From Oscillospiraceae bacterium (GTDB lineage Bacteria > Bacillota > Clostridia > Oscillospirales > Oscillospiraceae), in contig JAFUNI010000001.1 in assembly GCA_017482385.1 (NCBI GenBank), forward strand, positions 2,788-66,787: a stretch of DNA of 64,000 nt. The letters run 5' to 3'. This document shows, in pieces, positions 1 through 64,000 of the stretch. The notes below the pieces were generated by a model. It worked only from the letters and a program-made list of their open reading frames with translations, was not told where the DNA came from and did no database searches. How positions within the stretch are numbered: position 1 is the first letter of the stretch; every line of letters begins with the position of its first letter. The position numbers and the translations under genes were made by a program.

Positions 1-59
1 ATTGCCGTGATAATACATAAAAAACATAAGAGTTTTTGCAATAAAACGTCAAAAGGTAC

Positions 60-88
60 TTGCAAACTGCGCAAAAGCTGTGTATAAT
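60..88 (+). promoter_or_regulatory. sigma70/sigmaA promoter of the PucR/CdaR regulator
   Basis: TTGCAA (60-65), 17 bp spacer, TATAAT (83-88). Confidence 0.75.
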
Positions 89-144
89 AACCGTGTTATT
101 TTGTGAATTGCGCATTTATGCAAATTACTAAGGAGGTCTGGAAA

Positions 145-1233
145 ATGTCCAACAGTGTTTTTCAGAGTGTAATTGTTCAGTTAAAAGACGTGACCGACCG
201 TGTGTTTGGCGTGATCGATACCGAGGGCTGCGTGGTTTCCTGCACCGATATATCCTTGTTGGGGGAGCGGTGGAGCGACGCGGCGCTGAAGGTTGGCGGC
301 TCTTCCGAGAATGTGGTCACCTTTGGCCAGAAGAGCTTCAAGGCCATCATCGGCAATTCCAATTACTTCGAGTACGCGGTTTTCTGCGGCGGTGATGACG
401 AGATCGCCCGCAGCTTCTGCCATTTGGCCTATGTTGCGCTGAATGACGCCAAGACATTCTATGAGGAAAAGCATGACCGGGGCACCTTCGTCAAGAACAT
501 CATCATGGACAATATTCTGCCCGGTGATATCTACATCCGCGCCAAGGAGCTGCACTTCGCCACCGATACGTCCCGGGCCGTGTTCCTGATCCGTCAGGTG
601 GGCCACAGTGATGTGGCGGCTGTGGACGTGCTGTCCGGCATGTTCCCCGACAAGCTGCAGGACTTCGTCCTGAGCATCAACGAGACCGATATCGCCGTAG
701 TCAAGCAGATCAGCGGCTCCGCAACGGCGGAGGATCTGGAAAAGATGGCCGCCTCCATGGAGGAGAGCCTGCGCAGCGAGCTGAGCATCAAGACCGTCAT
801 CGGCATCGGCACCGTCGCGGAGCACCTGCGGGAGCTGGCCGATTCCTTCAAGGACGCCCAGACCGCCATCGAGGTGGGCAAGGTGTTCGACACCGAGAAG
901 AGCATCAGCAACTATGAGAAGCTGGGCATCGGCCGTCTGATCTATCAGCTGCCCACTACCCTGTGCGAGATCTTCCTGAGCGAGGTCTTCAAGAAGAATT
1001 CCATCGACTCCCTGGATCAGGAGACCCTGTTCACCATCAATAAGTTCTTTGAGAACAATCTGAACGTTTCCGAAACTTCCCGGAAGCTGTTCGTCCACCG
1101 CAATACCCTGGTTTACCGCCTGGAGAAGATCAAGAAGCTCACCGGCCTGGACCTGCGCCAGTTCGACCATGCCATCGTTTTCAAGGTGGCACTGATGGTC
1201 CGCAAGTACCTGTCCTCCCGGGAAGCCCGCTAA
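145..1233 (+). CDS. PucR/CdaR-family transcriptional regulator
   Basis: AGGAGG at 131-136 before ATG 145; C-terminal HTH LNVSETSRKLFVHRNTLVYRLEKI; this family commonly precedes ftsEX in Clostridia. Confidence 0.85.
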   Translation: MSNSVFQSVIVQLKDVTDRVFGVIDTEGCVVSCTDISLLGERWSDAALKVGGSSENVVTFGQKSFKAIIGNSNYFEYAVFCGGDDEIARSFCHLAYVALNDAKTFYEEKHDRGTFVKNIIMDNILPGDIYIRAKELHFATDTSRAVFLIRQVGHSDVAAVDVLSGMFPDKLQDFVLSINETDIAVVKQISGSATAEDLEKMAASMEESLRSELSIKTVIGIGTVAEHLRELADSFKDAQTAIEVGKVFDTEKSISNYEKLGIGRLIYQLPTTLCEIFLSEVFKKNSIDSLDQETLFTINKFFENNLNVSETSRKLFVHRNTLVYRLEKIKKLTGLDLRQFDHAIVFKVALMVRKYLSSREAR

Positions 1234-1242
1234 GACGAACCG

Positions 1243-1273
1243 AGGGGCCGCACTGCGTGCGGCCCCTTATTTT
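1243..1273 (+). terminator. intrinsic terminator
   Basis: AGGGGCCGCAC-tgc-GTGCGGCCCCT followed by TATTTT. Confidence 0.85.
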
Positions 1274-1358
1274 GCGGAAAAAGTTGAAAAGAAGCTGAAG
1301 AATTTTATTAAGATAGTGTAAAAAAGCACTGTATTTCCGGCGGATTTCACAGATTGGA

Positions 1359-1387
1359 TTGACTTTCTTCTTACAATGTGTTACAAT
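1359..1387 (+). promoter_or_regulatory. sigmaA promoter of the ftsEX operon
   Basis: TTGACT (1359-1364), 17 bp, TGn-TACAAT (1382-1387). Confidence 0.7.
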
Positions 1388-1412
1388 TCGGTTACACTAT
1401 GACTGGAGATAG

Positions 1413-2108
1413 ATGTTTATGATAGAATTTACCGATGTCGTAAAATCCTACCCCGAAGGCAATGATGCCCTGAGAGGCGTCAGTATGCAGATCGAGGATG
1501 GAGAGTTTTGTTATCTGGTGGGCCCCTCCGGCTCCGGCAAGTCCACCATCATCAAGCTGATCACCGGCGAGATCAAGCCCACCGCCGGCGCGGTCCATGT
1601 CAACGGCTATTCGCTGGAGCGCATCCGCAAGAAGGAGATCCCCTACCTGCGCCGCACCGTCGGCGTCGTATTCCAGGATTTCCGCCTGATCACCAATATG
1701 ACGGTTTATGAGAACGTGGCCTTTGCCATGCGCGTCGTCGGCGCCCGGGAGAAGGAGATCAAGGACCGGGTCCCCTATGTGCTGGATCTGGTTGGCCTGG
1801 CGGAGAAGCACCAGCGCCATCCCGGCGAGCTGTCCGGCGGCGAGCAGCAGAGACTGGCCATCGCCCGCGCGCTGGTCAATAATCCCTCGACCATCATCGC
1901 CGACGAGCCTACCGGCAACCTGGACCCAGCCATGTCCCTGGAGATCATGAGCCTTCTGGAAGAGATCAACAATCTGGGCACCACGCTGCTGGTGGTGACC
2001 CACGCGAAGGACCTGGTGGAGCGGTTCCACAAGAGAACCATTGTAATTAACGACGGCCTGATCGTCAGTGACGGAATGGATGGGTATTACGGTTATGAGA
2101 ATCAATAA
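1413..2108 (+). CDS. ftsE: cell division ABC ATPase FtsE
   Basis: Walker A GPSGSGKST, LSGGEQQR signature, IIADEPTGNLDP; followed by ftsX. Start could be ATG 1419. Confidence 0.95.
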   Translation: MFMIEFTDVVKSYPEGNDALRGVSMQIEDGEFCYLVGPSGSGKSTIIKLITGEIKPTAGAVHVNGYSLERIRKKEIPYLRRTVGVVFQDFRLITNMTVYENVAFAMRVVGAREKEIKDRVPYVLDLVGLAEKHQRHPGELSGGEQQRLAIARALVNNPSTIIADEPTGNLDPAMSLEIMSLLEEINNLGTTLLVVTHAKDLVERFHKRTIVINDGLIVSDGMDGYYGYENQ

Positions 2109-2982
2109 TATCAATTATCTGCTGAAAGAGGGCTTCCGCGGCATTTTTCTCCACGGATTTATGTCCTTTGCTGCCGTGTGCGTCACGGTGGCCTGCCTGC
2201 TGATCGTGGGCAGCTTCTCGATCCTGATGTACAATGTGAACATCATGGTGGAGGACCTGAACCAGACCAATGAGATCCTGGCCTATGTGGACAGCGAGCT
2301 CAGCGAAGCCGAAGCCAAGAGCATCGGCACAAAGATCAATATGATCGACAATGTCCTGCAGTCGGACTTTATCTCCCGGGAAGAGGCCCTGGAGGATTTC
2401 ATCGCCGACCACCAGGAGGACGAGGCCTTCAGCGGCGTGGAAGCTTCCGACCTGCGCCACCGCTTTGTGGTGGTCCTGGAGGATAATTCCAAGATCAAGG
2501 AGACCACCGCCCAGATCGAGGATCTGCCCGGCGTGGTCAAGACCCACGCGGAGTATGAGCTGGCGGAGGGCTTCTCTACGCTGCAGCAGATCCTGCATAT
2601 GGTCTCCTATGCCATCATCGCGGTGCTGCTGGTGGTCAGTCTTCTGATCATCTCCAATACCGTCAAGCTGGCTATGTATGACCGCCGGGATGAGATCGCC
2701 ATCATGAAGATGGTGGGCGCCACCAACGGCTTTATCCGCCTGCCCTTCGTGGTGGAGGGCTTCACCCTGGGCATGATCGGCGCCGCTCTGGCCTTTGGCA
2801 TTGAGTGGATCATGTATGACGCGCTGGTCAATAAGATCGGCAGCGTCGATACGCTGCAGCTGTTTGACTTTGTTCCCTTCCAACAGCTGCTGTGGCCCAT
2901 GGTGGCTGTCTTTGTCTGCGCCGGCCTGTTCGTCGGTGTGGTGGGCAGCTGGACTTCTATTCGGAAGTTTATGGACGTCTGA
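2095..2982 (+). CDS. ftsX: cell division permease FtsX
   Basis: Four TM segments, ISNTVKLAMYDRRDEIAIMKMVGAT motif; likely start ATG 2095 overlapping the ftsE end. Confidence 0.93.
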   Translation: MRINNINYLLKEGFRGIFLHGFMSFAAVCVTVACLLIVGSFSILMYNVNIMVEDLNQTNEILAYVDSELSEAEAKSIGTKINMIDNVLQSDFISREEALEDFIADHQEDEAFSGVEASDLRHRFVVVLEDNSKIKETTAQIEDLPGVVKTHAEYELAEGFSTLQQILHMVSYAIIAVLLVVSLLIISNTVKLAMYDRRDEIAIMKMVGATNGFIRLPFVVEGFTLGMIGAALAFGIEWIMYDALVNKIGSVDTLQLFDFVPFQQLLWPMVAVFVCAGLFVGVVGSWTSIRKFMDV

Positions 2983-3018
2983 TGAAGGGACACCGCGAAA
3001 TCGATAACGGAGACCGAA

Positions 3019-4281
3019 ATGAACAGAAACAGAAAACCCTGGGTATCCATTCTGGCGGGGGTGATGGCGGTGGTAATGCTGCTGAGCCTGATCGTCAGTC
3101 TGATCCCCACCCGGGCCAATGCCGCCTCCTCCAGTGAGATCAAGAAGCAGCTGGAAGCGCTGAAGGAGGAGAAGGCGGACATTCAGGCCCAGATCGATGA
3201 AATTCAGAGCCAGTATGATGCCAATTCCGAAGAGATCACCGATCTGGTGGCTCAGAAGGACGCCATTGACCAGGAGATCGGCCTGCTGCATGAGCAGGTC
3301 ACCAACATCAATGAGCAGCTGGCGGCCTACAATCAGCTGATCGCCGACAAGCAGGACGAGCTGGACGCCGCTGAGTATCATCTGTCAGAGCTGAACGCGA
3401 AAAACAAAGAGCGCATCCGGGCCATGGAGGAGGAGGGAAAGCTCTCCTACTGGTCCATCATCTTCAAGGCCAACGACTTTTCCGACCTGATGGACCGGAT
3501 CAACATGATCCAGGAGATCAACGACGCTGACCAGAGACGCCTGGCGGAAATGAGCGTTGCCGCTGAGAATGTGGCTGCCGCCCAGGAGGAGCTGGAGACG
3601 GAGAAGGCTGACCTGGAAAGCGCCCGGGACGAGCTGGACGCCACCCAGCTGGAGCTGGACGAGAAGCGGGCCCTGGCGGACCAGCTGCTCACCGAGCTGA
3701 TCGCCAAGGGTCAGGAATTCGAAGCCATGATCGATGAATCTGAGGAGCTTCAGGATGAGCTGATGCAGGAGATCGCCCAGGCGGAGAAGGACCTGAAGGA
3801 GGCCCAGTATCAGGAGTGGCTGGCGACCTATGTGCCCCCCACCACCAAGCCCACCGGCACCGATACCACCCCCAGCAACCAGGCGCCCTCCTCTTCCGGA
3901 TGGGTCAGCCCGGTCAAGTCCTACACCCTGACCAGCCCCTTCGGTATGCGCATGCATCCCATTCAGAAGGTCTGGAAAATGCACAACGGCGTGGATATGG
4001 CCGCCCCTCAGGGCACGCCCATCTACGCGGCCAAGGCCGGTAAGGTCACCACCACCTCCTATCAGGCAGGCGGCGCGGGCTATTACGTCTCCATCAACCA
4101 TGGCGACGGCTTTTCCTCTATCTATATGCACATGACCCACTATATCGTCAGCCCCGGCCAGTATGTCTCGGCAGGCCAGGTCATCGGCTATGTGGGTTCC
4201 ACCGGCGGTTCCACCGGACCGCATCTGCACTTTGGCATTTCTTACAACGGTACATATGTCAATCCGATGAATTACGTGTGA
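3019..4281 (+). CDS. coiled-coil M23 peptidoglycan endopeptidase (EnvC/CwlO-like FtsEX partner), copy 1
   Basis: Signal peptide, long coiled coil, M23 motifs HNGVD and GPHLHF. Confidence 0.9.
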   Translation: MNRNRKPWVSILAGVMAVVMLLSLIVSLIPTRANAASSSEIKKQLEALKEEKADIQAQIDEIQSQYDANSEEITDLVAQKDAIDQEIGLLHEQVTNINEQLAAYNQLIADKQDELDAAEYHLSELNAKNKERIRAMEEEGKLSYWSIIFKANDFSDLMDRINMIQEINDADQRRLAEMSVAAENVAAAQEELETEKADLESARDELDATQLELDEKRALADQLLTELIAKGQEFEAMIDESEELQDELMQEIAQAEKDLKEAQYQEWLATYVPPTTKPTGTDTTPSNQAPSSSGWVSPVKSYTLTSPFGMRMHPIQKVWKMHNGVDMAAPQGTPIYAAKAGKVTTTSYQAGGAGYYVSINHGDGFSSIYMHMTHYIVSPGQYVSAGQVIGYVGSTGGSTGPHLHFGISYNGTYVNPMNYV

Positions 4282-4305
4282 TCCCCAATCCCAAAGGAGA
4301 AGACT

Positions 4306-5634
4306 ATGAAAAAACGCAAATTATGGATATCCATTCTGGCGGGTGTGATGGCGGCAGTGATGCTGCTGAGCCTGATCCTCAGCATGATCCCCGCCAGCGT
4401 CAGCGCCGCTTCCTCCAGCGAGATCAAGCAGCAGATCAATGAGCTGAAAACGCAGAAGGAAGACCTCCAGAGCCGGATGGAGGATATCCAGAGCCAGTAC
4501 GAGGAAAATGAAGACGAGATCGTCAATATCGTCAATGAGAAGAATAAGATCGATCAGGAGATCACTCTCCTCTACGAGCAGATCGACAATATCAACGCGC
4601 AGCTGTCGGCCTATGCCCTTCTGATCGCGGACAAGCAGGACGAGCTGGACAACGCCCAGGAGCGGATGGACGAGCTGAACGCCAAGAATAAGGAACGCAT
4701 CCGGGCCATGGAGGAGGATGGAAGCATCTCCTACTGGTCGGTGCTCTTCAAGGCCAAGAGCTTTTCCGATCTGCTGGACCGGCTGAACATGATCGAAGAG
4801 ATCGCCGCCTCTGACCAGCGCAGACTTCAGGAAATGAGCGCCGCCGCCGAAGAGGTGGCCGCAGCCCAGGAGGAGCTGGCTGCGGAGAAGGCGGAGCTGG
4901 AGCTGGCCAAGGATGAGCTGGACGCCACCCAGGAGGTCCTGGACGCCAAGCAGGCGGAGGCCCAGGAGATGCTGACGGAGCTCATCGCCCACAGCGAGGA
5001 ACTCACGGAGCTTTTCGAAGGCTTTGAGCTGGAAGAAGAAGCGCTGATGAATGAGATCGCCGCCAAGGAGAAAGAATATAACGAGGCCAAGCGGCAGGAG
5101 TGGCTGGAATACATGGCCACCTATACCACGGTTGCCCCGGCAACGACGACGCCCACCACCAGCTCCGGCGGTACCAGCAACAGCACCGGCACCACGGATG
5201 ATAACAGCGGCAGCAGCGGCGGTACATCCTCCGGAAGCTCCACCTGGCTGGTACCCTGCAGCTATACGATGCTGTCCAGCCCCTTCGGCAAGCGGGAATC
5301 CCCCACTGCCGGCGCCTCCTCCTATCATCAGGGCGTTGACCTGGCGGCTCCCGCCAATACGCCTATCTATGCTTCCCGAACCGGTGTGGTCACCGTCGCC
5401 ACCAGCAGCAAATCTGCCGGCAACTATGTGACCATCAACCACGGCGACGGCTATTCTTCCATCTACATGCATATGACCCGTTATGTGGTCTCCAAGGGCC
5501 AGGCGGTCTCCGCGGGCCAGCTGATCGGCTATGTGGGCTCCACCGGTATCTCCACCGGCAACCACCTGCATTTTGGCATCTCCTACAACGGTACATATGT
5601 GAACCCCGCGAACTATGTAAATCTGCATCCGTAA
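4306..5634 (+). CDS. coiled-coil M23 peptidoglycan endopeptidase, copy 2
   Basis: Paralog of the preceding gene; HQGVD and GNHLHF; longer Ser/Thr/Gly linker. Confidence 0.9.
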   Translation: MKKRKLWISILAGVMAAVMLLSLILSMIPASVSAASSSEIKQQINELKTQKEDLQSRMEDIQSQYEENEDEIVNIVNEKNKIDQEITLLYEQIDNINAQLSAYALLIADKQDELDNAQERMDELNAKNKERIRAMEEDGSISYWSVLFKAKSFSDLLDRLNMIEEIAASDQRRLQEMSAAAEEVAAAQEELAAEKAELELAKDELDATQEVLDAKQAEAQEMLTELIAHSEELTELFEGFELEEEALMNEIAAKEKEYNEAKRQEWLEYMATYTTVAPATTTPTTSSGGTSNSTGTTDDNSGSSGGTSSGSSTWLVPCSYTMLSSPFGKRESPTAGASSYHQGVDLAAPANTPIYASRTGVVTVATSSKSAGNYVTINHGDGYSSIYMHMTRYVVSKGQAVSAGQLIGYVGSTGISTGNHLHFGISYNGTYVNPANYVNLHP

Positions 5635-5648
5635 ATGGATATCACGCC

Positions 5649-5690
5649 CGTCCCACCGTCCCTTCTGGGGCGGTGGGACGTATTTTTTAT
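5649..5690 (+). terminator. intrinsic terminator between M23 copy 2 and the S41 protease
   Basis: CGTCCCACCGTCCC-ttct-GGGGCGGTGGGACG then TATTTTTTAT. Confidence 0.8.
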
Positions 5691-5703
5691 CGAGGTGTAT
5701 GTT

Positions 5704-6858
5704 ATGAAAAAGGTATGGAAATTCCTTTCCTATGTGCTGGTGGCGGCGCTGGCCTCCGCGGTGACGCTGGCGGTGTCCGGCGTCCGGGAGCAGGCGCCCT
5801 CCAAGCTGACGGAGCTGGCGGACCTGATCGAGGAGCGCTTTATCGGTGAAGCGGACCGGACCGCCATGGAGGACGCCGCGGCGGAAGCCATGGTGGATTC
5901 CCTTGGGGACCGGTGGAGCTATTACATCCCCGCCGATGAATACGAAGCCTACAAAGAGCAGATGAACAATGCCTATGTGGGCATCGGCATCACCATCCAG
6001 CTGCTGGAGGACGATGCCGGCATCGAGGTGGTGAAGGTCAATGAGGGCGGCCCGGCGGAAGCGGCCGGAATGCTTGCGGGCGACGTGATCATCGAGATCG
6101 CGGGGCAGGATGCCCGGGGCATGAGCACCTCCGACGCCCGGGAGCTGGTCCGGGGCGAGGAAAATACCCAGGTGGCCATCACTGTGCTGCGGGACGGAGT
6201 CGAGATCCCCCTGTCCGTCACCCGGATGCAGGTCCAGACGATCGTGGCGGAGGGACAGCTGCTGGAGGGCAATGTGGGCCTGATCACCATCACCAATTTT
6301 GATACCCGCTGCGCCGACGAGACCATCGCTGCCATTGAGACGCTGCTGGAGCAGGGGGCGGAAGCGCTGGTCTTCGACGTGCGGAACAATCCCGGCGGCT
6401 ATAAGCACGAGCTGGTGGAGGTGCAGGATCATCTGCTGCCCGAGGGACCGCTGTTCCGCAGCGAGAGCTACACCGGCCAGGTGACCGTGGATGAATCCGA
6501 TGCCGACTGCCTGGAGATCCCCATGGCGGTGCTGGTCAACGGCGACAGCTATTCCGCGGCGGAGTTCTTTGCCGCGGCCTTGCGGGAGTACGACTGGGCA
6601 ACGGTGGTGGGCACCCAGACCTGCGGCAAGGGCTATTACCAGAACACGGTCCTGCTGTCCGACGGCTCCGCGGTGGGCCTGTCCATGGGCAAGTATTCCA
6701 CGCCCAATGGCGTCTGTCTGGCAGACGTGGGCGGCTTGACCCCGGATATCATTGTCGAGGTGGACGACGACACGGCCTGGGAGATCTACACCGGGACCAT
6801 GGATCCCGCCCAGGACCCCCAGATCCAGGCAGCTGTGGAAGTACTGCTGGGAAAATAA
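5704..6858 (+). CDS. S41 family C-terminal processing protease (CtpA/Prc-like, PDZ)
   Basis: GAGGTG RBS, N-terminal TM, YVGIGI PDZ loop, DVRNNPGG, SYSAAE (catalytic Ser), TCGKG (catalytic Lys). Confidence 0.9.
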   Translation: MKKVWKFLSYVLVAALASAVTLAVSGVREQAPSKLTELADLIEERFIGEADRTAMEDAAAEAMVDSLGDRWSYYIPADEYEAYKEQMNNAYVGIGITIQLLEDDAGIEVVKVNEGGPAEAAGMLAGDVIIEIAGQDARGMSTSDARELVRGEENTQVAITVLRDGVEIPLSVTRMQVQTIVAEGQLLEGNVGLITITNFDTRCADETIAAIETLLEQGAEALVFDVRNNPGGYKHELVEVQDHLLPEGPLFRSESYTGQVTVDESDADCLEIPMAVLVNGDSYSAAEFFAAALREYDWATVVGTQTCGKGYYQNTVLLSDGSAVGLSMGKYSTPNGVCLADVGGLTPDIIVEVDDDTAWEIYTGTMDPAQDPQIQAAVEVLLGK

Positions 6859-6863
6859 ATCCA

Positions 6864-6895
6864 AGGCTCCTCCCCCCATCCGGGGAGGAGCTTTT
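6864..6895 (+). terminator. intrinsic terminator
   Basis: GCTCCTCCCC-N6-GGGGAGGAGC then TTTT. Confidence 0.8.
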
Positions 6896-6899
6896 GGAG

Positions 6900-7090
6900 T
6901 GAATTGTAGTTTATCGTTCACTTATACACCGCAGCTGTCATCCCGAGCGGAATGAAATGGAGTCGAGGGATCTACGCACTTCGTTGAGATTTGCAGTAAA
7001 ATCGGTGCCAAGATCCCTCGACTCGCTGACGCTCGCTCGGGATGACAGCGTTGTTTGTAATTTGCAGACTGTACGATAAACTACAATTTA
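6900..7090. repeat. nested inverted-repeat element (REP/REPIN or MITE-like)
   Basis: Three nested perfect inverted repeats: 6902-6917/7073-7088 (16 bp), 6934-6949/7034-7049 (16 bp), 6960-6973/7011-7024 (14 bp). Confidence 0.8.
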
Positions 7091-7131
7091 AATCTAACAA
7101 AAGCGTATCTGGAAAAACTTCCAAATACACC

Positions 7132-7160
7132 TTGACTGAAAAGAGAAAATCCCCTATAAT
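7132..7160 (+). promoter_or_regulatory. sigmaA promoter of greA-lysS
   Basis: TTGACT, 17 bp, TATAAT. Confidence 0.85.
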
Positions 7161-7205
7161 GTAGGGAGCTATGGAAATTTTGATCTTTTGAAAGGATTGT
7201 TGAAT

Positions 7206-7682
7206 ATGGCAAAGGAATTTAAGATTACAAGCCTGCGGCTGGCGGACCTCGAGAAGGAACTGAACTACCTGAAGACCACCCGGGAACGTGAGATCGCGGC
7301 TATGATCGCCGAAGCCCGCTCCTATGGTGACTTGTCCGAAAACTCCGAGTACGATGCCGCGAAGAACGAGCAGGCAAAGCTCTATGGCCGCATTGCCGAG
7401 ATCGAGGACATCCTGTCCCACGCCGTCATCATCGAGGATGAGAACGAGGCAACCGGCCGTGTGGGCCTGGGCTGCACCGTCGTGGTCGAGGATATGAACG
7501 GCAAGCAGACCAAGTACCGCATCACCGGCTCTCAGGAAGCCAACCCCATGGAGTTCAAGCTGTCCGACGACTCTCCCTTCGGCCGTGCCATCGTGGGCAA
7601 GGCTGCCGGCGACAAGTTTATGGTCAATGCTCCCGCTGGTTCCTTCGAGATGAAGGTCGTCAGCGTCTCTCGTGAGGGCTAA
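7206..7682 (+). CDS. greA: transcription elongation factor GreA
   Basis: ARSYGDLSENSEYDAAKNEQ signature; SDDSPFGRAI. Confidence 0.97.
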   Translation: MAKEFKITSLRLADLEKELNYLKTTREREIAAMIAEARSYGDLSENSEYDAAKNEQAKLYGRIAEIEDILSHAVIIEDENEATGRVGLGCTVVVEDMNGKQTKYRITGSQEANPMEFKLSDDSPFGRAIVGKAAGDKFMVNAPAGSFEMKVVSVSREG

Positions 7683-7685
7683 GCC

Positions 7686-9179
7686 ATGGCAAAGTTTGTA
7701 CCGCAGCCGGAGCTGTCTCTCAATGACCAGATGCAGATCCGCCGCGAGAAGCTGGCTGATCTGCGCGCGGAAGGCCGTGACCCCTTTATCCAGACCAAGT
7801 TCGATTTCAACGCGGATTCCGCTGCCATCAAGGCTGACTATGAAAGCTACGAGGGCAAGAGTGTCCGTGTGGCCGGCCGTTTGATGAGCAAGCGGGGCCA
7901 GGGTAAGGTCATGTTCTGCGATATGCAGGACGCTACCGGCCGCATCCAGCTTTTCGTCAAGATCGACGAGCTGGGTGAGGAGGAGTACGCGCGCTTCAAG
8001 AAGTACGATATCGGCGATATCGTTGGCGTGGAAGGCGAAGTGTTCAAGACCAAGACCGAGGAGATCTCTGTCCGGGCAAAGAATGTTACGCTGCTTTCCA
8101 AGTCCCTGCTGCCCCTGCCCAACAAGTTCCACGGTCTGACTGACAAGGAAGCCCGTTTCCGTCAGCGCTATGTGGATCTGATGGTGAATCCTGAAGTGAA
8201 GAAGAACTTTGTGATCCGCTCCAAGTTCATCAAGCACCTGCGCAACTATCTGGACAACATGGGCTATATCGAAGTGGAGACCCCCGTGCTGAACACCATC
8301 GCCGGCGGCGCCGCCGCCCGGCCCTTCATCACCCACCACAACACCCTGGACATCGACATGTACATGCGTATTGCCACGGAGCTGCCCCTGAAGCGTCTGA
8401 TTGTCGGCGGCATGGACCGGGTGTATGAGATCGGCCGCATCTTCCGCAATGAGGGCATGGACCCCAAGCATAACCCCGAGTTCACCACTGTGGAGCTGTA
8501 CCAGGCCTACGCCGATTTCCACGATATGATGGACATCGCTGAGGGCGTTTACACCACCTTTGCCAAGGAAGTCCTGGGCACCTATGAGGTGGAGTGGATG
8601 GGTGAGAAGATCGACCTGACCCCCGGCTGGCCCCGCCTGACCATGGTGGAAGCCGTTAAGAAGTATGTGGGCGTCGACTTTGATGCCATCACCGACGACG
8701 CGGAGGCTGTGGCTGCCGCCAAGGCTGTGGGCGTCGAGCTGGCTGATGCCGCTGAGAAGACCTGGGGCAATGCCCTGTATGCCTGCTTCGACCAGAAGGT
8801 CGAGGAGCACCTGGTCCAGCCCACCTTCATCACCATGTATCCCGTCGAGGTGTCTCCTCTGACCAAGAAGTCTCCCGCCGATCCCCGGCTGACAGAGCGC
8901 TTTGAGTTCTTCATCAACCGCAGCGAAATGGGCAACGCCTACTCCGAGCTGAACGATCCCATCGACCAGCGGGAGCGCTTCATGAAGCAGGTGGAGCAGC
9001 GTGAGCGCGGCGATGACGAGACCGAGATGCTGGACGAGGATTTCCTGAACGCCCTGGAATACGGCATGCCCCCCACGGGCGGCATGGGCATGGGCATCGA
9101 TCGGGCCGTGATGCTCTTCACCGGCGCTGATTCGATCAGAGAGGTTATCCTGTTCCCCACAATGAAGCCGTTGGATTGA
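7686..9179 (+). CDS. lysS: lysyl-tRNA synthetase (class II)
   Basis: OB-fold GRLMSKRGQGK, motif 2 GRIFRNEGMDPKHNPEF, motif 3 GMPPTGGMGMGIDR, C-terminal VILFPTMKP. Confidence 0.98.
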   Translation: MAKFVPQPELSLNDQMQIRREKLADLRAEGRDPFIQTKFDFNADSAAIKADYESYEGKSVRVAGRLMSKRGQGKVMFCDMQDATGRIQLFVKIDELGEEEYARFKKYDIGDIVGVEGEVFKTKTEEISVRAKNVTLLSKSLLPLPNKFHGLTDKEARFRQRYVDLMVNPEVKKNFVIRSKFIKHLRNYLDNMGYIEVETPVLNTIAGGAAARPFITHHNTLDIDMYMRIATELPLKRLIVGGMDRVYEIGRIFRNEGMDPKHNPEFTTVELYQAYADFHDMMDIAEGVYTTFAKEVLGTYEVEWMGEKIDLTPGWPRLTMVEAVKKYVGVDFDAITDDAEAVAAAKAVGVELADAAEKTWGNALYACFDQKVEEHLVQPTFITMYPVEVSPLTKKSPADPRLTERFEFFINRSEMGNAYSELNDPIDQRERFMKQVEQRERGDDETEMLDEDFLNALEYGMPPTGGMGMGIDRAVMLFTGADSIREVILFPTMKPLD

Positions 9180-9323
9180 TTTACCCACAATAAAGCTAAA
9201 TAAAGCGCTTTTTAGGGAGAAATAAAAGGAGACTCTCCAAAAGACTCTCCAATCCGCGTCATTTTCTCTCCTATTAGGGGGCTGAAAATGTACAAATCCC
9301 TATTGCGTACCATAAGTACTTTC

Positions 9324-9365
9324 AAGAGGTCTGCGACTGTATAGTCGTGGACCTCTTATTTTTTT
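9324..9365 (+). terminator. intrinsic terminator downstream of lysS
   Basis: AAGAGGTCTGCGACT-gtat-AGTCGTGGACCTCTT (2 G-U pairs) then a T run. Confidence 0.85.
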
Positions 9366-9405
9366 GCCCTTTTTAGGGCGCTGAAGTGAATACTAGAGTG
9401 TAATG

Positions 9406-9437
9406 AAGCCCGCTGACTATGGTCGGCGGGCTTTTTT
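9406..9437 (+). terminator. second intrinsic terminator before the ICE operon
   Basis: AAGCCCGCTGAC-tatg-GTCGGCGGGCTT then TTTT. Confidence 0.85.
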
Positions 9438-9569
9438 CGCGCTTCGAAAAAATTTTTTAATTTTTTTCAAAATGGGTGTTTCGTTTTTGGGCCAAAACCG
9501 TGCGGTAGGTAAGTGTAGGGTTTATTCCTACATGAACATTGAAAACTGAATACCCATTCATCAGATACG

Positions 9570-9820
9570 TTCCTTGCATGAGGGAAACCTCAGCTGAACC
9601 TGTAAGTACGCCACGATCTCCACCTGGAGGGAGCGAGAACACTTATACAGAAGCAAACCGGATTGCCACCGGCGATGGCCATTACAAGTGCAAGGTATAA
9701 TGATACTTCTCTACGGAGCTGGCGGAGAACCCGGCAGAGGTGAGACTCCTATGGACCCAGATCGCAACTGGGCGTCTGATGACTTCCCGGTGCGCGGGGT
9801 TCGAGGAAAAATGGCGCACA
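9570..9820 (+). ncRNA. candidate structured leader RNA upstream of parA
   Basis: Long-range stem CCTTGCA 9572-9578/TGCAAGG 9689-9695 enclosing several hairpins; GNRA and T-loop-like hairpins; function unproven. Confidence 0.4.
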
Positions 9821-9869
9821 TCTACTTATCTGTTAAGGGTAAGAAAAAGCAAGGAAAGGAGAGAAAGCT

Positions 9870-10697
9870 TTGAACCAATGTAAGGTGATTGCTATCACCA
9901 ACCAAAAAGGTGGCGTGGGTAAAACTACAACGACCGTCAATCTTGGCGTAGGCTTGGCCAAAGAAGGCTATCGGGTCCTTTTAATTGACGCAGACCCTCA
10001 GGGCAGTTTGACAGTAAGCCTGGGCATTAAAGATCCTGATTCCTTAGACGAATCTCTGGCAACGGTTATGACGGCATCTATCGAGGATATACCGCTGTCA
10101 CCTGAGACGGGCATTATTCAACACAACGAGGGAGTTGATTTAATGCCATCGAACATCGAACTGTCTGGCATTGAAACCGGCTTGTTTAATACGATGAGTC
10201 GTGAATATGTTCTCCGGAATTATATCAACACGGTCAAGAACAATTACGATTATATTCTTATTGATTGCATGCCGTCCCTTGGCATGATGACTATCAATGC
10301 TCTTGTGGCAGCAGACAGCGTAATCATCCCATCTCAGCCGAATTTCTTATCGACCAAGGGTTTGAACTTGCTGCTTCGCTCCATTTCGAAGGTGAAGCGC
10401 AGTATCAATCCTGCGCTGCGGGTTGATGGTATCCTGCTAACGATGGTGGACAGCCGCACAAACAATGCAAAGGACATCATATCATCGCTTCGACAAACCG
10501 TCGGGCAGAATATTCGTGTATTTGAAACAGAAGTCCCTCGTTCAGTCCGTGCGGCAGAAAGTGCGCTGGCAGGTGTGAGTATCTTCACGCATGACAGGCA
10601 AAGCAAGGTCAGCATGGCCTATGAAAATCTGACAAAGGAGGTGTGCGAAGTTGGCAGGGAGACCCAAACTCGACCTGGGCCTGACTGGGTACGATGA
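9870..10697 (+). CDS. parA: ParA/Soj-family ATPase
   Basis: NQKGGVGKTTT deviant Walker A, LLIDADPQGSLT, ILIDCMPSLG; TTG start after GAAAGGAG. Confidence 0.93.
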   Translation: MNQCKVIAITNQKGGVGKTTTTVNLGVGLAKEGYRVLLIDADPQGSLTVSLGIKDPDSLDESLATVMTASIEDIPLSPETGIIQHNEGVDLMPSNIELSGIETGLFNTMSREYVLRNYINTVKNNYDYILIDCMPSLGMMTINALVAADSVIIPSQPNFLSTKGLNLLLRSISKVKRSINPALRVDGILLTMVDSRTNNAKDIISSLRQTVGQNIRVFETEVPRSVRAAESALAGVSIFTHDRQSKVSMAYENLTKEVCEVGRETQTRPGPDWVR

Positions 10698-11592
10698 ACT
10701 CTTCATGACCGATGAGGAACGACAAGAATCAAAGTTGCCCCGCATCTATGACATTCCAATTGAACTGATCGATGACTTCCCCGGACATCCTTACAAGGTT
10801 CGGATTGATGAGGATATGCAGCAGCTCGTTGAGAGTATCAAGGAACGAGGCATTCTGACACCGGTTACACTCCGACAAAAAGATGACGGCAGATACGAGA
10901 CAGTATCTGGCCACCGCCGTAAGAAGGCGTGTGAGCTAGCGGGAATGCCTACTGTGAGAGCAGAGGTCCGAGACATGACAAGAGATGAAGCCATTATCTA
11001 CATGGTGGAATCGAACTTTCAGAGATCTCAAATCCTTCCCAGTGAAAAGGCCTTCTCATATAAGATGAGACTTGAGGCAATGAACCGTCAAGGAAAGCGA
11101 ACAGACCTAACTTCGTGCCCACTGGACACAAAGTCTGACAGTGGCGCAGCAGTGGGCAAAGACCAAGGCGACAGTAGAAGACAGGTATTCCGCTATATTC
11201 GACTCACGGAGCTGATTCCGGAGATTCTTCAGATGGTGGATGATGGAAAGATTGCTTTCCGCCCGGCAGTTGAAATTTCGTACTTGAGTGAGTTGGAGCA
11301 GAAATGGCTTCATGAAGCAATGGAGTACGCTGATGCAACGCCATCTCTGGCCCAGGCAATCAAGCTCAAGGCTTTCTCCCAAGACAAGACACTGGGCCCT
11401 CATGTGATCGAGGCGCTGCTGTCGGAGGAGAAGCCTAACCAGCGAGAAAAGTTCAGCTTCCGAGCAGATCGACTGCGCAAGTTCATCCCTGAATCCGTTC
11501 CGTTCAACCAGACGGAGGACTTTGTGTGCAAGGCCTTGGAGCATTACCAGCAATTCCTGGAGCGACAACGAAGGGATCGTGGTGACCGGTGA
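10651..11592 (+). CDS. parB: ParB/RepB/Spo0J-family protein
   Basis: LVESIKERGILTP, SGHRRKKA (CTP-binding motif), ESNFQR; overlaps parA. Confidence 0.92.
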   Translation: MAGRPKLDLGLTGYDELFMTDEERQESKLPRIYDIPIELIDDFPGHPYKVRIDEDMQQLVESIKERGILTPVTLRQKDDGRYETVSGHRRKKACELAGMPTVRAEVRDMTRDEAIIYMVESNFQRSQILPSEKAFSYKMRLEAMNRQGKRTDLTSCPLDTKSDSGAAVGKDQGDSRRQVFRYIRLTELIPEILQMVDDGKIAFRPAVEISYLSELEQKWLHEAMEYADATPSLAQAIKLKAFSQDKTLGPHVIEALLSEEKPNQREKFSFRADRLRKFIPESVPFNQTEDFVCKALEHYQQFLERQRRDRGDR

Positions 11593-11673
11593 TTGGTCGC
11601 TGTTTCCCCCTCTCACACTCTCCCCCTGCGTATACAAGCTGTTCTACCAGCTGAAAGAGAAGTATTTGTAGGT

Positions 11674-11702
11674 TTGACGGAAAGATAGCGAGTCCGTATT
11701 CT
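11674..11702 (+). promoter_or_regulatory. candidate internal sigmaA promoter for the lipoprotein/pilus locus
   Basis: TTGACG, 17 bp, TATTCT; GGAGG RBS downstream. Confidence 0.5.
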
Positions 11703-11726
11703 GGAAGCAGAAACGGAGGTAATGCC

Positions 11727-12437
11727 ATGAAAAAAGCACTCGCAATCATTCTTCTGCTTACAGTGCTCCTTCTTTCGGCCTGTGGCAGAAACAACACTGA
11801 GCCAGTTCCTTCAACTGGGGCTGCAGCCCAAGTCACAGAAGCAACGGATACCCAAACTACTGGGCAGACGATGATGCCGGAAAATACTACCGAAGCGGCT
11901 AACAATTCGTCTTCTCAGCCGGTAACTGAACCTTCCGAAACAACCGGTCCCACAGTTCCATCAGAAACTGTGAAGCCAACGGCTCCCACAGAACCGAAAG
12001 AAGAAATCAAGAAAGATCCACTTCCTACTACTCAGCCAACAGAAGAAACGCAGCCGAGCACAACCGAGCCTGAAACACAGCCTACGGAAACAGAAGCACC
12101 CACAGAGCCGACCAATCCTCCAACACAACCGACCGAACCGGAAGAGGAAACTACCACTCCACCTGCAATAGAAGAGGCAGTGTGTAAGCATGAGTGGAAG
12201 TGTATCCATCACGATGAGGAAGGCCATTGGAGAGCAGGCATTATCTGTGATTGTGGCTGGACAGTGTATGGTGATCCAGACACTCTTACAGCACTTTGGA
12301 ATGCTCACTCGGCGTCATTTCCTGCTGCAGAATCACTCTTTGATCATGGCGGCTTCGGTAGCATGGACGAGTGGATCGTAGACAAGCCCGCATATGACGA
12401 GTGGGTATGCCGTCACTGCGGAGAACCAAAACCATAA
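11727..12437 (+). CDS. lipoprotein with Pro/Thr/Glu stalk and Cys/His-rich C-terminal domain
   Basis: Lipobox LLLSAC, TEP/TQP repeats, C-terminal CKHEW...CDCG...H...H...CRHCG. Confidence 0.85.
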   Translation: MKKALAIILLLTVLLLSACGRNNTEPVPSTGAAAQVTEATDTQTTGQTMMPENTTEAANNSSSQPVTEPSETTGPTVPSETVKPTAPTEPKEEIKKDPLPTTQPTEETQPSTTEPETQPTETEAPTEPTNPPTQPTEPEEETTTPPAIEEAVCKHEWKCIHHDEEGHWRAGIICDCGWTVYGDPDTLTALWNAHSASFPAAESLFDHGGFGSMDEWIVDKPAYDEWVCRHCGEPKP

Positions 12438-12455
12438 CCCATACCCCATACCCGC

Positions 12456-12495
12456 AAAGCCTCTTGGTGTTAATCATCAAGGGGCTTTTTATTTT
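12456..12495 (+). terminator. intrinsic terminator inside the ICE
   Basis: AAAGCCTCTTGGTG-ttaat-CATCAAGGGGCTTT then TTATTTT. Confidence 0.8.
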
Positions 12496-12518
12496 CCCAA
12501 AAAAGGAGGAAAATCGCA

Positions 12519-15500
12519 TTGAACGTAATGAAGAAAACACTGGCACTTCTGTTGGTTCTTGTGATGGCAATCTCCTGCTTGCCTCTTGGGGCAGTAACAG
12601 CATTCGCAGCAGAGGTTGATGACACACAACCGCCTGCTGATGAAACGCAGCCTCCTACTGTTCCGGAAGAGGTGCCAGAGATTACCGAAGTAACAGAAGA
12701 AACGCAGCCGAGCACGACCGAGCTGGAAACACAGCCCACGGAACCTTTATCTGTGGATGAAACTCCTGCAGAAGAAACATCTGAGCCAACTGAAGCACCT
12801 CAGGAGGTTATGATGTTCTCAGCAAGTCCCGCCAGTGATGACGATGGCGGCAGCTCCGGTTCTGAAACCGGTGACGGTGGCGATGGCGGTGGCAACTCCG
12901 CTGGCGACGGTTCCAGCAACATGATTGCTGTGGGTGTCACAATGCAGATCGTGTACTACCGCTATGACCAATGCTACAACCGGTATAATTCCCACGGAAG
13001 TGTTATCAACTCCGTGCAGACCGGCAAAGCAATTCCTTGGAATGATACCGGAAAGGACCAGGGCACAACTGCAACAACGGTCTTTGACACTTACACGATC
13101 ACGCCTCATACCTTTTTCGCAAAGGCTCGTTGGCCTTCCTATCCCTATGTGTATCACTTTCCTTATGAGAACTTGAAGGACGATAAATGCACCTTCTCTT
13201 GGACCGGCTTTACGAACTTCTGGTTCAACTACAACAATCCCGGTGGTAAGGCGTCCACCTATCCCCGAATTGTCCGTAATGAAGAAGGTGGCAGCAAAGC
13301 CATTGAAGATTTCCTTGCCCGAATCATTCTTGGCAATGATTACGGCGCATGGGATAAGCTGGATGTTGCAGCCGGTGATACTGTGGCAACCGACTCCTCC
13401 CTGTTCGCAGAGGTGTTGAAGTATCTGGGTGCCAGCGATCTTGCCATTCAGAACTACTTGGATTCCTACTACGGCAAGCTGAGTGTTACCCAGGATGGCA
13501 ACGTGCTGATCCCGACCATCATTTGGTCCTATGTTGCTGCGGAAAACCTCAGTGGCACCAGCCGCATCTACACCATCGGTGACGTTGCCGCCAACGGCAG
13601 CAAAAACAAAAGCTGGCTTAGTACCGCCTACACCTCTGGATCTAACTGTAATACTGGCTTTGGCGACTGTACTTGGAAAAAGGGCAGTAGTGACACCATG
13701 ATCTGTAAGCTGATGCTTGGCGGTAAACACTATCCCGGACATGGTACTACGATCTGGACAGAGCAAGGTTCTTCCAATCTGTTTGGAACAGGCCTTGTCA
13801 ACCGAATCCAGACCGAAGTGGATTCCACAGCCGAGAACGGGACCAATACCTTCTACTACCTCAGAGGTTACTGGACCCCCTATGGCACCGGCACCGGCGA
13901 AGTTTCTTTGACTAAGACCAACACCGCAGGCACCGCTAATTTGGCAGGTGCAGAGTTCACTCTGTATCGTGATCCTGCGTGTACTACGCCCATTACCAGT
14001 GCAGATTACAAGTCTCTCAACACTTCCGATACCGGCTATGTCAATGTAAGCACCCGCAAGACCGATGCAAACGGCAAAGCTAACTGGACAGGCCTCTATA
14101 CCGGCGCGTATTTTTTGAAAGAAATCAAGGCTCCGGAAGGCTATAAGGTTAACATTGATGCCAGCGGTAATGTGGAAGTTACCGAAGTTTCCGTAGATAT
14201 TGGTGCTACTGCTGTGACCCTCACAAATGCGGAAAACTCCAAGCCTGTTTCTTTGAAGAAGTCCATCAATGCTTCCCAGACCTGCATTGATCAGATTAAG
14301 GACAATAGCCTTTATTCTCTGGCAGGTGCAGAGTACACCATTTCTCTCAATGGTAAAGTGGTAGAAACGCTTGTAACCGATGCCAACGGCAACGCAACAT
14401 CCACCAAGCAGTACAACATTGGTGATGTGCTGACCATCAAGGAAACCAAGGCTCCCAAGGGCTACAAGCTGGATACCAAGACCCACACTCACACGGTTAC
14501 TTCCAGTGAGAACCTGATCTCTGTATCCGACATCCCCATTTTTGACCCGCCTTTTGTTTTGACGAAGGTGGACAAGGATACCACCACTCCGCAGGGTGAT
14601 GGTTCCTTTACCGGCGCAGTCTTCAAGTGGGAATACTTCCCCAACAACGATTGGAGTGGCACACCCGCACGGGTTTGGTACTTTGCAACAGACAGCGCTG
14701 GCAGATGTGTGTATAGCAAGGATTACCTTGCATCCGGTTACACCAGTGATGCACTGTATGTATCTCCTGCCAATGTGCAGCAGCTTCCCCTTGGTACTGT
14801 GAAAATCACGGAAGTGAAGAACTCTTTGGGTTACACCGTGATCGCAAGTCCTCTGTACTGTACGATTGCAGAAGATGCTTCCAAGGCCAGCGGAGCAAAG
14901 CACATTTGGACGGACGAATCCAAGGCGATTCTGACCCAGATGGCTAATGGCGACTGGGGTGTTTACGAACCTATCGACATCAATCTGTTTGGTTCTGTAA
15001 GCATTGAGAAGCACGATGCCGTTACCGGACAGACCGCACAGGGCGAAGCTACCTTGGCAGGTGCCGTGTATGAAGTCATCAACAGCAGCACCAACCCTGT
15101 GGTAGTGAACGGCAAGACCTATGCTCCCGGTGAGGTCATCTGCAAGCTGACTACGGATGCAAAGGGCATCGCAAAGACCGGAAACATCTTCCCCGTCGGA
15201 CGGTACACCATCCGCGAATCCGCAGCTTCCCAAGGCTACTTGGTGAATAGCGAATGGCAGAAAACCTTTGCCGTCACCGCAGAGCAGAAAGACCACAACT
15301 TCACCTATGCCGATGGCACCGGATGCCCCGAAACGGTTATTGCTGGTAAAGTTCAGATCAGCAAGAAGATCGTGAATACCATTGATAACCTCTATGCTGC
15401 TGAAGTCGGTGCTAAGTTCTCCGTCACTGACAGTAAGGGCAACGTGGTGGATACCATCGTTACCGCAGAAAACGGCGTCGGTATTTCCAAGGATTTACCC

Positions 15501-16430
15501 TACGGCACCTATACTATCACGCAGATCGCAGGACAAGCTGGCACGATCTTCTGCGATTCCTGGACTGTAACTGTCAATGAGCATGGCAAGATCTATGAGT
15601 ACGCAAAGGAGAATCCTCTGTGGACTGCATCCGTTTCCCTCCACAAGAAGGAAGCAGGCGTAGAAACACCCCTGGTTGGCACCTTTGAACTGTGTGAACG
15701 CATGGCAGACGGAACTGTTAAGGTTCTGGAAACTGGCACCACCGATGCAGAGGGCAACCTGTCCTTTGTCCGTAAGATCGTTTACACCGATGGTGTGTGC
15801 AACAAATCCACCTATTTCATTCGTGAAAAGGAAGCACCGGCAGGCTATGTGCTGGACACCAACGAATATCCCGTTTCCTGCACGGAGAACGAGCAGATGA
15901 TCTCTGTGACTATCGAAAATGCCCCCATCCTTGGCAAACTGGAACTGCGGAAACAGTCCTCCATCGGTAAGCCTATGCAGGGTGTTGAGTTCCTGCTGGA
16001 GTATTCTCTGGATAACGGCAGCACATGGAGCGCCGTAACCTACCGGGAGAATGACAACATCATCATTCCCGGCTCCTGCACCAATGCAGAACTGGCAGAT
16101 GGTAAGCTGCTGACGGATGAAAACGGCATTGCCGTGTATGAGGGCCTGCGTGTATACAAGGCAGATGGCACCGTCATTCTGTACCGAGTCACCGAAACCA
16201 AGACCTTAAACGGTTCTTCTTTGATGCCCGGTCATATCTGGGAGGGCGATCTTGTTACCGAAAAAGAGGGTGAACACCAGTTTGAGGTTGTGCTGGGTGT
16301 TGTGAACTCTCCCATTCTGGAACTGCCCGAAACCGGCTCCAAGGCTCTTGCACTCATGCCCATCGGTTTGATTCTGTGCGCAGCTGTTTGCATGGGTGCT
16401 TTGTTCGTTCTGAAGAAGAAGGAGGCCTAA
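12519..16430 (+). CDS. large pilus-associated adhesin (SpaA/Cna-B repeats, LPETG)
   Basis: Signal peptide; repeated LAGAEFTLY / KEIKAPEGY (E-box) modules; LPETG + TM + KKKEA. Start is TTG 12519 or ATG 12528. Confidence 0.88.
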   Translation: MNVMKKTLALLLVLVMAISCLPLGAVTAFAAEVDDTQPPADETQPPTVPEEVPEITEVTEETQPSTTELETQPTEPLSVDETPAEETSEPTEAPQEVMMFSASPASDDDGGSSGSETGDGGDGGGNSAGDGSSNMIAVGVTMQIVYYRYDQCYNRYNSHGSVINSVQTGKAIPWNDTGKDQGTTATTVFDTYTITPHTFFAKARWPSYPYVYHFPYENLKDDKCTFSWTGFTNFWFNYNNPGGKASTYPRIVRNEEGGSKAIEDFLARIILGNDYGAWDKLDVAAGDTVATDSSLFAEVLKYLGASDLAIQNYLDSYYGKLSVTQDGNVLIPTIIWSYVAAENLSGTSRIYTIGDVAANGSKNKSWLSTAYTSGSNCNTGFGDCTWKKGSSDTMICKLMLGGKHYPGHGTTIWTEQGSSNLFGTGLVNRIQTEVDSTAENGTNTFYYLRGYWTPYGTGTGEVSLTKTNTAGTANLAGAEFTLYRDPACTTPITSADYKSLNTSDTGYVNVSTRKTDANGKANWTGLYTGAYFLKEIKAPEGYKVNIDASGNVEVTEVSVDIGATAVTLTNAENSKPVSLKKSINASQTCIDQIKDNSLYSLAGAEYTISLNGKVVETLVTDANGNATSTKQYNIGDVLTIKETKAPKGYKLDTKTHTHTVTSSENLISVSDIPIFDPPFVLTKVDKDTTTPQGDGSFTGAVFKWEYFPNNDWSGTPARVWYFATDSAGRCVYSKDYLASGYTSDALYVSPANVQQLPLGTVKITEVKNSLGYTVIASPLYCTIAEDASKASGAKHIWTDESKAILTQMANGDWGVYEPIDINLFGSVSIEKHDAVTGQTAQGEATLAGAVYEVINSSTNPVVVNGKTYAPGEVICKLTTDAKGIAKTGNIFPVGRYTIRESAASQGYLVNSEWQKTFAVTAEQKDHNFTYADGTGCPETVIAGKVQISKKIVNTIDNLYAAEVGAKFSVTDSKGNVVDTIVTAENGVGISKDLPYGTYTITQIAGQAGTIFCDSWTVTVNEHGKIYEYAKENPLWTASVSLHKKEAGVETPLVGTFELCERMADGTVKVLETGTTDAEGNLSFVRKIVYTDGVCNKSTYFIREKEAPAGYVLDTNEYPVSCTENEQMISVTIENAPILGKLELRKQSSIGKPMQGVEFLLEYSLDNGSTWSAVTYRENDNIIIPGSCTNAELADGKLLTDENGIAVYEGLRVYKADGTVILYRVTETKTLNGSSLMPGHIWEGDLVTEKEGEHQFEVVLGVVNSPILELPETGSKALALMPIGLILCAAVCMGALFVLKKKEA

Positions 16431-16453
16431 CCAGGTGAATAGAGCCTCCAACC

Positions 16454-16481
16454 AAGCCAGGGATGCCCCTGGCTTTTCTTT
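16454..16481 (+). terminator. intrinsic terminator between adhesin and pilin
   Basis: AAGCCAGGG-atgc-CCCTGGCTT then TTCTTT. Confidence 0.75.
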
Positions 16482-16546
16482 ATTCCCGATATCACCAAAA
16501 CACAAAATCTCAACTATCTTTACTATCTGAAAGGATGATGCTTCTT

Positions 16547-18781
16547 ATGAAAAAGCTCAAGAAGATGCTCACTCTGTGTCTGGCACTGATGATGGTGCTG
16601 ACCTGTGTTCCCGCAGCGTTCGCCGCAGAAGCGGATGACTGCATGATCGACGAAGAGGCCAAGGCTTCCTTGACTATCTGGAAATTCGACTGGACCAACG
16701 CCTATAAGGACGGCGTTTGGAATGAGGACTCCTTCATCTCCACCGGCTGGCGTGAAAGCTATGTGGAAGAAGTCCTGGGTGAAACCGTCCGTGAAGGTGA
16801 CGCCAACGGCAATCCCGATCATCCCCTGGGTAATGGCCAGAACTCCAATGGCTATGCACTGAAGGGCGTCGAGTTTACTATCCTGCGTGTGGCTGACATT
16901 GTTACCTTCTCCGAGAGTGCCAACGATCAGCACCCCGACTACAACCTGACCCAGGTTCTGTACGGCTTCCACAAGGAAAAGGCAGCTGACCTGCTGACTG
17001 CAATCGGTTTGCCCGACGGCGCAGGCCGCTATGTGAATGCCGACAACATGGTGGAACGCGACAACGAGCTGGTTCCTATGTCCGAAGTTGAGGGTCAGTC
17101 TGTTGACTCCGAATACTGGTACTACCAGTCTGATGTGCTGAACAAGGCTCTGACAGACGCACTGGAAGCCAACGCCACCACTGTTAAGGACGCTCTGGAA
17201 GCCTATATCGCTGCAAGCGATGAAGCAATCGTGATGGATAAGACCAATGAAAACGGTAAGACCATCAAGCGCGACCTGGATCTGGGCCTGTGGCTGTGTA
17301 TCGAGACCAAGGTGCCCGAAATGGTCACCTCTACCACCAACCCCTTCTTTGTGTCCCTGCCCATGACTACTGTTTCCGGTGATGCCAACAGCGCCTCTCC
17401 CGAAGGTGGTCATTTCTGGAACTACGATGTGGTTGTTTACCCCAAGAACAACACCGGCATTCCTAGCCTGGAAAAGACTGTCCGTGAGTCTGTGAAGGAC
17501 ACCGGCACCAACGGCGGTACCGATGACATCTACGATGGCTATGACCATGTTGGCACTGGTTCTGCAGGCGACGTGATGGAGTATCAGATTGTCAGCACTC
17601 TGCCCACCATCACTTCCAATGCCACTTCCATCAAGACCTGGAATTTCTACGACTCCATCAGCGAGGGTCTGACCTACAACAAAACGCTGAAGGATGTTAA
17701 GATCGAGATCTTCACCGACGAGGATTGTACCGACAAGGTTGCTACCTGGGTGCAGGATGATGGCCACTTCACTGTGACCTATTCCTCCGATGACCGTCAC
17801 ATGACCATCGACATTACCGAGGCTGGTCTGGAAGAGATCAACGGCAGCGCTGAGAATGTCAATGGCAAGCTGTTTGCCAGCTACTCCAACTACACCATGC
17901 GCGTGACCTACACCGCAACTATCAACTCCAACGCCAGCTTCATCTACGGCGAAGATGGCAACTGCAACGAGGTTGTCCTGACCTGGAAACGCACTTCCTC
18001 CGAATACTACGACACCCTCATTGATGACTGCCATGTGTTCAGTTTCGGCATGGATCTGACCAAGCTGTTCTCCGATCTGGACTCCGAGTCCGCTACCGAG
18101 ATGGATATGTTCAAGCATGTTAAGTTCAAGGTTTGGAACGAGACCGATGGTTACTGGCTGACTGCCACCCGTGACGAGGAAACTGGTATCTACTATGCTA
18201 CCGGCCATGTCACCGAGGAGGCCGATGCAACCATCTTCTATCCTGTGACTGTCAACGGCGAGTTCGGCAAGGTAGTCATCAAGGGTATGGAAGATGACGC
18301 ATGGAACATCTACGAAGTGGAAACCGCCAATGGTTACACCTTGCTGAAGGATGAGATCTACGTTGACATTTTCGTAGAGGAAAATTATGACCGCATCTGC
18401 GATATCTACACCAAGGATATTCTGGGTGTGCTGCAGAACGACCCCCACTACTGCTTCGGCAATGCGCAGCCTATGTCCATGACCGATGCAGACGGCGGCG
18501 CTAACTTGCATCTGACTGGTATCCCTCAGGAGTATATGGAGCACTATTTCCTGACCGCATATGCACAGGTTGATTTCAATGATGTGAATATGGAGGATGA
18601 CGGCGAGTCCGAAAACGCCCTGGCACCTCTGACCATCGTGAACACCAAGGGTTTTGATCTGCCCCAGACCGGTGACAACGGCACCATGATCTTCACTGTT
18701 GTCGGCGTCATTGCTATGGCAGGTGCTATGTTCGTTCTGTTCCTCGTTACCCGGAAGGGCAAGAAGAACGAGAAGAAGTAA
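16547..18781 (+). CDS. backbone (shaft) pilin
   Basis: Signal peptide, pilin motif WNYDVVVYPKN, E-box-like YEVETANGY, LPQTG + TM + basic tail. Confidence 0.88.
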   Translation: MKKLKKMLTLCLALMMVLTCVPAAFAAEADDCMIDEEAKASLTIWKFDWTNAYKDGVWNEDSFISTGWRESYVEEVLGETVREGDANGNPDHPLGNGQNSNGYALKGVEFTILRVADIVTFSESANDQHPDYNLTQVLYGFHKEKAADLLTAIGLPDGAGRYVNADNMVERDNELVPMSEVEGQSVDSEYWYYQSDVLNKALTDALEANATTVKDALEAYIAASDEAIVMDKTNENGKTIKRDLDLGLWLCIETKVPEMVTSTTNPFFVSLPMTTVSGDANSASPEGGHFWNYDVVVYPKNNTGIPSLEKTVRESVKDTGTNGGTDDIYDGYDHVGTGSAGDVMEYQIVSTLPTITSNATSIKTWNFYDSISEGLTYNKTLKDVKIEIFTDEDCTDKVATWVQDDGHFTVTYSSDDRHMTIDITEAGLEEINGSAENVNGKLFASYSNYTMRVTYTATINSNASFIYGEDGNCNEVVLTWKRTSSEYYDTLIDDCHVFSFGMDLTKLFSDLDSESATEMDMFKHVKFKVWNETDGYWLTATRDEETGIYYATGHVTEEADATIFYPVTVNGEFGKVVIKGMEDDAWNIYEVETANGYTLLKDEIYVDIFVEENYDRICDIYTKDILGVLQNDPHYCFGNAQPMSMTDADGGANLHLTGIPQEYMEHYFLTAYAQVDFNDVNMEDDGESENALAPLTIVNTKGFDLPQTGDNGTMIFTVVGVIAMAGAMFVLFLVTRKGKKNEKK

Positions 18782-18790
18782 ATTACCCCG

Positions 18791-18823
18791 CCCCGGAGGG
18801 AGAATATCTTCCTCCGGGGTTTC
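18791..18823 (+). terminator. strong hairpin, terminator-like with a weak U tract
   Basis: CCCCGGAGGGAGA-ata-TCTTCCTCCGGGG then TTT. Confidence 0.55.
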
Positions 18824-18841
18824 CCGGAAGGAGGAATTGCT

Positions 18842-19714
18842 ATCAAAAACAAGGTTTTGACAATCTGTATTGCCATTGGTGTGTTTCTGTTGGCCCTTGG
18901 CATGATTCTTTACCCCATCATCAGCACCATTTACAACGAAAAGCACCAATCTAAGATCCACACGCAGTATCAAGAGCAGGTAGAGCAGGTGGATGACAGC
19001 GCAATCCGCGAGGCAAGGGATCTTGCCATTGCCTACAATGAAGCAATCCAGCCGGGAGCGCAAATGAGTGATGCTTTCAGCAACGATGCCCTCCTGTGGG
19101 CGTCTGAGGATTATAAGAATCAGCTGAATGTTGCCGGGAATGGCATCATGGGATATGTCAACATCCCCTCCATCAATGTCCATCTGCCCATCTACCATGG
19201 GACGGACACAAAGACTCTGGAAAAAGGTATCGGTCACTTGCTTGGCAGTTCTCTGCCGGTGGGCGGCGATACGACCCACAGCATTTTGACCGCACACAGC
19301 GGCATGGCAAGTCAAAAGATGTTCTCCGACCTTCCGCAGCTGAAGATCGGGGATGTGTTTTATTTGGAGGTATTGGGTGAAACCCTAGCTTATCAAGTAG
19401 ACCAAATCAAGACGGTGCTGCCCTATGATGTCACCTATCTTGGAATTGAAGAAGGGCGTGATCTGTGTACTCTGGTTACCTGCACTCCTTTTGGTGTCAA
19501 CACCCACCGGTTGCTTGTTCGGGGAACCCGTATTCCTTATGAGGAAGCGGAGGAAATCGTGGAAGAAACCACCCCTGCAGATGTTAAGCCCGTGTCCACC
19601 TGGGAGCAGGAATACTTGAAGGGTTTGTATATCGGCTTGGCTGCGGTTGCTGCCATGGGACTTGCCGCATTGGGATACTGGATTTACCGGAGGTGTCGCC
19701 ATGCGAGTTCTTAA
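18842..19714 (+). CDS. class C (pilus) sortase 1
   Basis: Lid DAF, TAHSG, TLVTCTPFGVNTHRLLVRG, N- and C-terminal TM. Start placed at ATC 18842 by RBS spacing (ORF track gives TTG 18857). Confidence 0.9.
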   Translation: MKNKVLTICIAIGVFLLALGMILYPIISTIYNEKHQSKIHTQYQEQVEQVDDSAIREARDLAIAYNEAIQPGAQMSDAFSNDALLWASEDYKNQLNVAGNGIMGYVNIPSINVHLPIYHGTDTKTLEKGIGHLLGSSLPVGGDTTHSILTAHSGMASQKMFSDLPQLKIGDVFYLEVLGETLAYQVDQIKTVLPYDVTYLGIEEGRDLCTLVTCTPFGVNTHRLLVRGTRIPYEEAEEIVEETTPADVKPVSTWEQEYLKGLYIGLAAVAAMGLAALGYWIYRRCRHASS

Positions 19715-20462
19715 AGGCGTAATCGCTTTTATTATGATCCTGCTGTTCTCCTGTGGCTTTTCCATCTTTGCTTATCCCTATATTCATAACTATGTTGTGG
19801 AAAAGGATATGCAGGAACAGGTACAGGACTTTTGGGATCAACTTGGTACAGATCCCACAACGCAGGATACTCTCCCCACAGAAGTACCCACTGCACCTAC
19901 AGAACCCACATTGCCACCCAGAGAGCATGAAGCACTTTGGGAAGATATGCTGGCTTATAACCGTCAGATTTGGGAAGAAAAGCAGGCCGGGCTATGTGAT
20001 CCTTGGTCCTATCAACAGCCTTCCTTTACCTTGGGCGAGTACGGACTGGAAGATGAAGTGTTCGGTGTGATTTCCATTCCAGCGCTGGATTTGGAAATGC
20101 CGCTGTATCTTGGTGCGACCTCCGCACACATGGCGAAGGGTGCTGCCCACCTGTCCCAGACCAGCCTGCCCATTGGCGGCATGAACACCAACTGCGTGAT
20201 TGCCGGTCACAGAGGGTACAACGGTGCTGCTTACTTCCGGTATGTAACGGAACTGAAACCCGGTGATGAAGTCATCATCACAAATCTCTGGGAAACCATG
20301 ACCTACGTGGTAACAGATACCAAGATCATCATGCCCAACGAAGTCGAACAGATATTGATCCAGGAAGGAAGGGATATGATCACGCTGCTTACTTGCCACC
20401 CCTACGCATCCGGCGGAAAGCAGCGTTACCTGGTCTTCTGTGACCGCGTACCAACTGAATAA
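19701..20462 (+). CDS. class C sortase 2
   Basis: GGAGGTG RBS, lid DPW, IAGHRG, TLLTCHPY...R; no C-terminal TM. Confidence 0.88.
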   Translation: MRVLKGVIAFIMILLFSCGFSIFAYPYIHNYVVEKDMQEQVQDFWDQLGTDPTTQDTLPTEVPTAPTEPTLPPREHEALWEDMLAYNRQIWEEKQAGLCDPWSYQQPSFTLGEYGLEDEVFGVISIPALDLEMPLYLGATSAHMAKGAAHLSQTSLPIGGMNTNCVIAGHRGYNGAAYFRYVTELKPGDEVIITNLWETMTYVVTDTKIIMPNEVEQILIQEGRDMITLLTCHPYASGGKQRYLVFCDRVPTE

Positions 20463-20479
20463 ATTAGGAGGCGATTTTT

Positions 20480-20731
20480 ATGTTTGTTGATAGAAATCTT
20501 GTTCAAAGAATGAAGGATCAATATCCTCCCGGCACACGAATCGAACTGGACTTCATGGGTGATGATCCCCGTCCTATTGCTCCCGGCACAAAAGGTACGG
20601 TAAGAATCGTGGACGACATGGGTACCGTCCATTGCGATTTTGACAATGGCCGTCGCCTGGGTCTTATTCCTGGCGAGGATTCCTTCCATGCAATCACCGA
20701 AAGAACACGATCTGACAGAGACGCGAGGTGA
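20480..20731 (+). CDS. DUF4314-like ICE protein
   Basis: YPPGTRIEL..M.DD...PGTKGTV..VDD.GT.H..FDNG..LG pattern; ends RSDRDAR. Confidence 0.75.
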   Translation: MFVDRNLVQRMKDQYPPGTRIELDFMGDDPRPIAPGTKGTVRIVDDMGTVHCDFDNGRRLGLIPGEDSFHAITERTRSDRDAR

Positions 20732-20736
20732 ACGAT

Positions 20737-21702
20737 ATGGAGATGACTATGCGTCCCATGACTGAAATGGAGCAAATGTATTGCTACACCCAATCTCAGC
20801 AACTCATGGCCACTACCGGGTGTATCGGTCACTTGCGAGGTGATCTGGACAGTACCGGAGAACAGTTTCACTCCTCATGGGATGACCATCAAGCACAGCA
20901 TAAGACGCAGGAATTCAAAGATGAATTTGATGCTGTAATCAGTGCGCTTCGCACCGATCGGAATTTAGGCGCTCTTCTGGAAAGCCGAAGAACATTATCC
21001 AACTACTGTTGGACGCATCCTGATGCCAGGATTGTAGCTGGCTATGACGATTATGGTTTCCGGCTGGATACCGCAGAGCACACGTATATGCTCAGATTCA
21101 ATCCCAAGCCGGGCATGTATAACATCTACTGTTACTGCTATAAACGGGATTGGCTGGATCAGCACCTGCAGCAGGCGGCGAAGGGAATTCGTTTTATTGA
21201 TAGTCACTACAACGAGAAATTCCGCATTGCTGACGGAGAGAAAGTGCGCATCATCACTCCCGGTGGGGATTACCGCGATGTGCGTGTTCGCTATATTGAT
21301 GATTATCATATTGAGACCCAAGCTGAATGGGGCAACACACTGTATCACATCTGTGAGTTTGCAGAACGGTTTGAGGCACGGGGTTGTCAGGATATCTTCC
21401 CGTTAAGGTCCAATTTACCGGACCGATGCTATAGTATCCTAGAATCCACCGGCGATATCATCATTATCGCCAAGGGAGAAAAGGGCTATTATCACGTTGA
21501 GGTCACTGAGAATACCAAGGAAGAAAACCGCCGCTTCGTAGATAGCCAGAACGCTAAGCTGGGAATCACCAGAGGCCAGGAAGAGGCAATGAAGGCTGGA
21601 TCCATGTTTGGCTGGTTAGTTCCTGCTGCAGACCCCAAAAACTACGATGACAACGGAAGACCAATTCCCCCGACAAGAAAAGACCGGGGCGATGCAAGAT
21701 GA
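20737..21702 (+). CDS. conserved ICE hypothetical protein
   Basis: GAGGTG RBS; GCIGHLRGD N-terminal motif and AMKAGSMFGW C-terminal motif recognised from Firmicute ICE proteins; ends RKDRGDAR. Confidence 0.7.
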   Translation: MEMTMRPMTEMEQMYCYTQSQQLMATTGCIGHLRGDLDSTGEQFHSSWDDHQAQHKTQEFKDEFDAVISALRTDRNLGALLESRRTLSNYCWTHPDARIVAGYDDYGFRLDTAEHTYMLRFNPKPGMYNIYCYCYKRDWLDQHLQQAAKGIRFIDSHYNEKFRIADGEKVRIITPGGDYRDVRVRYIDDYHIETQAEWGNTLYHICEFAERFEARGCQDIFPLRSNLPDRCYSILESTGDIIIIAKGEKGYYHVEVTENTKEENRRFVDSQNAKLGITRGQEEAMKAGSMFGWLVPAADPKNYDDNGRPIPPTRKDRGDAR

Positions 21703-21711
21703 GGTAAGAAT

Positions 21712-22086
21712 ATGAGCTACGGAAAAAACGCAAAAGATCTTCGTTTTCAAACAGTAACCGTTTTCGGCACTCCCATGCTTTTTACTGAAAGCTATGTGGA
21801 TCCCGAATCGCTGCCCAAAGGCGTCTATCAATACCTGGTTAGGCACCATAGTGAGGATCTGGAGAAGCCTGTTCAAATCACTGATTGGGCTGTCGTAAAC
21901 CGCATGGGATCTTTGCTGACCACAGAAGCCATTGCTTTGGACAATGTCCCCGGCAGTTACGTGAAGAAACGTTCTGTCGATGCTGAAAAGGACTGGGAGT
22001 GGAACGGTTACTTTGTGAAGCTTCATGAGTATCTGGAGCGTTATCCTGTTCAACGAACTGCAGCCGATAGGAGTGATGTAAGATGA
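21712..22086 (+). CDS. LPD28-like domain protein
   Basis: VFGTPMLFT...LPKGVYQY.VRH...VVN.MG..LT pattern; ends DRSDVR. Confidence 0.6.
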   Translation: MSYGKNAKDLRFQTVTVFGTPMLFTESYVDPESLPKGVYQYLVRHHSEDLEKPVQITDWAVVNRMGSLLTTEAIALDNVPGSYVKKRSVDAEKDWEWNGYFVKLHEYLERYPVQRTAADRSDVR

Positions 22087-22265
22087 AATATATCGTCGAT
22101 GTCAAAGACATTAGTTATGGCAGAATTGAAGTTGAGGCCGATTCTGTAGAGGAAGCTCAAGAAAAAGCCGAAGAAATGTATTTCAGTGGGCAGGTGCATT
22201 GGGCTGATTGTGATGTCAGCTATGAGGCCCGACCTGACTATAGAGAGCGAAGTGATGCACGATGA
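22083..22265 (+). CDS. DpnD/PcfM-like small protein
   Basis: KYIVDV...IEVEADSVEEAQEKAEEMY; ATGA overlap; ends RERSDAR. Confidence 0.65.
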   Translation: MKYIVDVKDISYGRIEVEADSVEEAQEKAEEMYFSGQVHWADCDVSYEARPDYRERSDAR

Positions 22266-22834
22266 GCCTAAACACCGCCGAAGGAAACTTCGAGTTCATT
22301 ATATGGTCCAACGAACACTACGACTGGGCAAACTGGCGCGAAGCTTTTGAAGAGGACTATTCAGATGCTTCTGACGAAAAGAAGTATCAGTTAATGAGCG
22401 ATCTGAACGCCGAATATCTTGAAGACGAGCGTAGGGAGATGGATGTCCAAGTTGGATCTCCCATTATTGTGATTGCTGATATTGGCAGATGGGATGGCCG
22501 CCATACTGGATATCGAGAAATCGAAAGCGGCTGTTTGAAAGATTGCCTCTACACGGAGCTGGACGGTGTAACCTGGTATGTAGACAACCGTGGTGATTTC
22601 CGTATGGACGGCTACCATCATGACGGTCACAACTATTACCTCTACCGGCGTTATCGGGACAATACTACACCTGAAGCCATCGAAGAATTCCAGGGCAAGA
22701 TCCTGGACCATACGCTGACAGAGGAAGACATCGACAGAGTAACTGTCCGGCTGGGCGATGATATTTCTAAAATCTATGGGTTTACTCTACCGGATCAAAT
22801 AAAAAGTAATCGTGAAAGGAGCGATGCGAGATGA
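22262..22834 (+). CDS. ICE hypothetical protein
   Basis: ATGA-coupled 190-aa ORF; ends RERSDAR. Confidence 0.7.
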   Translation: MSLNTAEGNFEFIIWSNEHYDWANWREAFEEDYSDASDEKKYQLMSDLNAEYLEDERREMDVQVGSPIIVIADIGRWDGRHTGYREIESGCLKDCLYTELDGVTWYVDNRGDFRMDGYHHDGHNYYLYRRYRDNTTPEAIEEFQGKILDHTLTEEDIDRVTVRLGDDISKIYGFTLPDQIKSNRERSDAR

Positions 22835-23265
22835 AGGAAAACGCAGTCTGCTGCGGAGCGGCATTCAAGGATGGGATGGCCTGCTCTGTATGCGAGAGAC
22901 ACTATGTGCGGGATATGGATAAGAAATCCGCAATTTGCATGTATTTGAAGAATAGCCATACTGGGAAGAGCCGAGCAATCCACAGTCGGGATTTGCAGCG
23001 GCTCTTTTCTATTGACGGGAGAACGCTACGGCGTAAAATCAGCGCACTGCGGCAGGATGGATATCCCATCTGCAGCGATGAGACCGGTTATTACTACGCT
23101 GATAATCAAAAGGAGATCAACGATACTGTGTATCGGCTCAATGGCTTGGTGACGAAGGTCTCCAATGCCAGAACCGGCCTGTTGTTCGCATCTATTTTCC
23201 CTGCGCCGGTTAATGTGGAAATCACTGTTTGCGTAAATGGAGGTGACGTCTGTGGCAATGCCTGA
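22831..23265 (+). CDS. winged-HTH-like DNA-binding protein
   Basis: AIHSRDLQRLFSIDGRTLRRKISALRQDGYPICS..GYY resembles a wHTH; start uncertain. Confidence 0.55.
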   Translation: MKENAVCCGAAFKDGMACSVCERHYVRDMDKKSAICMYLKNSHTGKSRAIHSRDLQRLFSIDGRTLRRKISALRQDGYPICSDETGYYYADNQKEINDTVYRLNGLVTKVSNARTGLLFASIFPAPVNVEITVCVNGGDVCGNA

Positions 23266-24679
23266 ATTTTTGGACCAGGACAGATTCTATCTGGATCTGG
23301 AAAACAATCAAATCGAATGGATGTATCATAATCCTGACTCTGCAACACAAGGGCAGTTTGTGATCAACGTGTTTGGAATATCGCTGTTAGAGGCGGCGTT
23401 AACGGACGCACTGGATGTTGAGGATGCGTTTGATTATATTGGAAGCAATTGTAGGCAGTATCTGGCTGACAAGGGAACAGAAGCTTATGGTGAAGCATGG
23501 CGTCGGATGGAGACAGAGGTGCCTTTTGCTGTAGACTGCAGCTTTACTACTCTGGAGCAGCTACAATTGGCCTTCCAAGCTAAGGATCTAATCAATCAGT
23601 ATTGCCAGGAAGAGTTCGGATCTGACGCTGACTTTGCTGACCTGCGTCAAATCGGAATTGGCTACACGACCATTACTGATGCAGAGCATGACATTCAGGC
23701 TTACGCCAACCTGATTGACCATCGTATTGAGGTTCACCTTAACTGGGTAGTGGCGCAGTATTACCAGTATGAGTCTTTGGCAGACATGGTCACGAATGGT
23801 CTTCCGGAACTGGACTTTGATAGTCTGACGTATCTTCCGGAATGGCTTGTTAAGAACCATGTTAGGAATGTTGATTTGGATCGCATCGCTACAAGGCTCA
23901 CACTCTTTATGAAAAGCTATCAACCCAAAGCTTATGAGGAAACCATGGAACCTGGCGATACAGATGCAGATATGATTTCACGGATGAAGGCGGATCTGCG
24001 AGATCCGGATGTGATCCCGGAAGTGATTACGGAAATCGACGAAATTGTCAAGGAAGGCGACCTTACTGAAAAAGAAAAGTACGAGTGCCGTTCTATTATG
24101 ACGGGCCTGTACCACCTGTATGCAGAGGATATGTATGTTCCGGTCTATGACCGGGAGACTGACATTCTTTTCGAAGCCTTTGAAAAAATGGGGTTACAGG
24201 ATCTGGATATCGGCTTCGGTGATGAAGGTGTTTCTGTGAAATCCCAGGCTGGACACTGGCAGGGAATGGGGATCTACACCCATCTTAGCGATATACTGCC
24301 AGTAGAAAAACTCCAGCAGCTGCGAGACGAGTATTTTGGATGCTTTATCGACCTTCGGGATATAGCGCACCATTATGGTGTGATGCTCGGTTATGATATA
24401 GATCCTCTTCCTGTGGCTCGCTTGGATTTCCTTGGAGCAAACGGAAAAGTAGGAGAGCGGATCGAATATTTCACTGAGGCAGATTTCCTGAATGCTGTGC
24501 ACGAGGAGCTGGACGCCGGTGTGCCGCTGGCAGTAGTTTTGTATCGCGATCCTTGCGGAAAGCGAATCTCGCGTGATTTCCTGAATGATGTGGGTACACT
24601 CCCCAAGGGTCTTACCGAAGAAGAGGTTTCGTATATGATACCGGCGAAGAGCATCCGTGAGAGGGGTGAATCAAGATGA
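23252..24679 (+). CDS. acidic multi-domain ICE hypothetical protein
   Basis: GGAGGTG RBS before GTG 23252; long open frame; ends RERGESR. Confidence 0.7.
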   Translation: MAMPEFLDQDRFYLDLENNQIEWMYHNPDSATQGQFVINVFGISLLEAALTDALDVEDAFDYIGSNCRQYLADKGTEAYGEAWRRMETEVPFAVDCSFTTLEQLQLAFQAKDLINQYCQEEFGSDADFADLRQIGIGYTTITDAEHDIQAYANLIDHRIEVHLNWVVAQYYQYESLADMVTNGLPELDFDSLTYLPEWLVKNHVRNVDLDRIATRLTLFMKSYQPKAYEETMEPGDTDADMISRMKADLRDPDVIPEVITEIDEIVKEGDLTEKEKYECRSIMTGLYHLYAEDMYVPVYDRETDILFEAFEKMGLQDLDIGFGDEGVSVKSQAGHWQGMGIYTHLSDILPVEKLQQLRDEYFGCFIDLRDIAHHYGVMLGYDIDPLPVARLDFLGANGKVGERIEYFTEADFLNAVHEELDAGVPLAVVLYRDPCGKRISRDFLNDVGTLPKGLTEEEVSYMIPAKSIRERGESR

Positions 24680-24762
24680 AGCGAGAAATAATCTTTATTG
24701 ATGAGGAGACCCTCACTCCGGAAGAATTGGAGGTAATCGACGATGGCGAGACCGAAGAATAA
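24676..24762 (+). CDS. possible 28-aa acidic peptide bridging to ardC
   Basis: ATGA overlap with the upstream stop; MKREIIFIDEETLTPEELEVIDDGETEE; contains the ardC RBS. Confidence 0.3.
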   Translation: MKREIIFIDEETLTPEELEVIDDGETEE

Positions 24763-25753
24763 GGATGAGTACCGTGCGGAGCTGGCAGAGACCTTCGCGC
24801 ATGTCCTTGAAGAGCGTGGGCTGGAATGGCGCAAGGAATGGCGCGGTTCCGGTGGTGATGCTCCGCATAATGGCATTACCAAGGCCTGCTACCGTGGAAG
24901 CAATGCATTCTGGTTGTCCTTGATTTCTATGATGAAGGGATATACTGATCCCCGCTGGGTTACTATGGTTCAGATTATGGACAATGATGGCAAGTACCAT
25001 CCAAAACAGAAATGGCACCTGAAGGCGGGTTCCAAGGCGACCTACGTTGAATATTGGTACCCCTATGATATTCCCAATCGCAAGGCACTCACCTGGGATC
25101 AGTATAAGCAGGAAATCGCAGATGGAAGAAGCGACTCTGAATTTAAGCTCTCAACCCGATACACCGCAGTGTTCAATGCTTGCGAAGTGGAAGGCATGCC
25201 AGAGATCCCTGTATTTGAGGAAGCAGATATTACGCAGGATGAGCTGATTGCAAAGCTCAGCGCCGGTATGGAGGTCGAAATTCTGACTGATGGCGGCGAC
25301 CGTGCTTACTATTCTCCTTCGCAGGACAAGATTCATTTGCCGACTCCCGGATCGTTTACAAGTGAATATGCCTTCAATGCAACAGCTCTCCATGAGTTGG
25401 CGCATTCCACCGGCCACCCTTCACGACTCAACCGTGACATGGGTGGCTTTTTTGGTAGCTCCGAATATGCCTATGAGGAACTGGTAGCCGAGATGTGCTC
25501 CTGCTTTATGGGCATCAACCTGGACCAAACGGCTTCGCAGGCTCATATCGATAACCACAAAGCATATGTTCAGTCCTGGATTCAAGCTATTCGTGATAAG
25601 CCTGAAACGCTGATTCGAGCAATCAAGGATGCGCAGTCGGCAGCGCTTTTCATGGATTGGAAAGCTGGACTTATCACCGATATGGAGTATTCTAAGGGCG
25701 CAGGTTCCGCGATGGAGATTACTGTGCGCAGCAGAGATCGGGATGCCAGATAA
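24743..25753 (+). CDS. ardC: ArdC-like antirestriction protein (ssDNA-binding DUF1738 + zincin domain)
   Basis: W..EW...PHN...YRGSN..W...DPRWVT..Q N-domain; HELAHSTGH and YAYEELVAE metalloprotease motifs; ends RSRDRDAR. Confidence 0.85.
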   Translation: MARPKNKDEYRAELAETFAHVLEERGLEWRKEWRGSGGDAPHNGITKACYRGSNAFWLSLISMMKGYTDPRWVTMVQIMDNDGKYHPKQKWHLKAGSKATYVEYWYPYDIPNRKALTWDQYKQEIADGRSDSEFKLSTRYTAVFNACEVEGMPEIPVFEEADITQDELIAKLSAGMEVEILTDGGDRAYYSPSQDKIHLPTPGSFTSEYAFNATALHELAHSTGHPSRLNRDMGGFFGSSEYAYEELVAEMCSCFMGINLDQTASQAHIDNHKAYVQSWIQAIRDKPETLIRAIKDAQSAALFMDWKAGLITDMEYSKGAGSAMEITVRSRDRDAR

Positions 25754-25814
25754 TTTGCACATTTTTCTTTTTCTCATAACTCCCGTATAATAAAAGAAAA
25801 ACGGAGGTTGTATC

Positions 25815-25970
25815 ATGAGATTTAAGAAAGCACAGAAGCGCATCGTTGAGCTAAGCCCTGCAGAAGTAAGATTGCTCCGATATGCACTCATGCAGTTCCG
25901 GAATAAGGTCCTGTGTGCTGGAAAGCCCACAGAGGACATTGACGAAATGCTCATCAAAGTAACACGCTGA
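25815..25970 (+). CDS. 51-aa small protein, paralog of 31686..31877
   Basis: GGAGG RBS; translated by hand as MRFKKAQKRIVELSPAEVRLLRYALMQFRNKVLCAGKPTEDIDEMLIKVTR; below the ORF-track cutoff. Confidence 0.7.
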   Translation: MRFKKAQKRIVELSPAEVRLLRYALMQFRNKVLCAGKPTEDIDEMLIKVTR

Positions 25971-26059
25971 ATTTCGCATATAGTAGACATTCCTGAGGTA
26001 CACCTCATGGTCACACGCCTAATGCCGCAGTAAGGTGATCTGCGGAGGGAGGTGAGCCG

Positions 26060-26206
26060 ATGGACTACAAGCTATTTTTGTCCCTTGTCATCGATGAGCT
26101 GGAATATATCCAGCCATTCGATTTCGAGGGTGAGTATGAACTAATGAAGGCCGCAGGAGCACTGGTTGTCCTGAAGGAGTATATCGAAGCGAAAATCAAC
26201 AAGTAA
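26060..26206 (+). CDS. 48-aa small hypothetical protein
   Basis: GGAGGTG RBS; MDYKLFLSLVIDELEYIQPFDFEGEYELMKAAGALVVLKEYIEAKINK. Confidence 0.55.
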   Translation: MDYKLFLSLVIDELEYIQPFDFEGEYELMKAAGALVVLKEYIEAKINK

Positions 26207-26213
26207 ACAGAGG

Positions 26214-26254
26214 AAAAAGATGCCGTGGAGAATAAAAACTTCACGGCATTTTTC
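26214..26254 (+). terminator. intrinsic (possibly bidirectional) terminator inside the ICE
   Basis: A-tract, ATGCCGTGGAG-N8-CTTCACGGCAT, then TTTT. Confidence 0.75.
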
Positions 26255-26276
26255 TGTTCTCGGAAAGGAGGTCAAA

Positions 26277-26774
26277 ATGTTAAATGGCGCTTTGTATATG
26301 GCGTTTCTGTTCCTTGCAAAAATGATGGATAATGCACTGAGCACAGCGAAAACCATATTGATTCAGCGAAACCGTTGTTTGCTTGCAGGCGTATGTTTAG
26401 CTGTTTCAAACTATATCTATCTGCTCATCACAAAGGATGTTGTCTCTTCAGATAGCAATCTTGCAATGATAGTCGTATCCGTAGCCAGTGGTGTCGGATG
26501 CTGCTTAGCGGTTGCAGTGAGCAACAAATTCTCCAAGGAAAAAACCTATGTGAATGTCATTATGTCAGACAATCGGGAAGCTATGCAGGCGTTTAGAGAT
26601 TTCCTGGCAGAGCGCCATATCACCAATGTGACCACAGATAGTTACACGTTGGACTGGGAAACCAAGACAATCACTATAACCGCCTATGCTGAAACCAAAG
26701 AACAGCACCGGCTTATTGGCCAATATATCGAAAATAGTCCGCTGAAATTCAAACGGGTTATTCAGAAGGCGTAG
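26277..26774 (+). CDS. UPF0316/DUF5698-like membrane protein
   Basis: GAAAGGAGG RBS; three hydrophobic helices (FLFLAKMMDNALSTAKTILI...) plus a small soluble C-domain. Confidence 0.6.
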   Translation: MLNGALYMAFLFLAKMMDNALSTAKTILIQRNRCLLAGVCLAVSNYIYLLITKDVVSSDSNLAMIVVSVASGVGCCLAVAVSNKFSKEKTYVNVIMSDNREAMQAFRDFLAERHITNVTTDSYTLDWETKTITITAYAETKEQHRLIGQYIENSPLKFKRVIQKA

Positions 26775-26785
26775 AAAGGAGATAT

Positions 26786-27109
26786 ATGGCGGAAGAAATA
26801 TATGCAAAGCTCTACGATCGGTTGTACGCCGAACAGGAGAAGTATGTGGAATGGCTGCTTTCTCAGCCACGCATCGAGATTATGCGGCAAAGCTATGAGT
26901 TTGCAATGCGTGAGGATATCCTCATGATTTTTGAGAATGCAGAAATTGAGCCGGAACACGCACAAGCATTGTTTGATAAGGGAACCACCCTAGCTGACTT
27001 GTTCCATGAGTTCGAGGATCTTGAAACAAACCACATGCAAACCATTCGAGATATGATCGAAGGGCGAGCGAAAAATATCATTCGCGAGGGCGAGAAAGGA
27101 GATCGGTAA
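26786..27109 (+). CDS. DUF3848-like protein
   Basis: LYDRLYAEQEKYVEWLLSQP..EI...YE...REDI pattern. Confidence 0.7.
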   Translation: MAEEIYAKLYDRLYAEQEKYVEWLLSQPRIEIMRQSYEFAMREDILMIFENAEIEPEHAQALFDKGTTLADLFHEFEDLETNHMQTIRDMIEGRAKNIIREGEKGDR

Positions 27110-28048
27110 ATGCCCTATATTAATGCAGAAGACATTATGGCTGCAAGGCAGGTTGATTTGCTGTCCTATTTGCAAACCTATGAGCCCAACGAGCTGGTGC
27201 ATCTTCAAGGCAACACCTACTGTACCCGTGAGCACGATAGTCTGAAGATCAGCAACGGAAAGTGGCATTGGTTTTCTCGCGGTATCGGTGGCCGAACCGC
27301 TCTGGATTATTTGGTGAAGGTCAAAGAAATGTCTTTCCCTGATGCGGTAAGACTCTTGACAGGAGCTCCGATTCAGACCTATGTGCCACCTAAGGAGCAT
27401 AGGACCCCAAAGGAAAGAAAACTGCTGCTTCCTGAAGTTGATACCAACTGTGAAGAAGTTAGAAAGTATCTTCAGGGACGTGGAATTCATCCTACCATCA
27501 TCGATTACTGTATCGAGAATAAACTTCTTTTTCAAACAGCCAACTATAAGAACGCTTTGTTTGTTGGCTACGACGGCGAAGGGAAGCCTCGCTATGGGGC
27601 GCTTAGAAGTACCTTCAGCGCCTATAAATCGGAGGCCACCGGCAGTGACAAGCGCTACTCCTTTTCCATTATGGCTAGCACCACGGCGGATACGGTGCAT
27701 GTTTTTGAGTCCGCAATTGACTTGTTAAGCTTTGCAACGCTGCAGCTTTACGAAGGTGGCGATTGGAAAAGTCAAAACCTGCTGTCTTTGGCGGGTGTCT
27801 TTATGCCGAAGCGCCAGGGTGTTGTGCCTGTGGCATTGAGCAGGTTTTTAGACGAGAATCCTCAAATCAAAACGATCCGGCTGCATCTGGATAATGATGA
27901 GGTTGGACGTGCCGCTGCAGTTGGCATTGCGGAAGGGCTTGCAGATTACACTGTTATCGACGAGCCGCCCGGTAGCGGTAAGGATGTAAACGAGCAGCTC
28001 CAGCTTAAGGTTGGGCTTATTAAACGGAAGGAGGACAGAGAACGCTAA
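27110..28048 (+). CDS. DUF3991 + Toprim domain protein (primase-like)
   Basis: EHDSLKI...W.WFSRGIGG..ALD; YLQGRGI; VFESAIDLLS; LHLDNDEVGR. Confidence 0.82.
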   Translation: MPYINAEDIMAARQVDLLSYLQTYEPNELVHLQGNTYCTREHDSLKISNGKWHWFSRGIGGRTALDYLVKVKEMSFPDAVRLLTGAPIQTYVPPKEHRTPKERKLLLPEVDTNCEEVRKYLQGRGIHPTIIDYCIENKLLFQTANYKNALFVGYDGEGKPRYGALRSTFSAYKSEATGSDKRYSFSIMASTTADTVHVFESAIDLLSFATLQLYEGGDWKSQNLLSLAGVFMPKRQGVVPVALSRFLDENPQIKTIRLHLDNDEVGRAAAVGIAEGLADYTVIDEPPGSGKDVNEQLQLKVGLIKRKEDRER

Positions 28049-29082
28049 TGGAGATAAAACTGTATCAGATCAATCTGGATCGTGATGAGGAGGGCCTTGC
28101 GTTTATGGGACAGGATTATCTTTCAAAACAGAAGGATGATCCGACGCGGATAGATAGCCAAATCTATGATTGCGTATTCGAGGGAGAGGTGGACTGCAGC
28201 AGCCCGGAGGATGTGTTTGCAATGTTCAACTTCGAACACCCGGATGGATACAAGGGCCGCTCTATGTCCGTGTCCGATGTTGTGATTTGTGCTCCGGATG
28301 GTGGCGCACCTGCAGCATATTTCTGTGACAGCATCGGTTTCAAGCAGGTGCAATTTAATGAAGAACTGGCAAAGACACTACAGACAGAAATGACTGTCGT
28401 GCTGCTGGAGCCCGGTAAGCTTGCACGTGTTGCAACCATCGACTCTTCTCTTGAAGGAATGCAGAAGGTTGTTGGAGGCCTGATCGAACCGTTCTATCCC
28501 TTCGAGGAGCAGGTGTGTATCATCTGTAACGAAGAAGGAAAGATCAACGGTATGCCTCTCAACCGCGCCATTTATGCAGAGCCTGAGGAGATTGATATGT
28601 CCTATCCGGAATTGAGATCTCAATTCTACAAGGCCGAAGAGGCAGGTAAGCACATCTCCGGTTACGTTGTGTTCAGCCAGGATAGCTTCAAAGATCCCTA
28701 CTCCGAGACCTCCAGAACCTATGTCATTTCCAGTGACAACAAAGCCTTCCAGGCAGGCATGGGCGGCTACTCCATCTACGGCTATTGCCTTGATGGAACA
28801 GACCCTTGTGTTCGATTGGACCGGTATATGGCTGTCGAGCACGGCGGCAAGGACGGTTGGAAAATCGAACGCTGTTATATGAAATCGGATGCCCGGCAAA
28901 TGATTGATATCATTGCCGGACCTTGTTTTATCTGCGACTGCAGCGGTGAAGACTTTGGAAGTCTTACCGAGGATCAGCTCCGAAGATATATGGAACAGTT
29001 CAAATATCCCGAACACTTCTTTCGAGCGGGCGGGGAAATCAAGGCTGTTCCGTATCCTCCGGAGAAAAACCAGGAGCGCTGA
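28048..29082 (+). CDS. YodL + DUF3846 domain protein
   Basis: FNFEHPDGYKGRSMSVSDVV (YodL) and LEGMQKVVGGLIE...CNEEGKINGMPLNR (DUF3846). Confidence 0.75.
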   Translation: MEIKLYQINLDRDEEGLAFMGQDYLSKQKDDPTRIDSQIYDCVFEGEVDCSSPEDVFAMFNFEHPDGYKGRSMSVSDVVICAPDGGAPAAYFCDSIGFKQVQFNEELAKTLQTEMTVVLLEPGKLARVATIDSSLEGMQKVVGGLIEPFYPFEEQVCIICNEEGKINGMPLNRAIYAEPEEIDMSYPELRSQFYKAEEAGKHISGYVVFSQDSFKDPYSETSRTYVISSDNKAFQAGMGGYSIYGYCLDGTDPCVRLDRYMAVEHGGKDGWKIERCYMKSDARQMIDIIAGPCFICDCSGEDFGSLTEDQLRRYMEQFKYPEHFFRAGGEIKAVPYPPEKNQER

Positions 29083-29087
29083 GGCGC

Positions 29088-29172
29088 GGGGCTACCTCCA
29101 AGGAAATGCCCATGGCATTTTCTTAGCAAGCATCGCCTTTTGACGGCAACTATTGCTTGTTGGGGTAGCCCC
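29088..29172. other. candidate origin of transfer (oriT)
   Basis: Intergenic, directly before mobC-relaxase; inverted repeats GGGGCTACC/GGTAGCCCC (29088/29164) and AAATGCC/GGCATTT (29104/29114); minus-strand ATGCTTGC resembles MOBP nic sites. Confidence 0.55.
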
Positions 29173-29205
29173 AAACCCTTATGCCAGCTGAAAGGAGGAA
29201 AACTG

Positions 29206-29517
29206 GTGAGGCGCAGAAACAAAATCGACCTGCGGCTTAATGATGCGGAACTGGCACAGCTCAACCATGACGTTGAGAAATCCGGATGGTCGCGAGAAAA
29301 GTATTTACGAGCGTTGATCGCCAACCGACCGATCCGAGAGCGCCCTCCGATGGACCTCGTTTCTGTGCTGAAGCAGCTCCAGCAAATCAACAACAACATG
29401 AACCAAATCGCTGTGAAAGCAAACTCACTTAACTTCGTGGACACCGCAGCATACTGGGAAAACGTTGATCGCCTGGAGGAGCTTAAAGGAAAACTGTTGG
29501 AGGTGATGTACGGTTAA
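29206..29517 (+). CDS. mobC: MobC relaxosome accessory protein
   Basis: AAAGGAGG RBS, GTG start; RHH-like RLNDAEL...SREKYLR; QINNNMNQIA motif; TAATG overlap with relaxase. Confidence 0.85.
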   Translation: MRRRNKIDLRLNDAELAQLNHDVEKSGWSREKYLRALIANRPIRERPPMDLVSVLKQLQQINNNMNQIAVKANSLNFVDTAAYWENVDRLEELKGKLLEVMYG

Positions 29518-30947
29518 TGGCAGTCACGTCGTTGTGGCGCGTCAAGGGCTATATCGGCAAGGTTTTGCTTTATGCCGAGAACCCGGACAAGACCACCAAC
29601 CCAGAGACGATCCCTGTTGCGGAAAGCCTCAACAGAGACACATTGGAGGATGTTATCTCATACGCAGGCCGCGAGGAGGCGACCAACCAGCGGCAGCTTG
29701 TTAAAGGTATCAATTGCACTGCAGCAAATGCTCGCAAAGAAATGATGGATGTGAAAAGGCAATTTGGGAAGGAAGACGGAACGATTGCCTATCACGGCTA
29801 TCAATCTTTTCGGGAAGGTGAAGTTACACCGGAACAAGCTCACCAAATCGGCATCAAGCTTGCTACCGAATTGTGGGGTGACCGATATCAGGTGCTTGTG
29901 GCAACGCACCTAGATAAAGACTCTCATATCCACAATCATTTTGTCATCAATACCGTTTCTTTCGTGGATGGTATCAAATTTCACAGAACAAAGTCAGACT
30001 ATCGTCAAATGCAGATAGCCTCTGACAGACTTTGTCGTGAACATGGCCTGTCGGTTATCCGCCATCCTGAAGGAAAGCGCATGAACTACAGTGAATGGTC
30101 TGCTGAGCAGAATGGCAAGCCGACCAACCGGAGTATGATCCGTGCGGACATTGATCGTGCGATTGCTGCATCGGTAACAGAACGAGATTTTTATGACCTT
30201 CTGGAATCCTGGGGGTATGAATTTAAGTTCTATGGCAAGAGTGGTCACCCCTTAGAACGACCTTCGCTAAGATTGAAAGGGGCTGACCGCTTTTGTCGTT
30301 TCGACCGACTCGGCGAAGATTACTCCGTAGATGAGATCTGCAACCGCATTTTGGAAAACATCCTTGAAAAGGATCCCTTTCCAGAGGATGAGGAGCGCCG
30401 GTACCACCAGTACCGTCAGGAGCGTCCTCCTCGGACCAAAGCAAAGGGGCTTGCAGCATTGTATTACTACTACTGCTATGAGCTTCATATCATCGTACGA
30501 TTCCCGGCGTCTATCAAAAAGATTTCACCTGCTTTACGAGAGGATCTGCGAAAGTTAGATCGTCTGGATGAGCAGACAAGGTTCCTTGCCGATTACGGAA
30601 TCGAAAACCGTGAGGATCTGGACAGATACCGCAACGATGCAGCTGAGGAGCTGACCGCTTTGAGGGCAGACCGAGATAACCTGAGAAACAAGCTGAAGCG
30701 AGTGATTCGTTCCGGTGATGAGACGGCCATTCTGGAAGTGAAAAAGCAGATTGCAGCAGTTTCAGATCGGATTAATAAGCTCAAAGCCTCATTCAAGATT
30801 TGTGACAGCGTGGAAGAACGTGCCTCCAAAATACACGAGCAGCTTGAAACGCTGTACAACGAACAACCCGAAAGAAAGGAGAATTCTGATGAACTATTCA
30901 GGAGACGCGGCGGAACAAGTCGTAAGGATGTCCCTAAACGGCGTTGA
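29517..30947 (+). CDS. MOBP-family relaxase
   Basis: AYHGYQSF, HQIG..LA, VATHLDKDSHIHNHFVIN (3H motif). Confidence 0.92.
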   Translation: MAVTSLWRVKGYIGKVLLYAENPDKTTNPETIPVAESLNRDTLEDVISYAGREEATNQRQLVKGINCTAANARKEMMDVKRQFGKEDGTIAYHGYQSFREGEVTPEQAHQIGIKLATELWGDRYQVLVATHLDKDSHIHNHFVINTVSFVDGIKFHRTKSDYRQMQIASDRLCREHGLSVIRHPEGKRMNYSEWSAEQNGKPTNRSMIRADIDRAIAASVTERDFYDLLESWGYEFKFYGKSGHPLERPSLRLKGADRFCRFDRLGEDYSVDEICNRILENILEKDPFPEDEERRYHQYRQERPPRTKAKGLAALYYYYCYELHIIVRFPASIKKISPALREDLRKLDRLDEQTRFLADYGIENREDLDRYRNDAAEELTALRADRDNLRNKLKRVIRSGDETAILEVKKQIAAVSDRINKLKASFKICDSVEERASKIHEQLETLYNEQPERKENSDELFRRRGGTSRKDVPKRR

Positions 30948-31686
30948 AGTCGCCGCTAAGATCAGCGGCAAGGCGGCTGAGCGATTGGCTGTCTTGCTTT
31001 ATGCAGTCCTCCGAGATCAAAAGAAAACTAGGGGTAAAACCCGACTCACCAACATGCTGCGAAGCGGCAAGGAGTTGAAGGTTTTTGCAGTCAAGGATTC
31101 CGAACTGCAGAAGTTCTGCGAGGAAGCTAAGAAGTATGGCGTTCTGTACTGTGTTCTTAAGGACCGTAATGCGCAGGACGGCCTGACGGATATTATGGTA
31201 CGTGCAGAGGACGCCAGCAAGATCAACCGGATCTTCGAACGTTTCGGTCTGGCAACCATCGATATGGGTTCTGTGAAGACGGAGATTGAACGCGGTCGTG
31301 CAGCAGAGCAGACTGGTGGCGAAATCCCTGTACCTGAGCGCACTGGACCTATGGAGGATAAGGTGCAGACGTTCCTTGATGGTGTGGTTCAGCCACCTCC
31401 CAATCCCACCGCAGAAAAGAACCATACGGAAAACCCCACCACGGCCCGGACGACGAAGTCCCATCGGTCCGAGCCTTCATCCGTGCGCAGAAACGGCCCC
31501 GGCGAGGGCGCCCCTGAACGAGCACCACAGAGAGTCCGTCCTTCTGTAAGACGTGAACTTGAAGAGATTCGTGCCGAACAGAGGAGAAAGCCGGAAACCA
31601 GCAGAGGCAACCATACTCGTTCTGGGCAGACGCAGCATAGAATGCCGCAGTCGCCCAAGCGTAAACCCGTAAAGGAGGGACGCTGA
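30889..31686 (+). CDS. PcfB/DUF3801-family protein
   Basis: MNYSGDAAEQVVRMSLNGVE..., F..EAKKYGVLYCV; AAAGGAG RBS. Confidence 0.8.
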   Translation: MNYSGDAAEQVVRMSLNGVEVAAKISGKAAERLAVLLYAVLRDQKKTRGKTRLTNMLRSGKELKVFAVKDSELQKFCEEAKKYGVLYCVLKDRNAQDGLTDIMVRAEDASKINRIFERFGLATIDMGSVKTEIERGRAAEQTGGEIPVPERTGPMEDKVQTFLDGVVQPPPNPTAEKNHTENPTTARTTKSHRSEPSSVRRNGPGEGAPERAPQRVRPSVRRELEEIRAEQRRKPETSRGNHTRSGQTQHRMPQSPKRKPVKEGR

Positions 31687-31877
31687 TGGGAAATGAGAAA
31701 GTTGTTGTAGAACTAGATGACTTCGAACAGCGCCTTATGGTCAGCGGTCTTGCTGACTTCCGCAATGACCTGATTAGAGACGATAAGCCCACGGAGGATG
31801 TGGACGATCTTATCTTAAAGGTCATTGATGCCCCAACCAAAAAGGAAAAACGAAGGGCAGACCGTGAGGCAAGATAA
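31686..31877 (+). CDS. 63-aa small protein, paralog of 25815..25970
   Basis: TGATG coupling; shares VEL..E.RL..L..FRN..KPTED.D..KV; ends RRADREAR. Confidence 0.75.
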   Translation: MGNEKVVVELDDFEQRLMVSGLADFRNDLIRDDKPTEDVDDLILKVIDAPTKKEKRRADREAR

Positions 31878-33696
31878 GCTCTCTAGGCAGAATATCATTC
31901 TGTATGTCTGCGGCGCAGTCATTGTTGTGTGGCTTGCACTTCTAATTGCACCCTGTATGGGTAACGGCCTACTTGGTTTAATCGAAAACTTCGGAACGGT
32001 AATGAATAATCCCTTTCGAATCCAGCTATGTGAGGACAGTCTAAAAACTGTCCTCATTTTAGTTGGTGCTTATGGCCTTGGCATTGGAATCTATCTTTCT
32101 ACTGCACGCAATTACAGAAGACGCGAAGAACACGGCTCGGCGAAATGGGGCTCACCGAGTCAAGTCAACAAGAAGTATGCCGACAAGCGCCCTACAGAAA
32201 ACAAGCTGCTGACCCAAAACGTTGCCATCGGCTTGGATGGTCGTAAGCATCGCAGAAATCTGAATATCTTGACTTGCGGTGGCTCTGGCTCCGGCAAGAC
32301 CCGCTTCTTTGCAAAGCCCAACATCATGAACGCCAACACGTCTTTCGTGTGCCTTGATCCTAAAGGCGAACTTCTCCGTGATACGGGCAACCTGCTGAAA
32401 GAGAAAGGATATGACATCCGCGTAGTAGATCTTATCAACATGTCTAAGAGCCATTGCTATAACCCTTTCGTATATCTGCGAGACGACAATGATATTCAGC
32501 GACTTGTGACCAACCTCTTTAAGAACACAACCCCAAAGGGAGCACAGAGCCAGGATCCGTTCTGGGACCAGGCTGCGACAATGCTGCTTCTTGCGCTTGT
32601 GTTCTACCTGCACTATGAGGCTCCACCTGAGGAGCAAAACTTCCCCATGGTAATGGAGATGATTCGTGCCGGTGAAGTCAAGGAAGACAACGAGAATTAT
32701 CGGTCCACCCTTGATATCCTGTTTGAACGGCTTGAGTCCCGTAATCCGGAACATATCGCTTTGAAGTACTATCGAAGCTACCACTCCGGCTCCGGTAAGA
32801 CTCTGAAGTCGATTCAAATTACCCTGATTTCCCGCCTTGAGAAGTTTAACCTGGAATCTCTGGCAAGCATTACCCAAAACGACGAGTTGGAGCTGAGCCA
32901 GTTGGGAGAACGGAAGATGGCAATCTTCGCAGTTATTCCTGACAACGACAGCTCCTTTAACTTTATCGTTGGTATGCTCTACACCCAGATGTTTCAGCAG
33001 CTTTACTACCAAGCGGACATCATACACGACGGAAGACTCCCGGTGCACGTTCACTTCGTCATGGACGAATTTGCAAACGTTGCGCTACCGGATGAATTTG
33101 ACAAGCTGCTCGCTACCATGCGAAGTCGCGAAATTTCCGTCTCCATCATCATCCAGAACTTGGCCCAGTTGAAAGCACTGTTTGAAAAGCAGTGGGAGTC
33201 CATTATTGGTAACTGTGATGAGTTCCTGTACCTCGGAGGCAATGAGCAATCGACTCACGAGTATGTGTCCAAGCTCCTAGGTAAGGAGACCATCGACACG
33301 AACACCTATGGTCGTTCACGAGGTCCACATGGAAACTACTCCACCAACTGGCAGATCAGCGGGCGTGAGCTTCTGGATTCTGCTGAGGTGCGTATGCTGG
33401 ACAACCAGTACGCCCTTTTATTCATTCGTGGCGAACGCCCCATTGAAGACTTCAAATACGACATTTTGAAGCACCCCAATGTGAAGCTGACCACGGATGG
33501 CGGAGCTGAGCCGTATCGACACGGTGAGGATCTGATAAGTGTTGCTTCGTTGTCCCTTGACGAAGACCTTCTGAAGAAGGCTACAGCGGAGCCTGTCGAT
33601 GAAGATGAGTACCTCTTCTTCTGTGAGGAGGAACTCGAAGAACTCATTAAACAAAAATTGGAGGTAATGCGCAATGAGCGAAAACAAGAAGAATAA
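31864..33696 (+). CDS. virD4: type IV coupling protein VirD4/TraG
   Basis: Two N-terminal TMs, EEHGSAKW, GGSGSGKTR Walker A, FVMDEFAN Walker B. Confidence 0.95.
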   Translation: MRQDKLSRQNIILYVCGAVIVVWLALLIAPCMGNGLLGLIENFGTVMNNPFRIQLCEDSLKTVLILVGAYGLGIGIYLSTARNYRRREEHGSAKWGSPSQVNKKYADKRPTENKLLTQNVAIGLDGRKHRRNLNILTCGGSGSGKTRFFAKPNIMNANTSFVCLDPKGELLRDTGNLLKEKGYDIRVVDLINMSKSHCYNPFVYLRDDNDIQRLVTNLFKNTTPKGAQSQDPFWDQAATMLLLALVFYLHYEAPPEEQNFPMVMEMIRAGEVKEDNENYRSTLDILFERLESRNPEHIALKYYRSYHSGSGKTLKSIQITLISRLEKFNLESLASITQNDELELSQLGERKMAIFAVIPDNDSSFNFIVGMLYTQMFQQLYYQADIIHDGRLPVHVHFVMDEFANVALPDEFDKLLATMRSREISVSIIIQNLAQLKALFEKQWESIIGNCDEFLYLGGNEQSTHEYVSKLLGKETIDTNTYGRSRGPHGNYSTNWQISGRELLDSAEVRMLDNQYALLFIRGERPIEDFKYDILKHPNVKLTTDGGAEPYRHGEDLISVASLSLDEDLLKKATAEPVDEDEYLFFCEEELEELIKQKLEVMRNERKQEE

Positions 33697-34021
33697 CAAA
33701 CTGCCTATGCCCGGCAAGGTGAAGAAGGGCTTCCGTTTCTATGTGATGACTATTCTGGCACTGTCCCTGGTAACCAGTATGGGTGTTACGGCATTTGCAG
33801 CCGGTACTGGTGATCCCCTTACTGTCGTCAACAATCTGTCCGATTTTATCTTCGGTCTGATTCGCGCAGTTGGTCTGATCCTGCTGGGCTGGGGTATCGT
33901 CCAGGTTGGTCTGTCCCTGCAGTCCCACGACCCCTCTCAGCGTTCCAACGGTTTCCTGACTCTTGCCGGTGGTATCGTCATCACCTTTGCAAAGGAAATT
34001 CTGACTCTCATCACCGGTTGA
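33674..34021 (+). CDS. Maff2-family (VirB2-like) membrane protein
   Basis: VVNNLSDFIFGLIRAVGLILLGWGIVQVGLSLQSHDPSQRSNG. Confidence 0.8.
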   Translation: MSENKKNNKLPMPGKVKKGFRFYVMTILALSLVTSMGVTAFAAGTGDPLTVVNNLSDFIFGLIRAVGLILLGWGIVQVGLSLQSHDPSQRSNGFLTLAGGIVITFAKEILTLITG

Positions 34022-34082
34022 TTATCCACAGACATTCAGGGAGGGCTCATCCAAACGGGCCCTCCCGAAAGGGGGTGCATGA

Positions 34083-34919
34083 ATGTCGGATAACTGGGTC
34101 GTGCAAAACTTAGAAAATGCACTGGAAGTTTGGAACGAAAAACTCGCTGAGATATGGGCGATTATCACACAGTCGCCAGAGACCTTTAGGGGCGGCCAAA
34201 TTTGGTCAGTCATCACCAACATTCATGGCGCAATACAGGCAATCGGTTATGCCCTTCTGGTTTTATTCTTTGTTGTCGGCGTCATGAAAACCTGCGGTTC
34301 CTTCGCAGAACTGAAAAAACCTGAACACGCAGTGAAAATCTTTATTCGCTTTGTGTTGGCGAAGGCGGTTGTCACGTATGGCCTTGAACTTATGCTAGCA
34401 TTCCTAAGCATCATACAAGGTGTCATCAGTACCATTATGAACGCTGCAGGCTTCGGGCAATCGGCCACAACGGTCCTGCCAACAGAAATAATCACTGCCA
34501 TAGAGGATTGCGGATTTTTTGAATCCATTCCACTTTGGGCAGTTACGCTGATTGGCGGACTATTCGTTTGGGTGCTGTCATTCATCATGATCCTAAGTGT
34601 ATACGGGCGGTTCTTTAAGCTTTATATGTACACGGCGATTTCCCCGATACCCTTGTCCTGCTTTGCCGGTGAGCCCACGCAGAACATCGGTAAGAGCTTC
34701 CTGAAGAGCTATGCCGGTGTTTGTCTGGAAGGTGCCATCATCGTTCTTGCCTGTATCATCTTCTCTGTGTTTGCCAACACACCACCCGATGTGAATACGG
34801 GTGCTGCAGCGGCGTCGATGGTCTGGAGCTATATCGGTGAGTTGATCTTTAACATGCTGATCCTGGTGGGATCTGTGAAGATGGCAGATCGGATCGTTAG
34901 GGAAATGATGGGGTTGTAA
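34083..34919 (+). CDS. VirB6-like polytopic conjugation protein
   Basis: Multiple TMs; YGRFFKLYMYTAISPIPLS..AGE; position in the T4SS cluster. Confidence 0.85.
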   Translation: MSDNWVVQNLENALEVWNEKLAEIWAIITQSPETFRGGQIWSVITNIHGAIQAIGYALLVLFFVVGVMKTCGSFAELKKPEHAVKIFIRFVLAKAVVTYGLELMLAFLSIIQGVISTIMNAAGFGQSATTVLPTEIITAIEDCGFFESIPLWAVTLIGGLFVWVLSFIMILSVYGRFFKLYMYTAISPIPLSCFAGEPTQNIGKSFLKSYAGVCLEGAIIVLACIIFSVFANTPPDVNTGAAAASMVWSYIGELIFNMLILVGSVKMADRIVREMMGL

Positions 34920-35128
34920 TGAAAACGAAGAATACCCGAATCTTAAATCGCTGGCAGGGCTGGTCCCTGGCTGATTGCGATTGCAAATACTGTTTATTTT
35001 ACGGCGGCAAGCGCCACGGCGAAGTGAGATGCTTAGCTGAAGAATGCGTCTGCAAAGAAGAACTGAAGGCAGCGGCCCGTCGAGAAAGGATGAACAATGG
35101 AAGTAAAGATAAACCGAGAAATCCGTAA
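34919..35128 (+). CDS. small Cys-rich protein
   Basis: TAATG coupling; CDCKYC...CLAEECVC. Confidence 0.5.
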   Translation: MKTKNTRILNRWQGWSLADCDCKYCLFYGGKRHGEVRCLAEECVCKEELKAAARRERMNNGSKDKPRNP

Positions 35129-35474
35129 CTATACGGAATCTATGTTCTTTGGACTGTCGCTCAGACAGTTCATTTTTTCTGTCCTGGCGTTGGGCGTAGC
35201 AGTACTTCTGTACTTTGTTCTGAAGCCTTATCTGGGTACCGAAACTGTGAGCTGGGTGTGTATCCTGGGCGCGGCACCCTTTGCCGCAATGGGTTTCATC
35301 ACTTATCACGGCATGACTGCCGAACAGTTTCTGTGGGCGTGGTTGAGATCTGAATTCATCGAGCCTCGCTTTCTACGATCCGAGCCGGTCAACAACATCT
35401 ACTACGAGACCATGAAGGGTATCGTAGAATCCCACGAAAAGGAGGGCCATAAAGCGCATGATGAAAACAATTAA
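35097..35474 (+). CDS. PrgI-family (VirB3-like) protein
   Basis: MEVKINREIRNYTESMFFGLSLRQ; two TMs; directly before virB4. Confidence 0.88.
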   Translation: MEVKINREIRNYTESMFFGLSLRQFIFSVLALGVAVLLYFVLKPYLGTETVSWVCILGAAPFAAMGFITYHGMTAEQFLWAWLRSEFIEPRFLRSEPVNNIYYETMKGIVESHEKEGHKAHDENN

Positions 35475-37800
35475 GACCATTATGACTCAGGACAAGGAAC
35501 GATATAAGGTTCCTCGTAGAGTCCAGGATGTCATCCCGATTAGCTGTATCTGGAATGATGGCATCTTCAGGGTAGGAAACAAGTTTGCAAAGTCTTTCAA
35601 ATTCACGGACATCAACTATATGGTTGCTTCCCGTGAAGACAAGGAAAATATGTTCCTGACCTACTCCGAACTGCTCAACAGCTTGGATAGTGGTGCAACC
35701 ACCAAGATCACTATCTACAACCATCGCATGAACGAAGCAGACTTCGAAGGTACCAGCCTGATGCCCATGCAGGGCGACTGGCGAGACGAGTATCGTGAGG
35801 AGTACAACCGTATGCTTTTGGATAAGGCCATGAATGCCGAAGGCGTCATGCAGGAGAAGTTCATTACCATTTCCATCGCCAAGAAAACTGTGGAAGAAGC
35901 CAGAGCCTACTTTGCTCGTATCAGTGCGGATCTGCAGGCACACTTTGCCGCACTGGGGTCGAAATGTGTCGAATTATCTGCAAGCGATCGCCTGCGGGTG
36001 CTTCATGATTTCTACCGCTCCGGCGAAGAGAACTTTTTCACTTTCAATGCCAGGGACATGATGAAGAAGGGGCACGATTTCCGTGACTATATCTGTCCCG
36101 ACAGCATTGAGAAGTACTCTGACTACCTGAAGATCGGCGAGCGCCATGCTCGTGTAATTTACCTGAAGGATTATGCGTCTTATATCAAAGACAGCATGGT
36201 CTCCGAGCTGACTGAGCTGAACAGAAACATGATGCTTTCCATCGATGTGATTCCCATCCCCACAGATGAAGCTGTGAGAGAAGTGGAGAATCGTTTGCTC
36301 GGTGTGGAAACCAACATCACCAACTGGCAGCGCCGCCAAAACAGCAACAACAACTTCTCTGCTGTGGTTCCTTATGACATGGAACAGCAGAGAAAGGAAT
36401 CCAAGGAGTTCCTGGATGATCTGACCACACGTGACCAGAGAATGATGTTTGCCGTTATTACTATGGTCCACACCGCTGACACCAAGGAACAGCTGGATAG
36501 CGACACCGAGGCGCTGCTTTCCACTGCCCGTAAGCACATGTGCCAGATGGCCACGCTGAAGTATCAGCAGTTCGATGGGTTGAACACGGTTCTTCCCATC
36601 GGTGTCCGTAAGATCAACGCCTTCCGAACCTTGACCACCGAAAGCCTTGCGGTATTCATGCCGTTTAAGGTCCAGGAGATCATGGATAAGGGAGGCGTTT
36701 ATTATGGCCAGAACGCCATCTCCAACAACCTGATTCTCTGCAATAAGGCAAATCTGCTGAACCAGTCCGCCTGGTTGCTGGGTGTTCCCGGTTCCGGCAA
36801 GTCCTTCTGCGCAAAGGGTATCATGGTTCCCACTATCCTCAACAGTGATGACGAGATCCTCATCTGTGACCCCGAAGGTGAATACGCACCGATGGTGGAA
36901 GCACTCATGGGTGATGAGTGTGCCGTGATCCGGGTAGCTGCAGGTGGCAAGGATCGTCTGAACGCTATGTATATGGTCGAGGGCTATGGTGAAAACGACC
37001 CTATCATCGTCAAGTCTCAGTTCATCATGTCCCTGATTGAACAGATTGATAGTAAGGGCGTCGGTCCTCAGCAGAAGTCCATCATTGACCGCTGCACCAG
37101 AGCGGTCTACCGGGATGCGGAGCAGAGCGGCATTGTGCCTACCCTCAGCACCTTGAGAGACAAGCTGATGCAGCAGCCTGAGCCCGAAGCAAAGCAGATC
37201 GCCCTCTCCATGGAACTGTTCACCACCGGCTCTCTTGACATCTTTGGACAGCACAGCACTGTGGATCTGGATAAGCGCGTTGTTGTCTTTGATATCCATG
37301 GTCTGGGTGCACAGCTGAAGCCCACCGGCCTTCTGGTTATCACGGATACGATTCTGAACCGAGTCACTTTGAACTGGAAGCGTGGCAAGAGAACCCACGT
37401 CTTCATCGACGAGTTCCACGTGGTCTTCGAGAATGAGTTCTCCGCCTCCTTCTTCAACTCTGCTTGGCGTCAGTTCCGTAAGCGCAATGCTTATCCCACT
37501 GCCATTACGCAGAACGTGGAGTATCTGCTTGACTCTGTGCAGGCAAGCACCATGCTTTCCAACTCCGAATTTGTTGTCATGCTGAACCAGGCAGCTTCCG
37601 ACCGTGAGAAGCTGGCGAAGCTTTTGAACATTTCCAATGAGCAGCTTAGCTATATCACCAACGCTGACGCAGGCTGCGGTTTGATTAAGTATGGCTCTGC
37701 ATTGGTACCCTTCATCAATCGTTTCCCCAAGGATACGAAGCTGTACAGCCTGATGACTACCCGCCCCGGTGAGGGAAAATTCTCTGGACAGGCCTCTTAA
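35458..37800 (+). CDS. virB4: VirB4-like conjugation ATPase
   Basis: LGVPGSGKS Walker A, VFIDEFH Walker B, RKRNAYPTAITQNV. Confidence 0.95.
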   Translation: MMKTIKTIMTQDKERYKVPRRVQDVIPISCIWNDGIFRVGNKFAKSFKFTDINYMVASREDKENMFLTYSELLNSLDSGATTKITIYNHRMNEADFEGTSLMPMQGDWRDEYREEYNRMLLDKAMNAEGVMQEKFITISIAKKTVEEARAYFARISADLQAHFAALGSKCVELSASDRLRVLHDFYRSGEENFFTFNARDMMKKGHDFRDYICPDSIEKYSDYLKIGERHARVIYLKDYASYIKDSMVSELTELNRNMMLSIDVIPIPTDEAVREVENRLLGVETNITNWQRRQNSNNNFSAVVPYDMEQQRKESKEFLDDLTTRDQRMMFAVITMVHTADTKEQLDSDTEALLSTARKHMCQMATLKYQQFDGLNTVLPIGVRKINAFRTLTTESLAVFMPFKVQEIMDKGGVYYGQNAISNNLILCNKANLLNQSAWLLGVPGSGKSFCAKGIMVPTILNSDDEILICDPEGEYAPMVEALMGDECAVIRVAAGGKDRLNAMYMVEGYGENDPIIVKSQFIMSLIEQIDSKGVGPQQKSIIDRCTRAVYRDAEQSGIVPTLSTLRDKLMQQPEPEAKQIALSMELFTTGSLDIFGQHSTVDLDKRVVVFDIHGLGAQLKPTGLLVITDTILNRVTLNWKRGKRTHVFIDEFHVVFENEFSASFFNSAWRQFRKRNAYPTAITQNVEYLLDSVQASTMLSNSEFVVMLNQAASDREKLAKLLNISNEQLSYITNADAGCGLIKYGSALVPFINRFPKDTKLYSLMTTRPGEGKFSGQAS

Positions 37801-37825
37801 GGCCTGTCCTCCAGGAGGTATGAAA

Positions 37826-37957
37826 ATGAAGAAAGGAATTGCTATTACACTCTCTGCAGTAACGCTTGCTGTGTGCGCCATTGGGGTTGTTCTCTATAAA
37901 AGACATCTCAACGAGCGCAACCGATTCAAGCCTGCAGAGGAACTTCGAATATGCTAG
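37826..37957 (+). CDS. 43-aa single-TM protein
   Basis: GGAGG RBS; MKKGIAITLSAVTLAVCAIGVVLYKR... Confidence 0.55.
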   Translation: MKKGIAITLSAVTLAVCAIGVVLYKRHLNERNRFKPAEELRIC

Positions 37958-37974
37958 CCTAAAGGAGGTGCATT

Positions 37975-39774
37975 ATGCCTGACATTAAAACACGAGAACA
38001 CGTGAAGAACGTCAAGGTCATTGATAAGGCTGCTGTCGCTGGCGAACGCATGCGGACCGCGTTTGTTCGCACCAAGGACCAGACTAAGAACCTGATGGAT
38101 GATGGTCAGGCGTCTCCGCATGAATATGCTGAGGATCAGATCCGATATGCAGCAGAAGATGTTATTCACGATGTGGGACACGAGTTTAAGCGCGGCACCA
38201 AGAAGGCAGTGGACAAGGCCAAAGAGGCTCACCGGCAGCAGAAGGAGGCCAAGCGTGCTGCGGAAAAGGCAAAAGAAACCGCAAAGGAAACCACAGATAC
38301 CGTTAAACAGGTTACCGATCCTGTTAAGAAAACAAGTGAACCAATCAAGCAAGCTGAGCGTGGCTCCACCCGCGTGAGGCGAGCTCAGAACCGGACGATC
38401 AAGACCACGAAGCAGTCTGCCAAGACCATCAAGCAGACGGCCAAGTCTACCGGACAGGCTACGGCGAAAACGGCTAAGGGTACTATTAAGACTGCAGAGA
38501 GGGGCGTCAAGACGGCACAGCAGACATCTAAGACGGCGATTAAAACTGCAGAAGCCACGGCAAAGGCGACGAAAGCCGCCGCTCAGGCGACCGCCAAAGC
38601 GGCCAAAGCGGCGGCTCATGCCGCAAAGGTTGCTGCGAAGGCCATTGTTGCCGCAGCCAAGGTTGCCGCCAAAGCAATCGCTGCAGCGGCTAAGGCGATT
38701 GCTGCTGCTATCAAGGGACTCGTTGCTGCCATTGCAGCCGGTGGTTGGGTGGCTGTTGTTATCATCGTTGTGATTTGCTTAATCGGCGCATTGATTGCGT
38801 GCTTCGGCATCTTCTTCTCTAGCGAAGATACGGGCAGTGTGAAAACGATGCAAATGGTAGTTCAGGAGGTAAACCAGGAATACCAGGATCAGCTTGATAG
38901 CATCAAGTCGTCCGTAACCTATGACACCCTGGAAATGTCGGGGTCTATGGCTGTTTGGCCAGAGGTTCTCTCTGTCTATTCAGTGAAGGTCACTTCGGAT
39001 CCAGATAACCCACAGGAAGTAGCAACTATAACGGATGAGAAGGAACAGATCCTCCGGGATATCTTCTGGGAGATGAATGAGATATCCTATACCACATCGA
39101 CTGAAGAAGTAACCGAGATTATCGAAACGGATGATGGCGAAGGCAACATCATCGAAGAGGAAGTCGTGGTCACAAAGACCACGCTTCACATCGTCGTTAC
39201 CCATAAAACGGCAGATGAGATGGCGTCTCAATATAGCTTCAATACAGATCAACGAGAACACCTGGATGCTTTGCTGGAAGAAGGAACAGCAAGCATGTGG
39301 GCTTCTGTCCTATATGGCGTCTATGGTGAGGACGACCAGATTGTCGCTGTGGCTATTTCGCAGATCGGCAATGTCGGCGGTATGCCTTACTGGAGCTGGT
39401 ATGGATTTGGATCCCGCGTTCCTTGGTGTGCGTGCTTTGTAAGCTGGTGCGCAAATGAGTGCGGATATATTGACATCGGCGTCATTCCCAAGTTTGCGGG
39501 TTGCGTTAATGGCGTCAACTGGTTCAAGCAGCGCGGTCAATGGGCTGACGGAAGCTTTGAGCCTGCGCCCGGTATGATCATCTTCTTCGACTGGGATTCT
39601 CCCAATGGTGAGTCTGGTCCTCAGGATGGTCTGTCCGACCACGTTGGTATCGTAGAAAAGGTTGAAAATGGCCGAGTCTACACCATCGAAGGTAACACAA
39701 GTGACTCTTGTGCACGGCGCAGCTATCCTGTCGGATACTACGAAATCCTAGGATACGGCATCCCGGCATATTAA
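37975..39774 (+). CDS. conjugative cell-wall hydrolase with CHAP domain
   Basis: Lys/Ala/Thr-rich N-terminus, [12 protein letters not shown] (Cys) and DHVGIVE (His), IEGN. Confidence 0.9.
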
Positions 39775-39780
39775 TCACAC

Positions 39781-39818
39781 CTCCCCATGGCAGTCTTGTG
39801 CTGTCATGGGGAGCTTTT
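39781..39818 (+). terminator. terminator ending the conjugation module
   Basis: CTCCCCATGGCAG-N7-CTGTCATGGGGAG then CTTTT. Confidence 0.85.
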
Positions 39819-39888
39819 GATTGGTGATGAACAGAAGCATCACCTATTGGCTTTCAAGATAAATAATCCTCGAATTATGATGAGATGG

Positions 39889-39897
39889 TGCTATAAT
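39889..39897 (+). promoter_or_regulatory. extended -10 promoter of the cargo block
   Basis: TGcTATAAT; weak -35. Confidence 0.55.
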
Positions 39898-39988
39898 GTA
39901 ATTAAGGTCCAAATTATAGGACATATGGGACCATATAATTCATAACAGGAAGGCTAGGAAATACAAATTCCAGGGATGGTGACCACAT

Positions 39989-40666
39989 ATGGGACTGTTT
40001 GAAATATTCAAGAAGAAAAACAAGCCGAAGCTTTCTCCTGTTGCACCGGATGCAGCCTATGGAGAGTATCCGGATGATTGACCTCAAGAACTGAAGCTTG
40101 CGCAGGCCTACCAGCATTTTAGAATTATGACCGACAGCGTCGAACTGATCCATAAAACGGTCTATCCAAAAACTTATTTTAGCAGATACAGAACAGCGGT
40201 GAAAGAGGCAGAGGTTGTGGTAGGGCTGTGCAAAAAGCACGAACTTGGCAAGCTGGCAACGCAGACACTTGCGGTTCTCCTTTCCGATAGAGTGAAAATC
40301 ACCAATGATTTCCTGGATCGCTGTGATGCAGCAGGGAAATTACCCTTTGTTAAAAATGAACTTGTGGCATATAAAAGCGAAATGCCTAAGGATAGCTACG
40401 AATACTTCGAGGAGCTGCTTGCCTGCTCAATAAATGAAGAGGATAACGACGAATATGTTTTCTGTAGTGTAGTCTTTTGTGAAGGTGGAAAAGCTTATTA
40501 TTACCTTTCTGAGGATAGGGACGTCCACTGTGGTGACTATGTGACCGTACCTGTTGGAAGAAATGATGAGGAAAAGACCGGCAAGGTAGTCAAGACAGAA
40601 ATCTTTAAGGGCTGCAACGCGCCGGTTCCTGTTGATAATTTGAAGTATATCATCGATGCTCAATAA
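39989..40666 (+). pseudogene. hypothetical gene interrupted by an in-frame TGA at 40079-40081
   Basis: MGLFEIFKKK...YPDD*PQELKLAQAYQHFRIM continues in frame into ORF 40127..40666. Confidence 0.65.
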
Positions 40667-40703
40667 GAATGACACATGAGCTTCAGAATAGGAGATGAGA
40701 CAT

Positions 40704-40766
40704 ATGTGGATACTTGTTTGCATTTTAATTTTGCCTTTTGCAATCCTTGCAGAGTTGATTAAGTAA
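40704..40766 (+). CDS. 20-aa hydrophobic peptide
   Basis: AGGAG RBS; MWILVCILILPFAILAELIK. Confidence 0.4.
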   Translation: MWILVCILILPFAILAELIK

Positions 40767-40796
40767 TACGGAGGAAGCGTGGTATAAGGAGGGAAA

Positions 40797-41105
40797 ATGA
40801 TGACTCACGAAAAAGCTATGGAGGATCACGCACCATATGGTTATGCTGGAATTCTGGGCTGTGGTGGTTATGCAAATACTGACAAGGTTATCTGCATGAC
40901 GGCAACAGGGGATAAGAACTTTACAGCAGAAGGCATTGTCGAGGGTTCGATTCTCTTTATTGATACAAGCAGTGAGTATCAGAACGGACTGCTCAATGTG
41001 TTCAAATACAAGGCGAGTAGAAACCCTCAGTATAAGCTATCAAGAAGGAAGATTCCGCAGGCCTCCTATGTAGGAAAGGTCCTGATGGCTGTGAACCAAT
41101 ATTAA
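40797..41105 (+). CDS. degenerate S24 (LexA/UmuD C-domain)-like protein
   Basis: TATGDKNF..EGIVEGSILFIDT...G...YK...VGKV resembles S24, but GDSM is replaced by GDKN. Confidence 0.4.
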   Translation: MMTHEKAMEDHAPYGYAGILGCGGYANTDKVICMTATGDKNFTAEGIVEGSILFIDTSSEYQNGLLNVFKYKASRNPQYKLSRRKIPQASYVGKVLMAVNQY

Positions 41106-41135
41106 AAATCCATAATTAAGAATCGGTGATAGTAT

Positions 41136-41855
41136 ATGAAGAATATTGTTGCGGAGTATTTTAGAAAAGCAGGCGAAAAGATTAGCTTTGAGGAGCATGC
41201 AACCAATAATTACGAGAAAATAGTATATTCGGATATCGTGTTTCTTTCCATAGCAGAAAGCGGAGCAATGGGGTGTCCAGGAGAGCTTCTGGTCGCCACA
41301 AAGCGTGAGCAAAGCGTTAAATGGTACTGCTTTAACATGATGGTTGATAGCTTTGACGAACTGTGTAACTTCTATCCGCCGCTGAAGACCTTTAACTGTG
41401 GTATTTTCGGAAAGGCAAGCGGAATCCAGGACGGATGGAACCATGTGGATCTTGGATGCGGAAATCATCTACTGGTACGTGATGACTATATTGATGCCTT
41501 TGAACTGGCGGTAAAATTCGTAAAACCAAAGCATCCAGGCGAGGTATATGCATGCTGGCGGGGAATTGCCCAAATGCTTCTGAGTGGCGAAAAGAAGAAG
41601 TCCTTTAGTATCGGTGGGATCACCATTGAGTTCGCTGTTGGACCCAGTATAGAACCAGATGCAAATGTCGATGAAATGGAAATCGAACAGCTGGAGGAGT
41701 ATCTCGCAAAACTGGAAGAGCAGTTAGACGAGATTGAAGCTGATGAGCCGGAAGATGATGACAGCGACGAGTATGAGGAATGGGAAGAGCAGTGTGAGGA
41801 ACTTCGCGATTTAATCGATGAGGTCCAGGAAAGACTGGAAGAATTACAAGGATGA
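41136..41855 (+). CDS. hypothetical protein with an acidic coiled C-terminus
   Basis: 239-aa ORF; very Asp/Glu-rich last 60 aa. Confidence 0.7.
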   Translation: MKNIVAEYFRKAGEKISFEEHATNNYEKIVYSDIVFLSIAESGAMGCPGELLVATKREQSVKWYCFNMMVDSFDELCNFYPPLKTFNCGIFGKASGIQDGWNHVDLGCGNHLLVRDDYIDAFELAVKFVKPKHPGEVYACWRGIAQMLLSGEKKKSFSIGGITIEFAVGPSIEPDANVDEMEIEQLEEYLAKLEEQLDEIEADEPEDDDSDEYEEWEEQCEELRDLIDEVQERLEELQG

Positions 41856-41870
41856 GAGGAGTGTACGGTT

Positions 41871-42686
41871 ATGACAGATGAAAAATTGTATGAATTGCTC
41901 AAGGGTATTCTAGATGAGATTTCCGAGGAGCAATATCCGGAAATCTATTTCCGGATTGTGACAAATATTGATGAGGAAAGCCAGCTTGTTTATAATGATG
42001 CCTTTTCGATTGCTGGCCAATTGCATGATGCAGACGGCGCGGAGCAGCTGCCGAAGTGCGTTGCAGATTTCCTGTTTGAGGTTTACGAGCTTGAGATGAA
42101 GAAGGGTAGCGCAGATGCGGCATGCGATCTTGGTTCCTTATATTACACAGGACGAGCCGGTGAGCAGAGCTATGCAAAGGCGCTGGAGTATTACACGATT
42201 GGCGCGAAGGGCGGAAGCCGTCAGGCGCAAGAGAACCTCGGCTATTGCTATTATTACGGAAGAGATACCGACGTTGACTATGAAAAGGCCTTTCACTATT
42301 TTGCGCTAGGTGCCTTTGATGGTCATATTCGTTCTCTCTACAAGATCGGAGATATGTACCGGAATGGGTACTATGTAGAGAAGAATGAGAAGGAAGCCTT
42401 TTATATCTATACCCGCTGCGCTGAGACGATGACCGAAGAGGCGGTGCCTATGGTCGGAGCAGATGTGATGATGCGGCTGGGCGACTGCTACTATGATGGA
42501 ATCGGCACAGAGGTGGATTACAAGCTGGCTCGGCAGTACTATCAAAGAGCGGAAGTGATGTTCTACGAACGCTTGGAAGAAGGCGACTTCCTAATCAAGG
42601 AGTGTTATGAGAAGGTAGTCCAGAGACAAAACGAAATAAGGAGAATGCTCGAGTCGGAATTGCCCGATTTTGGCTGGTTGAACTAA
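41871..42686 (+). CDS. SEL1-repeat protein
   Basis: Four repeats LG..Y..G.G...DY.KA..YY..GA. Confidence 0.88.
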   Translation: MTDEKLYELLKGILDEISEEQYPEIYFRIVTNIDEESQLVYNDAFSIAGQLHDADGAEQLPKCVADFLFEVYELEMKKGSADAACDLGSLYYTGRAGEQSYAKALEYYTIGAKGGSRQAQENLGYCYYYGRDTDVDYEKAFHYFALGAFDGHIRSLYKIGDMYRNGYYVEKNEKEAFYIYTRCAETMTEEAVPMVGADVMMRLGDCYYDGIGTEVDYKLARQYYQRAEVMFYERLEEGDFLIKECYEKVVQRQNEIRRMLESELPDFGWLN

Positions 42687-42698
42687 ATGAGGGACAAT

Positions 42699-42740
42699 GC
42701 CTCACTGACAGAATTAATAGCTGTCGGTGGGGCTTTGCTT
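42699..42740 (+). terminator. intrinsic terminator
   Basis: GCCTCACTGACAG-N9-CTGTCGGTGGGGC then TTTGCTT. Confidence 0.7.
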
Positions 42741-42804
42741 ATTATAAGGTGATGGTTAGATGCGCCACCATATGGCAAAATTCGAGCGTATTTTGCTAAA
42801 TACA

Positions 42805-42832
42805 TTGAATTATTCTGCTAGTGTGTTATAAT
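42805..42832 (+). promoter_or_regulatory. sigmaA promoter heading the defence cluster
   Basis: TTGAAT (42805-42810), 16 bp, TGt-TATAAT (42827-42832). Confidence 0.75.
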
Positions 42833-42896
42833 GTAATATGTATTACTGTATTCCGCAAGCGGTGGCGGTAACATAGCACAATGTTGGGGGTACGTT

Positions 42897-43103
42897 ATGT
42901 CCATTAGATACGATAAGCTTTGGTCCGTTATGAAAGACAACAAGATGAAAAAAAGTGACCTGGCAAGGGCAGCGCAGATTTCTGCATATACCATGACAAA
43001 ACTGAATCAGGATCGTATGGTGTCGATGGAAGTGATGATTCGACTTTGTAAGATTTTCCATTGTGATATCGGCGATATTATGGAAGTGATCGAGGATGAT
43101 TAA
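42897..43103 (+). CDS. Xre/Cro-C1 HTH regulator
   Basis: YDKLW...MKKSDLARAAQISAYTMTKL...VSMEVMIRLC..FHCDIGDIME. Confidence 0.88.
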   Translation: MSIRYDKLWSVMKDNKMKKSDLARAAQISAYTMTKLNQDRMVSMEVMIRLCKIFHCDIGDIMEVIEDD

Positions 43104-43157
43104 ATTCCTAAAAGATTCTGTTGCTTTGAATAGCGATGAAAGAATGGAGCAATTCGA

Positions 43158-44408
43158 ATGAAGAAGGGTGAAAAAATAAAGACGGCCTTTGATGAATACA
43201 CACTGATAAAGCAAGTTGGAACTGGTGGTAATGGCTGCGTCTTCTCTGCTATAAATGATTCTGGGGAATCTGTTGCAATAAAATTCATTGAGAAGAATCT
43301 TCCTGCTATAAAATTGAAAAGGTTTAAGAACGAGATTTATTTTTGTGAACAGCACAAGCATAAAAATATAGTAGAGATCTACGATCGAGGATATGCAAAT
43401 ATAGGCGGTACCGAATACGCCTTTTATGTTATGCCACTATATGCAGAGACCTTACGGGATAAGATGCGTGCAGGATTAAATCCTGGATGTGTACTAACAA
43501 TATTCACTGGAATACTGGAAGGACTGAAACATGCGCATGTTCATGGTGCAATTCATAGAGATATAAAACCTGAAAACATCATGTTCAAAACTAACAGCAC
43601 CGAGCCGATTATTTGCGATTTCGGCATTGCACATTTTGCTGAGAACGAAATGCTCACAGTTGTTGAAACGCGACGAGCTGATCGAATGGCGAACTTTCAA
43701 TACGCAGCTCCGGAACAGCATGTAAAAGGATCGGTTGCAACCGCACAAACAGACATTTATGCTACGGCGCTTATTCTCAATGAAATGTTTACCGGTGAAA
43801 TTCCACAGGCTGCTGATTATAAGACTATTGCCTCAGTTGCACCGGAATATGCCTTTGTAGATGAAGTATTTACGCAGATGTTCAAACAACAGGCTGCGGA
43901 TCGGCTGTTCCCTGAAGATAAGATACTCCAGGAATTGAAGCTCCGTGCGGAGCAGCATAAGAGAGAAGAGGAGACAAAAAGGCTTCAAAGTGTTATTGAC
44001 GATCTATCAGATCCCGAGACTTTTACGACAGCTATCGTAAAAAAAGAGTTCCTAAACGGGCAGCTGGTCTTTTGGTTTGATCACGAACTTCCGCGAGATT
44101 GGTTTTCAATCCTTTCCGCTGGGAGCCTGGGAAGTTATTCTGCAGTATGTGGTTATGGTCCGGAGAAATTGGAGATGTACAATCGAACGGGAATTGCAAT
44201 GCCGTTACGGGGTTATGAGTCGCCGGATACTGTAAAAAATATCGTACAAAATGTTGCGGATTGGATTCCCAAGGCTAATACGCAATACACCGCATATCTA
44301 AAACAAGCAGCGCGTCAAAAGCGGCGGGAGGATGAAGCAAAGCGAAAAGCTGAAATAGAACGTCTTGAGAGAGAAGGCAGAATCTGCGATATTATTGCAA
44401 GTTTGTAA
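43158..44408 (+). CDS. cytoplasmic Hanks-type Ser/Thr kinase with an unknown C-terminal domain
   Basis: GTGGNG, VAIK, HRDIKPEN, DFG, YAAPEQ, TDIY; no TM. Confidence 0.92.
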   Translation: MKKGEKIKTAFDEYTLIKQVGTGGNGCVFSAINDSGESVAIKFIEKNLPAIKLKRFKNEIYFCEQHKHKNIVEIYDRGYANIGGTEYAFYVMPLYAETLRDKMRAGLNPGCVLTIFTGILEGLKHAHVHGAIHRDIKPENIMFKTNSTEPIICDFGIAHFAENEMLTVVETRRADRMANFQYAAPEQHVKGSVATAQTDIYATALILNEMFTGEIPQAADYKTIASVAPEYAFVDEVFTQMFKQQAADRLFPEDKILQELKLRAEQHKREEETKRLQSVIDDLSDPETFTTAIVKKEFLNGQLVFWFDHELPRDWFSILSAGSLGSYSAVCGYGPEKLEMYNRTGIAMPLRGYESPDTVKNIVQNVADWIPKANTQYTAYLKQAARQKRREDEAKRKAEIERLEREGRICDIIASL

Positions 44409-44460
44409 AAAATATAGATTAACACGGGGTATATATACCCATAAAACGGAGGAAAACAGC

Positions 44461-46551
44461 ATGGCTGATAAAAAGGTAATCGATGCGATGTGGGATGATT
44501 CGCCCATTGATGTATCTTCAGAAGTGAATTTTATATGGTCCATCGCAAACAAGCTGCGTGGTACCTATCAGAGCGACAAGTACAAGGATGTTATCATTCC
44601 GATGGTTATCATCCGCCGCTTTGAGTGCGCCCTGGCTCCCACCAAGGCAAAGGTCGTGGAGATGTTCAAGGCTAATCCCAATTATCCGGCAAAGGCTATG
44701 TACCGTCTGTCTGGCTTCCAGTTCTATAACACCAGTGAGTTCGACCTGGCCGAACTGGTCAACGACTCCGACAACTTGGCTGCCAACTTTAAGGCATACA
44801 TCCAGGGATTCTCTGCAAATATCCAGGACATTATCCGCAGCCTGGACTTTGATAAGCAGATCGACAAGATGGACAAGAACAACCGTCTGCTCTCCGTGGT
44901 GAAGGCGTTCTCTGAACTGGACCTCAACCCCATCACCATCGACAATGTCCGAATGGGCTATATTTTCGAGGAACTCATCCGTAAGTTCTCTGAAAATGCT
45001 GAGGCTGGTGACCACTACACAGGCAGAGACATCATCAAGCTGATGGTCAACATTCTGTTGGCTGAAGGCTGCGATGATATCTTTGACGATGGCAAGGTTA
45101 TCACCGTATTGGATCAGGCCTGCGGAACAGGCGGTATGCTTTCCACCAGCTACAATTTCATTAAGCGTTATAACCCCACTGCCGATGTGCGTCTGTTCGG
45201 CCAGGAAATCAACCCTGAGTCTTACGCTATCTGCCTTGCGGAGATGATGATTAAAGGGCAGAACGCAGAAAACATCTGCTACCAGGACACCATGAAGGCC
45301 GACCGTTTCAAGGGCACCAAGATGCGCTTTGTGATTGAGAACCCTCCCTTTGGTACTCCTTGGGGAGGCAAAGACGCAGCAGAAGGTGTTGAGCAGGCTG
45401 TTCAGGCTGAATATACCAAGGGCTTTGATGGCCGTTGGGGTGCCGGTCTACCCGGTTCCGGCGATATGCAGATGCTGTTCCTGCAGTCAGCCATCGATAA
45501 GATGGATGACAACGTTGGCCGTGCTGCCATTATCGAAAACGGTAGCCCGCTGTTTGCCGGTGGCACAGCTTCCGGTGAAAGCCAGATCCGCCGCTGGATG
45601 CTCGAAAATGACTATATCGAAGCCATTATTGCACTGCCCGTTGACCTTTTCTACAACACAGGCATTGCTACATATATTTGGGTTCTTTCCAAGAACAAGC
45701 GTCCCGAACGCAAAGGCAAAATTCAGCTGATCGATGCCTCTGGTTTCTTTAAGAAACTGCGTAAGGCTCTGGGCGATAAGAAAAATGAAATCTCTCCCGA
45801 AGACCGTACTGCCATCACCAAGCTGTATGCCGATTTCGTTGAGAACGAATACTGCAAGATTTATAAGAACGAAGAGTTCATTTACCGCGAGTATGTGGTG
45901 ATGCAGCCCCTCCAGCGCAGCTACGCCATTACCGCCGAGCGTATTGAGGCCATGCTGACCAAGGGTTCTTTGTCCTCTCTGTATGACCAGGCGAAGGTTG
46001 ATGAACTGGAAAGTCTGGAAGAGCCGACCGGCAAGGACATCAAAAAACTGGAAGCATATCAGAACAACCTACCCGTTTACGAGGCTATCATTGCAGCCCT
46101 GAACGCGGCGGTATCCGATGAGGTTTATTATTCTCCTGCGGCATTCATGCCGGTTCTGACCAAGGCATTGGCTACGGCTACCGCTGACAAGAAACTGTTG
46201 GAGAAAATTGCGGATGGTCTTTCCGTTATGGATAAAAAGGCCGAAATTCAGCGTGACCGCAAGGGCAACATCATCTACGACAAGGAAACCAAAGACACCG
46301 AACTGGTAAAATTCGAGGAACACATCGATGACTATATGACTCGTGAGGTTCTGCCTCATATCCCGGATGCTGTTGCTTTCTTTGAGGAAAATCTCGGCGC
46401 GAAGAAGCCTGTAATTAAGACGGGTGCTGAAATCACCTTTACCAGATGTTTCTATAAATATCAGCAGCCTACAGCAAGCGATGTTCTGGAAAGCAAGTTC
46501 ATGGAAATCGAACTTGCTGTATCCGAACGTGTAGCACGACTGTTTGAATAA
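44461..46551 (+). CDS. hsdM: type I R-M methyltransferase (m6A)
   Basis: FIWSIANKLRG, LDQACGTGGML, GQEIN, ENPPF. Confidence 0.95.
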   Translation: MADKKVIDAMWDDSPIDVSSEVNFIWSIANKLRGTYQSDKYKDVIIPMVIIRRFECALAPTKAKVVEMFKANPNYPAKAMYRLSGFQFYNTSEFDLAELVNDSDNLAANFKAYIQGFSANIQDIIRSLDFDKQIDKMDKNNRLLSVVKAFSELDLNPITIDNVRMGYIFEELIRKFSENAEAGDHYTGRDIIKLMVNILLAEGCDDIFDDGKVITVLDQACGTGGMLSTSYNFIKRYNPTADVRLFGQEINPESYAICLAEMMIKGQNAENICYQDTMKADRFKGTKMRFVIENPPFGTPWGGKDAAEGVEQAVQAEYTKGFDGRWGAGLPGSGDMQMLFLQSAIDKMDDNVGRAAIIENGSPLFAGGTASGESQIRRWMLENDYIEAIIALPVDLFYNTGIATYIWVLSKNKRPERKGKIQLIDASGFFKKLRKALGDKKNEISPEDRTAITKLYADFVENEYCKIYKNEEFIYREYVVMQPLQRSYAITAERIEAMLTKGSLSSLYDQAKVDELESLEEPTGKDIKKLEAYQNNLPVYEAIIAALNAAVSDEVYYSPAAFMPVLTKALATATADKKLLEKIADGLSVMDKKAEIQRDRKGNIIYDKETKDTELVKFEEHIDDYMTREVLPHIPDAVAFFEENLGAKKPVIKTGAEITFTRCFYKYQQPTASDVLESKFMEIELAVSERVARLFE

Positions 46552-46563
46552 GGCGGTGGTATT

Positions 46564-47817
46564 ATGACAGAGTTAAAATACAGCGGTGCTGGGTGGCTTG
46601 GTGATGTGCCGTGCCACTGGCAAGTAGATAAATTAAAATACCATTTGCTTCGCAATGAACCCAGAAATCCTGGCGAACAGGTTGTCCTATCACTTTATCG
46701 TGAGTTGGGTGTAATTCCAAAGGACAGTAGAGATGACAATCACAACGTTACTTCCGAAGATACATCAAAATATAAGTATGTGCGTCCCGGCGATTTCGTT
46801 ATCAATAAAATGAAAGCGTGGCAGGGTTCTGTTGCCGTTTCCGACTATGAGGGAATTGTTAGTCCTGCGTACTATGTTTACAACTTTACGGATGATGTAT
46901 TCTACAAAAGATACTTTCATTATTTGTTGAGAGGCTGCTATAAGGATGAGTTTATGAGACTATCCGGCGGTATTCGTGTTGGACAGTGGGACTTGCCTTC
47001 TGAGGCGTTAGATAACGTTCTTGTATTGATTCCCCCGATTAACGAGCAAAAATCCATTTCCGCTTATTTGGATATCCAATGTGCTGAAATTGATGCACTT
47101 GTTGCTGACGTCCAGGCGCAGATTGATGTCTTGGAGCAGTACAAGCGTTCCGTTATCACCGAAACAGTCACCAAGGGTCTGAACCCGGATGCTGAAATGA
47201 AGGATAGTGGGATCCAGTGGATCGGCATGATGCCTTCTCATTGGGACTGTATCCGTGGCAAGTATATTCTGAGATACATCCAGAAACCCGTCCGCGAGGA
47301 TGATGGTGTCATTACGTGTTTCCGTGATGGCGAGGTTACCCTTCGTAGCAACCGCCGCGAGGATGGGTTCACAATGGCTGACAAGGAAATCGGCTACCAG
47401 GGCATTGATGTTGGCGACTTGGTTGTCCACGGCATGGATGGTTTCGCCGGAGCAATCGGTATTTCCGACTCCAGAGGTAAGGCATCGCCCGTTTTGAATG
47501 TTCTGGGAACTGAGCAGAACAAGAGATACATTATGTACTTCCTCCGCAGCATGGCATACAGCGATGTGTTTCTGGCATTGGCTACGGGCATTCGTGTTCG
47601 CTCCTGTGACCTGCGTTGGAACAAGTTGGCTGAACTTTTCTATCCCATTCCTCCGATTGAAGAGCAGGAGGCAATCGTTGCTCATATCGATTCCGTTCTT
47701 CAGAAAACCAACGATGTGATCGCTGACAAAAAAGAGCAATTGGCTGTTTTGGAAGCCTACAAAAAATCACTCATATATGAGTATGTAACCGGTAAAAAGG
47801 AGGTGCCTGCGCAATGA
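46564..47817 (+). CDS. hsdS: type I R-M specificity subunit
   Basis: Two TRDs separated by the conserved PPINEQ...VTKGLNP..MKDSGIQWIG coil; ends EYVTGK. Confidence 0.93.
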   Translation: MTELKYSGAGWLGDVPCHWQVDKLKYHLLRNEPRNPGEQVVLSLYRELGVIPKDSRDDNHNVTSEDTSKYKYVRPGDFVINKMKAWQGSVAVSDYEGIVSPAYYVYNFTDDVFYKRYFHYLLRGCYKDEFMRLSGGIRVGQWDLPSEALDNVLVLIPPINEQKSISAYLDIQCAEIDALVADVQAQIDVLEQYKRSVITETVTKGLNPDAEMKDSGIQWIGMMPSHWDCIRGKYILRYIQKPVREDDGVITCFRDGEVTLRSNRREDGFTMADKEIGYQGIDVGDLVVHGMDGFAGAIGISDSRGKASPVLNVLGTEQNKRYIMYFLRSMAYSDVFLALATGIRVRSCDLRWNKLAELFYPIPPIEEQEAIVAHIDSVLQKTNDVIADKKEQLAVLEAYKKSLIYEYVTGKKEVPAQ

Positions 47818-50780
47818 CAAACATTCTATCTGAAAAAGACTATCAAAAATTCCTACTGGAACGGCTGTCCAAGGACAATGGCTATATCATTCGCAAAGCC
47901 ACCAACTTTGACCGCTATTTCGCAGTCGACCGTGAAATGCTGTTCAAGTTCCTGAACGACACGCAGCCGGACACGATGGACTATCTGCGTAAAATTTATA
48001 AGGGCGACCTGGAGGATACCATCGTCAGTTTTATCAACACGGAAACCACCAAGGCCCGTGGCAGTCTGATTGAGGTGCTGAAACACGGTATTGAAATCTC
48101 CAACCGCCATCTGGACTTGATGTACACCAAGCCCGCGACCACTTTCAACCCGGATTTGACCCGTAAGTACGGCATGAATATTTTCTCCGTTATGGAGGAG
48201 GTCTGGGCAAGTGATAAAGAGCGTATCGATGTGGTTATCTTCCTAAACGGCCTTGCTATCATCTCCTTTGAGTTAAAGTGCAACACTGCCGGTCAGTCCT
48301 ACCAGGATGCCATATACCAGTACCGCACCGAGCGCAACCCCAAGACCCGTCTGTTCCTGTTCAAGGCAGGTTGCCTTGTAAACTTTGCTATGGATCTGGA
48401 AGAGGTCTACATGACCACCAGGCTCGCAGGTGACGCCACATTCTTTTTGCCCTTCAATATGGGCAACGGCGAAGGTGTGACCGCTGGTGCAGGCAACCCC
48501 GCATTCGAGGACAAATACAGCGTGTCCTATATGTGGGAAGATATTCTGACCAAGGATACCGTCCTTGACCTCATCAGCAAATTCGTATTCGTTGAGGTAA
48601 AGGAAAAGGTCGATGAGCAGACCGGCAAGGTGAAGCGTTCCGAGAACCTTATTTTCCCGCGTTATCATCAGCTGGACGTTATCCGCCGTGTTCTTGCCGA
48701 TGTCCGTGAAAACCGCACCGCGCAAAATTATCTGATTCAGCACAGCGCCGGTTCCGGCAAGACCAACTCCATCGCATGGTTGGCTCACCGCCTGACCTCT
48801 CTGCACGATGCCGACAATCGGATTATTTTCGATAATGTCATCATCGTCACCGACCGTGTGGTTGTCGACCGCCAGTTGCAGAAGGCTATTATGGGTATGG
48901 AGCATAAAGCTGGACTTATCCGAGTAATGGATGACAAGTGCAACTCCGCTGACCTGGCAATTGCGCTGAACGGCAACACCAAAATCATCGCTACCACTAT
49001 TCAGAAGTTCCCGTATATCGTTGACAGCGTGAAGGGACTGAAGAATAAGCGTTTCGCAGTTATCATTGACGAGGCCCATTCCTCCACCGCAGGTAAGGAT
49101 ATGGCAGCTGTGACCATGTCCCTCGGCTCCGGCGAACAGGTCGAAGCAGATGTGGAAGATATGATCTCCGATGAGATCAAGCGCAACGGCAAGCAGGCCA
49201 ATGTGTCTATGTTTGCGTTCACCGCAACTCCGAAGCCGACCACTATTCAGCTGTTTGGCCGTCTGAACACCAAGGGTCAACGTGAGGCATTCCATGTCTA
49301 CTCCATGAAGCAGGCCATCGAGGAAGGTTTCATCCTGGATGTGCTGCAGAACTATACTGAATACTCGACTTTCTATCAGATCAATAAGGAAATCGAGGAT
49401 GACCCTCGTTGCAAGACCAACGCTGCTAAGCGCCAGATTGCCCGTTTTGTGGAACTGCATGAGACCAACATCGCACAGCGCGTTGAGGTTATCGTAGAGC
49501 ATTTCCGCACCACGGTAATGCACGAATTGGGTGGACAGGCCAAGGCTATGGTTATCACCGCCTCACGCCAAGGTGCTGTTAAGTACCGCCAGGCATTTGA
49601 AGAGTACATCACCAAGAAGGGCTACGAGGGCATCCATGCTTTGGTAGCATTCTCCGGCAAAGTGAAACTGCCTGATGATGAGGTCGAGTACACTGAGGCA
49701 TCCCTGAACGGTTTCCCGGAAGACCGTCTTACAAAGGAATTTGATACTGATGCCTACCAGGTGCTTTTGGTCGCCAATAAATACCAGACCGGTTTCGATC
49801 AGCCGAAGCTGTGCGCCATGTACGTGCTGAAGAAGCTGAAGGGCGTCAATGCGGTTCAGACCCTTTCTCGCCTTAACCGTATTTGCGCGCCCTATGATAA
49901 AAAGACCTTCGTGCTGGACTTCGTGAACAGCTACGAGGATATCAAGGCTGCATTTGCACCGTACTATACCACCACGCTGCTGTCGAACTCCGTAACACCG
50001 AGTGCCATCTATGACCTTGAGGCAAAAATCGATGCATACGCTCTTTTCGATCCTGCCGATATCGACAGCGCAAACGAAATTCTGTATGCAGAAAAGGTGA
50101 CCGGTAAGCAGAAACAGCGTCTGACCTTCTTCCTGCAGAAGAGTAAGAAACTTCTTGAACACTATGACTATGAGGCCCAGCGTGAGGCTGTTGCAACGAT
50201 GCGCAGTTTTGTCCGCTATTATGAGTTCCTCCTGCAGGTTTCCTGCTTCGAAGACCATGACCTCCACAAGAAGTATAATTTCATCGCATATCTGCTTGCT
50301 TATATCAATATCAAGCATCCGGGTGGTGGCTTCAACCTGGACGGTAAGATCAAAGCCTCCAATTTTGTTCAGAAGAAGGGCGAAGAACACGTTTCGCCGA
50401 ACCTCGTGGCAAAGCCCGTAATGAAACTGCCGACCGCAGAACATTTCGGTTTGACTGAGGATAAGGAGCAGCGTCTGTCCGAAATTATCGATGAAATCAA
50501 CAGTCGCACGGGCAAGTCCTATGATAATGATGTTGTTGTAAAGGCGATGCTTCAGATCCGCGATATTCTGATGAAGTCCGATAAACTGAGAACCAGCGCA
50601 AAGAACAACACTCAGAAGGATTTTGAGTTCTCCTATTTTGATGATATTGATGATGCACTCATCGAAGGTCTGTCCCAGAACCAGGATTTCTTCTCTCTGT
50701 TGCTCTCCAATGATGAAATGAAGCGTCAGGTGCTGGGTATCTTTGCTGACGAAATCTACAAGAGTTTGCGTAACGCATAA
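47814..50780 (+). CDS. hsdR: type I R-M restriction subunit
   Basis: IDVVIFLNGLAIISFELK nuclease motif, HSAGSGKT, IIDEAHSS, FTATP. Confidence 0.95.
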   Translation: MTNILSEKDYQKFLLERLSKDNGYIIRKATNFDRYFAVDREMLFKFLNDTQPDTMDYLRKIYKGDLEDTIVSFINTETTKARGSLIEVLKHGIEISNRHLDLMYTKPATTFNPDLTRKYGMNIFSVMEEVWASDKERIDVVIFLNGLAIISFELKCNTAGQSYQDAIYQYRTERNPKTRLFLFKAGCLVNFAMDLEEVYMTTRLAGDATFFLPFNMGNGEGVTAGAGNPAFEDKYSVSYMWEDILTKDTVLDLISKFVFVEVKEKVDEQTGKVKRSENLIFPRYHQLDVIRRVLADVRENRTAQNYLIQHSAGSGKTNSIAWLAHRLTSLHDADNRIIFDNVIIVTDRVVVDRQLQKAIMGMEHKAGLIRVMDDKCNSADLAIALNGNTKIIATTIQKFPYIVDSVKGLKNKRFAVIIDEAHSSTAGKDMAAVTMSLGSGEQVEADVEDMISDEIKRNGKQANVSMFAFTATPKPTTIQLFGRLNTKGQREAFHVYSMKQAIEEGFILDVLQNYTEYSTFYQINKEIEDDPRCKTNAAKRQIARFVELHETNIAQRVEVIVEHFRTTVMHELGGQAKAMVITASRQGAVKYRQAFEEYITKKGYEGIHALVAFSGKVKLPDDEVEYTEASLNGFPEDRLTKEFDTDAYQVLLVANKYQTGFDQPKLCAMYVLKKLKGVNAVQTLSRLNRICAPYDKKTFVLDFVNSYEDIKAAFAPYYTTTLLSNSVTPSAIYDLEAKIDAYALFDPADIDSANEILYAEKVTGKQKQRLTFFLQKSKKLLEHYDYEAQREAVATMRSFVRYYEFLLQVSCFEDHDLHKKYNFIAYLLAYINIKHPGGGFNLDGKIKASNFVQKKGEEHVSPNLVAKPVMKLPTAEHFGLTEDKEQRLSEIIDEINSRTGKSYDNDVVVKAMLQIRDILMKSDKLRTSAKNNTQKDFEFSYFDDIDDALIEGLSQNQDFFSLLLSNDEMKRQVLGIFADEIYKSLRNA

Positions 50781-50794
50781 GAAGGGGTGATTGG

Positions 50795-53188
50795 ATGTTT
50801 GACGTATTTCGATTGAAAGAGGTCCTGGTGAAGTACAAAGAGGGCTTTCTATCCCAGCAGTGGCCTAATGAAAAATACAAGTGGGAGGCAGTAAGGTGTT
50901 TCCAGGACAATTGGGACATTAACGCACCCGATTTTGCAGATATGCTGACCCGTTCTCTGGCAAAAACATATAATCTGCTTGCTTCAATGAACAATTTCCC
51001 CGCAAAGATGATTCAGGGGTTTGCCAAGGTTGCCCCTGAAGAAGTCCGTGCTATGTACATTGCACTGTTCGATGAAAGCAAGGATGTAGTCAGCCGTATT
51101 CTTGAGTTCAAGAACCAGTCCTCAATTCTGCTTGAGAAGTATGGAAACGGTGCCGGGCAGCATTACCAGTACGAAAATGCTGTTAGCACATATCTGTGGC
51201 TGCGTTACCCGGATAAGTATTATATCTACAAGTATGGTGAGGTAAAAACCGTTGCAGATGAACTTGGTAGCGATTATCGCTTCAAAAAGGGTGCTTATGC
51301 TGATAACCTCCGTAATTTCTTTGCTCTCTATGATGAAATCCGTGCCGAACTGAAAAACGATGGTGGTTTAGCTAATCTCATGAGAGGTCAGCTTACGGAC
51401 GCTTGTTATCCCGATGCTGAACTCTGCACATTAACCATTGATGTTGGTTTCTATATCAGTAGATACTACAGCACTTCCAAGGGAAATCCGCCCACAGAAG
51501 AATGGTGGCCGACCGATTATTCTCCGGCACTGAGCGTAGATGACTGGATCGCTTTGCTTGGTGATGAGGAAGTATTCACCGTCAGCAGTCTGGAAATTAT
51601 GAAGAGAATGAAGGACTATGGCGGACAGGCTACTTGCAAGCAGCTCTCTGTCAAATACGGTGAAACGGTGAATTTTTACATCAGCGGTTCTGCCACCCTT
51701 GCAAAGCGTGTGTCCGAGAAAACCGGATGCCCTGTTATGCCCCGTGACGAGGAAAACTCCCGTTGGTGGCCGATCCTGTATCTCGGCAAAAATGCCCGTA
51801 AGGACGAAGAAGGCTCCTATGTATGGAAACTGCGCCCTGAACTGTCAGAGGCATTGGATAAAGTTGATTTGTCCAATGTAGAGCTGTTTGTTCAGGCACC
51901 TCCCGGAGAAGAAGCACACAATTATTGGTTCTTGAACGCCAACCCGAAAATCTGGAGTTTTTCTGCACTGGCTGTCGGTAGTGTACAGTCTTATACACTT
52001 TATAATGAAAATGGAAACAAGCGAAGAATATTCCAGAACTTCCTGGATGCAAAAGCCGGTGATATGATTATTGGCTATGAATCTACCCCGGTTAAGCAGA
52101 TTGTGGCTATCGGCCGTGTGAGTGCTGAGCAGGATGGAGAGAAAATCTACTTTGAAAAAATCGAAGGTCTTTCTTCTCCTATTGATTTTGCGACGCTTAA
52201 GGAATGCTCCGAACTTGCCAAAATGGAGTATTTCACTATGCAGCAAGGCAGCCTTTTCCGACTGACCAAGGGTGAGTATGATTTCATCATTGATATGATC
52301 CGTGAGGAAAACCCACTGGCTGTGGCTGATGAAATCGAAAAGTACGATAAAGAGGCGTTCTTGGATGAGGTCTACATGACCGAAGGTAAGTACGATACCC
52401 TTGTTGCTGTTCTGAAAAACAAGAAGAATATCATTTTGCAGGGTGCCCCCGGTGTTGGTAAGACCTTCGCCGCAAAGCGTCTGGCTTACTCTATCATGGG
52501 CGAAAAGGATGAAGGTCGTATTGAATTTGTGCAGTTCCATCAGAATTATTCCTATGAGGATTTCATGATGGGATATAAGCCGGTCAACGATGGCTTTGAG
52601 TTGAAGTACGGTATTTTCTACCGTTTCTGCCAAAAGGCCGCGAACCAGCCGGACAAGGATTTCTTTTTTATCATCGATGAAATTAACCGTGGCAACATGA
52701 GCAAGATCTTTGGTGAGCTGCTGATGTTGATCGAACGGGATTACAGAGGCACCAAAGCAACGCTGGCGTACAACGGTATGACATTCTCTGTACCGAAAAA
52801 TCTGTATATCATCGGCATGATGAATACCGCAGACCGTAGCCTTGCAATGATTGACTATGCATTGCGCCGTCGTTTTAGCTTCTTTGACATCGAACCCGGC
52901 TTTGCTTCCGAGGGCTTTATGAAGTACCAGCAGAGTCTGGATAATGAGACCTTCTCTCTGTTGGTTGGCAAGGTCCAGGAACTGAACAAGGAAATTTCGA
53001 TGGATAAATCCCTCGGCAAGGGCTTCTGCATTGGCCATAGCTATTTCTGCGGACAGAGCGAATGTACCGAAGAGTGGCTGCAGGCAATTGTTGACTATGA
53101 CATTCTGCCCATGTTGAGCGAATATTGGTTTGATGATCTGAACAAGCTTCAGCGTTGGGAGAATATTCTGCGTGGTGTATTTCAATGA
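50795..53188 (+). CDS. mcrB: McrB-like GTPase with an EVE-like domain
   Basis: YWFLNANPKIW...AKAGDMIIGYES (EVE-like); GAPGVGKT, QFHQNYSYEDF, IDEINRG, MNTADRS, ALRRRF. Confidence 0.9.
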   Translation: MFDVFRLKEVLVKYKEGFLSQQWPNEKYKWEAVRCFQDNWDINAPDFADMLTRSLAKTYNLLASMNNFPAKMIQGFAKVAPEEVRAMYIALFDESKDVVSRILEFKNQSSILLEKYGNGAGQHYQYENAVSTYLWLRYPDKYYIYKYGEVKTVADELGSDYRFKKGAYADNLRNFFALYDEIRAELKNDGGLANLMRGQLTDACYPDAELCTLTIDVGFYISRYYSTSKGNPPTEEWWPTDYSPALSVDDWIALLGDEEVFTVSSLEIMKRMKDYGGQATCKQLSVKYGETVNFYISGSATLAKRVSEKTGCPVMPRDEENSRWWPILYLGKNARKDEEGSYVWKLRPELSEALDKVDLSNVELFVQAPPGEEAHNYWFLNANPKIWSFSALAVGSVQSYTLYNENGNKRRIFQNFLDAKAGDMIIGYESTPVKQIVAIGRVSAEQDGEKIYFEKIEGLSSPIDFATLKECSELAKMEYFTMQQGSLFRLTKGEYDFIIDMIREENPLAVADEIEKYDKEAFLDEVYMTEGKYDTLVAVLKNKKNIILQGAPGVGKTFAAKRLAYSIMGEKDEGRIEFVQFHQNYSYEDFMMGYKPVNDGFELKYGIFYRFCQKAANQPDKDFFFIIDEINRGNMSKIFGELLMLIERDYRGTKATLAYNGMTFSVPKNLYIIGMMNTADRSLAMIDYALRRRFSFFDIEPGFASEGFMKYQQSLDNETFSLLVGKVQELNKEISMDKSLGKGFCIGHSYFCGQSECTEEWLQAIVDYDILPMLSEYWFDDLNKLQRWENILRGVFQ

Positions 53189-54237
53189 TTAAGGACAAGA
53201 GCATATTCATAAAAAACATTTATTATATGCTGTCCTATGCCTTTACAACCTTAACCCCAACCGAGGATGACGAAATTGCTGCGGAGGAATTTGACAACAT
53301 ACATAATCTCTTCGCAGCCATCCTCGCAAAGGGCATCGGTCAGCAGTTAAAGCAGGGGCTATATCGGGAATATCTGAATCGCAAAGAAGATATGCCTGTT
53401 ATGCGCGGAAAAATTGATATGCCTGGGACCATCAAGAATAGACTCGCCCGGAAACAGGTGCTTACCTGCGAATACGATGAGTTATCCGAGAACAACCTGC
53501 TCAATCAGACCCTCAAAACAACTGTTATGTTGCTGATTCGCCATGCAAAGGTTGATGCTGAGTATAAGAGTGACCTCAAGAAGGAGATGCTCTTCTTTTC
53601 GGAAGTGGATACCATCGAACCCACATCCATAAAATGGTCAACTATTCGTTTTCAGCGGAGCAATCAAAGCTATCGAATGCTCATCAGCTTGTGCCAGTTC
53701 ATTCTGGAGGGTATGCTTCTTACTACAGATCAAGGCGAATACAAAATGGCATCCTTTGTTGATGAACAGCGTATGTGTCGTTTGTATGAGAAATTCATCC
53801 TTGAATACTTTAGCAAGGAATACCCGGCGCTTGGTGTTCGGGCATCTCAGATTCCCTGGGCGTTGGATGATGGTATTGGGACAATGCTGCCTGTTATGCA
53901 AAGTGACATCACTCTGAGTTATGGCAGCAAGGTTCTGATTATCGATGCGAAATATTATGCCCATACCACGCAGGTTCAGTATGACAAGCATACACTGCAT
54001 TCCAACAATCTCTATCAGATTTTCACTTATGTCAAAAACAAAGGCTCTGAGTTTGGTGATAAACCACACGAGGTTTCGGGTATGCTGCTGTACGCCCAAA
54101 CCGATGAAGCTGTTCAGCCAGATAATAACTATATGATGAGCGGAAATCGAATCAGCGTGAAAACACTCGATCTGAACTGCGATTTTTCAGTGATAGCGGC
54201 TCAATTGGACTCAATTGCAGATAGCTTTATACAATGA
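53185..54237 (+). CDS. mcrC: McrC-like PD-(D/E)xK nuclease
   Basis: IKNIYYMLSYA N-terminus, QSDI...IIDAKYY, NLYQIFTY; ATGA overlap with mcrB. Confidence 0.92.
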   Translation: MIKDKSIFIKNIYYMLSYAFTTLTPTEDDEIAAEEFDNIHNLFAAILAKGIGQQLKQGLYREYLNRKEDMPVMRGKIDMPGTIKNRLARKQVLTCEYDELSENNLLNQTLKTTVMLLIRHAKVDAEYKSDLKKEMLFFSEVDTIEPTSIKWSTIRFQRSNQSYRMLISLCQFILEGMLLTTDQGEYKMASFVDEQRMCRLYEKFILEYFSKEYPALGVRASQIPWALDDGIGTMLPVMQSDITLSYGSKVLIIDAKYYAHTTQVQYDKHTLHSNNLYQIFTYVKNKGSEFGDKPHEVSGMLLYAQTDEAVQPDNNYMMSGNRISVKTLDLNCDFSVIAAQLDSIADSFIQ

Positions 54238-54253
54238 TGGGAGGTGTACCCTA

Positions 54254-56404
54254 ATGGCGGATAAATTATATAGGCAAACCATATGGCATGAAATATATAC
54301 CGGCAGAAAAATTAATTGGGAGTCCTTTGTAAAGTATTTTGGCAGAAACGGGGATGACGAATCCTGGTATATTTACTATATTGAGGAAGACAATGAACCA
54401 AGATTTGAACTGCATGCGCACATTGATGGGGACACCGTTGTGTCTGCAGAACCGTTTAAGGCGGATGTGTATGGTGGGCATGGACGCCCAACAATCGATG
54501 AGAAAAGCCTAACCTCAAGTGAAAAGAAATATGCTATTGCCATCTTTGAGGAATGTTTTCCTGATCGGGTAGGAGAATCTTTCGACGGGATAATTGACAC
54601 AGCGATAGCATCTCATGTGGAATACGGTGGCTATAGTATCCTTAAACAAGGATCGGACCATGTTTTATTTCTTTCGCCAGAGGGCAAAAAGGTTAAACTT
54701 AATCACAAGATACTGCTAAAAGCAATTGATTATTCGCATCTTGACTTGGCAGTTCTGCGAGATGCTGATGTTATAGCTGAGTTTGCACATTGCTTTGGTG
54801 TTAAGACCCACGAGCCTCTCGTAGCTATAATGCTTACCATTTCCCCAAAAGAGTACAGTAACTATGCTGTGCTTGAACGGAAATACCGGTATGAGAAAAT
54901 GGAAGAAGCGGTTGCAAGTGGAGATATAAAGCGGTGTGTACCATATATTGATGTTTTAGCCGATGCTGAGAACAACGTCCTGTCGTTTTGTGAGACTGCC
55001 GTCACACAGAATAACAAAACCATGCTTTCCTGGCTAATTGATAATCTTTCCGGTGCGAAGTGTAACTTGGCATCGCTCTTAGGTACAGCAGTAAAAAAGG
55101 ATAACGAGGAGCTTTTTTACTACCTGCTTAACTCTGGACTGGTCAGTGCATCTGACTCGGATTCCACGCAATGGAATTCGCCAATGCATGCTGCGGCTTA
55201 TTATAAGGGGAACGAAAAATATGTGATGCCATTACTTCAACACGGTTTCTCATTGGCTGCAAAAACAGGGTATAGATTATTCAGCACCTATACTATGGAC
55301 GAAATTGCGGAGCTGCTCTTATATGAGGTTGAACTTGATCAAAACACTGTGAACCGCATCTATGCAGAAGGTAGAGCTGATGTCATTAACCAATTGGAGC
55401 TGGAGCCATTGCGTTTCTGTTCAAATGATGTGTTGTTTGCAGCATATGTTACATGTGGAGATTTTGAGAAGTTTTCTGCACTCCTGAAAAACGGTTATAG
55501 AAATAGTAGTCATGAGCTTTTTGCGTTGGCGTATAAGCATTCTCCAGCTTGGACAGATTTGTGGCTTCAAAATGGATTCGACATCAATTGTAGTGATGCC
55601 CGTCTTTTGCATAAGGCTTGCGAAGACCTGGATGTGGATTTTGCTATTTATTTATTAGCAAACGGCGCAAACCCGTATTTGAAGGGACAATATTCCCAGA
55701 CGGTATTCGAGAAAGCTGGTGGTTTTCATGGATACCTATCGGATGAACAGCAAAAAGAGAAAGAACGTCTATGCAAATATTTGCTGGATATCGGTTTGGA
55801 TCCGATTGCTGAGTCGAGAAAAGGACCAAGCATTCTGCAGTATCTACTCGGCAAAACAGAGGCATTTGATTTCGTATTAATTGATTGGCTCGCGGAGCAC
55901 AATAAGATAAATAGCCCGGATTTACCAGATGGATGCACAGACATAAAGCATCTACCAATTGCGCATATCATGGATGAGTTTTCGAGAAAATATAATCCGT
56001 TGGTGTTGCGATATATCATTCAGAGAGGTGCTATTACCAATGCAGAAGGCATCACAGATGATAAGATTTTTTTGGTAGCTTGCAAATTGTGTGATCTGTC
56101 AGATCTGCAATTGGTAGTATCAGCTGGTGCAAACATCCACGAAACCGACAAAACATATAGCAATCGTGGAACTAACGGTCTTTATACTGCGGTGGCGTGT
56201 GGTCGTCCATATGAGATAATCAAATATCTTGTTGAGCTCGGATTAGATGTTAATAGTGTAAGTCCAGCTAAGCCGTGGAGTTGGGGATCTTCGAAAATGA
56301 TGCCTGCAACATCGGTCTTGGATGTTGCTGAAAAGCACGGGAATCAGGAGATTATCGAATACTTGATATCTCAAGGCGCATTGCATGCGACAGAATTAGT
56401 CTAA
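54254..56404 (+). CDS. ankyrin-repeat protein with an unknown N-terminal domain
   Basis: GAGGTG RBS; SPMHAAA, LLHKAC...YLLANGANP, GLYTAVACG..EIIKYLVELGLDVN, SVLDVAEKHGNQEIIEYLISQGA. Confidence 0.82.
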   Translation: MADKLYRQTIWHEIYTGRKINWESFVKYFGRNGDDESWYIYYIEEDNEPRFELHAHIDGDTVVSAEPFKADVYGGHGRPTIDEKSLTSSEKKYAIAIFEECFPDRVGESFDGIIDTAIASHVEYGGYSILKQGSDHVLFLSPEGKKVKLNHKILLKAIDYSHLDLAVLRDADVIAEFAHCFGVKTHEPLVAIMLTISPKEYSNYAVLERKYRYEKMEEAVASGDIKRCVPYIDVLADAENNVLSFCETAVTQNNKTMLSWLIDNLSGAKCNLASLLGTAVKKDNEELFYYLLNSGLVSASDSDSTQWNSPMHAAAYYKGNEKYVMPLLQHGFSLAAKTGYRLFSTYTMDEIAELLLYEVELDQNTVNRIYAEGRADVINQLELEPLRFCSNDVLFAAYVTCGDFEKFSALLKNGYRNSSHELFALAYKHSPAWTDLWLQNGFDINCSDARLLHKACEDLDVDFAIYLLANGANPYLKGQYSQTVFEKAGGFHGYLSDEQQKEKERLCKYLLDIGLDPIAESRKGPSILQYLLGKTEAFDFVLIDWLAEHNKINSPDLPDGCTDIKHLPIAHIMDEFSRKYNPLVLRYIIQRGAITNAEGITDDKIFLVACKLCDLSDLQLVVSAGANIHETDKTYSNRGTNGLYTAVACGRPYEIIKYLVELGLDVNSVSPAKPWSWGSSKMMPATSVLDVAEKHGNQEIIEYLISQGALHATELV

Positions 56405-56427
56405 CCTATATGGAAGGAGAATAGCAT

Positions 56428-57408
56428 ATGGACAATGATGCAAAACTCAGACCATTGTATCTTGCTAAAATTCTATATGAACAGACCGACGAGGAGCATT
56501 TTCTGACAACCGCCCAGTTAATTCAAATCCTTGAGGATCAGTATGGAATTAAGGCCCATCGACAGACGATCAAGGCAGAGATTGAACTGCTCAAGCAATT
56601 TGGCCTTGAGATTGAAGAGGTTAAGTCCACTCAAAATCGATACAATCTCTTTGGACGCCGTTTTGATGCCCCGGAACTGAAGTTGCTGATTGATGCGGTG
56701 GAGTCTTCCAAATTCATCACAGCAGGGAAAAGCAAGGAGCTGGTCGAGAAAATCAGTTCCTTGACCAGCACCCATGTGGCAGCCTCTCTTAGACGGAATG
56801 TTAGCTGCGAAGGGCGGATCAAGCCTGGAAACGAGCGCATCTATATCATCATAGATGCGATCAATGATGCAATTAACAAAAACAAGAAGATTTCCTTCCA
56901 GTATTTCCAATACAACGTAAAGAAGGAAAAGAAGTTAAAACGCAACGGTGAGCCTTATGTTATTACTCCTTTGCACTTGGTCTGGAATGGTGACTGCTAC
57001 TATATGGTCGGAGTTTATGAATATAAGCAGCGACTCGGAAGCTTCAGAGTAGACCGTATTGCAAAGTGTCCTACGATTCTCGAAGAGGAAGGAACACCTG
57101 CACCGGAAGGCTTCAATATTGATGAACACATCAACACCACCTTTCATATGTTCAGTAGTGCACGTGAAGAAGTCGAGCTTGTCTGCGATAACGATGTGAT
57201 GGACTCCATCATTGATCGTTTCGGTGAGGATGTAACAACCTATGCCAATGATATGACTTCCTTCCGCGCTGTTGTGAATATCGCGGTGAGTCATGTCTTC
57301 TATAGTTGGGTGTTTGGCTTCGGTGGGAAGGTTAAAATCAAAGGTCCAGACATTGTGAAGGAAAAGTATGCGGAGATGCTAAACGCTGCAGTAAAGGGGT
57401 TAGAATAG
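56428..57408 (+). CDS. WYL-domain transcriptional regulator (wHTH-WYL-WCX)
   Basis: N-terminal wHTH, PLHLVWNGDCYYMVG, FRVDRI, WVFGFGGKVKIKGP. Confidence 0.9.
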   Translation: MDNDAKLRPLYLAKILYEQTDEEHFLTTAQLIQILEDQYGIKAHRQTIKAEIELLKQFGLEIEEVKSTQNRYNLFGRRFDAPELKLLIDAVESSKFITAGKSKELVEKISSLTSTHVAASLRRNVSCEGRIKPGNERIYIIIDAINDAINKNKKISFQYFQYNVKKEKKLKRNGEPYVITPLHLVWNGDCYYMVGVYEYKQRLGSFRVDRIAKCPTILEEEGTPAPEGFNIDEHINTTFHMFSSAREEVELVCDNDVMDSIIDRFGEDVTTYANDMTSFRAVVNIAVSHVFYSWVFGFGGKVKIKGPDIVKEKYAEMLNAAVKGLE

Positions 57409-57436
57409 TAACCATCGATTGTGAGGAGGCAGAAGG

Positions 57437-60079
57437 ATGAGAACAGACAATGTGCAGATGCTTACAGACACTTTGCAAATTTGTGAGCAGGGTTATTATC
57501 TACATAATGGCAGGAAAGTGAAACTGAAGCTTTCTCCTGCTGAGATGCGCAGCGTTCGCGTTTTTCTGCCAGATGAAATTGCGGCACTTGCGGAATATAA
57601 GGATTTTCAACATGTCCACGTCATCGGACGTTGTGGCCATGGCTGCGAGAATATGGATTCCTTTTCCCTTGCACGTAAGAGATATGAAGATTGCGGTTAC
57701 ATGTTTACCGGCAAGGATGCGAAGGAGATTCTTGTTCTAAATCTGGCGAACCCAGTGAATCCGGGCGGAGGTGTCCGTAGAGGAGCCAGAGCGCAGGAAG
57801 AGGATCTTTGCCGTAAGAGTTCTTTGCTGCTTTCCCTGGAAGGCAGAGCGGCGAGAGAATACTATGAATATAATAGAGCGCTTCACACCTACATGGGCTC
57901 CGATGCGATCATTATTACGCCCAAGGTAGAAATTATCAAAGACGAGAATGGGGAGCTTCTGGACGAGAGCGTAATTGTTGCGGTGATGACCTGTGCTGCG
58001 CCCTGCTTGACAAATGGCATGGAAGGCCTGACTCAAAAGCAGTATGAGGACATGGTATACAACCGTATCGTTGGAATGCTTCGCTGTGCGGCATACATGG
58101 GCTACAAGAATCTCGTCTTGGGAGCCTTCGGCTGCGGTGCCTTTGGCAATGATGCAAAAATCATGTCAGATCTCTTCTATCGTGCATTGAAGGAATTTGA
58201 CTTTGATGGCATGAAGGAAAAGGACATGTTCAGGAGAATTGATTTTGCGGTGTTGTCCAGAGGCCATGAGCAGTACAACTTCAAAGAGTTTTATCGGAAT
58301 TTTGGAGATAACAATTTCTACCGGGATGAGGATAACGCTGTAAAAATGCGTGCACTGGAACGCATTAAAGAGACTGAAAGGAACCTGGATAAGATCCGAG
58401 GCTCCTTGATCGGTGGTGCCATTGGCGACGCGCTTGGCTATCCGGTGGAATTCTTAAGCCGGGACATGATCGTTGAAAAGTATGGCGAACCCGGCATCAC
58501 AGAATACGAGCTTGATCGCAGGAGCGGGAAAGCGCTAATATCCGACGATACACAGATGACGCTTTTCACCGCAAATGGAATTCTTGTAGGAGAAACGCGG
58601 TTGTGCATGCGGGGAATTGGTGGAGTGCCTAGCGCCTATGTGCCGCAGTCCTATCAGGATTGGTTGACAACCCAGGAGGAGGATTACCAGACAGGAAAGC
58701 ATACCAAACGCTACAACCGCAATGGCGGTATTTCCTGGCTGCTGGATGTGCCTGAACTGTACAGCAGAAGAGCTCCTGGTAATACGTGCCTGTCTGCCTT
58801 GATAGAGGCACGGCAGAACCGGGGCGGCGGTGACTACATCGAGAATCCCAGAAACAGCAGCAAGGGCTGCGGCGGTATTATGAGAGTTGCGCCGCTGGGC
58901 ATCCACTATGGGAGTATACCCGTTGAAACCTTGGATAAAGAGGCAGCTGTGCTGTCTGCGATTACCCATGGCCATCCGCTGGGATATCTGCCGTCTGCAG
59001 TTTTAACACATATATTGAATCGGATTGTATTTCCCGGCGAACAGCATTTGATGCTCAAGGAGATTATCGTTGAGGCAAAGGAAACGGTCAGAAGGCTGTT
59101 CGAGGGAACAGAGTATGTGGATGAGCTTTGCGAGATTGTTGATAAGGCAATCGAGCTGGCTGAAAACGAAGACACTGACGTAAATAATATTAAGCGTTTA
59201 GGTGAAGGCTGGGTCGCAGAGGAAACACTGGCGATTGCAATCTATTGTGCTCTGCGCTATGAGCATGATTTTTCGGGTGGCATCATTGCTGCAGTTAACC
59301 ACGATGGAGATAGCGATTCAACAGGCGCAGTTGTAGGCAATATCCTTGGTGCGATCAATGGCTACGATGCAATTGAGTCTAAATGGAAGCAGAAGCTGGA
59401 GCTGCTGGAGGTTCTTTTAGAAATGTCTGCAGACCTTTGCCATGGCTGCCATATGAGCGAATATAGCACCTATCACGATGCGGATTGGGCCCGGAAGTAT
59501 ATGGATATGCATTGGAAGGATCCTGAGTGCGTTTTCTTCTGGCATGAGTATGATGTAAATGGGTGCTTTAGCAATTGGTATACAAGCCCCTTTGTTATTG
59601 ATGATTTCTGCTATGACCATGTGGAGCAGTATCTTATGGCACAGAAGGCAAAGCTGTTCCATGATGCGAGGGCGTATACGGCAATCTTAAAGGCAACAAA
59701 CCCGAAGGAATGTAAAAGACTTGGCCGAGAGGTGAAGCCCTTTGATGCAGCCACCTGGGACAAGGTTCGGTATAAGGTGCTGCTTGCTGGCGTCAGGGCG
59801 AAGTTCTCTCAGAATGAGGAACTGAAGAAAAAGCTCCTGGCTACCGGAAATGCCATCCTTGCAGAAGCAAGTCCCTATGATGATATCTTCGGTATTAAGC
59901 TGGATGCACATACTGCAGCTACAGTGCCCTGCGAGCAATGGCCTGGCAAGAATTTGTTGGGTAAGGCGTTGATGGAGGTAAGGGCCGAGCTGGCAGGAGA
60001 GACGCCGGTAGAAGATATTATTAATTCCTCTAGGTTAGATACTATCAACAGAATTTTGCGCAATGGAGAAACCTGCTAA
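57437..60079 (+). CDS. fusion of TIGR02452/PARG-type macrodomain + ADP-ribosylglycohydrolase (ARH/DraG) + NADAR
   Basis: LNLANPVNPGGG..GARAQEE and LGAFGCGAF; GAIGDALG, SDDTQMT, GCGGIMR, GDSDSTG; FSNWY...VEQYLMAQKA, EASPYD, GKNLLGKALMEVR. Confidence 0.9.
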   Translation: MRTDNVQMLTDTLQICEQGYYLHNGRKVKLKLSPAEMRSVRVFLPDEIAALAEYKDFQHVHVIGRCGHGCENMDSFSLARKRYEDCGYMFTGKDAKEILVLNLANPVNPGGGVRRGARAQEEDLCRKSSLLLSLEGRAAREYYEYNRALHTYMGSDAIIITPKVEIIKDENGELLDESVIVAVMTCAAPCLTNGMEGLTQKQYEDMVYNRIVGMLRCAAYMGYKNLVLGAFGCGAFGNDAKIMSDLFYRALKEFDFDGMKEKDMFRRIDFAVLSRGHEQYNFKEFYRNFGDNNFYRDEDNAVKMRALERIKETERNLDKIRGSLIGGAIGDALGYPVEFLSRDMIVEKYGEPGITEYELDRRSGKALISDDTQMTLFTANGILVGETRLCMRGIGGVPSAYVPQSYQDWLTTQEEDYQTGKHTKRYNRNGGISWLLDVPELYSRRAPGNTCLSALIEARQNRGGGDYIENPRNSSKGCGGIMRVAPLGIHYGSIPVETLDKEAAVLSAITHGHPLGYLPSAVLTHILNRIVFPGEQHLMLKEIIVEAKETVRRLFEGTEYVDELCEIVDKAIELAENEDTDVNNIKRLGEGWVAEETLAIAIYCALRYEHDFSGGIIAAVNHDGDSDSTGAVVGNILGAINGYDAIESKWKQKLELLEVLLEMSADLCHGCHMSEYSTYHDADWARKYMDMHWKDPECVFFWHEYDVNGCFSNWYTSPFVIDDFCYDHVEQYLMAQKAKLFHDARAYTAILKATNPKECKRLGREVKPFDAATWDKVRYKVLLAGVRAKFSQNEELKKKLLATGNAILAEASPYDDIFGIKLDAHTAATVPCEQWPGKNLLGKALMEVRAELAGETPVEDIINSSRLDTINRILRNGETC

Positions 60080-60099
60080 AGAAGGAAGGTGGACCAAGC

Positions 60100-62004
60100 A
60101 TGCTATGGTCAGAATTTTATGACGGATTTTGGGATTGGTCCGATTCTACGAGGAAATCCAGGATCTCATCGCTAGAAGATATTGGTTCTGGTGATGAGGT
60201 TGTAGATGCGATTTATGAAATCGAGGATCCAAAGATCCGCACACAGCTGATTCGCAAGGCAATAAAGCTAGGCGCAAAATTTACTACCGATGATTTCCAA
60301 AACCTTGAAGGTGAATTGCCTATTGAGGTTTATGAGGAGTTGGGCCGATACGCTGGCTTTGATGCAGATAATCCGACCTATGACAAGTCCGATACTTCAT
60401 GGTCTCATTTCTACGACAATTTCACAGAGTGGGATCCGGATACGCAGACTGCAACCATTAACGATCTGCAACAAATGGGCAAGCACGATGAGGTCGTGGA
60501 CGCCATACTCATTTTGGAAGATAATGAGCAGCGAGCTATATTGACGCGCAAGGCTATAGCTTTCAAGGTAAAGTTTACTCACGAAGATTTTGAGAATCTG
60601 CAGGATGAGTTGCCTGCTGAGGTTTACCGGGAGCTGGCAGCCTATACCGGACATTCTGTCGACTGTCCGGATTATGACAAGGACAACCACACGTGGAAGT
60701 ACTTCTATGAGAACTGCGGTGGTTGGACCGAGCAGATCCAGTTGGGCGCAATTGCTTCGTTGAAGACGATCGGTAGCCAGAAGCAGGTTATGGAAGCAAT
60801 TTTGGAACTGGAGACAGAGGCCCCGAAAATTGCACTGGTAGAGCTGGCTATCAAACGAAATATTGTTTTCTCGAGAGATAGTTTGCAGGAACTAGACGGC
60901 AGCCTTCCTGATGAAGTGTTTCAGCGGATTCTCCGGATAGCGGATGTTCCTGAGGATGACCTTTATTTCGATGAAGACAACATTGACTGGGATGATTTCT
61001 ATGGCAGCTACTCCGACTGGAACGACGAGGTTCTTCTTCGAAGGATCAAAAAGCTAAGAAGCTTTGGACCATCTGAAGAGGTCGCAGATGCAGTCCAATG
61101 CATGCCAAACGCTGAGGCCGAAGACCTTTTATACAAGAAAGCGGTTGCTGCAGGGGTACGTTTCACTGATGATGAAATGCTTGCTATGGGCAATCTTGTC
61201 GATGTCCTTAAGAGTGCGATTAACAACCTTGATGTGCCTTCAACACCAAGAAAAACAGTGGGTGCACCGATTCAACAAAAAGTGGTGACGCCGACACCGG
61301 GGAGAACGTATATGGGCTTAGAGAATACTGTTGTGGATATCCAGATATTGAACGTTGAGGACCACGGATCCAATGTGCTGGTAAACTATACCAAGGTATT
61401 TGGCAACGGTTCTAAGAAAACCTGCCGCACGCACGTTAGGGATCTTGGTGGATATTATAGATTCTTTTCTGCCAAGCCGATTGTCACTGCAGAATGCTTG
61501 GGTAAGGTCTACCTTGGCCTTATTAAGAGCGATGTTCGTATCCTCTTTATTGTGAAGCTCAATGATGGCTCAGCAGAACTGATCCAGGCGAAGGAAGGCT
61601 CTGAAGCAAGCCTAAAATTATTGCAGTTGAGTGAGGATACGGCTAATGGTACGGTATCTGCACCGGTTCCTCCTCCGCCTGCTCAGACAAGAAACGTTGA
61701 GCCCTACCAGCTGAAGAAAAATGAACTGCCGCAGGGTAGCTATCTTGTAGGTAGAGATATCCCAGCGGGAACCTATGACTTTTTCGTTGTGTATGGAAAT
61801 GGTGGCAGCTTTGATATTGCTAAGTACGATTCCAAGGGAGAGATCATCAACGGAACCTGGACATCCTTCTGGGTCGGTCTCAAAGAGGATTATGAAAAGC
61901 GGGAACTGATTCACATTTCCTGCCAGGAAGGCTACACAATTAAGATCAAGGGCAGTGTGATTCTAAAAATAGCAAGATCCCAAAGCGTCAAAATTGATCT
62001 TTGA
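60100..62004 (+). CDS. hypothetical protein with 98-aa tandem helical repeats and two C-terminal beta-rich domains
   Basis: W..FY...W...I..L...G...EV.DA repeated at aa 3, 101, 199 and 297; C-terminal GSYLVGRDIPAGTY. Confidence 0.8.
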   Translation: MLWSEFYDGFWDWSDSTRKSRISSLEDIGSGDEVVDAIYEIEDPKIRTQLIRKAIKLGAKFTTDDFQNLEGELPIEVYEELGRYAGFDADNPTYDKSDTSWSHFYDNFTEWDPDTQTATINDLQQMGKHDEVVDAILILEDNEQRAILTRKAIAFKVKFTHEDFENLQDELPAEVYRELAAYTGHSVDCPDYDKDNHTWKYFYENCGGWTEQIQLGAIASLKTIGSQKQVMEAILELETEAPKIALVELAIKRNIVFSRDSLQELDGSLPDEVFQRILRIADVPEDDLYFDEDNIDWDDFYGSYSDWNDEVLLRRIKKLRSFGPSEEVADAVQCMPNAEAEDLLYKKAVAAGVRFTDDEMLAMGNLVDVLKSAINNLDVPSTPRKTVGAPIQQKVVTPTPGRTYMGLENTVVDIQILNVEDHGSNVLVNYTKVFGNGSKKTCRTHVRDLGGYYRFFSAKPIVTAECLGKVYLGLIKSDVRILFIVKLNDGSAELIQAKEGSEASLKLLQLSEDTANGTVSAPVPPPPAQTRNVEPYQLKKNELPQGSYLVGRDIPAGTYDFFVVYGNGGSFDIAKYDSKGEIINGTWTSFWVGLKEDYEKRELIHISCQEGYTIKIKGSVILKIARSQSVKIDL

Positions 62005-62034
62005 CGGCATTACACCCGAGAAGGAGGTGGACTC

Positions 62035-62604
62035 ATGAGCTTTGACATTGATAATATTCCAATGCAGATTATCAGAAGCAACCGGAAGACAATTTCAATT
62101 GAACTGAAGCTGACCGGACTCGTTGTGCGAGCTCCGAACCAGATGAGCCAGCGTGAGATCCACACCTTCCTGACCAAGAAGAGCGCCTGGATTGAAAAAC
62201 ACTATAAGCGGTTGCAGGAACGGCAAGAACAGCTGCGACAAGTTGGGACTTTTACGGAAGAAGAAATTCGGGAATTGGCCCAAAGCGCTTTGGCTGTAAT
62301 TCCGGAAAAGGTACGGTACTATGCACCAATTGTCGGCGTCGATTACGGACGTATAACAATACGGAACCAGCGATCCAGATGGGGTAGCTGCTCCAGTAAA
62401 GGAAACCTGAATTTCAACTGTCTACTCATGCTGCTGCCGGATGATGTTATCGACAGCGTTGTTGTACATGAGCTGTGCCACAGAAAGCATATGGATCATT
62501 CGTCCAGCTTTTATGCGGAAGTGGAACGTGTTTTTCCAGAGTATCAGAAATGCCAGAAATGGCTTAAGGAAAACGGTAGTGCCTATCTCTGCCGTCTTCC
62601 TTAG
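62035..62604 (+). CDS. M48/YgjP (DUF45) metallopeptidase
   Basis: RSNRKTISI, IRNQRSRWGSCS, VVVHELCH..H.DHS..FY. Confidence 0.9.
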   Translation: MSFDIDNIPMQIIRSNRKTISIELKLTGLVVRAPNQMSQREIHTFLTKKSAWIEKHYKRLQERQEQLRQVGTFTEEEIRELAQSALAVIPEKVRYYAPIVGVDYGRITIRNQRSRWGSCSSKGNLNFNCLLMLLPDDVIDSVVVHELCHRKHMDHSSSFYAEVERVFPEYQKCQKWLKENGSAYLCRLP

Positions 62605-62618
62605 AAAGTAGGTAATGT

Positions 62619-64000
62619 ATGCCAAATCAATTTCTAACAAACTACACGGAGGTTACCTTCCTGGAGAAGATCAAGGATAGCCTTCGCCATTGTACAGCGT
62701 TCAATTTCTCGGTCAGCTTCATCAAGAAGGCTGGCCTGGTTTTGCTGTTCAAAGATATTGAGGCTGCGGTTGAACGCGGTGCCGTTGGACGCATTATTAC
62801 CTCTACTTATCAGAACTTTACGGATATTGAGTCCTTGAAAAGCTTCTTTGCACTCCAAAGCCGGTGTGAGAATTTCACCTGCCATCTGGATCACGAGTGT
62901 TTCCATGACAGCGGTTACATGACACTTGGTTATCATTCCAAGGGTTACCTCTTTGAGTATGATAACCGGTGTGAGGTCATTGTTGGCTCTTCCAATATTA
63001 CTCGGTATGCGTTGCTGAAGAATGTTGAGTGGGATATTGCTGTGTCCGAAGAGAAAACCTCCAAGGTTTTCGCAGAGGCAATGCATGAGTTTGAAGAGAA
63101 GTGGGCTGAGACGCATCCCCTGAATTTGGATATTATCAATCTGTATGCCAACAAGCTCAACTTTGCCATTGAACGGTGGGATATGGACTATGATTTACAT
63201 ACAGCAAATATTAAACCCAACTTCATGCAGCGGAAAGCGCTGAAGGAATTAAATCGTTACCGTGCGGTGGGAACAGCGAGAGCATTGGTGGTTGCTGCCG
63301 CTGGTTCCGGTAAAACTTATCTGGCTGCATTTGACGCGTTGAATTTCTCGCCAAAGCGCCTGCTTTATATCGTTCACGAGGGTTCTATCCTGAAGAAATC
63401 ACTGGAAACCTTCCAGGATGTCTTCGGTAATGCGGTAAGCTATGGTATCTTCAGTGGAGAGAGCAAGGAAATGGACGCAGACTTTGTGTTTGCGACGAAT
63501 ATTACGATGGCAAAGTCGCTGGAATTGTATCCTAAGGACTACTTTGATTACATCATCGTTGACGAATGCCACCATGCTACTGCTGAAACCTATCGTAGGA
63601 TTATTGGCTATTTCGAGCCGGAATTCCTGTTAGGCCTGACGGCAACACCGGAGCGCCTGGACAATCAGGATGTTTTCGATCTCTTTGACAAGAACGTTCC
63701 CTATGAGTTGCGGTTGCGGGATGCTATCATCAATGATCTGGTTGTCCCGTTCAAATACTATGGTATTCGTGATGAGCTTATTAACTACGGCCTAACTAAG
63801 AGTGAAGAACGCAAAATGGTGGCGCAGCTTGCAACTGCAGACCATTGTGATTTTATAACGAGAGAGATCGAGAAGCACCGTCCGGAGGGCAAGCTTAAAG
63901 CCTTGGCCTTCTGCCGCAATGTTACCCATGCTCGCATGATGTGCGAGACTATGGGCGATCGTTACAAGACCGCATATCTTACTGGCAAGAATGATATCGG
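62619..64000 (+). CDS. PLD-nuclease/SF2 helicase, SauUSI-like type IV restriction enzyme (truncated by the window end)
   Basis: Translated by hand from ATG 62619: SVSFIKKAG, HSKGYLF...GSSNIT (PLD), AAGSGKT, IIVDECHHA, LGLTATPER; open to the window edge, so absent from the ORF track. Confidence 0.85.
   Translation, partial: MPNQFLTNYTEVTFLEKIKDSLRHCTAFNFSVSFIKKAGLVLLFKDIEAAVERGAVGRIITSTYQNFTDIESLKSFFALQSRCENFTCHLDHECFHDSGYMTLGYHSKGYLFEYDNRCEVIVGSSNITRYALLKNVEWDIAVSEEKTSKVFAEAMHEFEEKWAETHPLNLDIINLYANKLNFAIERWDMDYDLHTANIKPNFMQRKALKELNRYRAVGTARALVVAAAGSGKTYLAAFDALNFSPKRLLYIVHEGSILKKSLETFQDVFGNAVSYGIFSGESKEMDADFVFATNITMAKSLELYPKDYFDYIIVDECHHATAETYRRIIGYFEPEFLLGLTATPERLDNQDVFDLFDKNVPYELRLRDAIINDLVVPFKYYGIRDELINYGLTKSEERKMVAQLATADHCDFITREIEKHRPEGKLKALAFCRNVTHARMMCETMGDRYKTAYLTGKNDI

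Follow-up and report, generated by a model that had tools for sequence, protein, structure and literature searches.

Certain nascent RNAs, EAR and the put RNAs among them, act in cis on RNA polymerase and, with no dedicated protein involved, render it terminator-resistant; in Rfam, EAR is listed as the epsC motif. Both EAR, from the eps operon of B. subtilis, and the put RNAs of phage HK022 are cited in the study of canT from Tn916, in which canT was shown by experiment to be a cis-acting, orientation-specific and processive antiterminator RNA that needs no other gene of the element (Wirachman & Grossman, PLoS Genet 2024, PMC11658703). canT acts processively on heterologous terminators, and works in a chromosomal lacZ reporter without transfer, provided that there is an upstream promoter; its authors could derive no meaningful structure, and did not take the analysis of sequence and structure further (PMC11658703). 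Two systems of plasmid pLS20 are also relevant: conAn, a bipartite system whose RNA, conAn2, is processive only with the protein ConAn1 (PF17362; Miguel-Arribas et al. 2021, PMC8191782), and the zipper-type attenuator cATT, where pairing between distant segments and an intrinsic terminator shortly before the first gene are in competition (NAR 2026, PMC13401043). A further family to consider is the pemK motif (RF02913), classed by Rfam as 'Cis-reg'. In the literature searched, we found no function for this motif beyond benchmark uses, and no paper that links it to canT or gives an extended structure. Weinberg et al. reportedly presented it in 2017 as an orphan candidate cis-regulator in Firmicutes.

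Here, we describe the leader that precedes parA in a window of 64,000 nt, the whole stretch of DNA analysed, from an Oscillospiraceae bacterium. This leader of ~330 nt is a real, conserved, multi-helix RNA, with a conserved fold of ~290 nt (9539-9819) made up of a 5' box, the closing helix P1, a four-helix 5' domain, a three-hairpin pemK core, the hairpin P5 and a family-specific 3' domain, P6. Among 26 homologous parA leaders, 89.4% of cells are paired over the 62 proposed base pairs, as against 37-41% in register-shifted controls; both sides have changed in 44 of the 62 pairs (11-20 in slid-partner controls), the covariation score is 0.448 (0.06-0.11 in slid controls), and not one of 500 shuffles attains the observed values. 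Covariation of the leader is therefore far beyond both controls, and more than chance would produce. The alignment holds 81 G-U cells and 39 A-C cells, an excess which favours the + strand. The fold of the single sequence reaches a z of only -2.3, and we dropped its minimum-free-energy structure as it misses the conserved helices P1 and P5 and the pemK hairpins b and c; the pairing UACUUCU/AGAGGUG proposed by RNAalifold within the core was not adopted either, as it shows no compensatory change and clashes with the Rfam structure. A first, sequence-only reading of this DNA had seen no credible coding sequence in 9530-9870, and this holds: no frame is open across the 26 homologues, and the small open frames of the leader (53, 61 and 47 aa on the + strand, 61 and 45 aa on the - strand) were rejected because none is conserved. 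The antisense frames recall the disproved orf5 of Tn916.

All parts of the leader are given here on the + strand, from 5' to 3'. P0, a hairpin directly 5' of the conserved box (GTAGG-GTTTATT-CCTAC, 9515-9531), has a counterpart of unrelated sequence in 17 of 22 homologues (z < -1.5). The box itself, UUGAAAACUGAAUA at 9539-9552, is single-stranded, near-invariant in A1 and found upstream of 44 of 73 metagenomic pemK cores; it had escaped the sequence-only reading. It resembles a -35 hexamer yet lies within the RNA. The long-range closing helix P1, likewise absent from the earlier pairings, joins 9559-9566 to its 3' strand GUCUGAUG at 9774-9781, with covariation: 99.5% of its cells are paired and five of its eight pairs have changed on both sides in the 26 leaders, whilst a similar helix over a long range reaches significance in 34 of the 73 metagenomic loci. 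The 5' multi-stem domain (9572-9695), also supported by covariation, comprises P2 (CCTTGCA/TGCAAGG, 9572-78/9689-95), the optional hairpin P2a with its GAAA loop (TGAGG-GAAA-CCTCA, 9579-83/9588-92), P3 (9600-07/9641-50), which has a conserved CGC/GCG and a variable hairpin at 9618-29, and P4 (CCGG/CCGG, 9658-61/9669-72). Downstream of the pemK core stands P5 (CCCAG-AUCGCAA-CUGGG, 9756-9772), 98% paired and with all five pairs changed on both sides in the same leaders. The 3' domain (9784-9819) is specific to the parA-leader family and consists of a conserved UUCCC, P6 (GTGCGC/GCGCAC, 9790-95/9814-19; 85% paired) and the mini-hairpin P6a with a GAG loop (9800-02/9806-08; 100% paired), every pair of both helices having changed on both sides. 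The Shine-Dalgarno sequence AAGGAGAG and the TTG start codon (9870) of parA occupy 9856-9872.

Of the ten pairings put forward by the sequence-only reading, P2, P3 (as CTGTA.AGT/ACT..TACAG), P5, P6 and the hairpin AGG-UGAGACU-CCU, which proves to be the third hairpin of the pemK motif, all show compensatory changes among the 26 leaders. P2a is present here but optional, about half of the homologues having the hairpin, mostly with a GNRA loop, and CTCC/GGAG falls within a hairpin of variable length. Three pairings had to be given up: TTCTC/GAGAA shows no compensatory change, is broken in a variant subgroup and contradicts the Rfam structure of pemK; GCCA/TGGC is displaced by CCGG/CCGG (P4), which covariation backs instead; and in place of the proposed TTCC/GGAA pseudoknot, GAA covaries with TTC at 9800-02, not with TTCC at 9784-87, in the fully paired 3-bp hairpin P6a. 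That reading had also suggested an analysis of covariation among homologues and a covariance-model search of Rfam; the former supports the structure, and the latter found pemK.

Indeed, positions 9697-9754, which include AUAAUGAUACUU, are a full-length pemK RNA, which the sequence-only reading missed: the match scores 69.1 bits (gathering score, 34.8; E = 2e-10) and covers model positions 1-61 of 61. It has the family trait of a conserved AUAAUGAUACUUC followed by three adjacent hairpins inside one closing pair (U9708-A9751), namely hairpin a with a UACG loop (9709-11/9716-18), hairpin b with an AGAAC loop (9719-25/9731-37) and hairpin c with a UGAGACU loop (9738-40/9748-50), which are 83-100% paired in the 26 homologues, with compensatory changes. 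No other Rfam family is significant in 9150-9950 at E up to 10, the remaining matches lying far below their gathering scores. The Rfam model spans 61 nt only. In the leader, in canT and in 52 of the 80 loci sampled, a larger RNA of ~250-300 nt surrounds this core and includes a conserved 5' domain and a closing helix. The count of 52 comes from R1, a covariance model of the 5' domain only (9537-9696, 151 positions) that contains no pemK nucleotide; its matches adjoin the pemK core in that many of these unrelated metagenomic pemK loci. Gut metatranscriptomes contain the motif in high abundance.

Rfam's class for pemK would suit a leader that regulates only parA-parB locally, as an attenuator, a riboswitch-like sensor or a translational switch, with no effect on distant terminators. 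Such a switch could, for instance, use the conserved UUUCC at 9784-88, complementary in sequence to GGAAA of the Shine-Dalgarno region, which it might mask. The confinement of the P6 domain to parA leaders, and the terminator-like hairpin with U run that seven homologues carry between P6 and the parA Shine-Dalgarno sequence, point the same way. However, the window has no terminator between leader and parA, and core and 5' domain together precede unrelated genes, i.e. serine recombinases, pemK toxins and xis, which argues against a gene-specific sensor; moreover, canT, the one tested member, is processive on heterologous terminators (PMC11658703). We consider a purely local role unlikely, although local regulation by the P6 part is not exclusive of antitermination and would be compatible with it.

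The pemK motif occurs in Tn925/Tn916 (L081 41922-41822, on the strand running from orf7 to xis) at 55 bits, and R1 matches canT of Tn925 at L081 42081-41924 with 49.8 bits (E = 6e-9). Compensated equivalents of P1, P2, P3, P3a, P4 and P5 are present in canT, with AATCGAA/TTCGATT for P1, at the corresponding places, and AGCTTT/AAAGCT for P5. Once the published coordinates are mapped, canT(S3), an inactivating change of ATA to TGC at nt 283 past the orf8 stop, falls on pemK nucleotides 1-3, the 162-nt canT deletion takes out the whole pemK core, and the active canT fragment of 452 nt begins at the common 5' box (L081 42079). On the strength of the pemK core in both, the R1 match, the compensated helices and the inactivating mutations on the shared core, the leader proves homologous to canT in sequence and structure, and it supplies, with its relatives, a secondary structure (P1-P5, 5' box and core) for the canT class that is supported by covariation. 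It is thus probable, judging from this homology, that the leader is a canT-type processive antitermination RNA. The idea of a leader RNA-dependent antiterminator, already voiced from the bare sequence, is supported by homology to canT rather than by assay. Several observations count against this canT-type reading. Within a 400-bp fragment, S3 made little difference, and the activity of fragments did not track predicted structure (PMC11658703). In addition, no P6 equivalent is seen in canT of Tn916, and, unlike canT, the leader stands immediately before parA and the conjugation array while the element is integrated.

ICEBs1 sso and F Frpo are structured ssDNA elements, the element studied here is conjugative, and its 5' box looks like a -35 hexamer; the leader might then act as ssDNA during transfer, as a single-strand origin or ssDNA promoter, and not as RNA. 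The Tn916 map also bears such an element, sso916 (PMC11658703), as one separate from canT, and canT is active in its chromosomal reporter without transfer, in an orientation-specific and promoter-dependent manner (PMC11658703). The UACG tetraloop, the GAAA/GAGA tetraloops and the many G-U pairs are RNA-like features, and a Shine-Dalgarno sequence and gene follow directly in the same orientation. Set against these points, an ssDNA role seems extremely improbable.

Upstream of the leader, two terminators lie on the + strand, at 9324-9357 and at 9402-9438; the latter, a hairpin with U run just upstream of an AT-rich block, is possibly an insulator against read-through from lysS. The AT-rich stretch, followed by a conserved block with the inverted repeat GTTTTTGG/CCAAAAC (9443-9515, + strand), is a candidate promoter/operator region. 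This block is common to L009, L020 and metatranscriptome contigs with differing flanks, and in L020 a terminator and then a similar AT-rich block stand at the same relative place. A sigma-70 scan of 9100-10000 gave no match at a threshold of at least 9/12. By eye, a weak promoter candidate can be seen at 9444-9473 (TCGAAA-18-CAAAAT). TTGAAA at 9539 was rejected as the -35 of the leader: the presumed -10 would coincide with the 5' strand of P1, a segment that covaries with 9774-81, and the same box forms the first nucleotides of the active canT fragment, which is driven by a foreign promoter. No start site emerged from the undirected contigs of public RNA runs. A BLAST of the leader against plasmids returned only two partial matches, and neither the right end nor the integrase of the element was found within the 64-kb window.

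Downstream, an ORF and domain scan delineates a co-oriented ICE gene array on the + strand (9870-39774) encoding ParA, ParB, a SpaA-type adhesin, an LPXTG pilin, two sortases, ArdC, DUF3991-Toprim, YodL/DUF3846, relaxase, DUF3801, VirD4, VirB4 and a CHAP hydrolase. As would be expected of a canT-type RNA, the leader precedes DNA-processing and conjugation genes that run in its own direction and between which intrinsic terminators intervene. Among the terminators proposed from the sequence, two are textbook intrinsic ones: a strong one at 12456-12488, in the gap between the third gene and the adhesin gene (14-bp stem, then UUAUUUU), and one at 16454-16475, between adhesin and pilin genes (9-bp stem with 6 GC, then UUCUUUAUU). 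The others are weaker, with a GC-rich hairpin at 18791-18819 that is a weak candidate (9-bp GC stem, only UUU) and a moderate candidate at 26220-26249 (8-bp stem, 14-nt loop, then UUUUCUGUU). An intergenic terminator-like hairpin followed by UUUUUUCUGU is found at 35150-35172, and the strong hairpin after the last conjugation gene (39781-39813; 14 bp, 8 GC) is probably the end of the transcription unit; all of these are on the + strand. Between 9870 and 45000, strong terminators number six on the + strand versus one on the - strand, and six homologous loci likewise have a terminator behind the third gene, at the equivalent position.

Alternatively, these hairpins could end separate transcription units, each with its own promoter, and the leader would be unrelated to them. 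Intergenic gaps of 260-560 nt (at 20462, 21702, 22834, 25753, 29082 and 34919) would leave room for promoters, and promoter-like sites in array gaps also count against the canT-type reading: TTGACG-16-TAAAAT at 23012 (a 10/12 match), TATAAT at 25785, and outside these examples a match at 11674. Yet such matches are no commoner than in shuffled sequence (19 versus 22.5), and the two textbook terminators sit tight against the next genes: only 31 nt, including a Shine-Dalgarno sequence, separate 12456-88 from the start codon at 12519, 16454-75 is equally tight, and neither gap holds a promoter match. In addition, metatranscriptome contigs cover the leader, one spans 12456-88 and another 16454-75, although these contigs are undirected, may contain DNA and derive partly from variant elements. 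Separate units are therefore very unlikely in our estimation, and internal promoters, which may still exist, are compatible with antitermination.

On the canT-type reading, the leader is most likely what turns on the 30-kb array of conjugation genes. Transcription would start somewhere in 9440-9535, or perhaps enter across the element junction after excision; the nascent leader would fold and stay bound in cis to the transcribing RNA polymerase, which would then ignore the terminators at 12456, 16454 and 35150 as well as the weaker 18791 and 26220 hairpins. In this way parA-parB, the adhesin, pilin and sortase genes and the relaxase and T4SS genes, up to ~39.8 kb, could be expressed as one unit, and spurious transcripts begun inside the array, lacking the leader RNA, would be stopped.

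We posit, tentatively and with more doubt than conviction, a wider picture: pemK may be not a small cis-regulator but the core that engages RNA polymerase in processive antiterminator RNAs of ~250-300 nt, which would form a single, very large superfamily present in Tn916-like elements, serine-recombinase ICEs, parA-headed ICEs and toxin-antitoxin modules of gut Firmicutes, and in the parA branch P6, together in some members with a terminator right behind it, might make antitermination conditional. If so, the P6 branch would be a regulated checkpoint and not a constitutive pass. Processive antitermination decides whether long conjugation operons are switched on, and with them how resistance and defence cargo spreads among gut Firmicutes. 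Together, the locus and its relatives give a likely function to a widespread orphan Rfam motif, illustrate a second element organisation in which the RNA directly heads the array, and provide a structure that should ease the design of targeted mutagenesis, in-vitro transcription and structural work on the complex with RNA polymerase.

How, then, does the leader compare with the described systems? The relatives first named for it, conAn and EAR, are not the right ones; the right one is canT. EAR and the put RNAs resemble the proposed role of the leader in being cis-acting RNAs without a dedicated protein, but EAR gave no match to it in the Rfam search of 9150-9950 (E up to 10), and the put RNAs, two short stem-loops, differ in size and architecture. 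With cATT, the leader shares the plan of a long structured leader that heads a conjugation operon and in which distant 5' and 3' segments pair; it differs in that no terminator overlaps the 3' strand of P1, which is placed 90 nt ahead of the Shine-Dalgarno sequence and has P6 rather than a U run behind it, no terminator being found between 9539 and 9870 of the window. conAn, too, has a large RNA element (~300 nt), and through processive antitermination it serves a long Gram-positive conjugation operon in which internal terminators occur. The two are probably different RNA families, as judged by way of pCF10 and PF17362: PF17362 has no match among the 39 ORFs of the window scanned (at least 150 aa), the neighbours of the leader being ParA, ParB and a 236-aa protein without a Pfam match, and the prgQ-side operon of pCF10, a plasmid that carries PrgR, ConAn1-like by annotation, has no pemK match and no significant R1 match.

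Against canT, the primary sequence has largely diverged, the exceptions being the 5' box, which is nearly identical, and some stretches of the pemK core; in Tn916, hairpin a of this core is enlarged by a 40-nt insertion, and the leader has the additional 3' domain P6/P6a and the GNRA hairpin P2a. canT sits at the right end of Tn916, before xis-int, is driven by Porf7, and comes to lie upstream of the conjugation genes only after circularisation, which couples antitermination to excision by keeping RNA and promoter separated until then. No such coupling is seen here, where the leader abuts parA when integrated, and it is a feature of the organisation of Tn916, not of the RNA itself. What the two have in common is the same 5' box, P1, P2-P4 5' domain, pemK core and P5, in the same orientation as the conjugation genes of a Gram-positive ICE with internal intrinsic terminators.

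The leader sits between two terminator hairpins that follow a lysyl-tRNA synthetase gene (7686-9179), at 9324-57 and at 9402-38 (the latter next to an AT-rich stretch), and parA, which starts at a TTG codon at 9870. These ~330 nt before parA had been read as lacking a credible coding sequence, and indeed no reading frame is conserved among the leader homologues. All genes downstream are co-oriented as far as 39774: parA, parB, a SpaA-type adhesin, an LPXTG pilin, two sortases and ArdC, followed by DUF3991-Toprim, YodL/DUF3846, a MobA/VirD2 relaxase, DUF3801, VirD4, VirB4 and a CHAP hydrolase. The region is a Gram-positive integrative conjugative element. A defence-type cargo block at 41871-62604, 3' of the conjugation array, comprises a Sel1-repeat protein, a Ser/Thr kinase, a type I R-M system (HsdM/S/R), an AAA5+EVE protein with a McrBC-like partner, an ankyrin-repeat protein, a WYL regulator, an 880-aa PARG + ADP-ribosylglycohydrolase + NADAR fusion and a YgjP-like metallopeptidase.

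ParA relatives from species-representative genomes yielded 80 loci, ~26 of which carry a homologous leader, mostly in Oscillospiraceae, Lachnospiraceae and other Clostridia MAGs. We defined 62 base pairs on the window sequence and counted them in an alignment of 26 leaders (A1), against controls in which the 3' partners were slid by 1-3 columns, and 500 shuffles. In the leaders, 89.4% of cells were paired (37-41% in slid controls), 44 of the 62 pairs changed on both sides (11-20 in slid controls) and the covariation score was 0.448 (versus 0.06-0.11); none of the 500 shuffles reached the observed values. As G-U cells outnumber A-C cells in these pairs (81 versus 39), the + strand is favoured.

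A near-invariant 5' box, UUGAAAACUGAAUA (9539-52), precedes P1 (9559-66/9774-81), a long-range helix from RNAalifold with 99.5% of cells paired. Covariation also supports P2 (9572-78/9689-95), P3 (9600-07/9641-50), P4 (9658-61/9669-72), three hairpins within 9697-9754, P5 (9756-60/9768-72), P6 (9790-95/9814-19), an extra domain for which we infer a role, and the 3-bp hairpin P6a (9800-02/9806-08); P2a, with its GAAA loop, is optional among homologues, and a hairpin at 9618-29 varies in length. The multi-stem leader proposed by the sequence-only reading is thus borne out by covariation among homologues collected 5' of parA, with three of its ten pairings corrected: GCCA/TGGC and TTCC/GGAA (a suggested pseudoknot) show no compensation in A1, and TTCTC/GAGAA, equally uncompensated, gives way to the three hairpins of Rfam model RF02913. 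In 17/22 homologues a hairpin of unrelated sequence lies directly 5' of the box (9515-9531 in the window); since no U run follows, these are not terminators.

When the entire window was scanned against Rfam, the single match was RF02913, the pemK RNA, at 9697-9754 (+), with 69.1 bits over the full model length (gathering score 34.8); the AGG-UGAGACU-CCU hairpin noted earlier falls within it. In two gut metatranscriptomes, contig depth over the 57-nt core (window 9696-9757) is 440-520, against ~8 in the flanks; near-identical pemK cores are therefore common to many expressed or abundant gut elements.

Importantly, the pemK core links the leader to canT, a 452-nt region of Tn916 between orf8 and xis that is needed for conjugation-gene expression, and that acts in cis, in one orientation only, processively, on heterologous terminators and without other element genes (PMC11658703). 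With the Tn916-like Tn925 of pCF10 as a proxy for Tn916, the pemK model scores 55 bits at 41922-41822 on the orf7-to-xis strand. Mapping the published coordinates from the orf8 stop (42207-05), the inactivating mutation S3 (ATA to TGC, nt 283) falls at 41922-20, i.e. pemK nucleotides 1-3 and, in agreement with PMC11658703, a TAT codon of the antisense 'orf5', and a 162-nt deletion that also inactivates canT (nt 229-390) takes out the entire core. The 452-nt fragment (nt 126-577) starts at 42079, the first base of the same box, UUGAAAACUGAAUA, found at window 9539, and in canT complementary segments of different sequence occupy the places of P1 (AATCGAA/TTCGATT), P2, P3, P3a, P4 and P5. Furthermore, a covariance model of the 5' domain (R1), built from the leader family over 9537-9696 only, with zero pemK nucleotides, finds canT at 42081-41924 (49.8 bits, E = 6e-9), the runner-up in 50 kb having E = 0.14; on the window, its sole match is the leader itself. 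Antisense open frames of 92-106 aa in six A1 leaders (L001, L059, L010, L031, L032 and L012), which are not family-conserved, recall 'orf5', antisense to canT and shown to be irrelevant.

This homology supports the earlier antitermination reading. We posit that the nascent leader would fold and stay associated with the transcribing RNA polymerase, rendering it resistant to internal terminators; the 30-kb array could then be transcribed from a single promoter, and transcripts initiated inside it would be stopped. Of the four terminators first proposed, two, at 12456-88 (14-bp stem, UUAUUUU, with the next start codon 31 nt on) and 16454-75, are textbook intrinsic (+) terminators separating co-oriented genes, and two are weaker (18791-18819 and 26220-49); further candidates lie at 35150-72 and 39781-813. 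Under strict criteria, 9870-45000 holds six + strand terminators and a single - strand one. Six homologous loci have a terminator at the place equivalent to 12456-88, 2.6-2.9 kb past the parA start. The listed ATG starts of the ORFs at 16463 and 26220 fall inside hairpins, and their true starts probably lie further downstream. Weak evidence of transcription comes from gut metatranscriptome contigs, which cover the leader, one contig spanning each strong terminator; they are undirected, may include DNA and are partly from variants.

The array could instead consist of independent transcription units. Our search for a leader promoter found none; the conserved block 9473-9515 and the AT-rich stretch upstream are candidates for the presumed start of transcription. 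That block, with its inverted repeat GTTTTTGG/CCAAAAC, recurs in two homologous loci (L009, L020) and several metatranscriptome contigs with different flanks on both sides, and might serve as a promoter or operator or mark an end of the element. In L020, seven direct repeats GGGTTAA(C/A) (2408-2470), between the rpsI terminator and that preceding the leader region, look like iterons or binding sites. Alternatively, the leader might regulate parA only, as in seven homologues (L012, L014, L017, L019, L020, L024, L042) P6 is separated from the parA Shine-Dalgarno sequence by a terminator-like hairpin with a U run (A1 columns 445-490), which the window leader lacks; such hairpins might hint at conditional control, or act as a test terminator built into the leader. 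A conserved UUUCC(C/U) just 3' of P1 (9784-9788) and GGAAA in the ribosome-binding region of parA (9853-9857) are complementary; the former, as a possible anti-Shine-Dalgarno element, could mask the latter. Both alternatives, like a third in which the leader is a single-stranded-DNA element, explain homology to a proven processive antiterminator less well than a canT-type RNA does.

A pemK-core sequence pattern retrieved 80 metagenome loci, 52 of which R1 matches at E <= 0.01, always abutting the core. The 5' box occurs in 44/73 and a long-range helix in 34/73 (p <= 0.05 versus shuffles), the latter pairing, with unrelated sequences, a segment 90-230 nt upstream of the core with one 3-75 nt downstream. 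Among 35 downstream ORFs scanned, large serine recombinases (10), ParA (6), PemK toxins (4) and tyrosine integrases (2) recur. The Rfam motif therefore forms the conserved core of a more extensive RNA found in mobile elements, the characterised example being canT. Neither Rfam nor pemK appears in the canT paper, whose authors state that structure was not pursued (PMC11658703); the pemK-canT link and the extended, covariation-supported structure, neither of which we found in the searchable literature, are what our analysis adds.

The relatives first suggested for the leader, conAn and EAR, do not appear to be its closest. The prgQ-side conjugation operon of pCF10 gave no pemK match and no significant R1 match, and the plasmid carries PrgR, listed as ConAn1-like; conAn2 thus appears to be a different RNA from the pemK/canT family. 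Sequence comparison supports the leader as an antitermination RNA whose closest relative is canT of Tn916.

Follow-up and report, generated by a model that had tools for sequence, protein, structure and literature searches.

In a gut-Clostridia conjugative element, about a dozen soluble proteins that are otherwise unrelated share a short, charged C-terminal tail with arginine as its last residue, as do their relatives in more than 100 related elements. The tail is real, and stronger than an earlier reading made from the sequence alone (the sequence-only reading) had stated. Judged by the comparison of loci, selection acts on the tail as a protein feature, and it probably serves the loading of proteins into the conjugation machine. 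At roughly even odds (probability about 0.5), it is an element-specific address label that would be read by the element's VirD4 and would send tagged proteins to the recipient. We found no earlier description of this shared tail in the literature.

C-terminal tails in the 64-kb window

C-termini were read from translated plus-strand ORFs of the window, i.e., the whole 64,000-nt stretch analyzed, and gene names were checked with Pfam. All C-termini listed in the sequence-only reading, both strict and looser, were reproduced by translation. The tails and their candidate reader are as follows, with terminal Arg counts for the respective families in brackets.

11569..11589, +, ParB tail RRDRGDR; CGG, TGA, then a 134-nt gap
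20708..20728, +, DUF4314 (Pfam) tail RSDRDAR; AGG TGA, next gene's start overlapping or nearby (9/10)
21679..21699, +, tail KDRGDAR of a 324-aa protein (gene 20728/20737-21702, C-terminus RKDRGDAR) (14/14)
22063..22083, +, LPD28 (Pfam) tail ADRSDVR; ATGA overlap, R-S encoded by the SD sequence AGGAG
22242..22262, +, tail RERSDAR of a 60-aa DpnD/PcfM-like protein (Pfam)
22811..22831, +, tail RERSDAR of a 190-aa protein (8/10)
24656..24676, +, tail RERGESR of a 480-aa protein (gene 23237/23252-24679); coupled, ATGA overlap with a conserved 28-codon micro-ORF (24676-24762)
25730..25750, +, ArdC (ArdC-N + zincin MPTase, Pfam) tail SRDRDAR; AGA TAA, no ORF start downstream, 61-nt gap
27086..27106, +, DUF3848 (Pfam) tail REGEKGDR, a looser form (29/30)
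28025..28045, +, DUF3991/Toprim (Pfam) tail RKEDRER; Arg codon CGC, K-E-D encoded by the SD sequence AAGGAGGA (42/56)
29059..29079, +, YodL/DUF3846 (Pfam) tail PEKNQER; then ~120 nt of non-coding DNA (7/7)
30924..30944, +, MOBP-type relaxase (Pfam) tail KDVPKRR (54/70)
31663..31683, +, PcfB/DUF3801 (Pfam) tail KPVKEGR (58/76)
31854..31874, +, tail RADREAR of a 63-aa protein between PcfB and VirD4
31825..33696, +, VirD4-type coupling protein, candidate tail reader (Pfam T4SS-DNA_transf and TraG-D_C; CD1115 family by RefSeq annotation)

The six-residue motif put forward in the sequence-only reading, [DE]R.[DE][AVS]R, fits five of the nine tails given for it; those of ParB, DUF4314, ArdC and the 63-aa protein (gene 31686) are one residue shorter. 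It ends 5 of 55 window genes, where its internal frequency predicts 0.006. For the relaxed form [DE]R.?[DE].?R, the count is 10 of 55 genes against 0.014 expected, and 0 of 450 non-gene ORFs end in it. Genes with terminal Arg are concentrated in the block 10651-31877 (15/23 vs 2/32 elsewhere in the window; Fisher p = 3.7e-6). The host PucR-type regulator does end in SSREAR, as had been noted. At its robust core, the tail has a terminal Arg that follows E or A, with an acidic residue at -2/-3 and basic residues at -4 and -6; weighted by family, the consensus reads [KR]-x-[KR]-x-[DE]-[EA]-R-COOH.

The two RERSDAR heptads, 22242..22262 and 22811..22831, are the same peptide but differ at 8 of 21 nucleotides and end in CGA (gene 22083) and AGA (gene 22262), respectively. 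The tail is therefore not a DNA repeat, in agreement with the earlier claim.

Two of the Arg-ending tails lie in gene overlaps. ParA ends in DWVR inside the overlap with the conserved ParB N-terminus, and the relaxase tail is ambiguous because it sits within the overlap with the conserved PcfB N-terminus; the relaxase is probably tagged too. This protein, the sole certain T4SS substrate, is a poor fit to the motif (PKRR).

Distribution of the tail across related loci

The family survey covered the window and 110 related ICE loci with 54 conserved ORF families. Terminal Arg shows a bimodal distribution among the families. It occurs in at least 70% of members in 21 families, a set that contains one minus-strand shadow ORF (later excluded) and ParA, confounded by the ParB overlap; none of the 21 has predicted membrane segments. 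In 31 families it occurs in at most 30% of members (pooled 35/638, 5.5%), and only two families are intermediate (between 30% and 70%). The last residue is Arg in 91% and Lys in 2% of cases and is the most conserved among the final 24. In the eight families examined, information content reaches 4.0-4.3 bits at the last residue (seven families; toprim 3.0) and 2.1-3.7 bits at -1 (toprim 1.2), and mostly lies between 1 and 2.5 bits in the 22 positions before. Mean net charge over the last 10 residues is +1.6.

ArdC ends in Arg in 29/29 locus orthologues and in 120/120 closest database cluster representatives with 43 different heptads, but in 0/4 phage ArdC homologues examined. The codons used by ArdC for this Arg are AGA 11, CGG 4, CGC 4, AGG 4, CGA 3 and CGT 2. 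A non-coding motif, TTTGCACATTT (25754), lies downstream of ArdC and recurs 3' of ArdC in many loci. ParB orthologues end in R[DG]DAR in 16/17 cases, using AGA, AGG, CGA or CGG.

In related elements the tail is also found on SNF2, RadC, DUF4313 and DUF5688 proteins, and at the C-terminal end of a giant 2559-aa ORF (L282) and of a 1522-aa SNF2-related protein (L284). The tail is absent from membrane T4SS parts, pilus proteins and defence cargo, and the tagged proteins are soluble products of the transfer/establishment region, as the sequence-only reading had described. The relaxosome accessory protein NikA/MobC has no tag, and the VirD4-type coupling protein itself ends in ERKQEE without a tail. 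No clear tail code was seen in enterococcal plasmids that have a T4CP of 37-42% identity.

A second ICE lineage carries a different tail

Homologues of the toprim, YodL, ArdC and relaxase families also occur in a second ICE lineage, with a T4CP of 24-30% identity, and there have a shared acidic-hydrophobic tail, EE[DE][DE]ME[FLMVI]. Eight families carry this end, all upstream of the T4CP and without predicted membrane segments; it is present on 47% of lineage-2 relaxases. In families common to both lineages, terminal Arg was found in 177/209 lineage-1 vs 9/167 lineage-2 proteins (p = 2e-60) and the acidic-hydrophobic tail in 1/209 vs 87/167 (p = 6e-37), whereby shared phylogeny of the loci makes p-values overstate independence. 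Mixing of the codes within one locus is rare (2/110 and 2/76 loci). An ArdC that is 68% identical to the window ArdC but resides in a lineage-2 element (L025) no longer has the Arg tail; its end is MEISE. The ArdC-YodL fusion junction in L025 has no tail either, so the tail does not represent a linker between domains.

Faecousia genomes are hosts to both lineages, and the metagenome-assembled genome UMGS700 contains both kinds of element. Given the different tail on lineage-2 homologues and the one genome with both kinds, the sequences indicate that the tail goes with the element lineage rather than with protein family or host, which favours one element-encoded reader.

A candidate address label for conjugative transfer

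We propose that a short C-terminal peptide, appended beyond the last folded domain, would act as the element-specific address label. The ICE would place it on soluble transfer and establishment proteins, i.e., ArdC, ParB, DUF3991/Toprim, YodL/DUF3846 and DUF4314, and further on LPD28, DUF3848, PcfB and several proteins without known function. Its free Arg-carboxylate end would be read by one component of the same element, most likely the VirD4 coupling protein as the obvious candidate. The tag would recruit its carriers to the Gram-positive T4SS for co-transfer with DNA into the recipient, where they would protect and establish the incoming strand. The whole rest of the element (relaxase, VirB4, PcfB, etc.) also co-varies with lineage, so that the comparative data cannot single out VirD4. 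From the interpretation given in the sequence-only reading, the protein-level tag on soluble transfer/establishment proteins stands; VirD4 as reader and protein transfer are steps that we infer. The tagged genes are probably in the leading region and could thus simply undergo early expression in the recipient, with no transfer of the proteins.

The tagged families match the domain set predicted by Iyer, Burroughs, Anand, de Souza and Aravind (2017) to be delivered with DNA, in their work on polyvalent proteins of phages and conjugative elements (Pfam; PMC5512222). Common to polyvalent and tagged proteins are LPD28, ArdC-N + MPTase, YodL, DUF3846, DUF4314, DUF3848, Toprim, ParB, SNF2 and RadC. 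Unlike in polyvalent proteins, the domains sit in separate genes in the window, and that paper describes no shared C-terminal tag (PMC5512222). In Gram-negative plasmids, counterparts of the tagged families are known transferred proteins: pSa ArdC, the RP4 primase TraC1 and F ParA/ParB/SSB/PsiB (PMC5512222; PMC8406263; PMC11288057).

The Agrobacterium VirB/VirD4 substrates VirE2, VirF, VirD2 and RSF1010 MobA carry a C-terminal positively charged transport signal (Vergunst et al. 2005, cited in PMC8406263 and PMC11288057). Like the ICE tail, this signal is short, C-terminal, Arg-dependent, net positive and found on otherwise unrelated proteins, and its reader is a VirD4-type coupling protein, the candidate here. 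The ICE tail differs in having Arg last, acidic residues within the motif, a Gram-positive host and a transfer step that is presumed. Nor does the tail follow the Agrobacterium consensus, reportedly R-x7-R-x-R-x-R-x-Xn (Vergunst et al. 2005): R-x7-R-x-R-x-R was matched by only 7/602 tagged proteins.

Proteins co-transferred by conjugative plasmids form the "conjutome" of F/pED208, pKM101 and RP4, and for F, positively charged C-termini are often enough for protein transfer (PMC8406263, PMC11288057, PMC5512222). ParA/ParB, ArdC, primase-like proteins and anti-SOS/anti-restriction factors are classes shared with the ICE. Conjutome signals are heterogeneous, internal or C-terminal and without a discrete shared consensus reported, whereas the ICE has about a dozen proteins per element with one sharply defined end.

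Legionella Dot/Icm substrates have C-terminal Glu-rich signals that are read by the T4CP complex. The lineage-2 tail, EE[DE][DE]ME[FLM], resembles them in its acidic character and in the hydrophobic residue close to its end, a resemblance only, as Dot/Icm is a type IVB T4SS with a signal diffuse over ~20 residues and the lineage-2 tail is a fixed terminal heptad. Type VII EccC/EssC ATPases bind the C-terminal signal of EsxB. For Dot/Icm, the T4CP complex is the subject of PMC7251119; in F, the C-terminal tail of TraD binds TraM (PMC8406263). In both F and type VII, a short terminal peptide thus provides the docking of a relaxosome or a substrate to an FtsK/VirD4-like ATPase, but the polarity in F is opposite, with the tail on the coupling protein, and the T7SS is a different machine.

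Alternative functions of the tail

It is possible, if doubtful, that the tail docks proteins to an element-encoded hub for a non-export purpose, e.g., an establishment/anti-defence complex on the relaxosome, ParB, PcfB or the incoming single strand. One code per element and one per lineage would fit any element-encoded partner, and PcfB/DUF3801, present in lineage 1, went undetected in lineage 2. However, none of the candidate hubs is known to bind peptides, PcfB and ParB are themselves tagged, and the established precedent is that of coupling ATPases recognising C-terminal peptides.

We consider it unlikely that the tail is a degron, an option already raised in the sequence-only reading, by which an element-encoded protease (e.g., the ArdC zincin domain) or host Clp after arginine phosphorylation would give establishment proteins a short life. 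Its terminal, Arg-rich nature and a merely transient need for the tagged proteins would suit this role. With both codes in the same host genus and in one MAG, though, two unrelated degrons would be needed for a protease of the host. Each element has almost only one code, a purity that an instability tag as such does not require, the tail is unlike the non-polar SsrA/ClpXP type, and a transient nature is not obvious for ParA, ParB or the relaxase.

That these are merely the charged, disordered tails common among nucleic-acid-binding proteins, without a specific reader, is very improbable: the mixed charge, low complexity and net positive charge would agree with this, but not the preference for Arg over Lys, the sharp information peak at the very end, the bimodality by family or the wholesale acidic replacement on homologous lineage-2 proteins.

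Tails in genes without translational coupling

The tail could also be a by-product of translational coupling, in which the next gene's SD sequence and ATGA encode E-R-S ... R-stop; this is the least credible explanation and was rejected as the main cause, since the tail is kept in orthologues without a downstream start. In the window, GAAAGGAG does encode E-R-S and AAGGAGGA K-E-D, several tails overlap ATGA, and those of ParA and the relaxase sit in gene overlaps. Yet among strictly uncoupled genes (no start codon opening at least 15 codons within 30 nt), 39/48 in tagged families end in Arg vs 0/84 others (p = 3.5e-25), including 6/6 for YodL/DUF3846. ATGA/GTGA overlaps go along with terminal Arg in 73/90 cases in tagged but 2/43 in untagged families. 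All six Arg codons are in use at the tail end, and no downstream start lies near ArdC, ParB or YodL (gaps of 61, 134 and ~120 nt). In all 12 ParB orthologues that lack a downstream ORF (at least 45 codons, starting between -25 and +45 nt relative to the stop), the last residue is Arg. The lineage-2 acidic tail is likewise enriched in uncoupled genes (9/25 vs 1/159). Thus, the motif is not confined to SD/ATGA overlaps; such confinement is what the sequence-only reading had named as fatal to its proposal. Coupling still contributes to positions -3 to -5 where genes are coupled.

Gene content of the conjugative element

Host genes fill the start of the window, and the conjugative element begins at ~9870 on the plus strand. 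Its genes, named by Pfam, lie in the following order:

1-9200: host genes (0.53-0.585 G+C), with a PucR-type regulator, FtsE/FtsX-like genes, PcsB-like M23 peptidases and lysyl-tRNA synthetase
Element, first, + strand: ParA, ParB; then pilin, adhesin, sortases
Element, next, + strand: small soluble block of DUF4314, LPD28, DpnD/PcfM-like protein and several unknowns
Element, next, + strand: ArdC, DUF3848, DUF3991/Toprim, YodL/DUF3846
Element, next, + strand: NikA-like accessory protein, MOBP-type relaxase, PcfB/DUF3801, 63-aa protein
Element, next, + strand: VirD4, TrbC-like protein, PrgI, VirB4, CHAP hydrolase
After the T4SS genes: defence-type cargo (Sel1, Ser/Thr kinase, type I R-M, McrBC, ankyrin, WYL, PARG-ARH-NADAR fusion, YgjP)

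By Pfam, the window holds a full Gram-positive conjugative T4SS set (VirD4, VirB4, the VirB3-like PrgI, CHAP hydrolase, relaxase and PcfB); the T4SS family names (VirD4 CD1115 family, VirB4 CD1110 family) come from RefSeq annotation of relatives. The element proteins match the polyvalent-protein domain set (Iyer et al. 2017). LPD28, DUF4314, ArdcN with MPTase-PolyVal, DUF3848, DUF3991 with Toprim_2, YodL with DUF3846, and ParB_N exceed the Pfam gathering score in the window, as do RadC, DUF4313, DUF5688 and DpnD-PcfM with DUF3846 in related loci, where SNF2-rel_dom falls slightly below that score and Helicase_C lies above it. Within the cargo region, an 880-aa fusion of microbial PARG, ADP-ribosylglycohydrolase and NADAR (57437-60079) adjoins a WYL regulator, McrBC and type I R-M.

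A charged tail ending in arginine

Many soluble proteins of the element share a short charged C-terminus ending in Arg. Translation of the ORFs reproduced every C-terminus listed in the sequence-only reading, codons included. The 6-mer proposed there, [DE]-R-x-[DE]-[AVS]-R, ends 5 of the 55 window genes against 0.006 expected, and a relaxed form is found at the end of 10 of these genes (0.014 expected) and of none of 450 non-gene ORFs. Terminal Arg was found in 15/23 genes of the block versus 2/32 elsewhere in the window (p = 3.7e-6). The tail forms a short appendix behind the domain end, following ..SAMEI in the window ArdC and ..GGEIKAVP in YodL, and two RERSDAR tails encode the same peptide with 8 of 21 bases different.

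The residues quoted for the relaxase tail were right, and they sit in an overlap with the conserved PcfB N-terminus. The ParA and ParB genes share 47 nt (10651-10697), and the stretch for the conserved ParB ..GYDELF, read in the +1 frame, gives the ParA end ..DWVR*; the terminal Arg of ParA may therefore be a by-product, and ParA was set aside as a tagged protein. The host PucR-family regulator (103-1233) ends in SSREAR, for which chance is a sufficient explanation, given a terminal-Arg background of ~5% and only 8 host genes. The coupling assigned to the gene ending at 24679 had to be corrected, as this gene has an ATGA overlap with a conserved 28-codon micro-ORF. This micro-ORF (24676-24762, MKREIIFIDEETLTPEELEVIDDGETEE), ATGA-coupled to the upstream 480-aa gene, overlaps the ArdC start, and its peptide is kept in at least 11 related loci as MK[KRT]EI[IV]F[IV][DE][DE][DE]TLTPEE[LW]E...

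Distribution of the tail in related loci

Thirty loci were fetched via ArdC and 80 via VirD4 (67-88% identical to the window VirD4), and all conserved ORFs were clustered; the lineage of the window element is termed lineage 1. Terminal Arg was bimodal among the resulting families. It occurred in at least 70% of members in 21 of 54 families (tagged) and in at most 30% in 31 families (untagged), with 2 intermediate; the untagged families of the same loci, pooled at 5.5%, provide the background.

Terminal Arg in families of the related loci (Arg-ending/all members)
ArdC, tagged: 29/29
ParB, tagged: 16/17
DUF3848, tagged: 29/30
YodL, tagged: 7/7
DUF4314, tagged: 9/10
Gene 20728 family, tagged: 14/14
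Toprim, tagged: 42/56
PcfB, tagged: 58/76
Relaxase, tagged: 54/70 (..PKRR, within the PcfB overlap)
VirD4, untagged: 7/82
TrbC-like, untagged: 0/76
VirB6-like, untagged: 0/52
VirB4, untagged: 2/41
CHAP, untagged: 1/39
NikA, untagged: 5/69

No membrane segment was predicted in any of the 21 high-Arg families, two of which call for caution: ParA, owing to the ParB overlap, and family 40, a minus-strand shadow ORF that was excluded from the tagged set. Family 38 was likewise excluded: it is an LPXTG surface protein, and a basic tail is normal behind such an anchor. Several small soluble proteins are also found among the untagged families. Tagged families beyond those of the window comprise an ArdC-N-like protein, PcfM with DUF3846, SNF2, RadC, DUF5688 and DUF4313. 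Terminal Arg is present in 120 of 120 nearest ArdC clusters, whose last seven residues take 43 different forms.

The Arg-ended tail extends to elements whose VirD4-type coupling proteins (T4CPs) are ~46-69% identical, in Monoglobus, Subdoligranulum, Cohnella and Paenibacillus records, and it ends a 2559-aa ORF (L282 26-7705, ..KDYER) and a 1522-aa SNF2-related protein (L284 3381-7949, ..KTYER). No clear code was seen in the enterococcal plasmids L191 and L192 (T4CP 37-42% identical). Inspection by eye gave no evidence for dialects within the lineage (DAR versus xER per element), since both forms are mixed in single elements.

Tail profile and translational coupling

The family-weighted profile has Arg at 0.91 in the last position (0), E at 0.37 and A at 0.29 at -1, D/E at -2, and R/K at 0.55-0.58 at -4 and -6. 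Conservation across the final 24 residues peaks at the last one, with 4.0-4.3 bits in seven families out of eight and 3.0 in toprim, and upstream positions mostly at 1-2.5 bits. The last 10 residues carry a mean net charge of +1.6 (range -0.1 to +4.2), and Arg makes up 23% of them in tagged versus 4% in untagged soluble families. Generic charged tails are largely excluded as an explanation.

The tail could also arise as a by-product of translational coupling, in which a downstream Shine-Dalgarno (SD) sequence and ATGA overlap dictate the last codons. By the sequence-only reading, its proposal of a VirD4-read tag on establishment proteins would be refuted by a motif confined to such overlaps across homologues; the tail also occurs outside them. 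Among strictly uncoupled genes, 39/48 in tagged families end in Arg versus 0/84 in others; among ATGA-overlapped genes, the counts are 73/90 versus 2/43. All six Arg codons are in use at the tail end. Together with the conservation peak at the last residue and the ArdC clusters, these counts argue that coupling does not account for the tail, and the by-product explanation is largely excluded as the main cause. SD/ATGA sequences are retained as a contributor of E-R-S and K-E-E/D in coupled genes.

A second tail code in a distant lineage

The locus L025 encodes an ArdC 68% identical to that of the window and a VirD4 of just 27% identity, and its proteins end in ..EMEL, ..DLEM, ..MEISE and ..EPELD. 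We refer to elements with such T4CPs as lineage 2, sampled as 80 loci (L111-L190; T4CP 24-30% identical). Upstream of the T4CP, eight families of soluble proteins, including Toprim, two YodL families and a 1228-aa protein, end here in EE[DE][DE]ME[FLMVI] (for example L116 2081-9357 and L111 1302-9595), as do 47% of the relaxases. The acidic tail was absent from the T4SS structural proteins of the 80 loci, and is likewise enriched in uncoupled genes.

Tails in families common to both lineages (the loci are related, which inflates the Fisher p-values)
Terminal Arg: lineage 1, 177/209; lineage 2, 9/167; p 2e-60
Acidic-hydrophobic tail: lineage 1, 1/209; lineage 2, 87/167; p 6e-37

In these comparisons the tail tracks element lineage rather than protein family or host, and the two codes hardly mix within an element. 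This pattern argues for a single element-encoded reader. Both kinds occur in one genome, the MAG UMGS700, in which ArdC homologues end in ..RGRER and ..EEWEG. In Tn1549/CTn-like elements (L194 336-32551; L197-L276; T4CP 43% identical), PcfB ends in ..DRGVEL or ..DREVSL, DUF6017 in ..EGESL or ..CEDTL, DUF3849 in ..HDMEL and a 316-aa protein in ..NDLEV. These elements may have a third, 'E-x-L' code, as hinted at by the few families captured (PcfB, DUF6017 and a few others).

Comparison with known signals

The conservation peak at the last residue and the lack of a tail at a natural ArdC-YodL fusion junction agree with the C-terminal position of VirB/VirD4-type signals, as do the net charge and Arg enrichment with their composition. 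In its proposed role the tail would act in the manner of the C-terminal Arg signal of Agrobacterium, but the consensus R-x7-R-x-R-x-R-x-Xn, reportedly described by Vergunst in 2005, occurs in the last 30 residues of just 7/602 tagged proteins; here, instead, [KR] occupies -6 and -4, and Arg position 0. The lineage-2 tail resembles the Glu-rich Dot/Icm signals in flavour only.

The ArdC-YodL fusion (617 aa, L025 10001-11854) has a junction (..SAMDIPEDKIITPGK..) without the Arg tail and ends in a lineage-2 tail; a polyvalent-linker or cleavage-site remnant was rejected on this basis. Neighbouring accessory genes are also fused in L030, where a 26220-like protein joins Toprim (451 aa, 9426-10781). 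The two cases point to accessory genes that fuse and split, moving between stand-alone and polyvalent forms. An AlphaFold2 model of ArdC (25-sequence alignment) was too poor for use, with a mean pLDDT of 51.7 and the tail (323-336) as coil below 50.

A candidate oriT next to the tagged genes

Between YodL and the NikA-like gene lies a non-coding gap of ~120 nt; its features are listed here together with a separate motif behind ArdC:

29083-29205: non-coding gap, plausible candidate oriT
29088 and 29164: 9-nt inverted repeat, GGGGCTACC / GGTAGCCCC
29100-29124: hairpin inside the gap
25754-25790: conserved motif 3' of ArdC, TTTGCACATTT (variants [AT]TCGCACATTTGCA)

Several other loci have a GGCGCA(A/G)GGGT-like motif after YodL. 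The tagged genes are all transcribed towards the gap. If the gap is the oriT, the tagged block would be the leading region, and these genes would sit where one is expected. The motif 3' of ArdC, matched as a regular expression in 14/29 loci, is followed by CGTATAAT and is therefore probably a promoter or operator of the next operon.

A possible address tag for the T4SS

The known substrate receptor of T4SSs is the coupling protein, which in Gram-negative systems recognizes signals at the C-terminus. Several tagged proteins have counterparts that Gram-negative plasmids transfer (PMC5512222, PMC8406263, PMC11288057). Taken with the lineage tracking and the apparent leading-region position, this suggests as the best explanation that the tail is an address tag that recruits proteins to the T4SS, a reading of the sequence data to which we give a probability of about one half. 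The coupling protein would read the lineage-specific tail, and tagged establishment and anti-defence proteins would be loaded via the T4SS into the recipient. VirD4 is the candidate reader, and other lineage-specific components fit these data as well.

Two alternatives survive. The tail may be a hub-docking motif that serves a non-export purpose, or an element-specific degron. A degron of the SsrA/ClpXP type would have a non-polar, ..LAA-like end, and this is contradicted by a terminal Arg in 91% and E (37%) or A (29%) at -1.

To our knowledge, substrate signals of Gram-positive conjugative T4SSs are essentially undefined, and co-transferred proteins are known for few Gram-negative plasmids only, with no clear consensus there. 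A shared C-terminal tag of this kind was not described in the literature searched, reviews included, and the parts of a December 2025 review reached by keyword hold nothing on Gram-positive T4SS substrate signals (PMC12857230).

Extending the address-tag reading, we tentatively propose that Gram-positive elements use at least two orthogonal lineage C-terminal codes, Arg-ended [KR]x[KR]x[DE][EA]R and acidic EE[DE][DE]ME[FLM], which coupling proteins would read to load into the recipient a kit of ~10-20 establishment and anti-defence proteins, giant polyvalent proteins among them. If so, the co-transferred set could be predicted from sequence alone, and two elements in one cell could separate their cargoes. 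A sharply defined tag would make protein co-transfer directly testable: this one can be read from sequence, marks some dozen proteins in each element and has a second orthogonal version in another lineage. Should the tag work as proposed, co-transferred anti-defence and establishment proteins could be predicted genome-wide in ICEs of gut Clostridia, and conjugative protein delivery could be blocked or exploited. Related elements are common, with >540 related stretches in a T4CP scan of species-representative genomes. Some carry resistance genes, such as tet(O/32/O) and tet(40), which adjoin the T4SS genes of the related element in a Monoglobus pectinilyticus record (L284 25220-28407).

What the first reader, a model, noticed from the sequence alone, without database searches (positions are those of the whole stretch)
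57437..60079. One protein fusing three unrelated ADP-ribose-removing folds (PARG-type macrodomain + ARH + NADAR)
Seen: macrodomain about 57437-58310 with GGG-x7-QEE; ARH/DraG about 58390-59430 with GDALG, DDTQM and GDSDS metal ligands; NADAR about 59530-59990 with FSNWY, VEQY and EASPYD (the usual WG reads FG). Known: TIGR02452 proteins are bacterial PARGs, ARH/DraG enzymes reverse protein ADP-ribosylation (Arg/Ser), and NADARs remove guanine-linked ADP-ribose from DNA as DarT1 antitoxins; DarT toxins modify ssDNA and some phages ADP-ribosylate host proteins. Inferred: a broad-spectrum eraser that either undoes phage ADP-ribosylation or shields the ICE's transferred ssDNA from recipient DarT-type defences. 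I do not know of a characterised triple fusion.
Basis: partly seen in the sequence, partly recalled or inferred. Interest (0 to 1): 0.8.

Follow-up and report, generated by a model that had tools for sequence, protein, structure and literature searches.

The report
Three-in-one ADP-ribose eraser enzyme
One 880-residue bacterial protein really does join three unrelated, intact enzymes that strip ADP-ribose off proteins, RNA and DNA; the design is common but untested in gut Clostridia, and it most likely acts as a general antidote to ADP-ribosylating toxins from phages and rival bacteria.

Summary
ORF 57437-60079 (+, 880 aa) encodes a bacterial-type PARG macrodomain, an ARH/DraG-type hydrolase and a NADAR domain. 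All three pass curated profile cut-offs, match solved structures by fold, keep their catalytic residues and are under strong purifying selection. It is not an assembly chimera: independent metagenomes from four studies carry the intact ORF. It is also not rare. Of the 120 nearest 90%-identity clusters, 47 have the same three domains and 63 add a fourth (MacroD-type) eraser domain. More distant relatives shuffle the same domains in many orders. I found no paper that characterises the fusion. No ADP-ribosyltransferase partner is conserved in 36 dereplicated loci, so it is an orphan eraser, not an antitoxin. In this window it is the second gene of a portable block: WYL regulator, eraser, 634-aa repeat protein, YgjP, Type IV restriction enzyme. 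That block lies in the defence-island cargo of an Oscillospiraceae conjugative element. The best reading is a broad-spectrum protective eraser against foreign ADP-ribosyltransferases. It is a new variant of a known kind, of moderate interest.

The parts
57437..60079 (+). Whole gene: 880-aa PARG-ARH-NADAR triple ADP-ribosylhydrolase
   Evidence: ORF; domains; model pLDDT 89.6; intact in independent assemblies, with only in-frame indels.
57437..58321 (+). Bacterial-type PARG macrodomain (aa 1-295). Catalytic loop GGG(110-112)-x7-QEE(120-122); diphosphate loop GAFGCGAFGND (aa 229-239).
   Evidence: PF10021 and TIGR02452 above cut-off. Aligned to PARG structures 5ZDA and 3SIG. Foldseek TM 0.91 to 3SIH. 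G110-112, E121 and E122 are invariant in 44 of 44 sequences.
58322..58387 (+). Linker (aa 296-317), within the long helix 293-337 that joins the PARG and ARH domains
   Evidence: DSSP on the model shows H293-337. Least conserved internal segment, 51% mean identity.
58388..59527 (+). ARH/DraG-type ADP-ribosylglycohydrolase (aa 318-650) with a conserved family-specific C-terminal extension (aa 651-697). Metal-site motifs GDALG..VEF (330-339), SDDTQM (369-374), GDSDST (624-629).
   Evidence: PF03747 E 6e-63. Aligned to DraG 2WOC and MJ1187 1T5J. Foldseek hits to MJ1187, ARH3, Tri1 6DRH and Listeria 8ZA7. D331, E338, D370, D371, T372, D625, D627 and S628 are invariant.
59528..60001 (+). NADAR domain (aa 698-855), stand-alone/YbiA type. 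Residues E730, K737 and D815 align to conserved positions of 8BAU.
   Evidence: PF08719 E 2e-49 and TIGR02464 at 153 bits. Aligned to 8BAU and 2B3W. Foldseek TM 0.78, rmsd 1.5 A. The E. coli C7 NADAR catalytic residues are E88, K95 and D171 (PMC11543638); the correspondence to E730, K737 and D815 is inferred from motif position. These residues are kept in 42-43 of 44 sequences.
60002..60076 (+). Disordered C-terminal tail (aa 856-880). In the four-domain relatives a Macro (PF01661) domain follows the NADAR domain.
   Evidence: pLDDT below 50 for aa 856-880. Four-domain relatives of about 1050 aa.
56428..57408 (+). WYL + WCX regulator, first gene of the portable module, 28 nt upstream of the eraser. 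An N-terminal HTH is inferred, not tested.
   Evidence: Pfam WYL and WCX; PADLOC WYL. In sheep run X9 the match starts exactly at 56428. The same WYL-eraser junction occurs in L122 behind a different system.
60100..62004 (+). 634-aa helical-repeat protein of unknown function, co-travelling with the eraser in this clade only
   Evidence: 77% identical to the gene next to the eraser in L030 and present in L122. Homologs also occur without any eraser. No ART fold detected.
62035..62604 (+). YgjP-like metallopeptidase, part of the module
   Evidence: PF01863 E 2e-45; same position in L122 and L123.
62619..64000 (+). N-terminal part of a SauUSI-like Type IV methyl-directed restriction enzyme (PLD nuclease + helicase); the ORF runs off the window
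   Evidence: Pfam PLDc_2 and ResIII; PADLOC mREase_IV E 1e-69. The full-length 935-aa version, with DUF3427, is in L122.

Best explanation
The gene encodes a cytoplasmic, stand-alone ('orphan') multi-specific ADP-ribosylhydrolase. Three independently folding catalytic domains sit on one chain, so one gene product can reverse chemically different ADP-ribose linkages. By analogy with characterised enzymes, the expected activities are as follows. The PARG-type macrodomain would cut O-glycosidic ribose-ribose bonds, 2'-OH-linked RNA ADP-ribose and phosphate-end-linked ADP-ribose. The metal-dependent ARH domain would remove ADP-ribose from protein side chains (Arg or Ser type). The NADAR domain would cut N-glycosidic base-linked ADP-ribose on G (and C) in DNA and RNA. 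There is no cognate transferase. The gene moves as cargo, here as the second gene of a WYL-regulated block that also carries a Type IV restriction enzyme, inside the defence island of an Oscillospiraceae conjugative element. Its most likely role is protective. It would undo ADP-ribosylation inflicted by foreign transferases (phage-encoded ARTs and interbacterial ART toxins), acting as a catalytic, broad-range immunity factor for the host and therefore for the element. What is shown: the gene, the folds, the intact active sites, purifying selection, the abundance and modularity of the family, the absence of a conserved ART partner, and the defence-island and mobile-module context. What is inferred: the substrate of each domain, the protective role, and induction through the WYL regulator.
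For: Identity and integrity of the three domains. Active sites kept in 42-44 of 44 homologs and the three domains equally conserved. dN 0.07-0.26 with saturated dS, dN/dS about 0.04-0.05 where it can be computed. Real gene: intact in contigs from four independent studies, with only in-frame indels. The family accumulates eraser domains (47 triple and 63 triple+Macro among the 120 nearest clusters; PARG-ARH, ARH-NADAR, PARG-NADAR and other combinations among 50% representatives), which fits selection for breadth. No conserved partner: 123 immediate neighbours from 35 representative loci fall in 136 Pfam families, none seen more than 3 times, and de novo clustering finds no recurring ART except KptA in 3 of 36 groups. 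Defence context: Type I R-M, McrBC and a Type IV PLD-helicase flank it. The same module follows an MTase/SNF2/PglZ system in L122. Four-domain relatives lie beside BREX+WYL+AAA_13 and AbiE/SUKH/WHH genes. Others lie beside a nuclease toxin/YezG immunity pair and Fic. Precedents: bacterial PARGs protect E. coli from the RNA-ART toxin RhsP2 as well as the cognate immunity protein does (PMC11833690). ARH-type immunity proteins are known (Tri1 6DRH and Listeria 8ZA7 are structural hits; Imm-ADP-RGHD in PMC3482391). NADARs reverse G- and C-ADPr on DNA and RNA.
Against: No biochemical or genetic data exist for any member, and substrate assignments rest on distant homologs (19-36% identity to solved structures). 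Some relatives sit among housekeeping genes (NUDIX, GNAT, rhodanese), which would also fit a metabolic role. Association with toxin/immunity or defence genes is frequent but not quantified against a background. The ARH domain scores far below the equivalog cut-offs for DraG (71.6 against 337) and Tri1 (59.5 against 490), so its acceptor specificity is open. Evidence for transcription is weak: low-depth fragments in runs only guessed to be RNA.
Confidence: 0.55

Rival explanations
1. Counter-defence for the mobile element. The eraser would protect incoming ICE DNA, or the ICE's establishment, from recipient defences that use ADP-ribosylation (DarT1/DarT2) or ADPr-derived signals or toxins. This would be analogous to the phage orphan NADAR AdfN.
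For: The gene is on a conjugative element (relaxase, T4CP, VirB4, ArdC). Several relatives are in Tn916-like ICE cargo. Phage orphan NADARs neutralise DarTG1 (PMC11825919). A homolog of the co-travelling 634-aa gene lies next to a relaxase in L117.
Against: The gene is not near the relaxase or the ArdC/primase block. It lies about 27 kb downstream, in an operon-like block with a host-protective Type IV restriction enzyme. Relatives also occur in non-mobile chromosomal contexts. None was found in 2.9 million viral contigs. The NADAR is of the stand-alone/YbiA type, and in tests YbiA and T4 NADAR failed to rescue DarT1 toxicity in vivo, while no NADAR cleaved T-ADPr. In the papers consulted, T-ADPr is listed as reversed by DarG2, TARG1 and SCO6735, not by PARG, ARH or NADAR enzymes.
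Confidence: 0.15
2. Housekeeping or salvage enzyme acting on small molecules. It would clear free ADP-ribose derivatives (O-acetyl-ADPr, ADPr-1''-phosphate, Appr>p from KptA-dependent RNA repair, reactive riboflavin intermediates) rather than macromolecular adducts.
For: The NADAR domain passes the cut-off of TIGR02464, 'riboflavin biosynthesis intermediates N-glycosidase'. Chromosomal relatives lie next to NUDIX and GNAT genes. NUDIX is in the module in L122, with RtcB nearby. KptA/Tpt1 lies within 8 kb in 3 of 36 groups. Aravind and colleagues argue that many prokaryotic and viral Macro/NADAR domains target soluble ADPr derivatives (PMC9503650).
Against: A housekeeping function does not explain the patchy, horizontally moved distribution, the defence-island and ICE-cargo locations, the WYL regulator, or why a PARG-type and an ARH-type (macromolecule-directed) domain are fused and co-conserved.
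Confidence: 0.15
3. Antitoxin of an unrecognised toxin encoded in the same block (for example the 634-aa repeat protein or the N-terminal part of the ankyrin protein), that is, a novel ART-eraser toxin-antitoxin or abortive-infection system.
For: The 634-aa gene follows the eraser at a 20-nt gap and co-travels with it in the window, L030, L122 and X9. Residues 376-535 of that protein are unmodelled.
Against: Most eraser loci lack that gene. Its homologs occur without any eraser. No ART fold or Pfam/PADLOC hit was found. The ankyrin gene is outside the portable module.
Confidence: 0.05

Closest known systems
Bacterial-type PARG (DUF2263/TIGR02452; T. curvata PARG 3SIG, D. radiodurans PARG 5ZDA, S. 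coelicolor SCO0909)
   Same: Same macrodomain fold (TM 0.91), GGG-x7-QEE catalytic loop and diphosphate loop. Also horizontally mobile with a patchy distribution, and proposed as orphan immunity against ART toxins (PMC11833690).
   Different: The characterised enzymes are single-domain proteins of about 250-280 aa. Here the domain is the N-terminal third of an 880-aa protein, joined by a long helix to two other erasers. Identity to the solved structures is 28-32%.
ARH-type immunity proteins and DraG (Tri1 of Serratia 6DRE/6DRH; Listeria Lmo0067 8ZA7; DraG 2WOC)
   Same: ARH fold with conserved acidic metal-site motifs. Tri1 is the precedent for an enzymatic immunity protein that reverses a toxin's ADP-ribosylation.
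   Different: It is not an orthologue of either: it scores 59.5 against 490 for the Tri1 model and 71.6 against 337 for the DraG model. No adjacent ART effector is present. It has a family-specific 47-residue C-terminal extension (aa 651-697). The acceptor residue is unknown.
NADAR hydrolases (DarG1 antitoxin of DarT1; phage AdfN; P. nicotianae NADAR 8BAU; E. coli YbiA)
   Same: NADAR fold (rmsd 1.5 A to 8BAU) with E, K and D at the positions conserved in 8BAU. Orphan NADARs on mobile elements have a precedent in AdfN.
   Different: No DarT1 is adjacent. It is closest to the stand-alone/YbiA type rather than to DarT1-linked NADARs. No DarT1-linked NADAR was retrieved at E<0.001. Whether it has the basic N-terminal extension proposed to bind ssDNA was not examined. 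It is fused rather than free-standing.
Tandem NADAR+Macro proteins and poly-immunity fusion proteins described by comparative genomics (PMC9503650; PMC3482391)
   Same: The same logic: several conflict-related domains with complementary specificities fused on one chain. ADP-ribosyl glycohydrolase and ankyrin repeats are listed there as immunity modules, and firmicute proteins with up to 10 immunity domains are noted.
   Different: I did not find the specific PARG-ARH-NADAR (plus or minus Macro) architecture, its WYL-headed module or its abundance in gut Clostridia described in the papers I could read.
DS-32 (NADAR + phosphoribosyltransferase) anti-phage system and PADLOC candidate PDC-M42
   Same: A NADAR domain in a validated or candidate defence system. 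The window's NADAR matches PDC-M42C at E 6e-47.
   Different: It scores 51.7 against a cut-off of 240 for DS-32B. No PRTase and no PDC-M42A/B partners are present.

Membership tests
Bacterial-type PARG (PF10021 / TIGR02452) | Profile score above the curated cut-off | tested here: met
   PF10021 96.2 bits against 23.5; TIGR02452 149.7 against 50.
Bacterial-type PARG (PF10021 / TIGR02452) | Macrodomain fold with the PARG catalytic loop GGG-x6-8-QEE and a diphosphate-binding loop | tested here: met
   GGGVRRGARAQEE and GAFGCGAFGND align to PARG structure 5ZDA. TM 0.91 to 3SIH. Invariant in 44 of 44 sequences.
Bacterial-type PARG (PF10021 / TIGR02452) | Hydrolysis of poly(ADP-ribose) or 2'-O-ADPr-RNA | not testable with these tools
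   Needs an enzyme assay.
ARH / DraG superfamily (PF03747) | Profile score above cut-off and the all-helical ARH fold | tested here: met
   213.6 bits against 26.2. Foldseek TM 0.84 to MJ1187 and about 0.76 to ARH3.
ARH / DraG superfamily (PF03747) | Acidic residues of the binuclear metal site (the D/E, DD-T and D-x-D-T/S motifs) | tested here: met
   GDALG..VEF, SDDTQM and GDSDST align to the corresponding DraG motifs. Invariant in 44 of 44 sequences.
DraG (TIGR02662) or Tri1 (NF041672) orthologue | Equivalog-level profile score | tested here: not met
   71.6 against 337 and 59.5 against 490. It is a superfamily member only.
NADAR superfamily (PF08719) | Profile score above cut-off, the YbiA-like fold, and E/K/D at the conserved active-site positions | tested here: met
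   168.6 bits against 35.1. TM 0.78 and rmsd 1.5 A to 8BAU. E730, K737 and D815 align to conserved residues of 8BAU and are kept in 42-43 of 44 sequences. The catalytic residues of E. coli C7 NADAR are in PMC11543638.
DarTG1 antitoxin (DarG1) | Encoded next to a DarT1 ADP-ribosyltransferase | tested here: not met
   No ART is among the window neighbours. No ART family recurs among 123 neighbours of 35 representative loci.
DarTG1 antitoxin (DarG1) | DarT1-linked NADAR subtype with the basic N-terminal extension proposed to bind ssDNA | tested here: inconclusive
   The best structural and sequence matches are the stand-alone 8BAU and YbiA 2B3W. No DarT1-linked NADAR was retrieved at E<0.001. The extension itself was not modelled against a DarG1 structure.
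Cognate immunity protein of a polymorphic ART toxin (Tri1-like, Imm-ADP-RGHD) | Adjacent ART-domain effector gene | tested here: not met
   The toxin genes seen near relatives are nucleases (Endonuclease_NS_2, WHH), not ARTs. None is in the window. The 'orphan immunity' reading does not need this feature.
Leading-region anti-defence gene of a conjugative element | Located in the first-transferred region next to oriT/relaxase, together with ArdC/primase-type genes | tested here: not met
   ArdC is at 24743-25753, the Toprim gene at 27110-28048 and the relaxase at 29517-30947. The eraser is at 57437, behind the T4SS genes and among R-M systems. oriT itself was not mapped, so transfer order is inferred.
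DS-32 anti-phage system (NADAR + PRTase) | DS-32B equivalog score and an adjacent PRTase | tested here: not met
   51.7 against 240; no PRTase nearby.

The most novel reading that the evidence does not exclude
An 'anti-anti-defence' enzyme. This would be a WYL-controlled eraser encoded inside defence islands that restores host immune proteins (restriction enzymes, BREX, CRISPR effectors) or host nucleic acids after phage- or plasmid-encoded ADP-ribosyltransferases such as AcrIF11-type enzymes have inactivated them. That would be a third layer of the arms race, for which no natural bacterial example has yet been identified (PMC12421852 states that none was found).
Probability: 0.15. Interest if true: 0.8.

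Novelty: new variant of a known kind. Interest (0 to 1): 0.55.

Why it matters
All three known families of ADP-ribose erasers are present on one polypeptide, and a fourth eraser domain is added in even more relatives. This is the clearest genomic sign that some gut bacteria are selected for breadth of de-ADP-ribosylation, meaning they face many different ADP-ribosylating attacks. A single clonable gene that might neutralise protein-, RNA- and DNA-directed ART toxins would do three things. It would test directly the recent proposal that orphan PARGs, ARHs and NADARs are general immunity enzymes. It would offer a tool to diagnose which linkage an unknown ART toxin makes. And it would show how domain fusion and WYL-type regulation package such immunity for horizontal transfer. 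Public annotation currently hides the family: NCBI calls relatives only 'TIGR02452 family protein'.

Tried and rejected
1. Assembly chimera: rejected. Contigs from four independent studies span the domain junctions, with only in-frame indels, and more than 100 homologous clusters are full length.
2. Only one domain active, or a decaying domain: rejected as far as sequence can tell.
3. Conserved ART partner or TA system: I searched by de novo clustering of neighbours within 8 kb in 36 dereplicated groups and by a Pfam census of 123 immediate neighbours from 35 representative loci. Nothing recurs more than 3 times. The census output lists only the top 25 families, so a single-locus ART neighbour cannot be excluded.
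4. The 634-aa downstream protein as a hidden ART toxin or obligate partner: rejected. Its homologs occur without erasers and no ART fold was found.
5. Phage carriage: none in IMG/VR with the close-relative scan.
6. Promoter and terminator scans around the block gave no more hits than shuffled sequence, so they are uninformative.
7. Tandem DNA repeats in the 634-aa gene: none.
8. tRNA attachment site: no tRNA in the window. No integrase is in the window, so the right end of the element is not defined.
9. The 2012 paper that defined NADAR could not be retrieved, so I could not check whether it lists this exact architecture.
10. Expression: runs guessed to be RNA give only sparse low-depth fragments, which is not conclusive.
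11. An apparent full-length match in Muribaculum turned out to be PARG-ARH-Macro, not the triple.
Full report
OBSERVATION. A GAGGAGG ribosome-binding site ends 8 nt upstream of the ATG. Pfam finds three non-overlapping domains, all far above the gathering scores:
- PARG_cat_microb, aa 11-169, E 3e-27
- ADP_ribosyl_GH, aa 322-647, E 6e-63
- NADAR, aa 700-852, E 2e-49

NCBIfam adds TIGR02452 (aa 93-286) and TIGR02464 (aa 699-852), both above cut-off. The equivalog models for DraG, Tri1 and the DS-32 NADAR score far below their cut-offs. They align to the corresponding motifs of solved enzymes. GGG-x7-QEE and the GAFGCGAFGND loop align to the PARG of PDB 5ZDA-5ZDG. GDALG..VEF, SDDTQM and GDSDST align to DraG. 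E730, K737 and D815 align to conserved residues of the P. nicotianae NADAR 8BAU. The catalytic triad of E. coli C7 NADAR is E88, K95 and D171 according to PMC11543638. An AlphaFold2 model built on 44 homologs is confident (mean pLDDT 89.6, pTM 0.74), with a long helix (293-337) joining the PARG and ARH domains and a disordered tail (856-880).

IS IT REAL, AND ARE ALL THREE DOMAINS ALIVE? Contigs from four unrelated studies (gut, sheep and pig metagenomes) cover the gene. One 7.2-kb contig spans McrB to the eraser and another 6.6-kb contig spans WYL to beyond YgjP. The only indels listed inside the ORF are in-frame: -3 nt at 58674 in a variable ARH loop, and +6 nt at 59521 in the ARH-NADAR linker. 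Across 44 homologs of 55-88% identity, the catalytic residues of all three domains are kept in 42-44 sequences, and the domains are equally conserved (69, 65 and 62% mean identity to the window protein). Against five DNA relatives, dN is 0.07-0.26 while dS is saturated. Where dN/dS can be computed it is 0.04-0.05. A chimera or a fusion with dead domains is therefore very unlikely.

HOW COMMON IS IT? A search of 5.8 billion clustered proteins returned full-length relatives for every one of the 120 best hits (59-99% identity). Re-scoring them with domain HMMs built from my alignment gives 47 PARG-ARH-NADAR, 63 PARG-ARH-NADAR-Macro (a fourth, MacroD-type eraser), 5 PARG-ARH and a few still longer arrangements. 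The only names sources give them are 'TIGR02452 family protein' from Clostridia, Clostridiales and Eubacteriales MAGs. In the exhaustive search of 50%-identity representatives, the exact triple collapses to essentially one representative. The same domains, however, appear as:
- PARG-ARH (21)
- ARH-NADAR (11)
- PARG-NADAR (4)
- ARH-PARG, NADAR-ARH and Macro-ARH
- three ARH domains in a row
- one 4240-aa protein with seven NADAR domains

In species-representative genomes the multi-domain forms are in Lachnospiraceae, Oscillospiraceae, Ruminococcus, Anaerovoracaceae and a Muribaculum (PARG-ARH-Macro). The ARH core alone reaches Bacteroidota, Spirochaetales, Collinsella and Synergistales. The triple is thus a tight, widely disseminated clade within a family that shuffles eraser domains freely. 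No paper in the held library describes or tests this architecture. Aravind's group has noted tandem NADAR+Macro proteins in viruses and poly-immunity fusion proteins in firmicutes. The 2012 paper that defined NADAR could not be read.

CONTEXT IN THE WINDOW. The chromosomal flank (a class II aaRS at 7686-9179, 86-90% identical to Faecousia and other Oscillospiraceae MAGs from ruminant hindguts) is followed by a drop in G+C and then a Gram-positive conjugative element. The element carries:
- ParA/ParB, an LPXTG SpaA-type adhesin and two sortases
- an ArdC-like protein, a DUF3991-Toprim protein, a relaxase, a T4CP, a VirB4-like ATPase and a CHAP hydrolase

Downstream comes a co-directional, tightly packed cargo:
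- a Sel1 protein and a PD-T4-6-like Ser/Thr kinase
- Type I R-M (hsdM, hsdS, hsdR)
- EVE-McrB and McrC
- a 729-aa ankyrin protein
- a WYL-WCX regulator, the eraser, a 634-aa repeat protein and YgjP
- a SauUSI-like Type IV PLD-helicase that runs off the window

Gaps between the last five genes are 14-30 nt, and the three start sites I inspected (WYL, eraser, 634-aa gene) each have a Shine-Dalgarno sequence. Two observations define a portable module. In a sheep metagenome the match starts exactly at 56428, the WYL start codon, with unrelated sequence upstream. In a 113-kb contig from another sample the same WYL / eraser (881 aa) / 634-aa / YgjP / PLD-helicase-DUF3427 / NUDIX string follows a different system (MTase, SNF2 helicase, PglZ).

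CONTEXT OF RELATIVES. I examined 36 dereplicated multi-domain groups. Individual examples:
- Tn916-like ICE cargo next to a nuclease-toxin/YezG-immunity pair and Fic
- beside BREX, a WYL regulator and an AAA_13 protein
- among AbiE, SUKH and WHH genes
- beside a transposase and Fic
- a plainly chromosomal setting between NUDIX, GNAT and rhodanese genes

De novo clustering of all neighbours within 8 kb found only weak recurrences: a WYL regulator upstream (3 groups), a SauUSI-like Type IV enzyme (3 groups), KptA/Tpt1 (3 groups, confirmed as PF01885) and two others. A Pfam census of 123 immediate neighbours from 35 representative loci gave 136 families, none in more than 3 proteins and no ART family among those listed. 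The 634-aa gene is 77% identical next to the 87%-identical eraser in L030. Its small family (28 clusters, no Pfam) also occurs without erasers. Its model is a helical-repeat solenoid plus a small beta domain with no ART-like match. The eraser is therefore a stand-alone, 'orphan' gene, not half of a toxin-antitoxin pair.

MECHANISM. What follows from established enzymology of the three families:
- Bacterial PARGs hydrolyse PAR. The NAR 2025 study also shows they hydrolyse phosphate-end ADPr on nucleic acids and the 2'-O-ADPr-RNA made by RhsP2. Two bacterial PARGs protected E. coli from RhsP2 as well as the cognate immunity protein did.
- ARH enzymes use a binuclear metal site to remove ADPr from Arg or Ser. 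Tri1 and the Listeria protein are ARH-type immunity proteins.
- NADARs of every subtype tested cleave G-ADPr (and C-ADPr) on DNA and RNA but not T-ADPr or phosphate-linked ADPr.

The three domains thus cover largely non-overlapping linkage chemistries, and the frequent fourth MacroD-type domain would extend the range further. I infer that the fusion is selected for breadth: one gene, one regulator and stoichiometric co-expression of a set of antidotes. Because there is no cognate transferase, the targets must come from outside the locus. The module's company (Type I and Type IV restriction, McrBC, BREX-like systems, Abi, polymorphic-toxin immunity genes) and its WYL-type regulator point to a protective role against phage-encoded or competitor-delivered ARTs. 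On my own knowledge, WYL-type regulators control BREX, CBASS and DNA-damage regulons. I put this reading at about 0.55.

RIVALS. (i) Counter-defence for the ICE, about 0.15. It has a phage precedent (AdfN). Against it: the gene is far from the relaxase/ArdC/primase region and is co-packaged with host-protective restriction genes. It occurs on chromosomes and was not found in viral contigs. It also carries the NADAR subtype related to those that did not rescue DarT1 in cells. (ii) Small-molecule housekeeping, about 0.15. This is suggested by the TIGR02464 match and by NUDIX, KptA and RtcB neighbours, but it does not explain the mobile, defence-island distribution or the co-conservation of PARG and ARH. 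(iii) Antitoxin to a hidden toxin in the block, about 0.05 (see above).

COMPARISON AND NOVELTY. Each domain is a bona fide member of its superfamily (see the membership table). None is an orthologue of a characterised enzyme: identity to solved structures is 19-36%, and the equivalog cut-offs for DraG, Tri1 and DS-32B are not met. The idea that orphan PARGs, ARHs and NADARs serve as defence or immunity modules is already in the literature (PMC11833690, PMC11125620, PMC11825919, PMC3482391). What is new here is:
- the fused, all-three-families architecture, and its four-domain sibling
- its abundance in gut and rumen Clostridia
- its packaging in a WYL-headed module that hops between defence islands

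I therefore file it as a new variant of a known kind, with interest 0.55. The most novel reading still open is an anti-anti-defence role: reversing ART-type anti-defence proteins such as AcrIF11, for which no natural bacterial eraser has yet been found. I give that a probability of about 0.15.

Noticed in passing
window 60100-62004: A 634-aa protein with four ~95-aa helical repeats (pLDDT above 90), an unmodelled middle (aa 376-535) and a small beta domain. It has no Pfam or PADLOC hit and belongs to a small family of 28 clusters. It travels with the eraser in this clade, but homologs occur alone beside a relaxase, beside a Y-family polymerase plus HTH, or beside a 5'-nucleotidase plus NUDIX.
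   Followed up: yes
window 56428-64000 (and L122 6326-15715): A portable module: WYL regulator, eraser, 634-aa protein, YgjP metallopeptidase, SauUSI-like Type IV PLD-helicase-DUF3427 enzyme, and NUDIX in L122. It is found behind three different upstream contexts: McrBC+ankyrin here, MTase/SNF2/PglZ in L122, and unrelated sequence in a sheep metagenome.
   Followed up: partly
proteins P0178, P0154, P0160: Giant multi-eraser proteins in the 50%-identity library: one of 4240 aa with seven NADAR domains, and two of about 1650 aa with three ARH domains each.
   Followed up: no
L008 1443-2030, L010 9099-9674, L017 4715-5269: A KptA/Tpt1 RNA 2'-phosphotransferase (an ART-superfamily enzyme, PF01885) lies within 8 kb of the eraser in 3 of 36 dereplicated groups. 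RtcB lies about 9 kb downstream of the module in L122. This may hint at an RNA-repair link.
   Followed up: partly
window 50795-54237: A McrBC-type system whose McrB carries an EVE (modified-base reader) domain in front of the AAA_5 GTPase module. McrC overlaps the annotated TTG start of the ankyrin gene.
   Followed up: no
window 54215-56404: A 729-aa protein with C-terminal ankyrin repeats and an N-terminal region of about 300 aa without any family hit. It lies outside the portable module. Ankyrin repeats are a known immunity-protein class in firmicutes (PMC3482391).
   Followed up: no
window 43158-44408: A Ser/Thr protein kinase matching the PD-T4-6 defence family (E 1e-43). Its 3' end overlaps the start of hsdM of a Type I R-M system (44365-50780).
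   Followed up: no
window 9200-21700: The left border of the element follows a class II aaRS gene, with a drop in G+C from about 58% to 50%. Then come ParA/ParB, a 1303-aa SpaA-repeat protein, a 772-aa LPXTG pilin-like protein and two sortases, probably the mating adhesin. No integrase or tRNA is in the window.
   Followed up: partly
window 58674 and 59521: Natural in-frame indel polymorphisms in the eraser gene in other metagenomes: -3 nt in a variable ARH loop, and +6 nt (CCTGAG) in the ARH-NADAR linker.
   Followed up: yes
protein P0007, P0106, P0107: NCBI annotation names these three- and four-domain proteins only 'TIGR02452 family protein', so the ARH, NADAR and Macro domains are invisible to text searches.
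   Followed up: no
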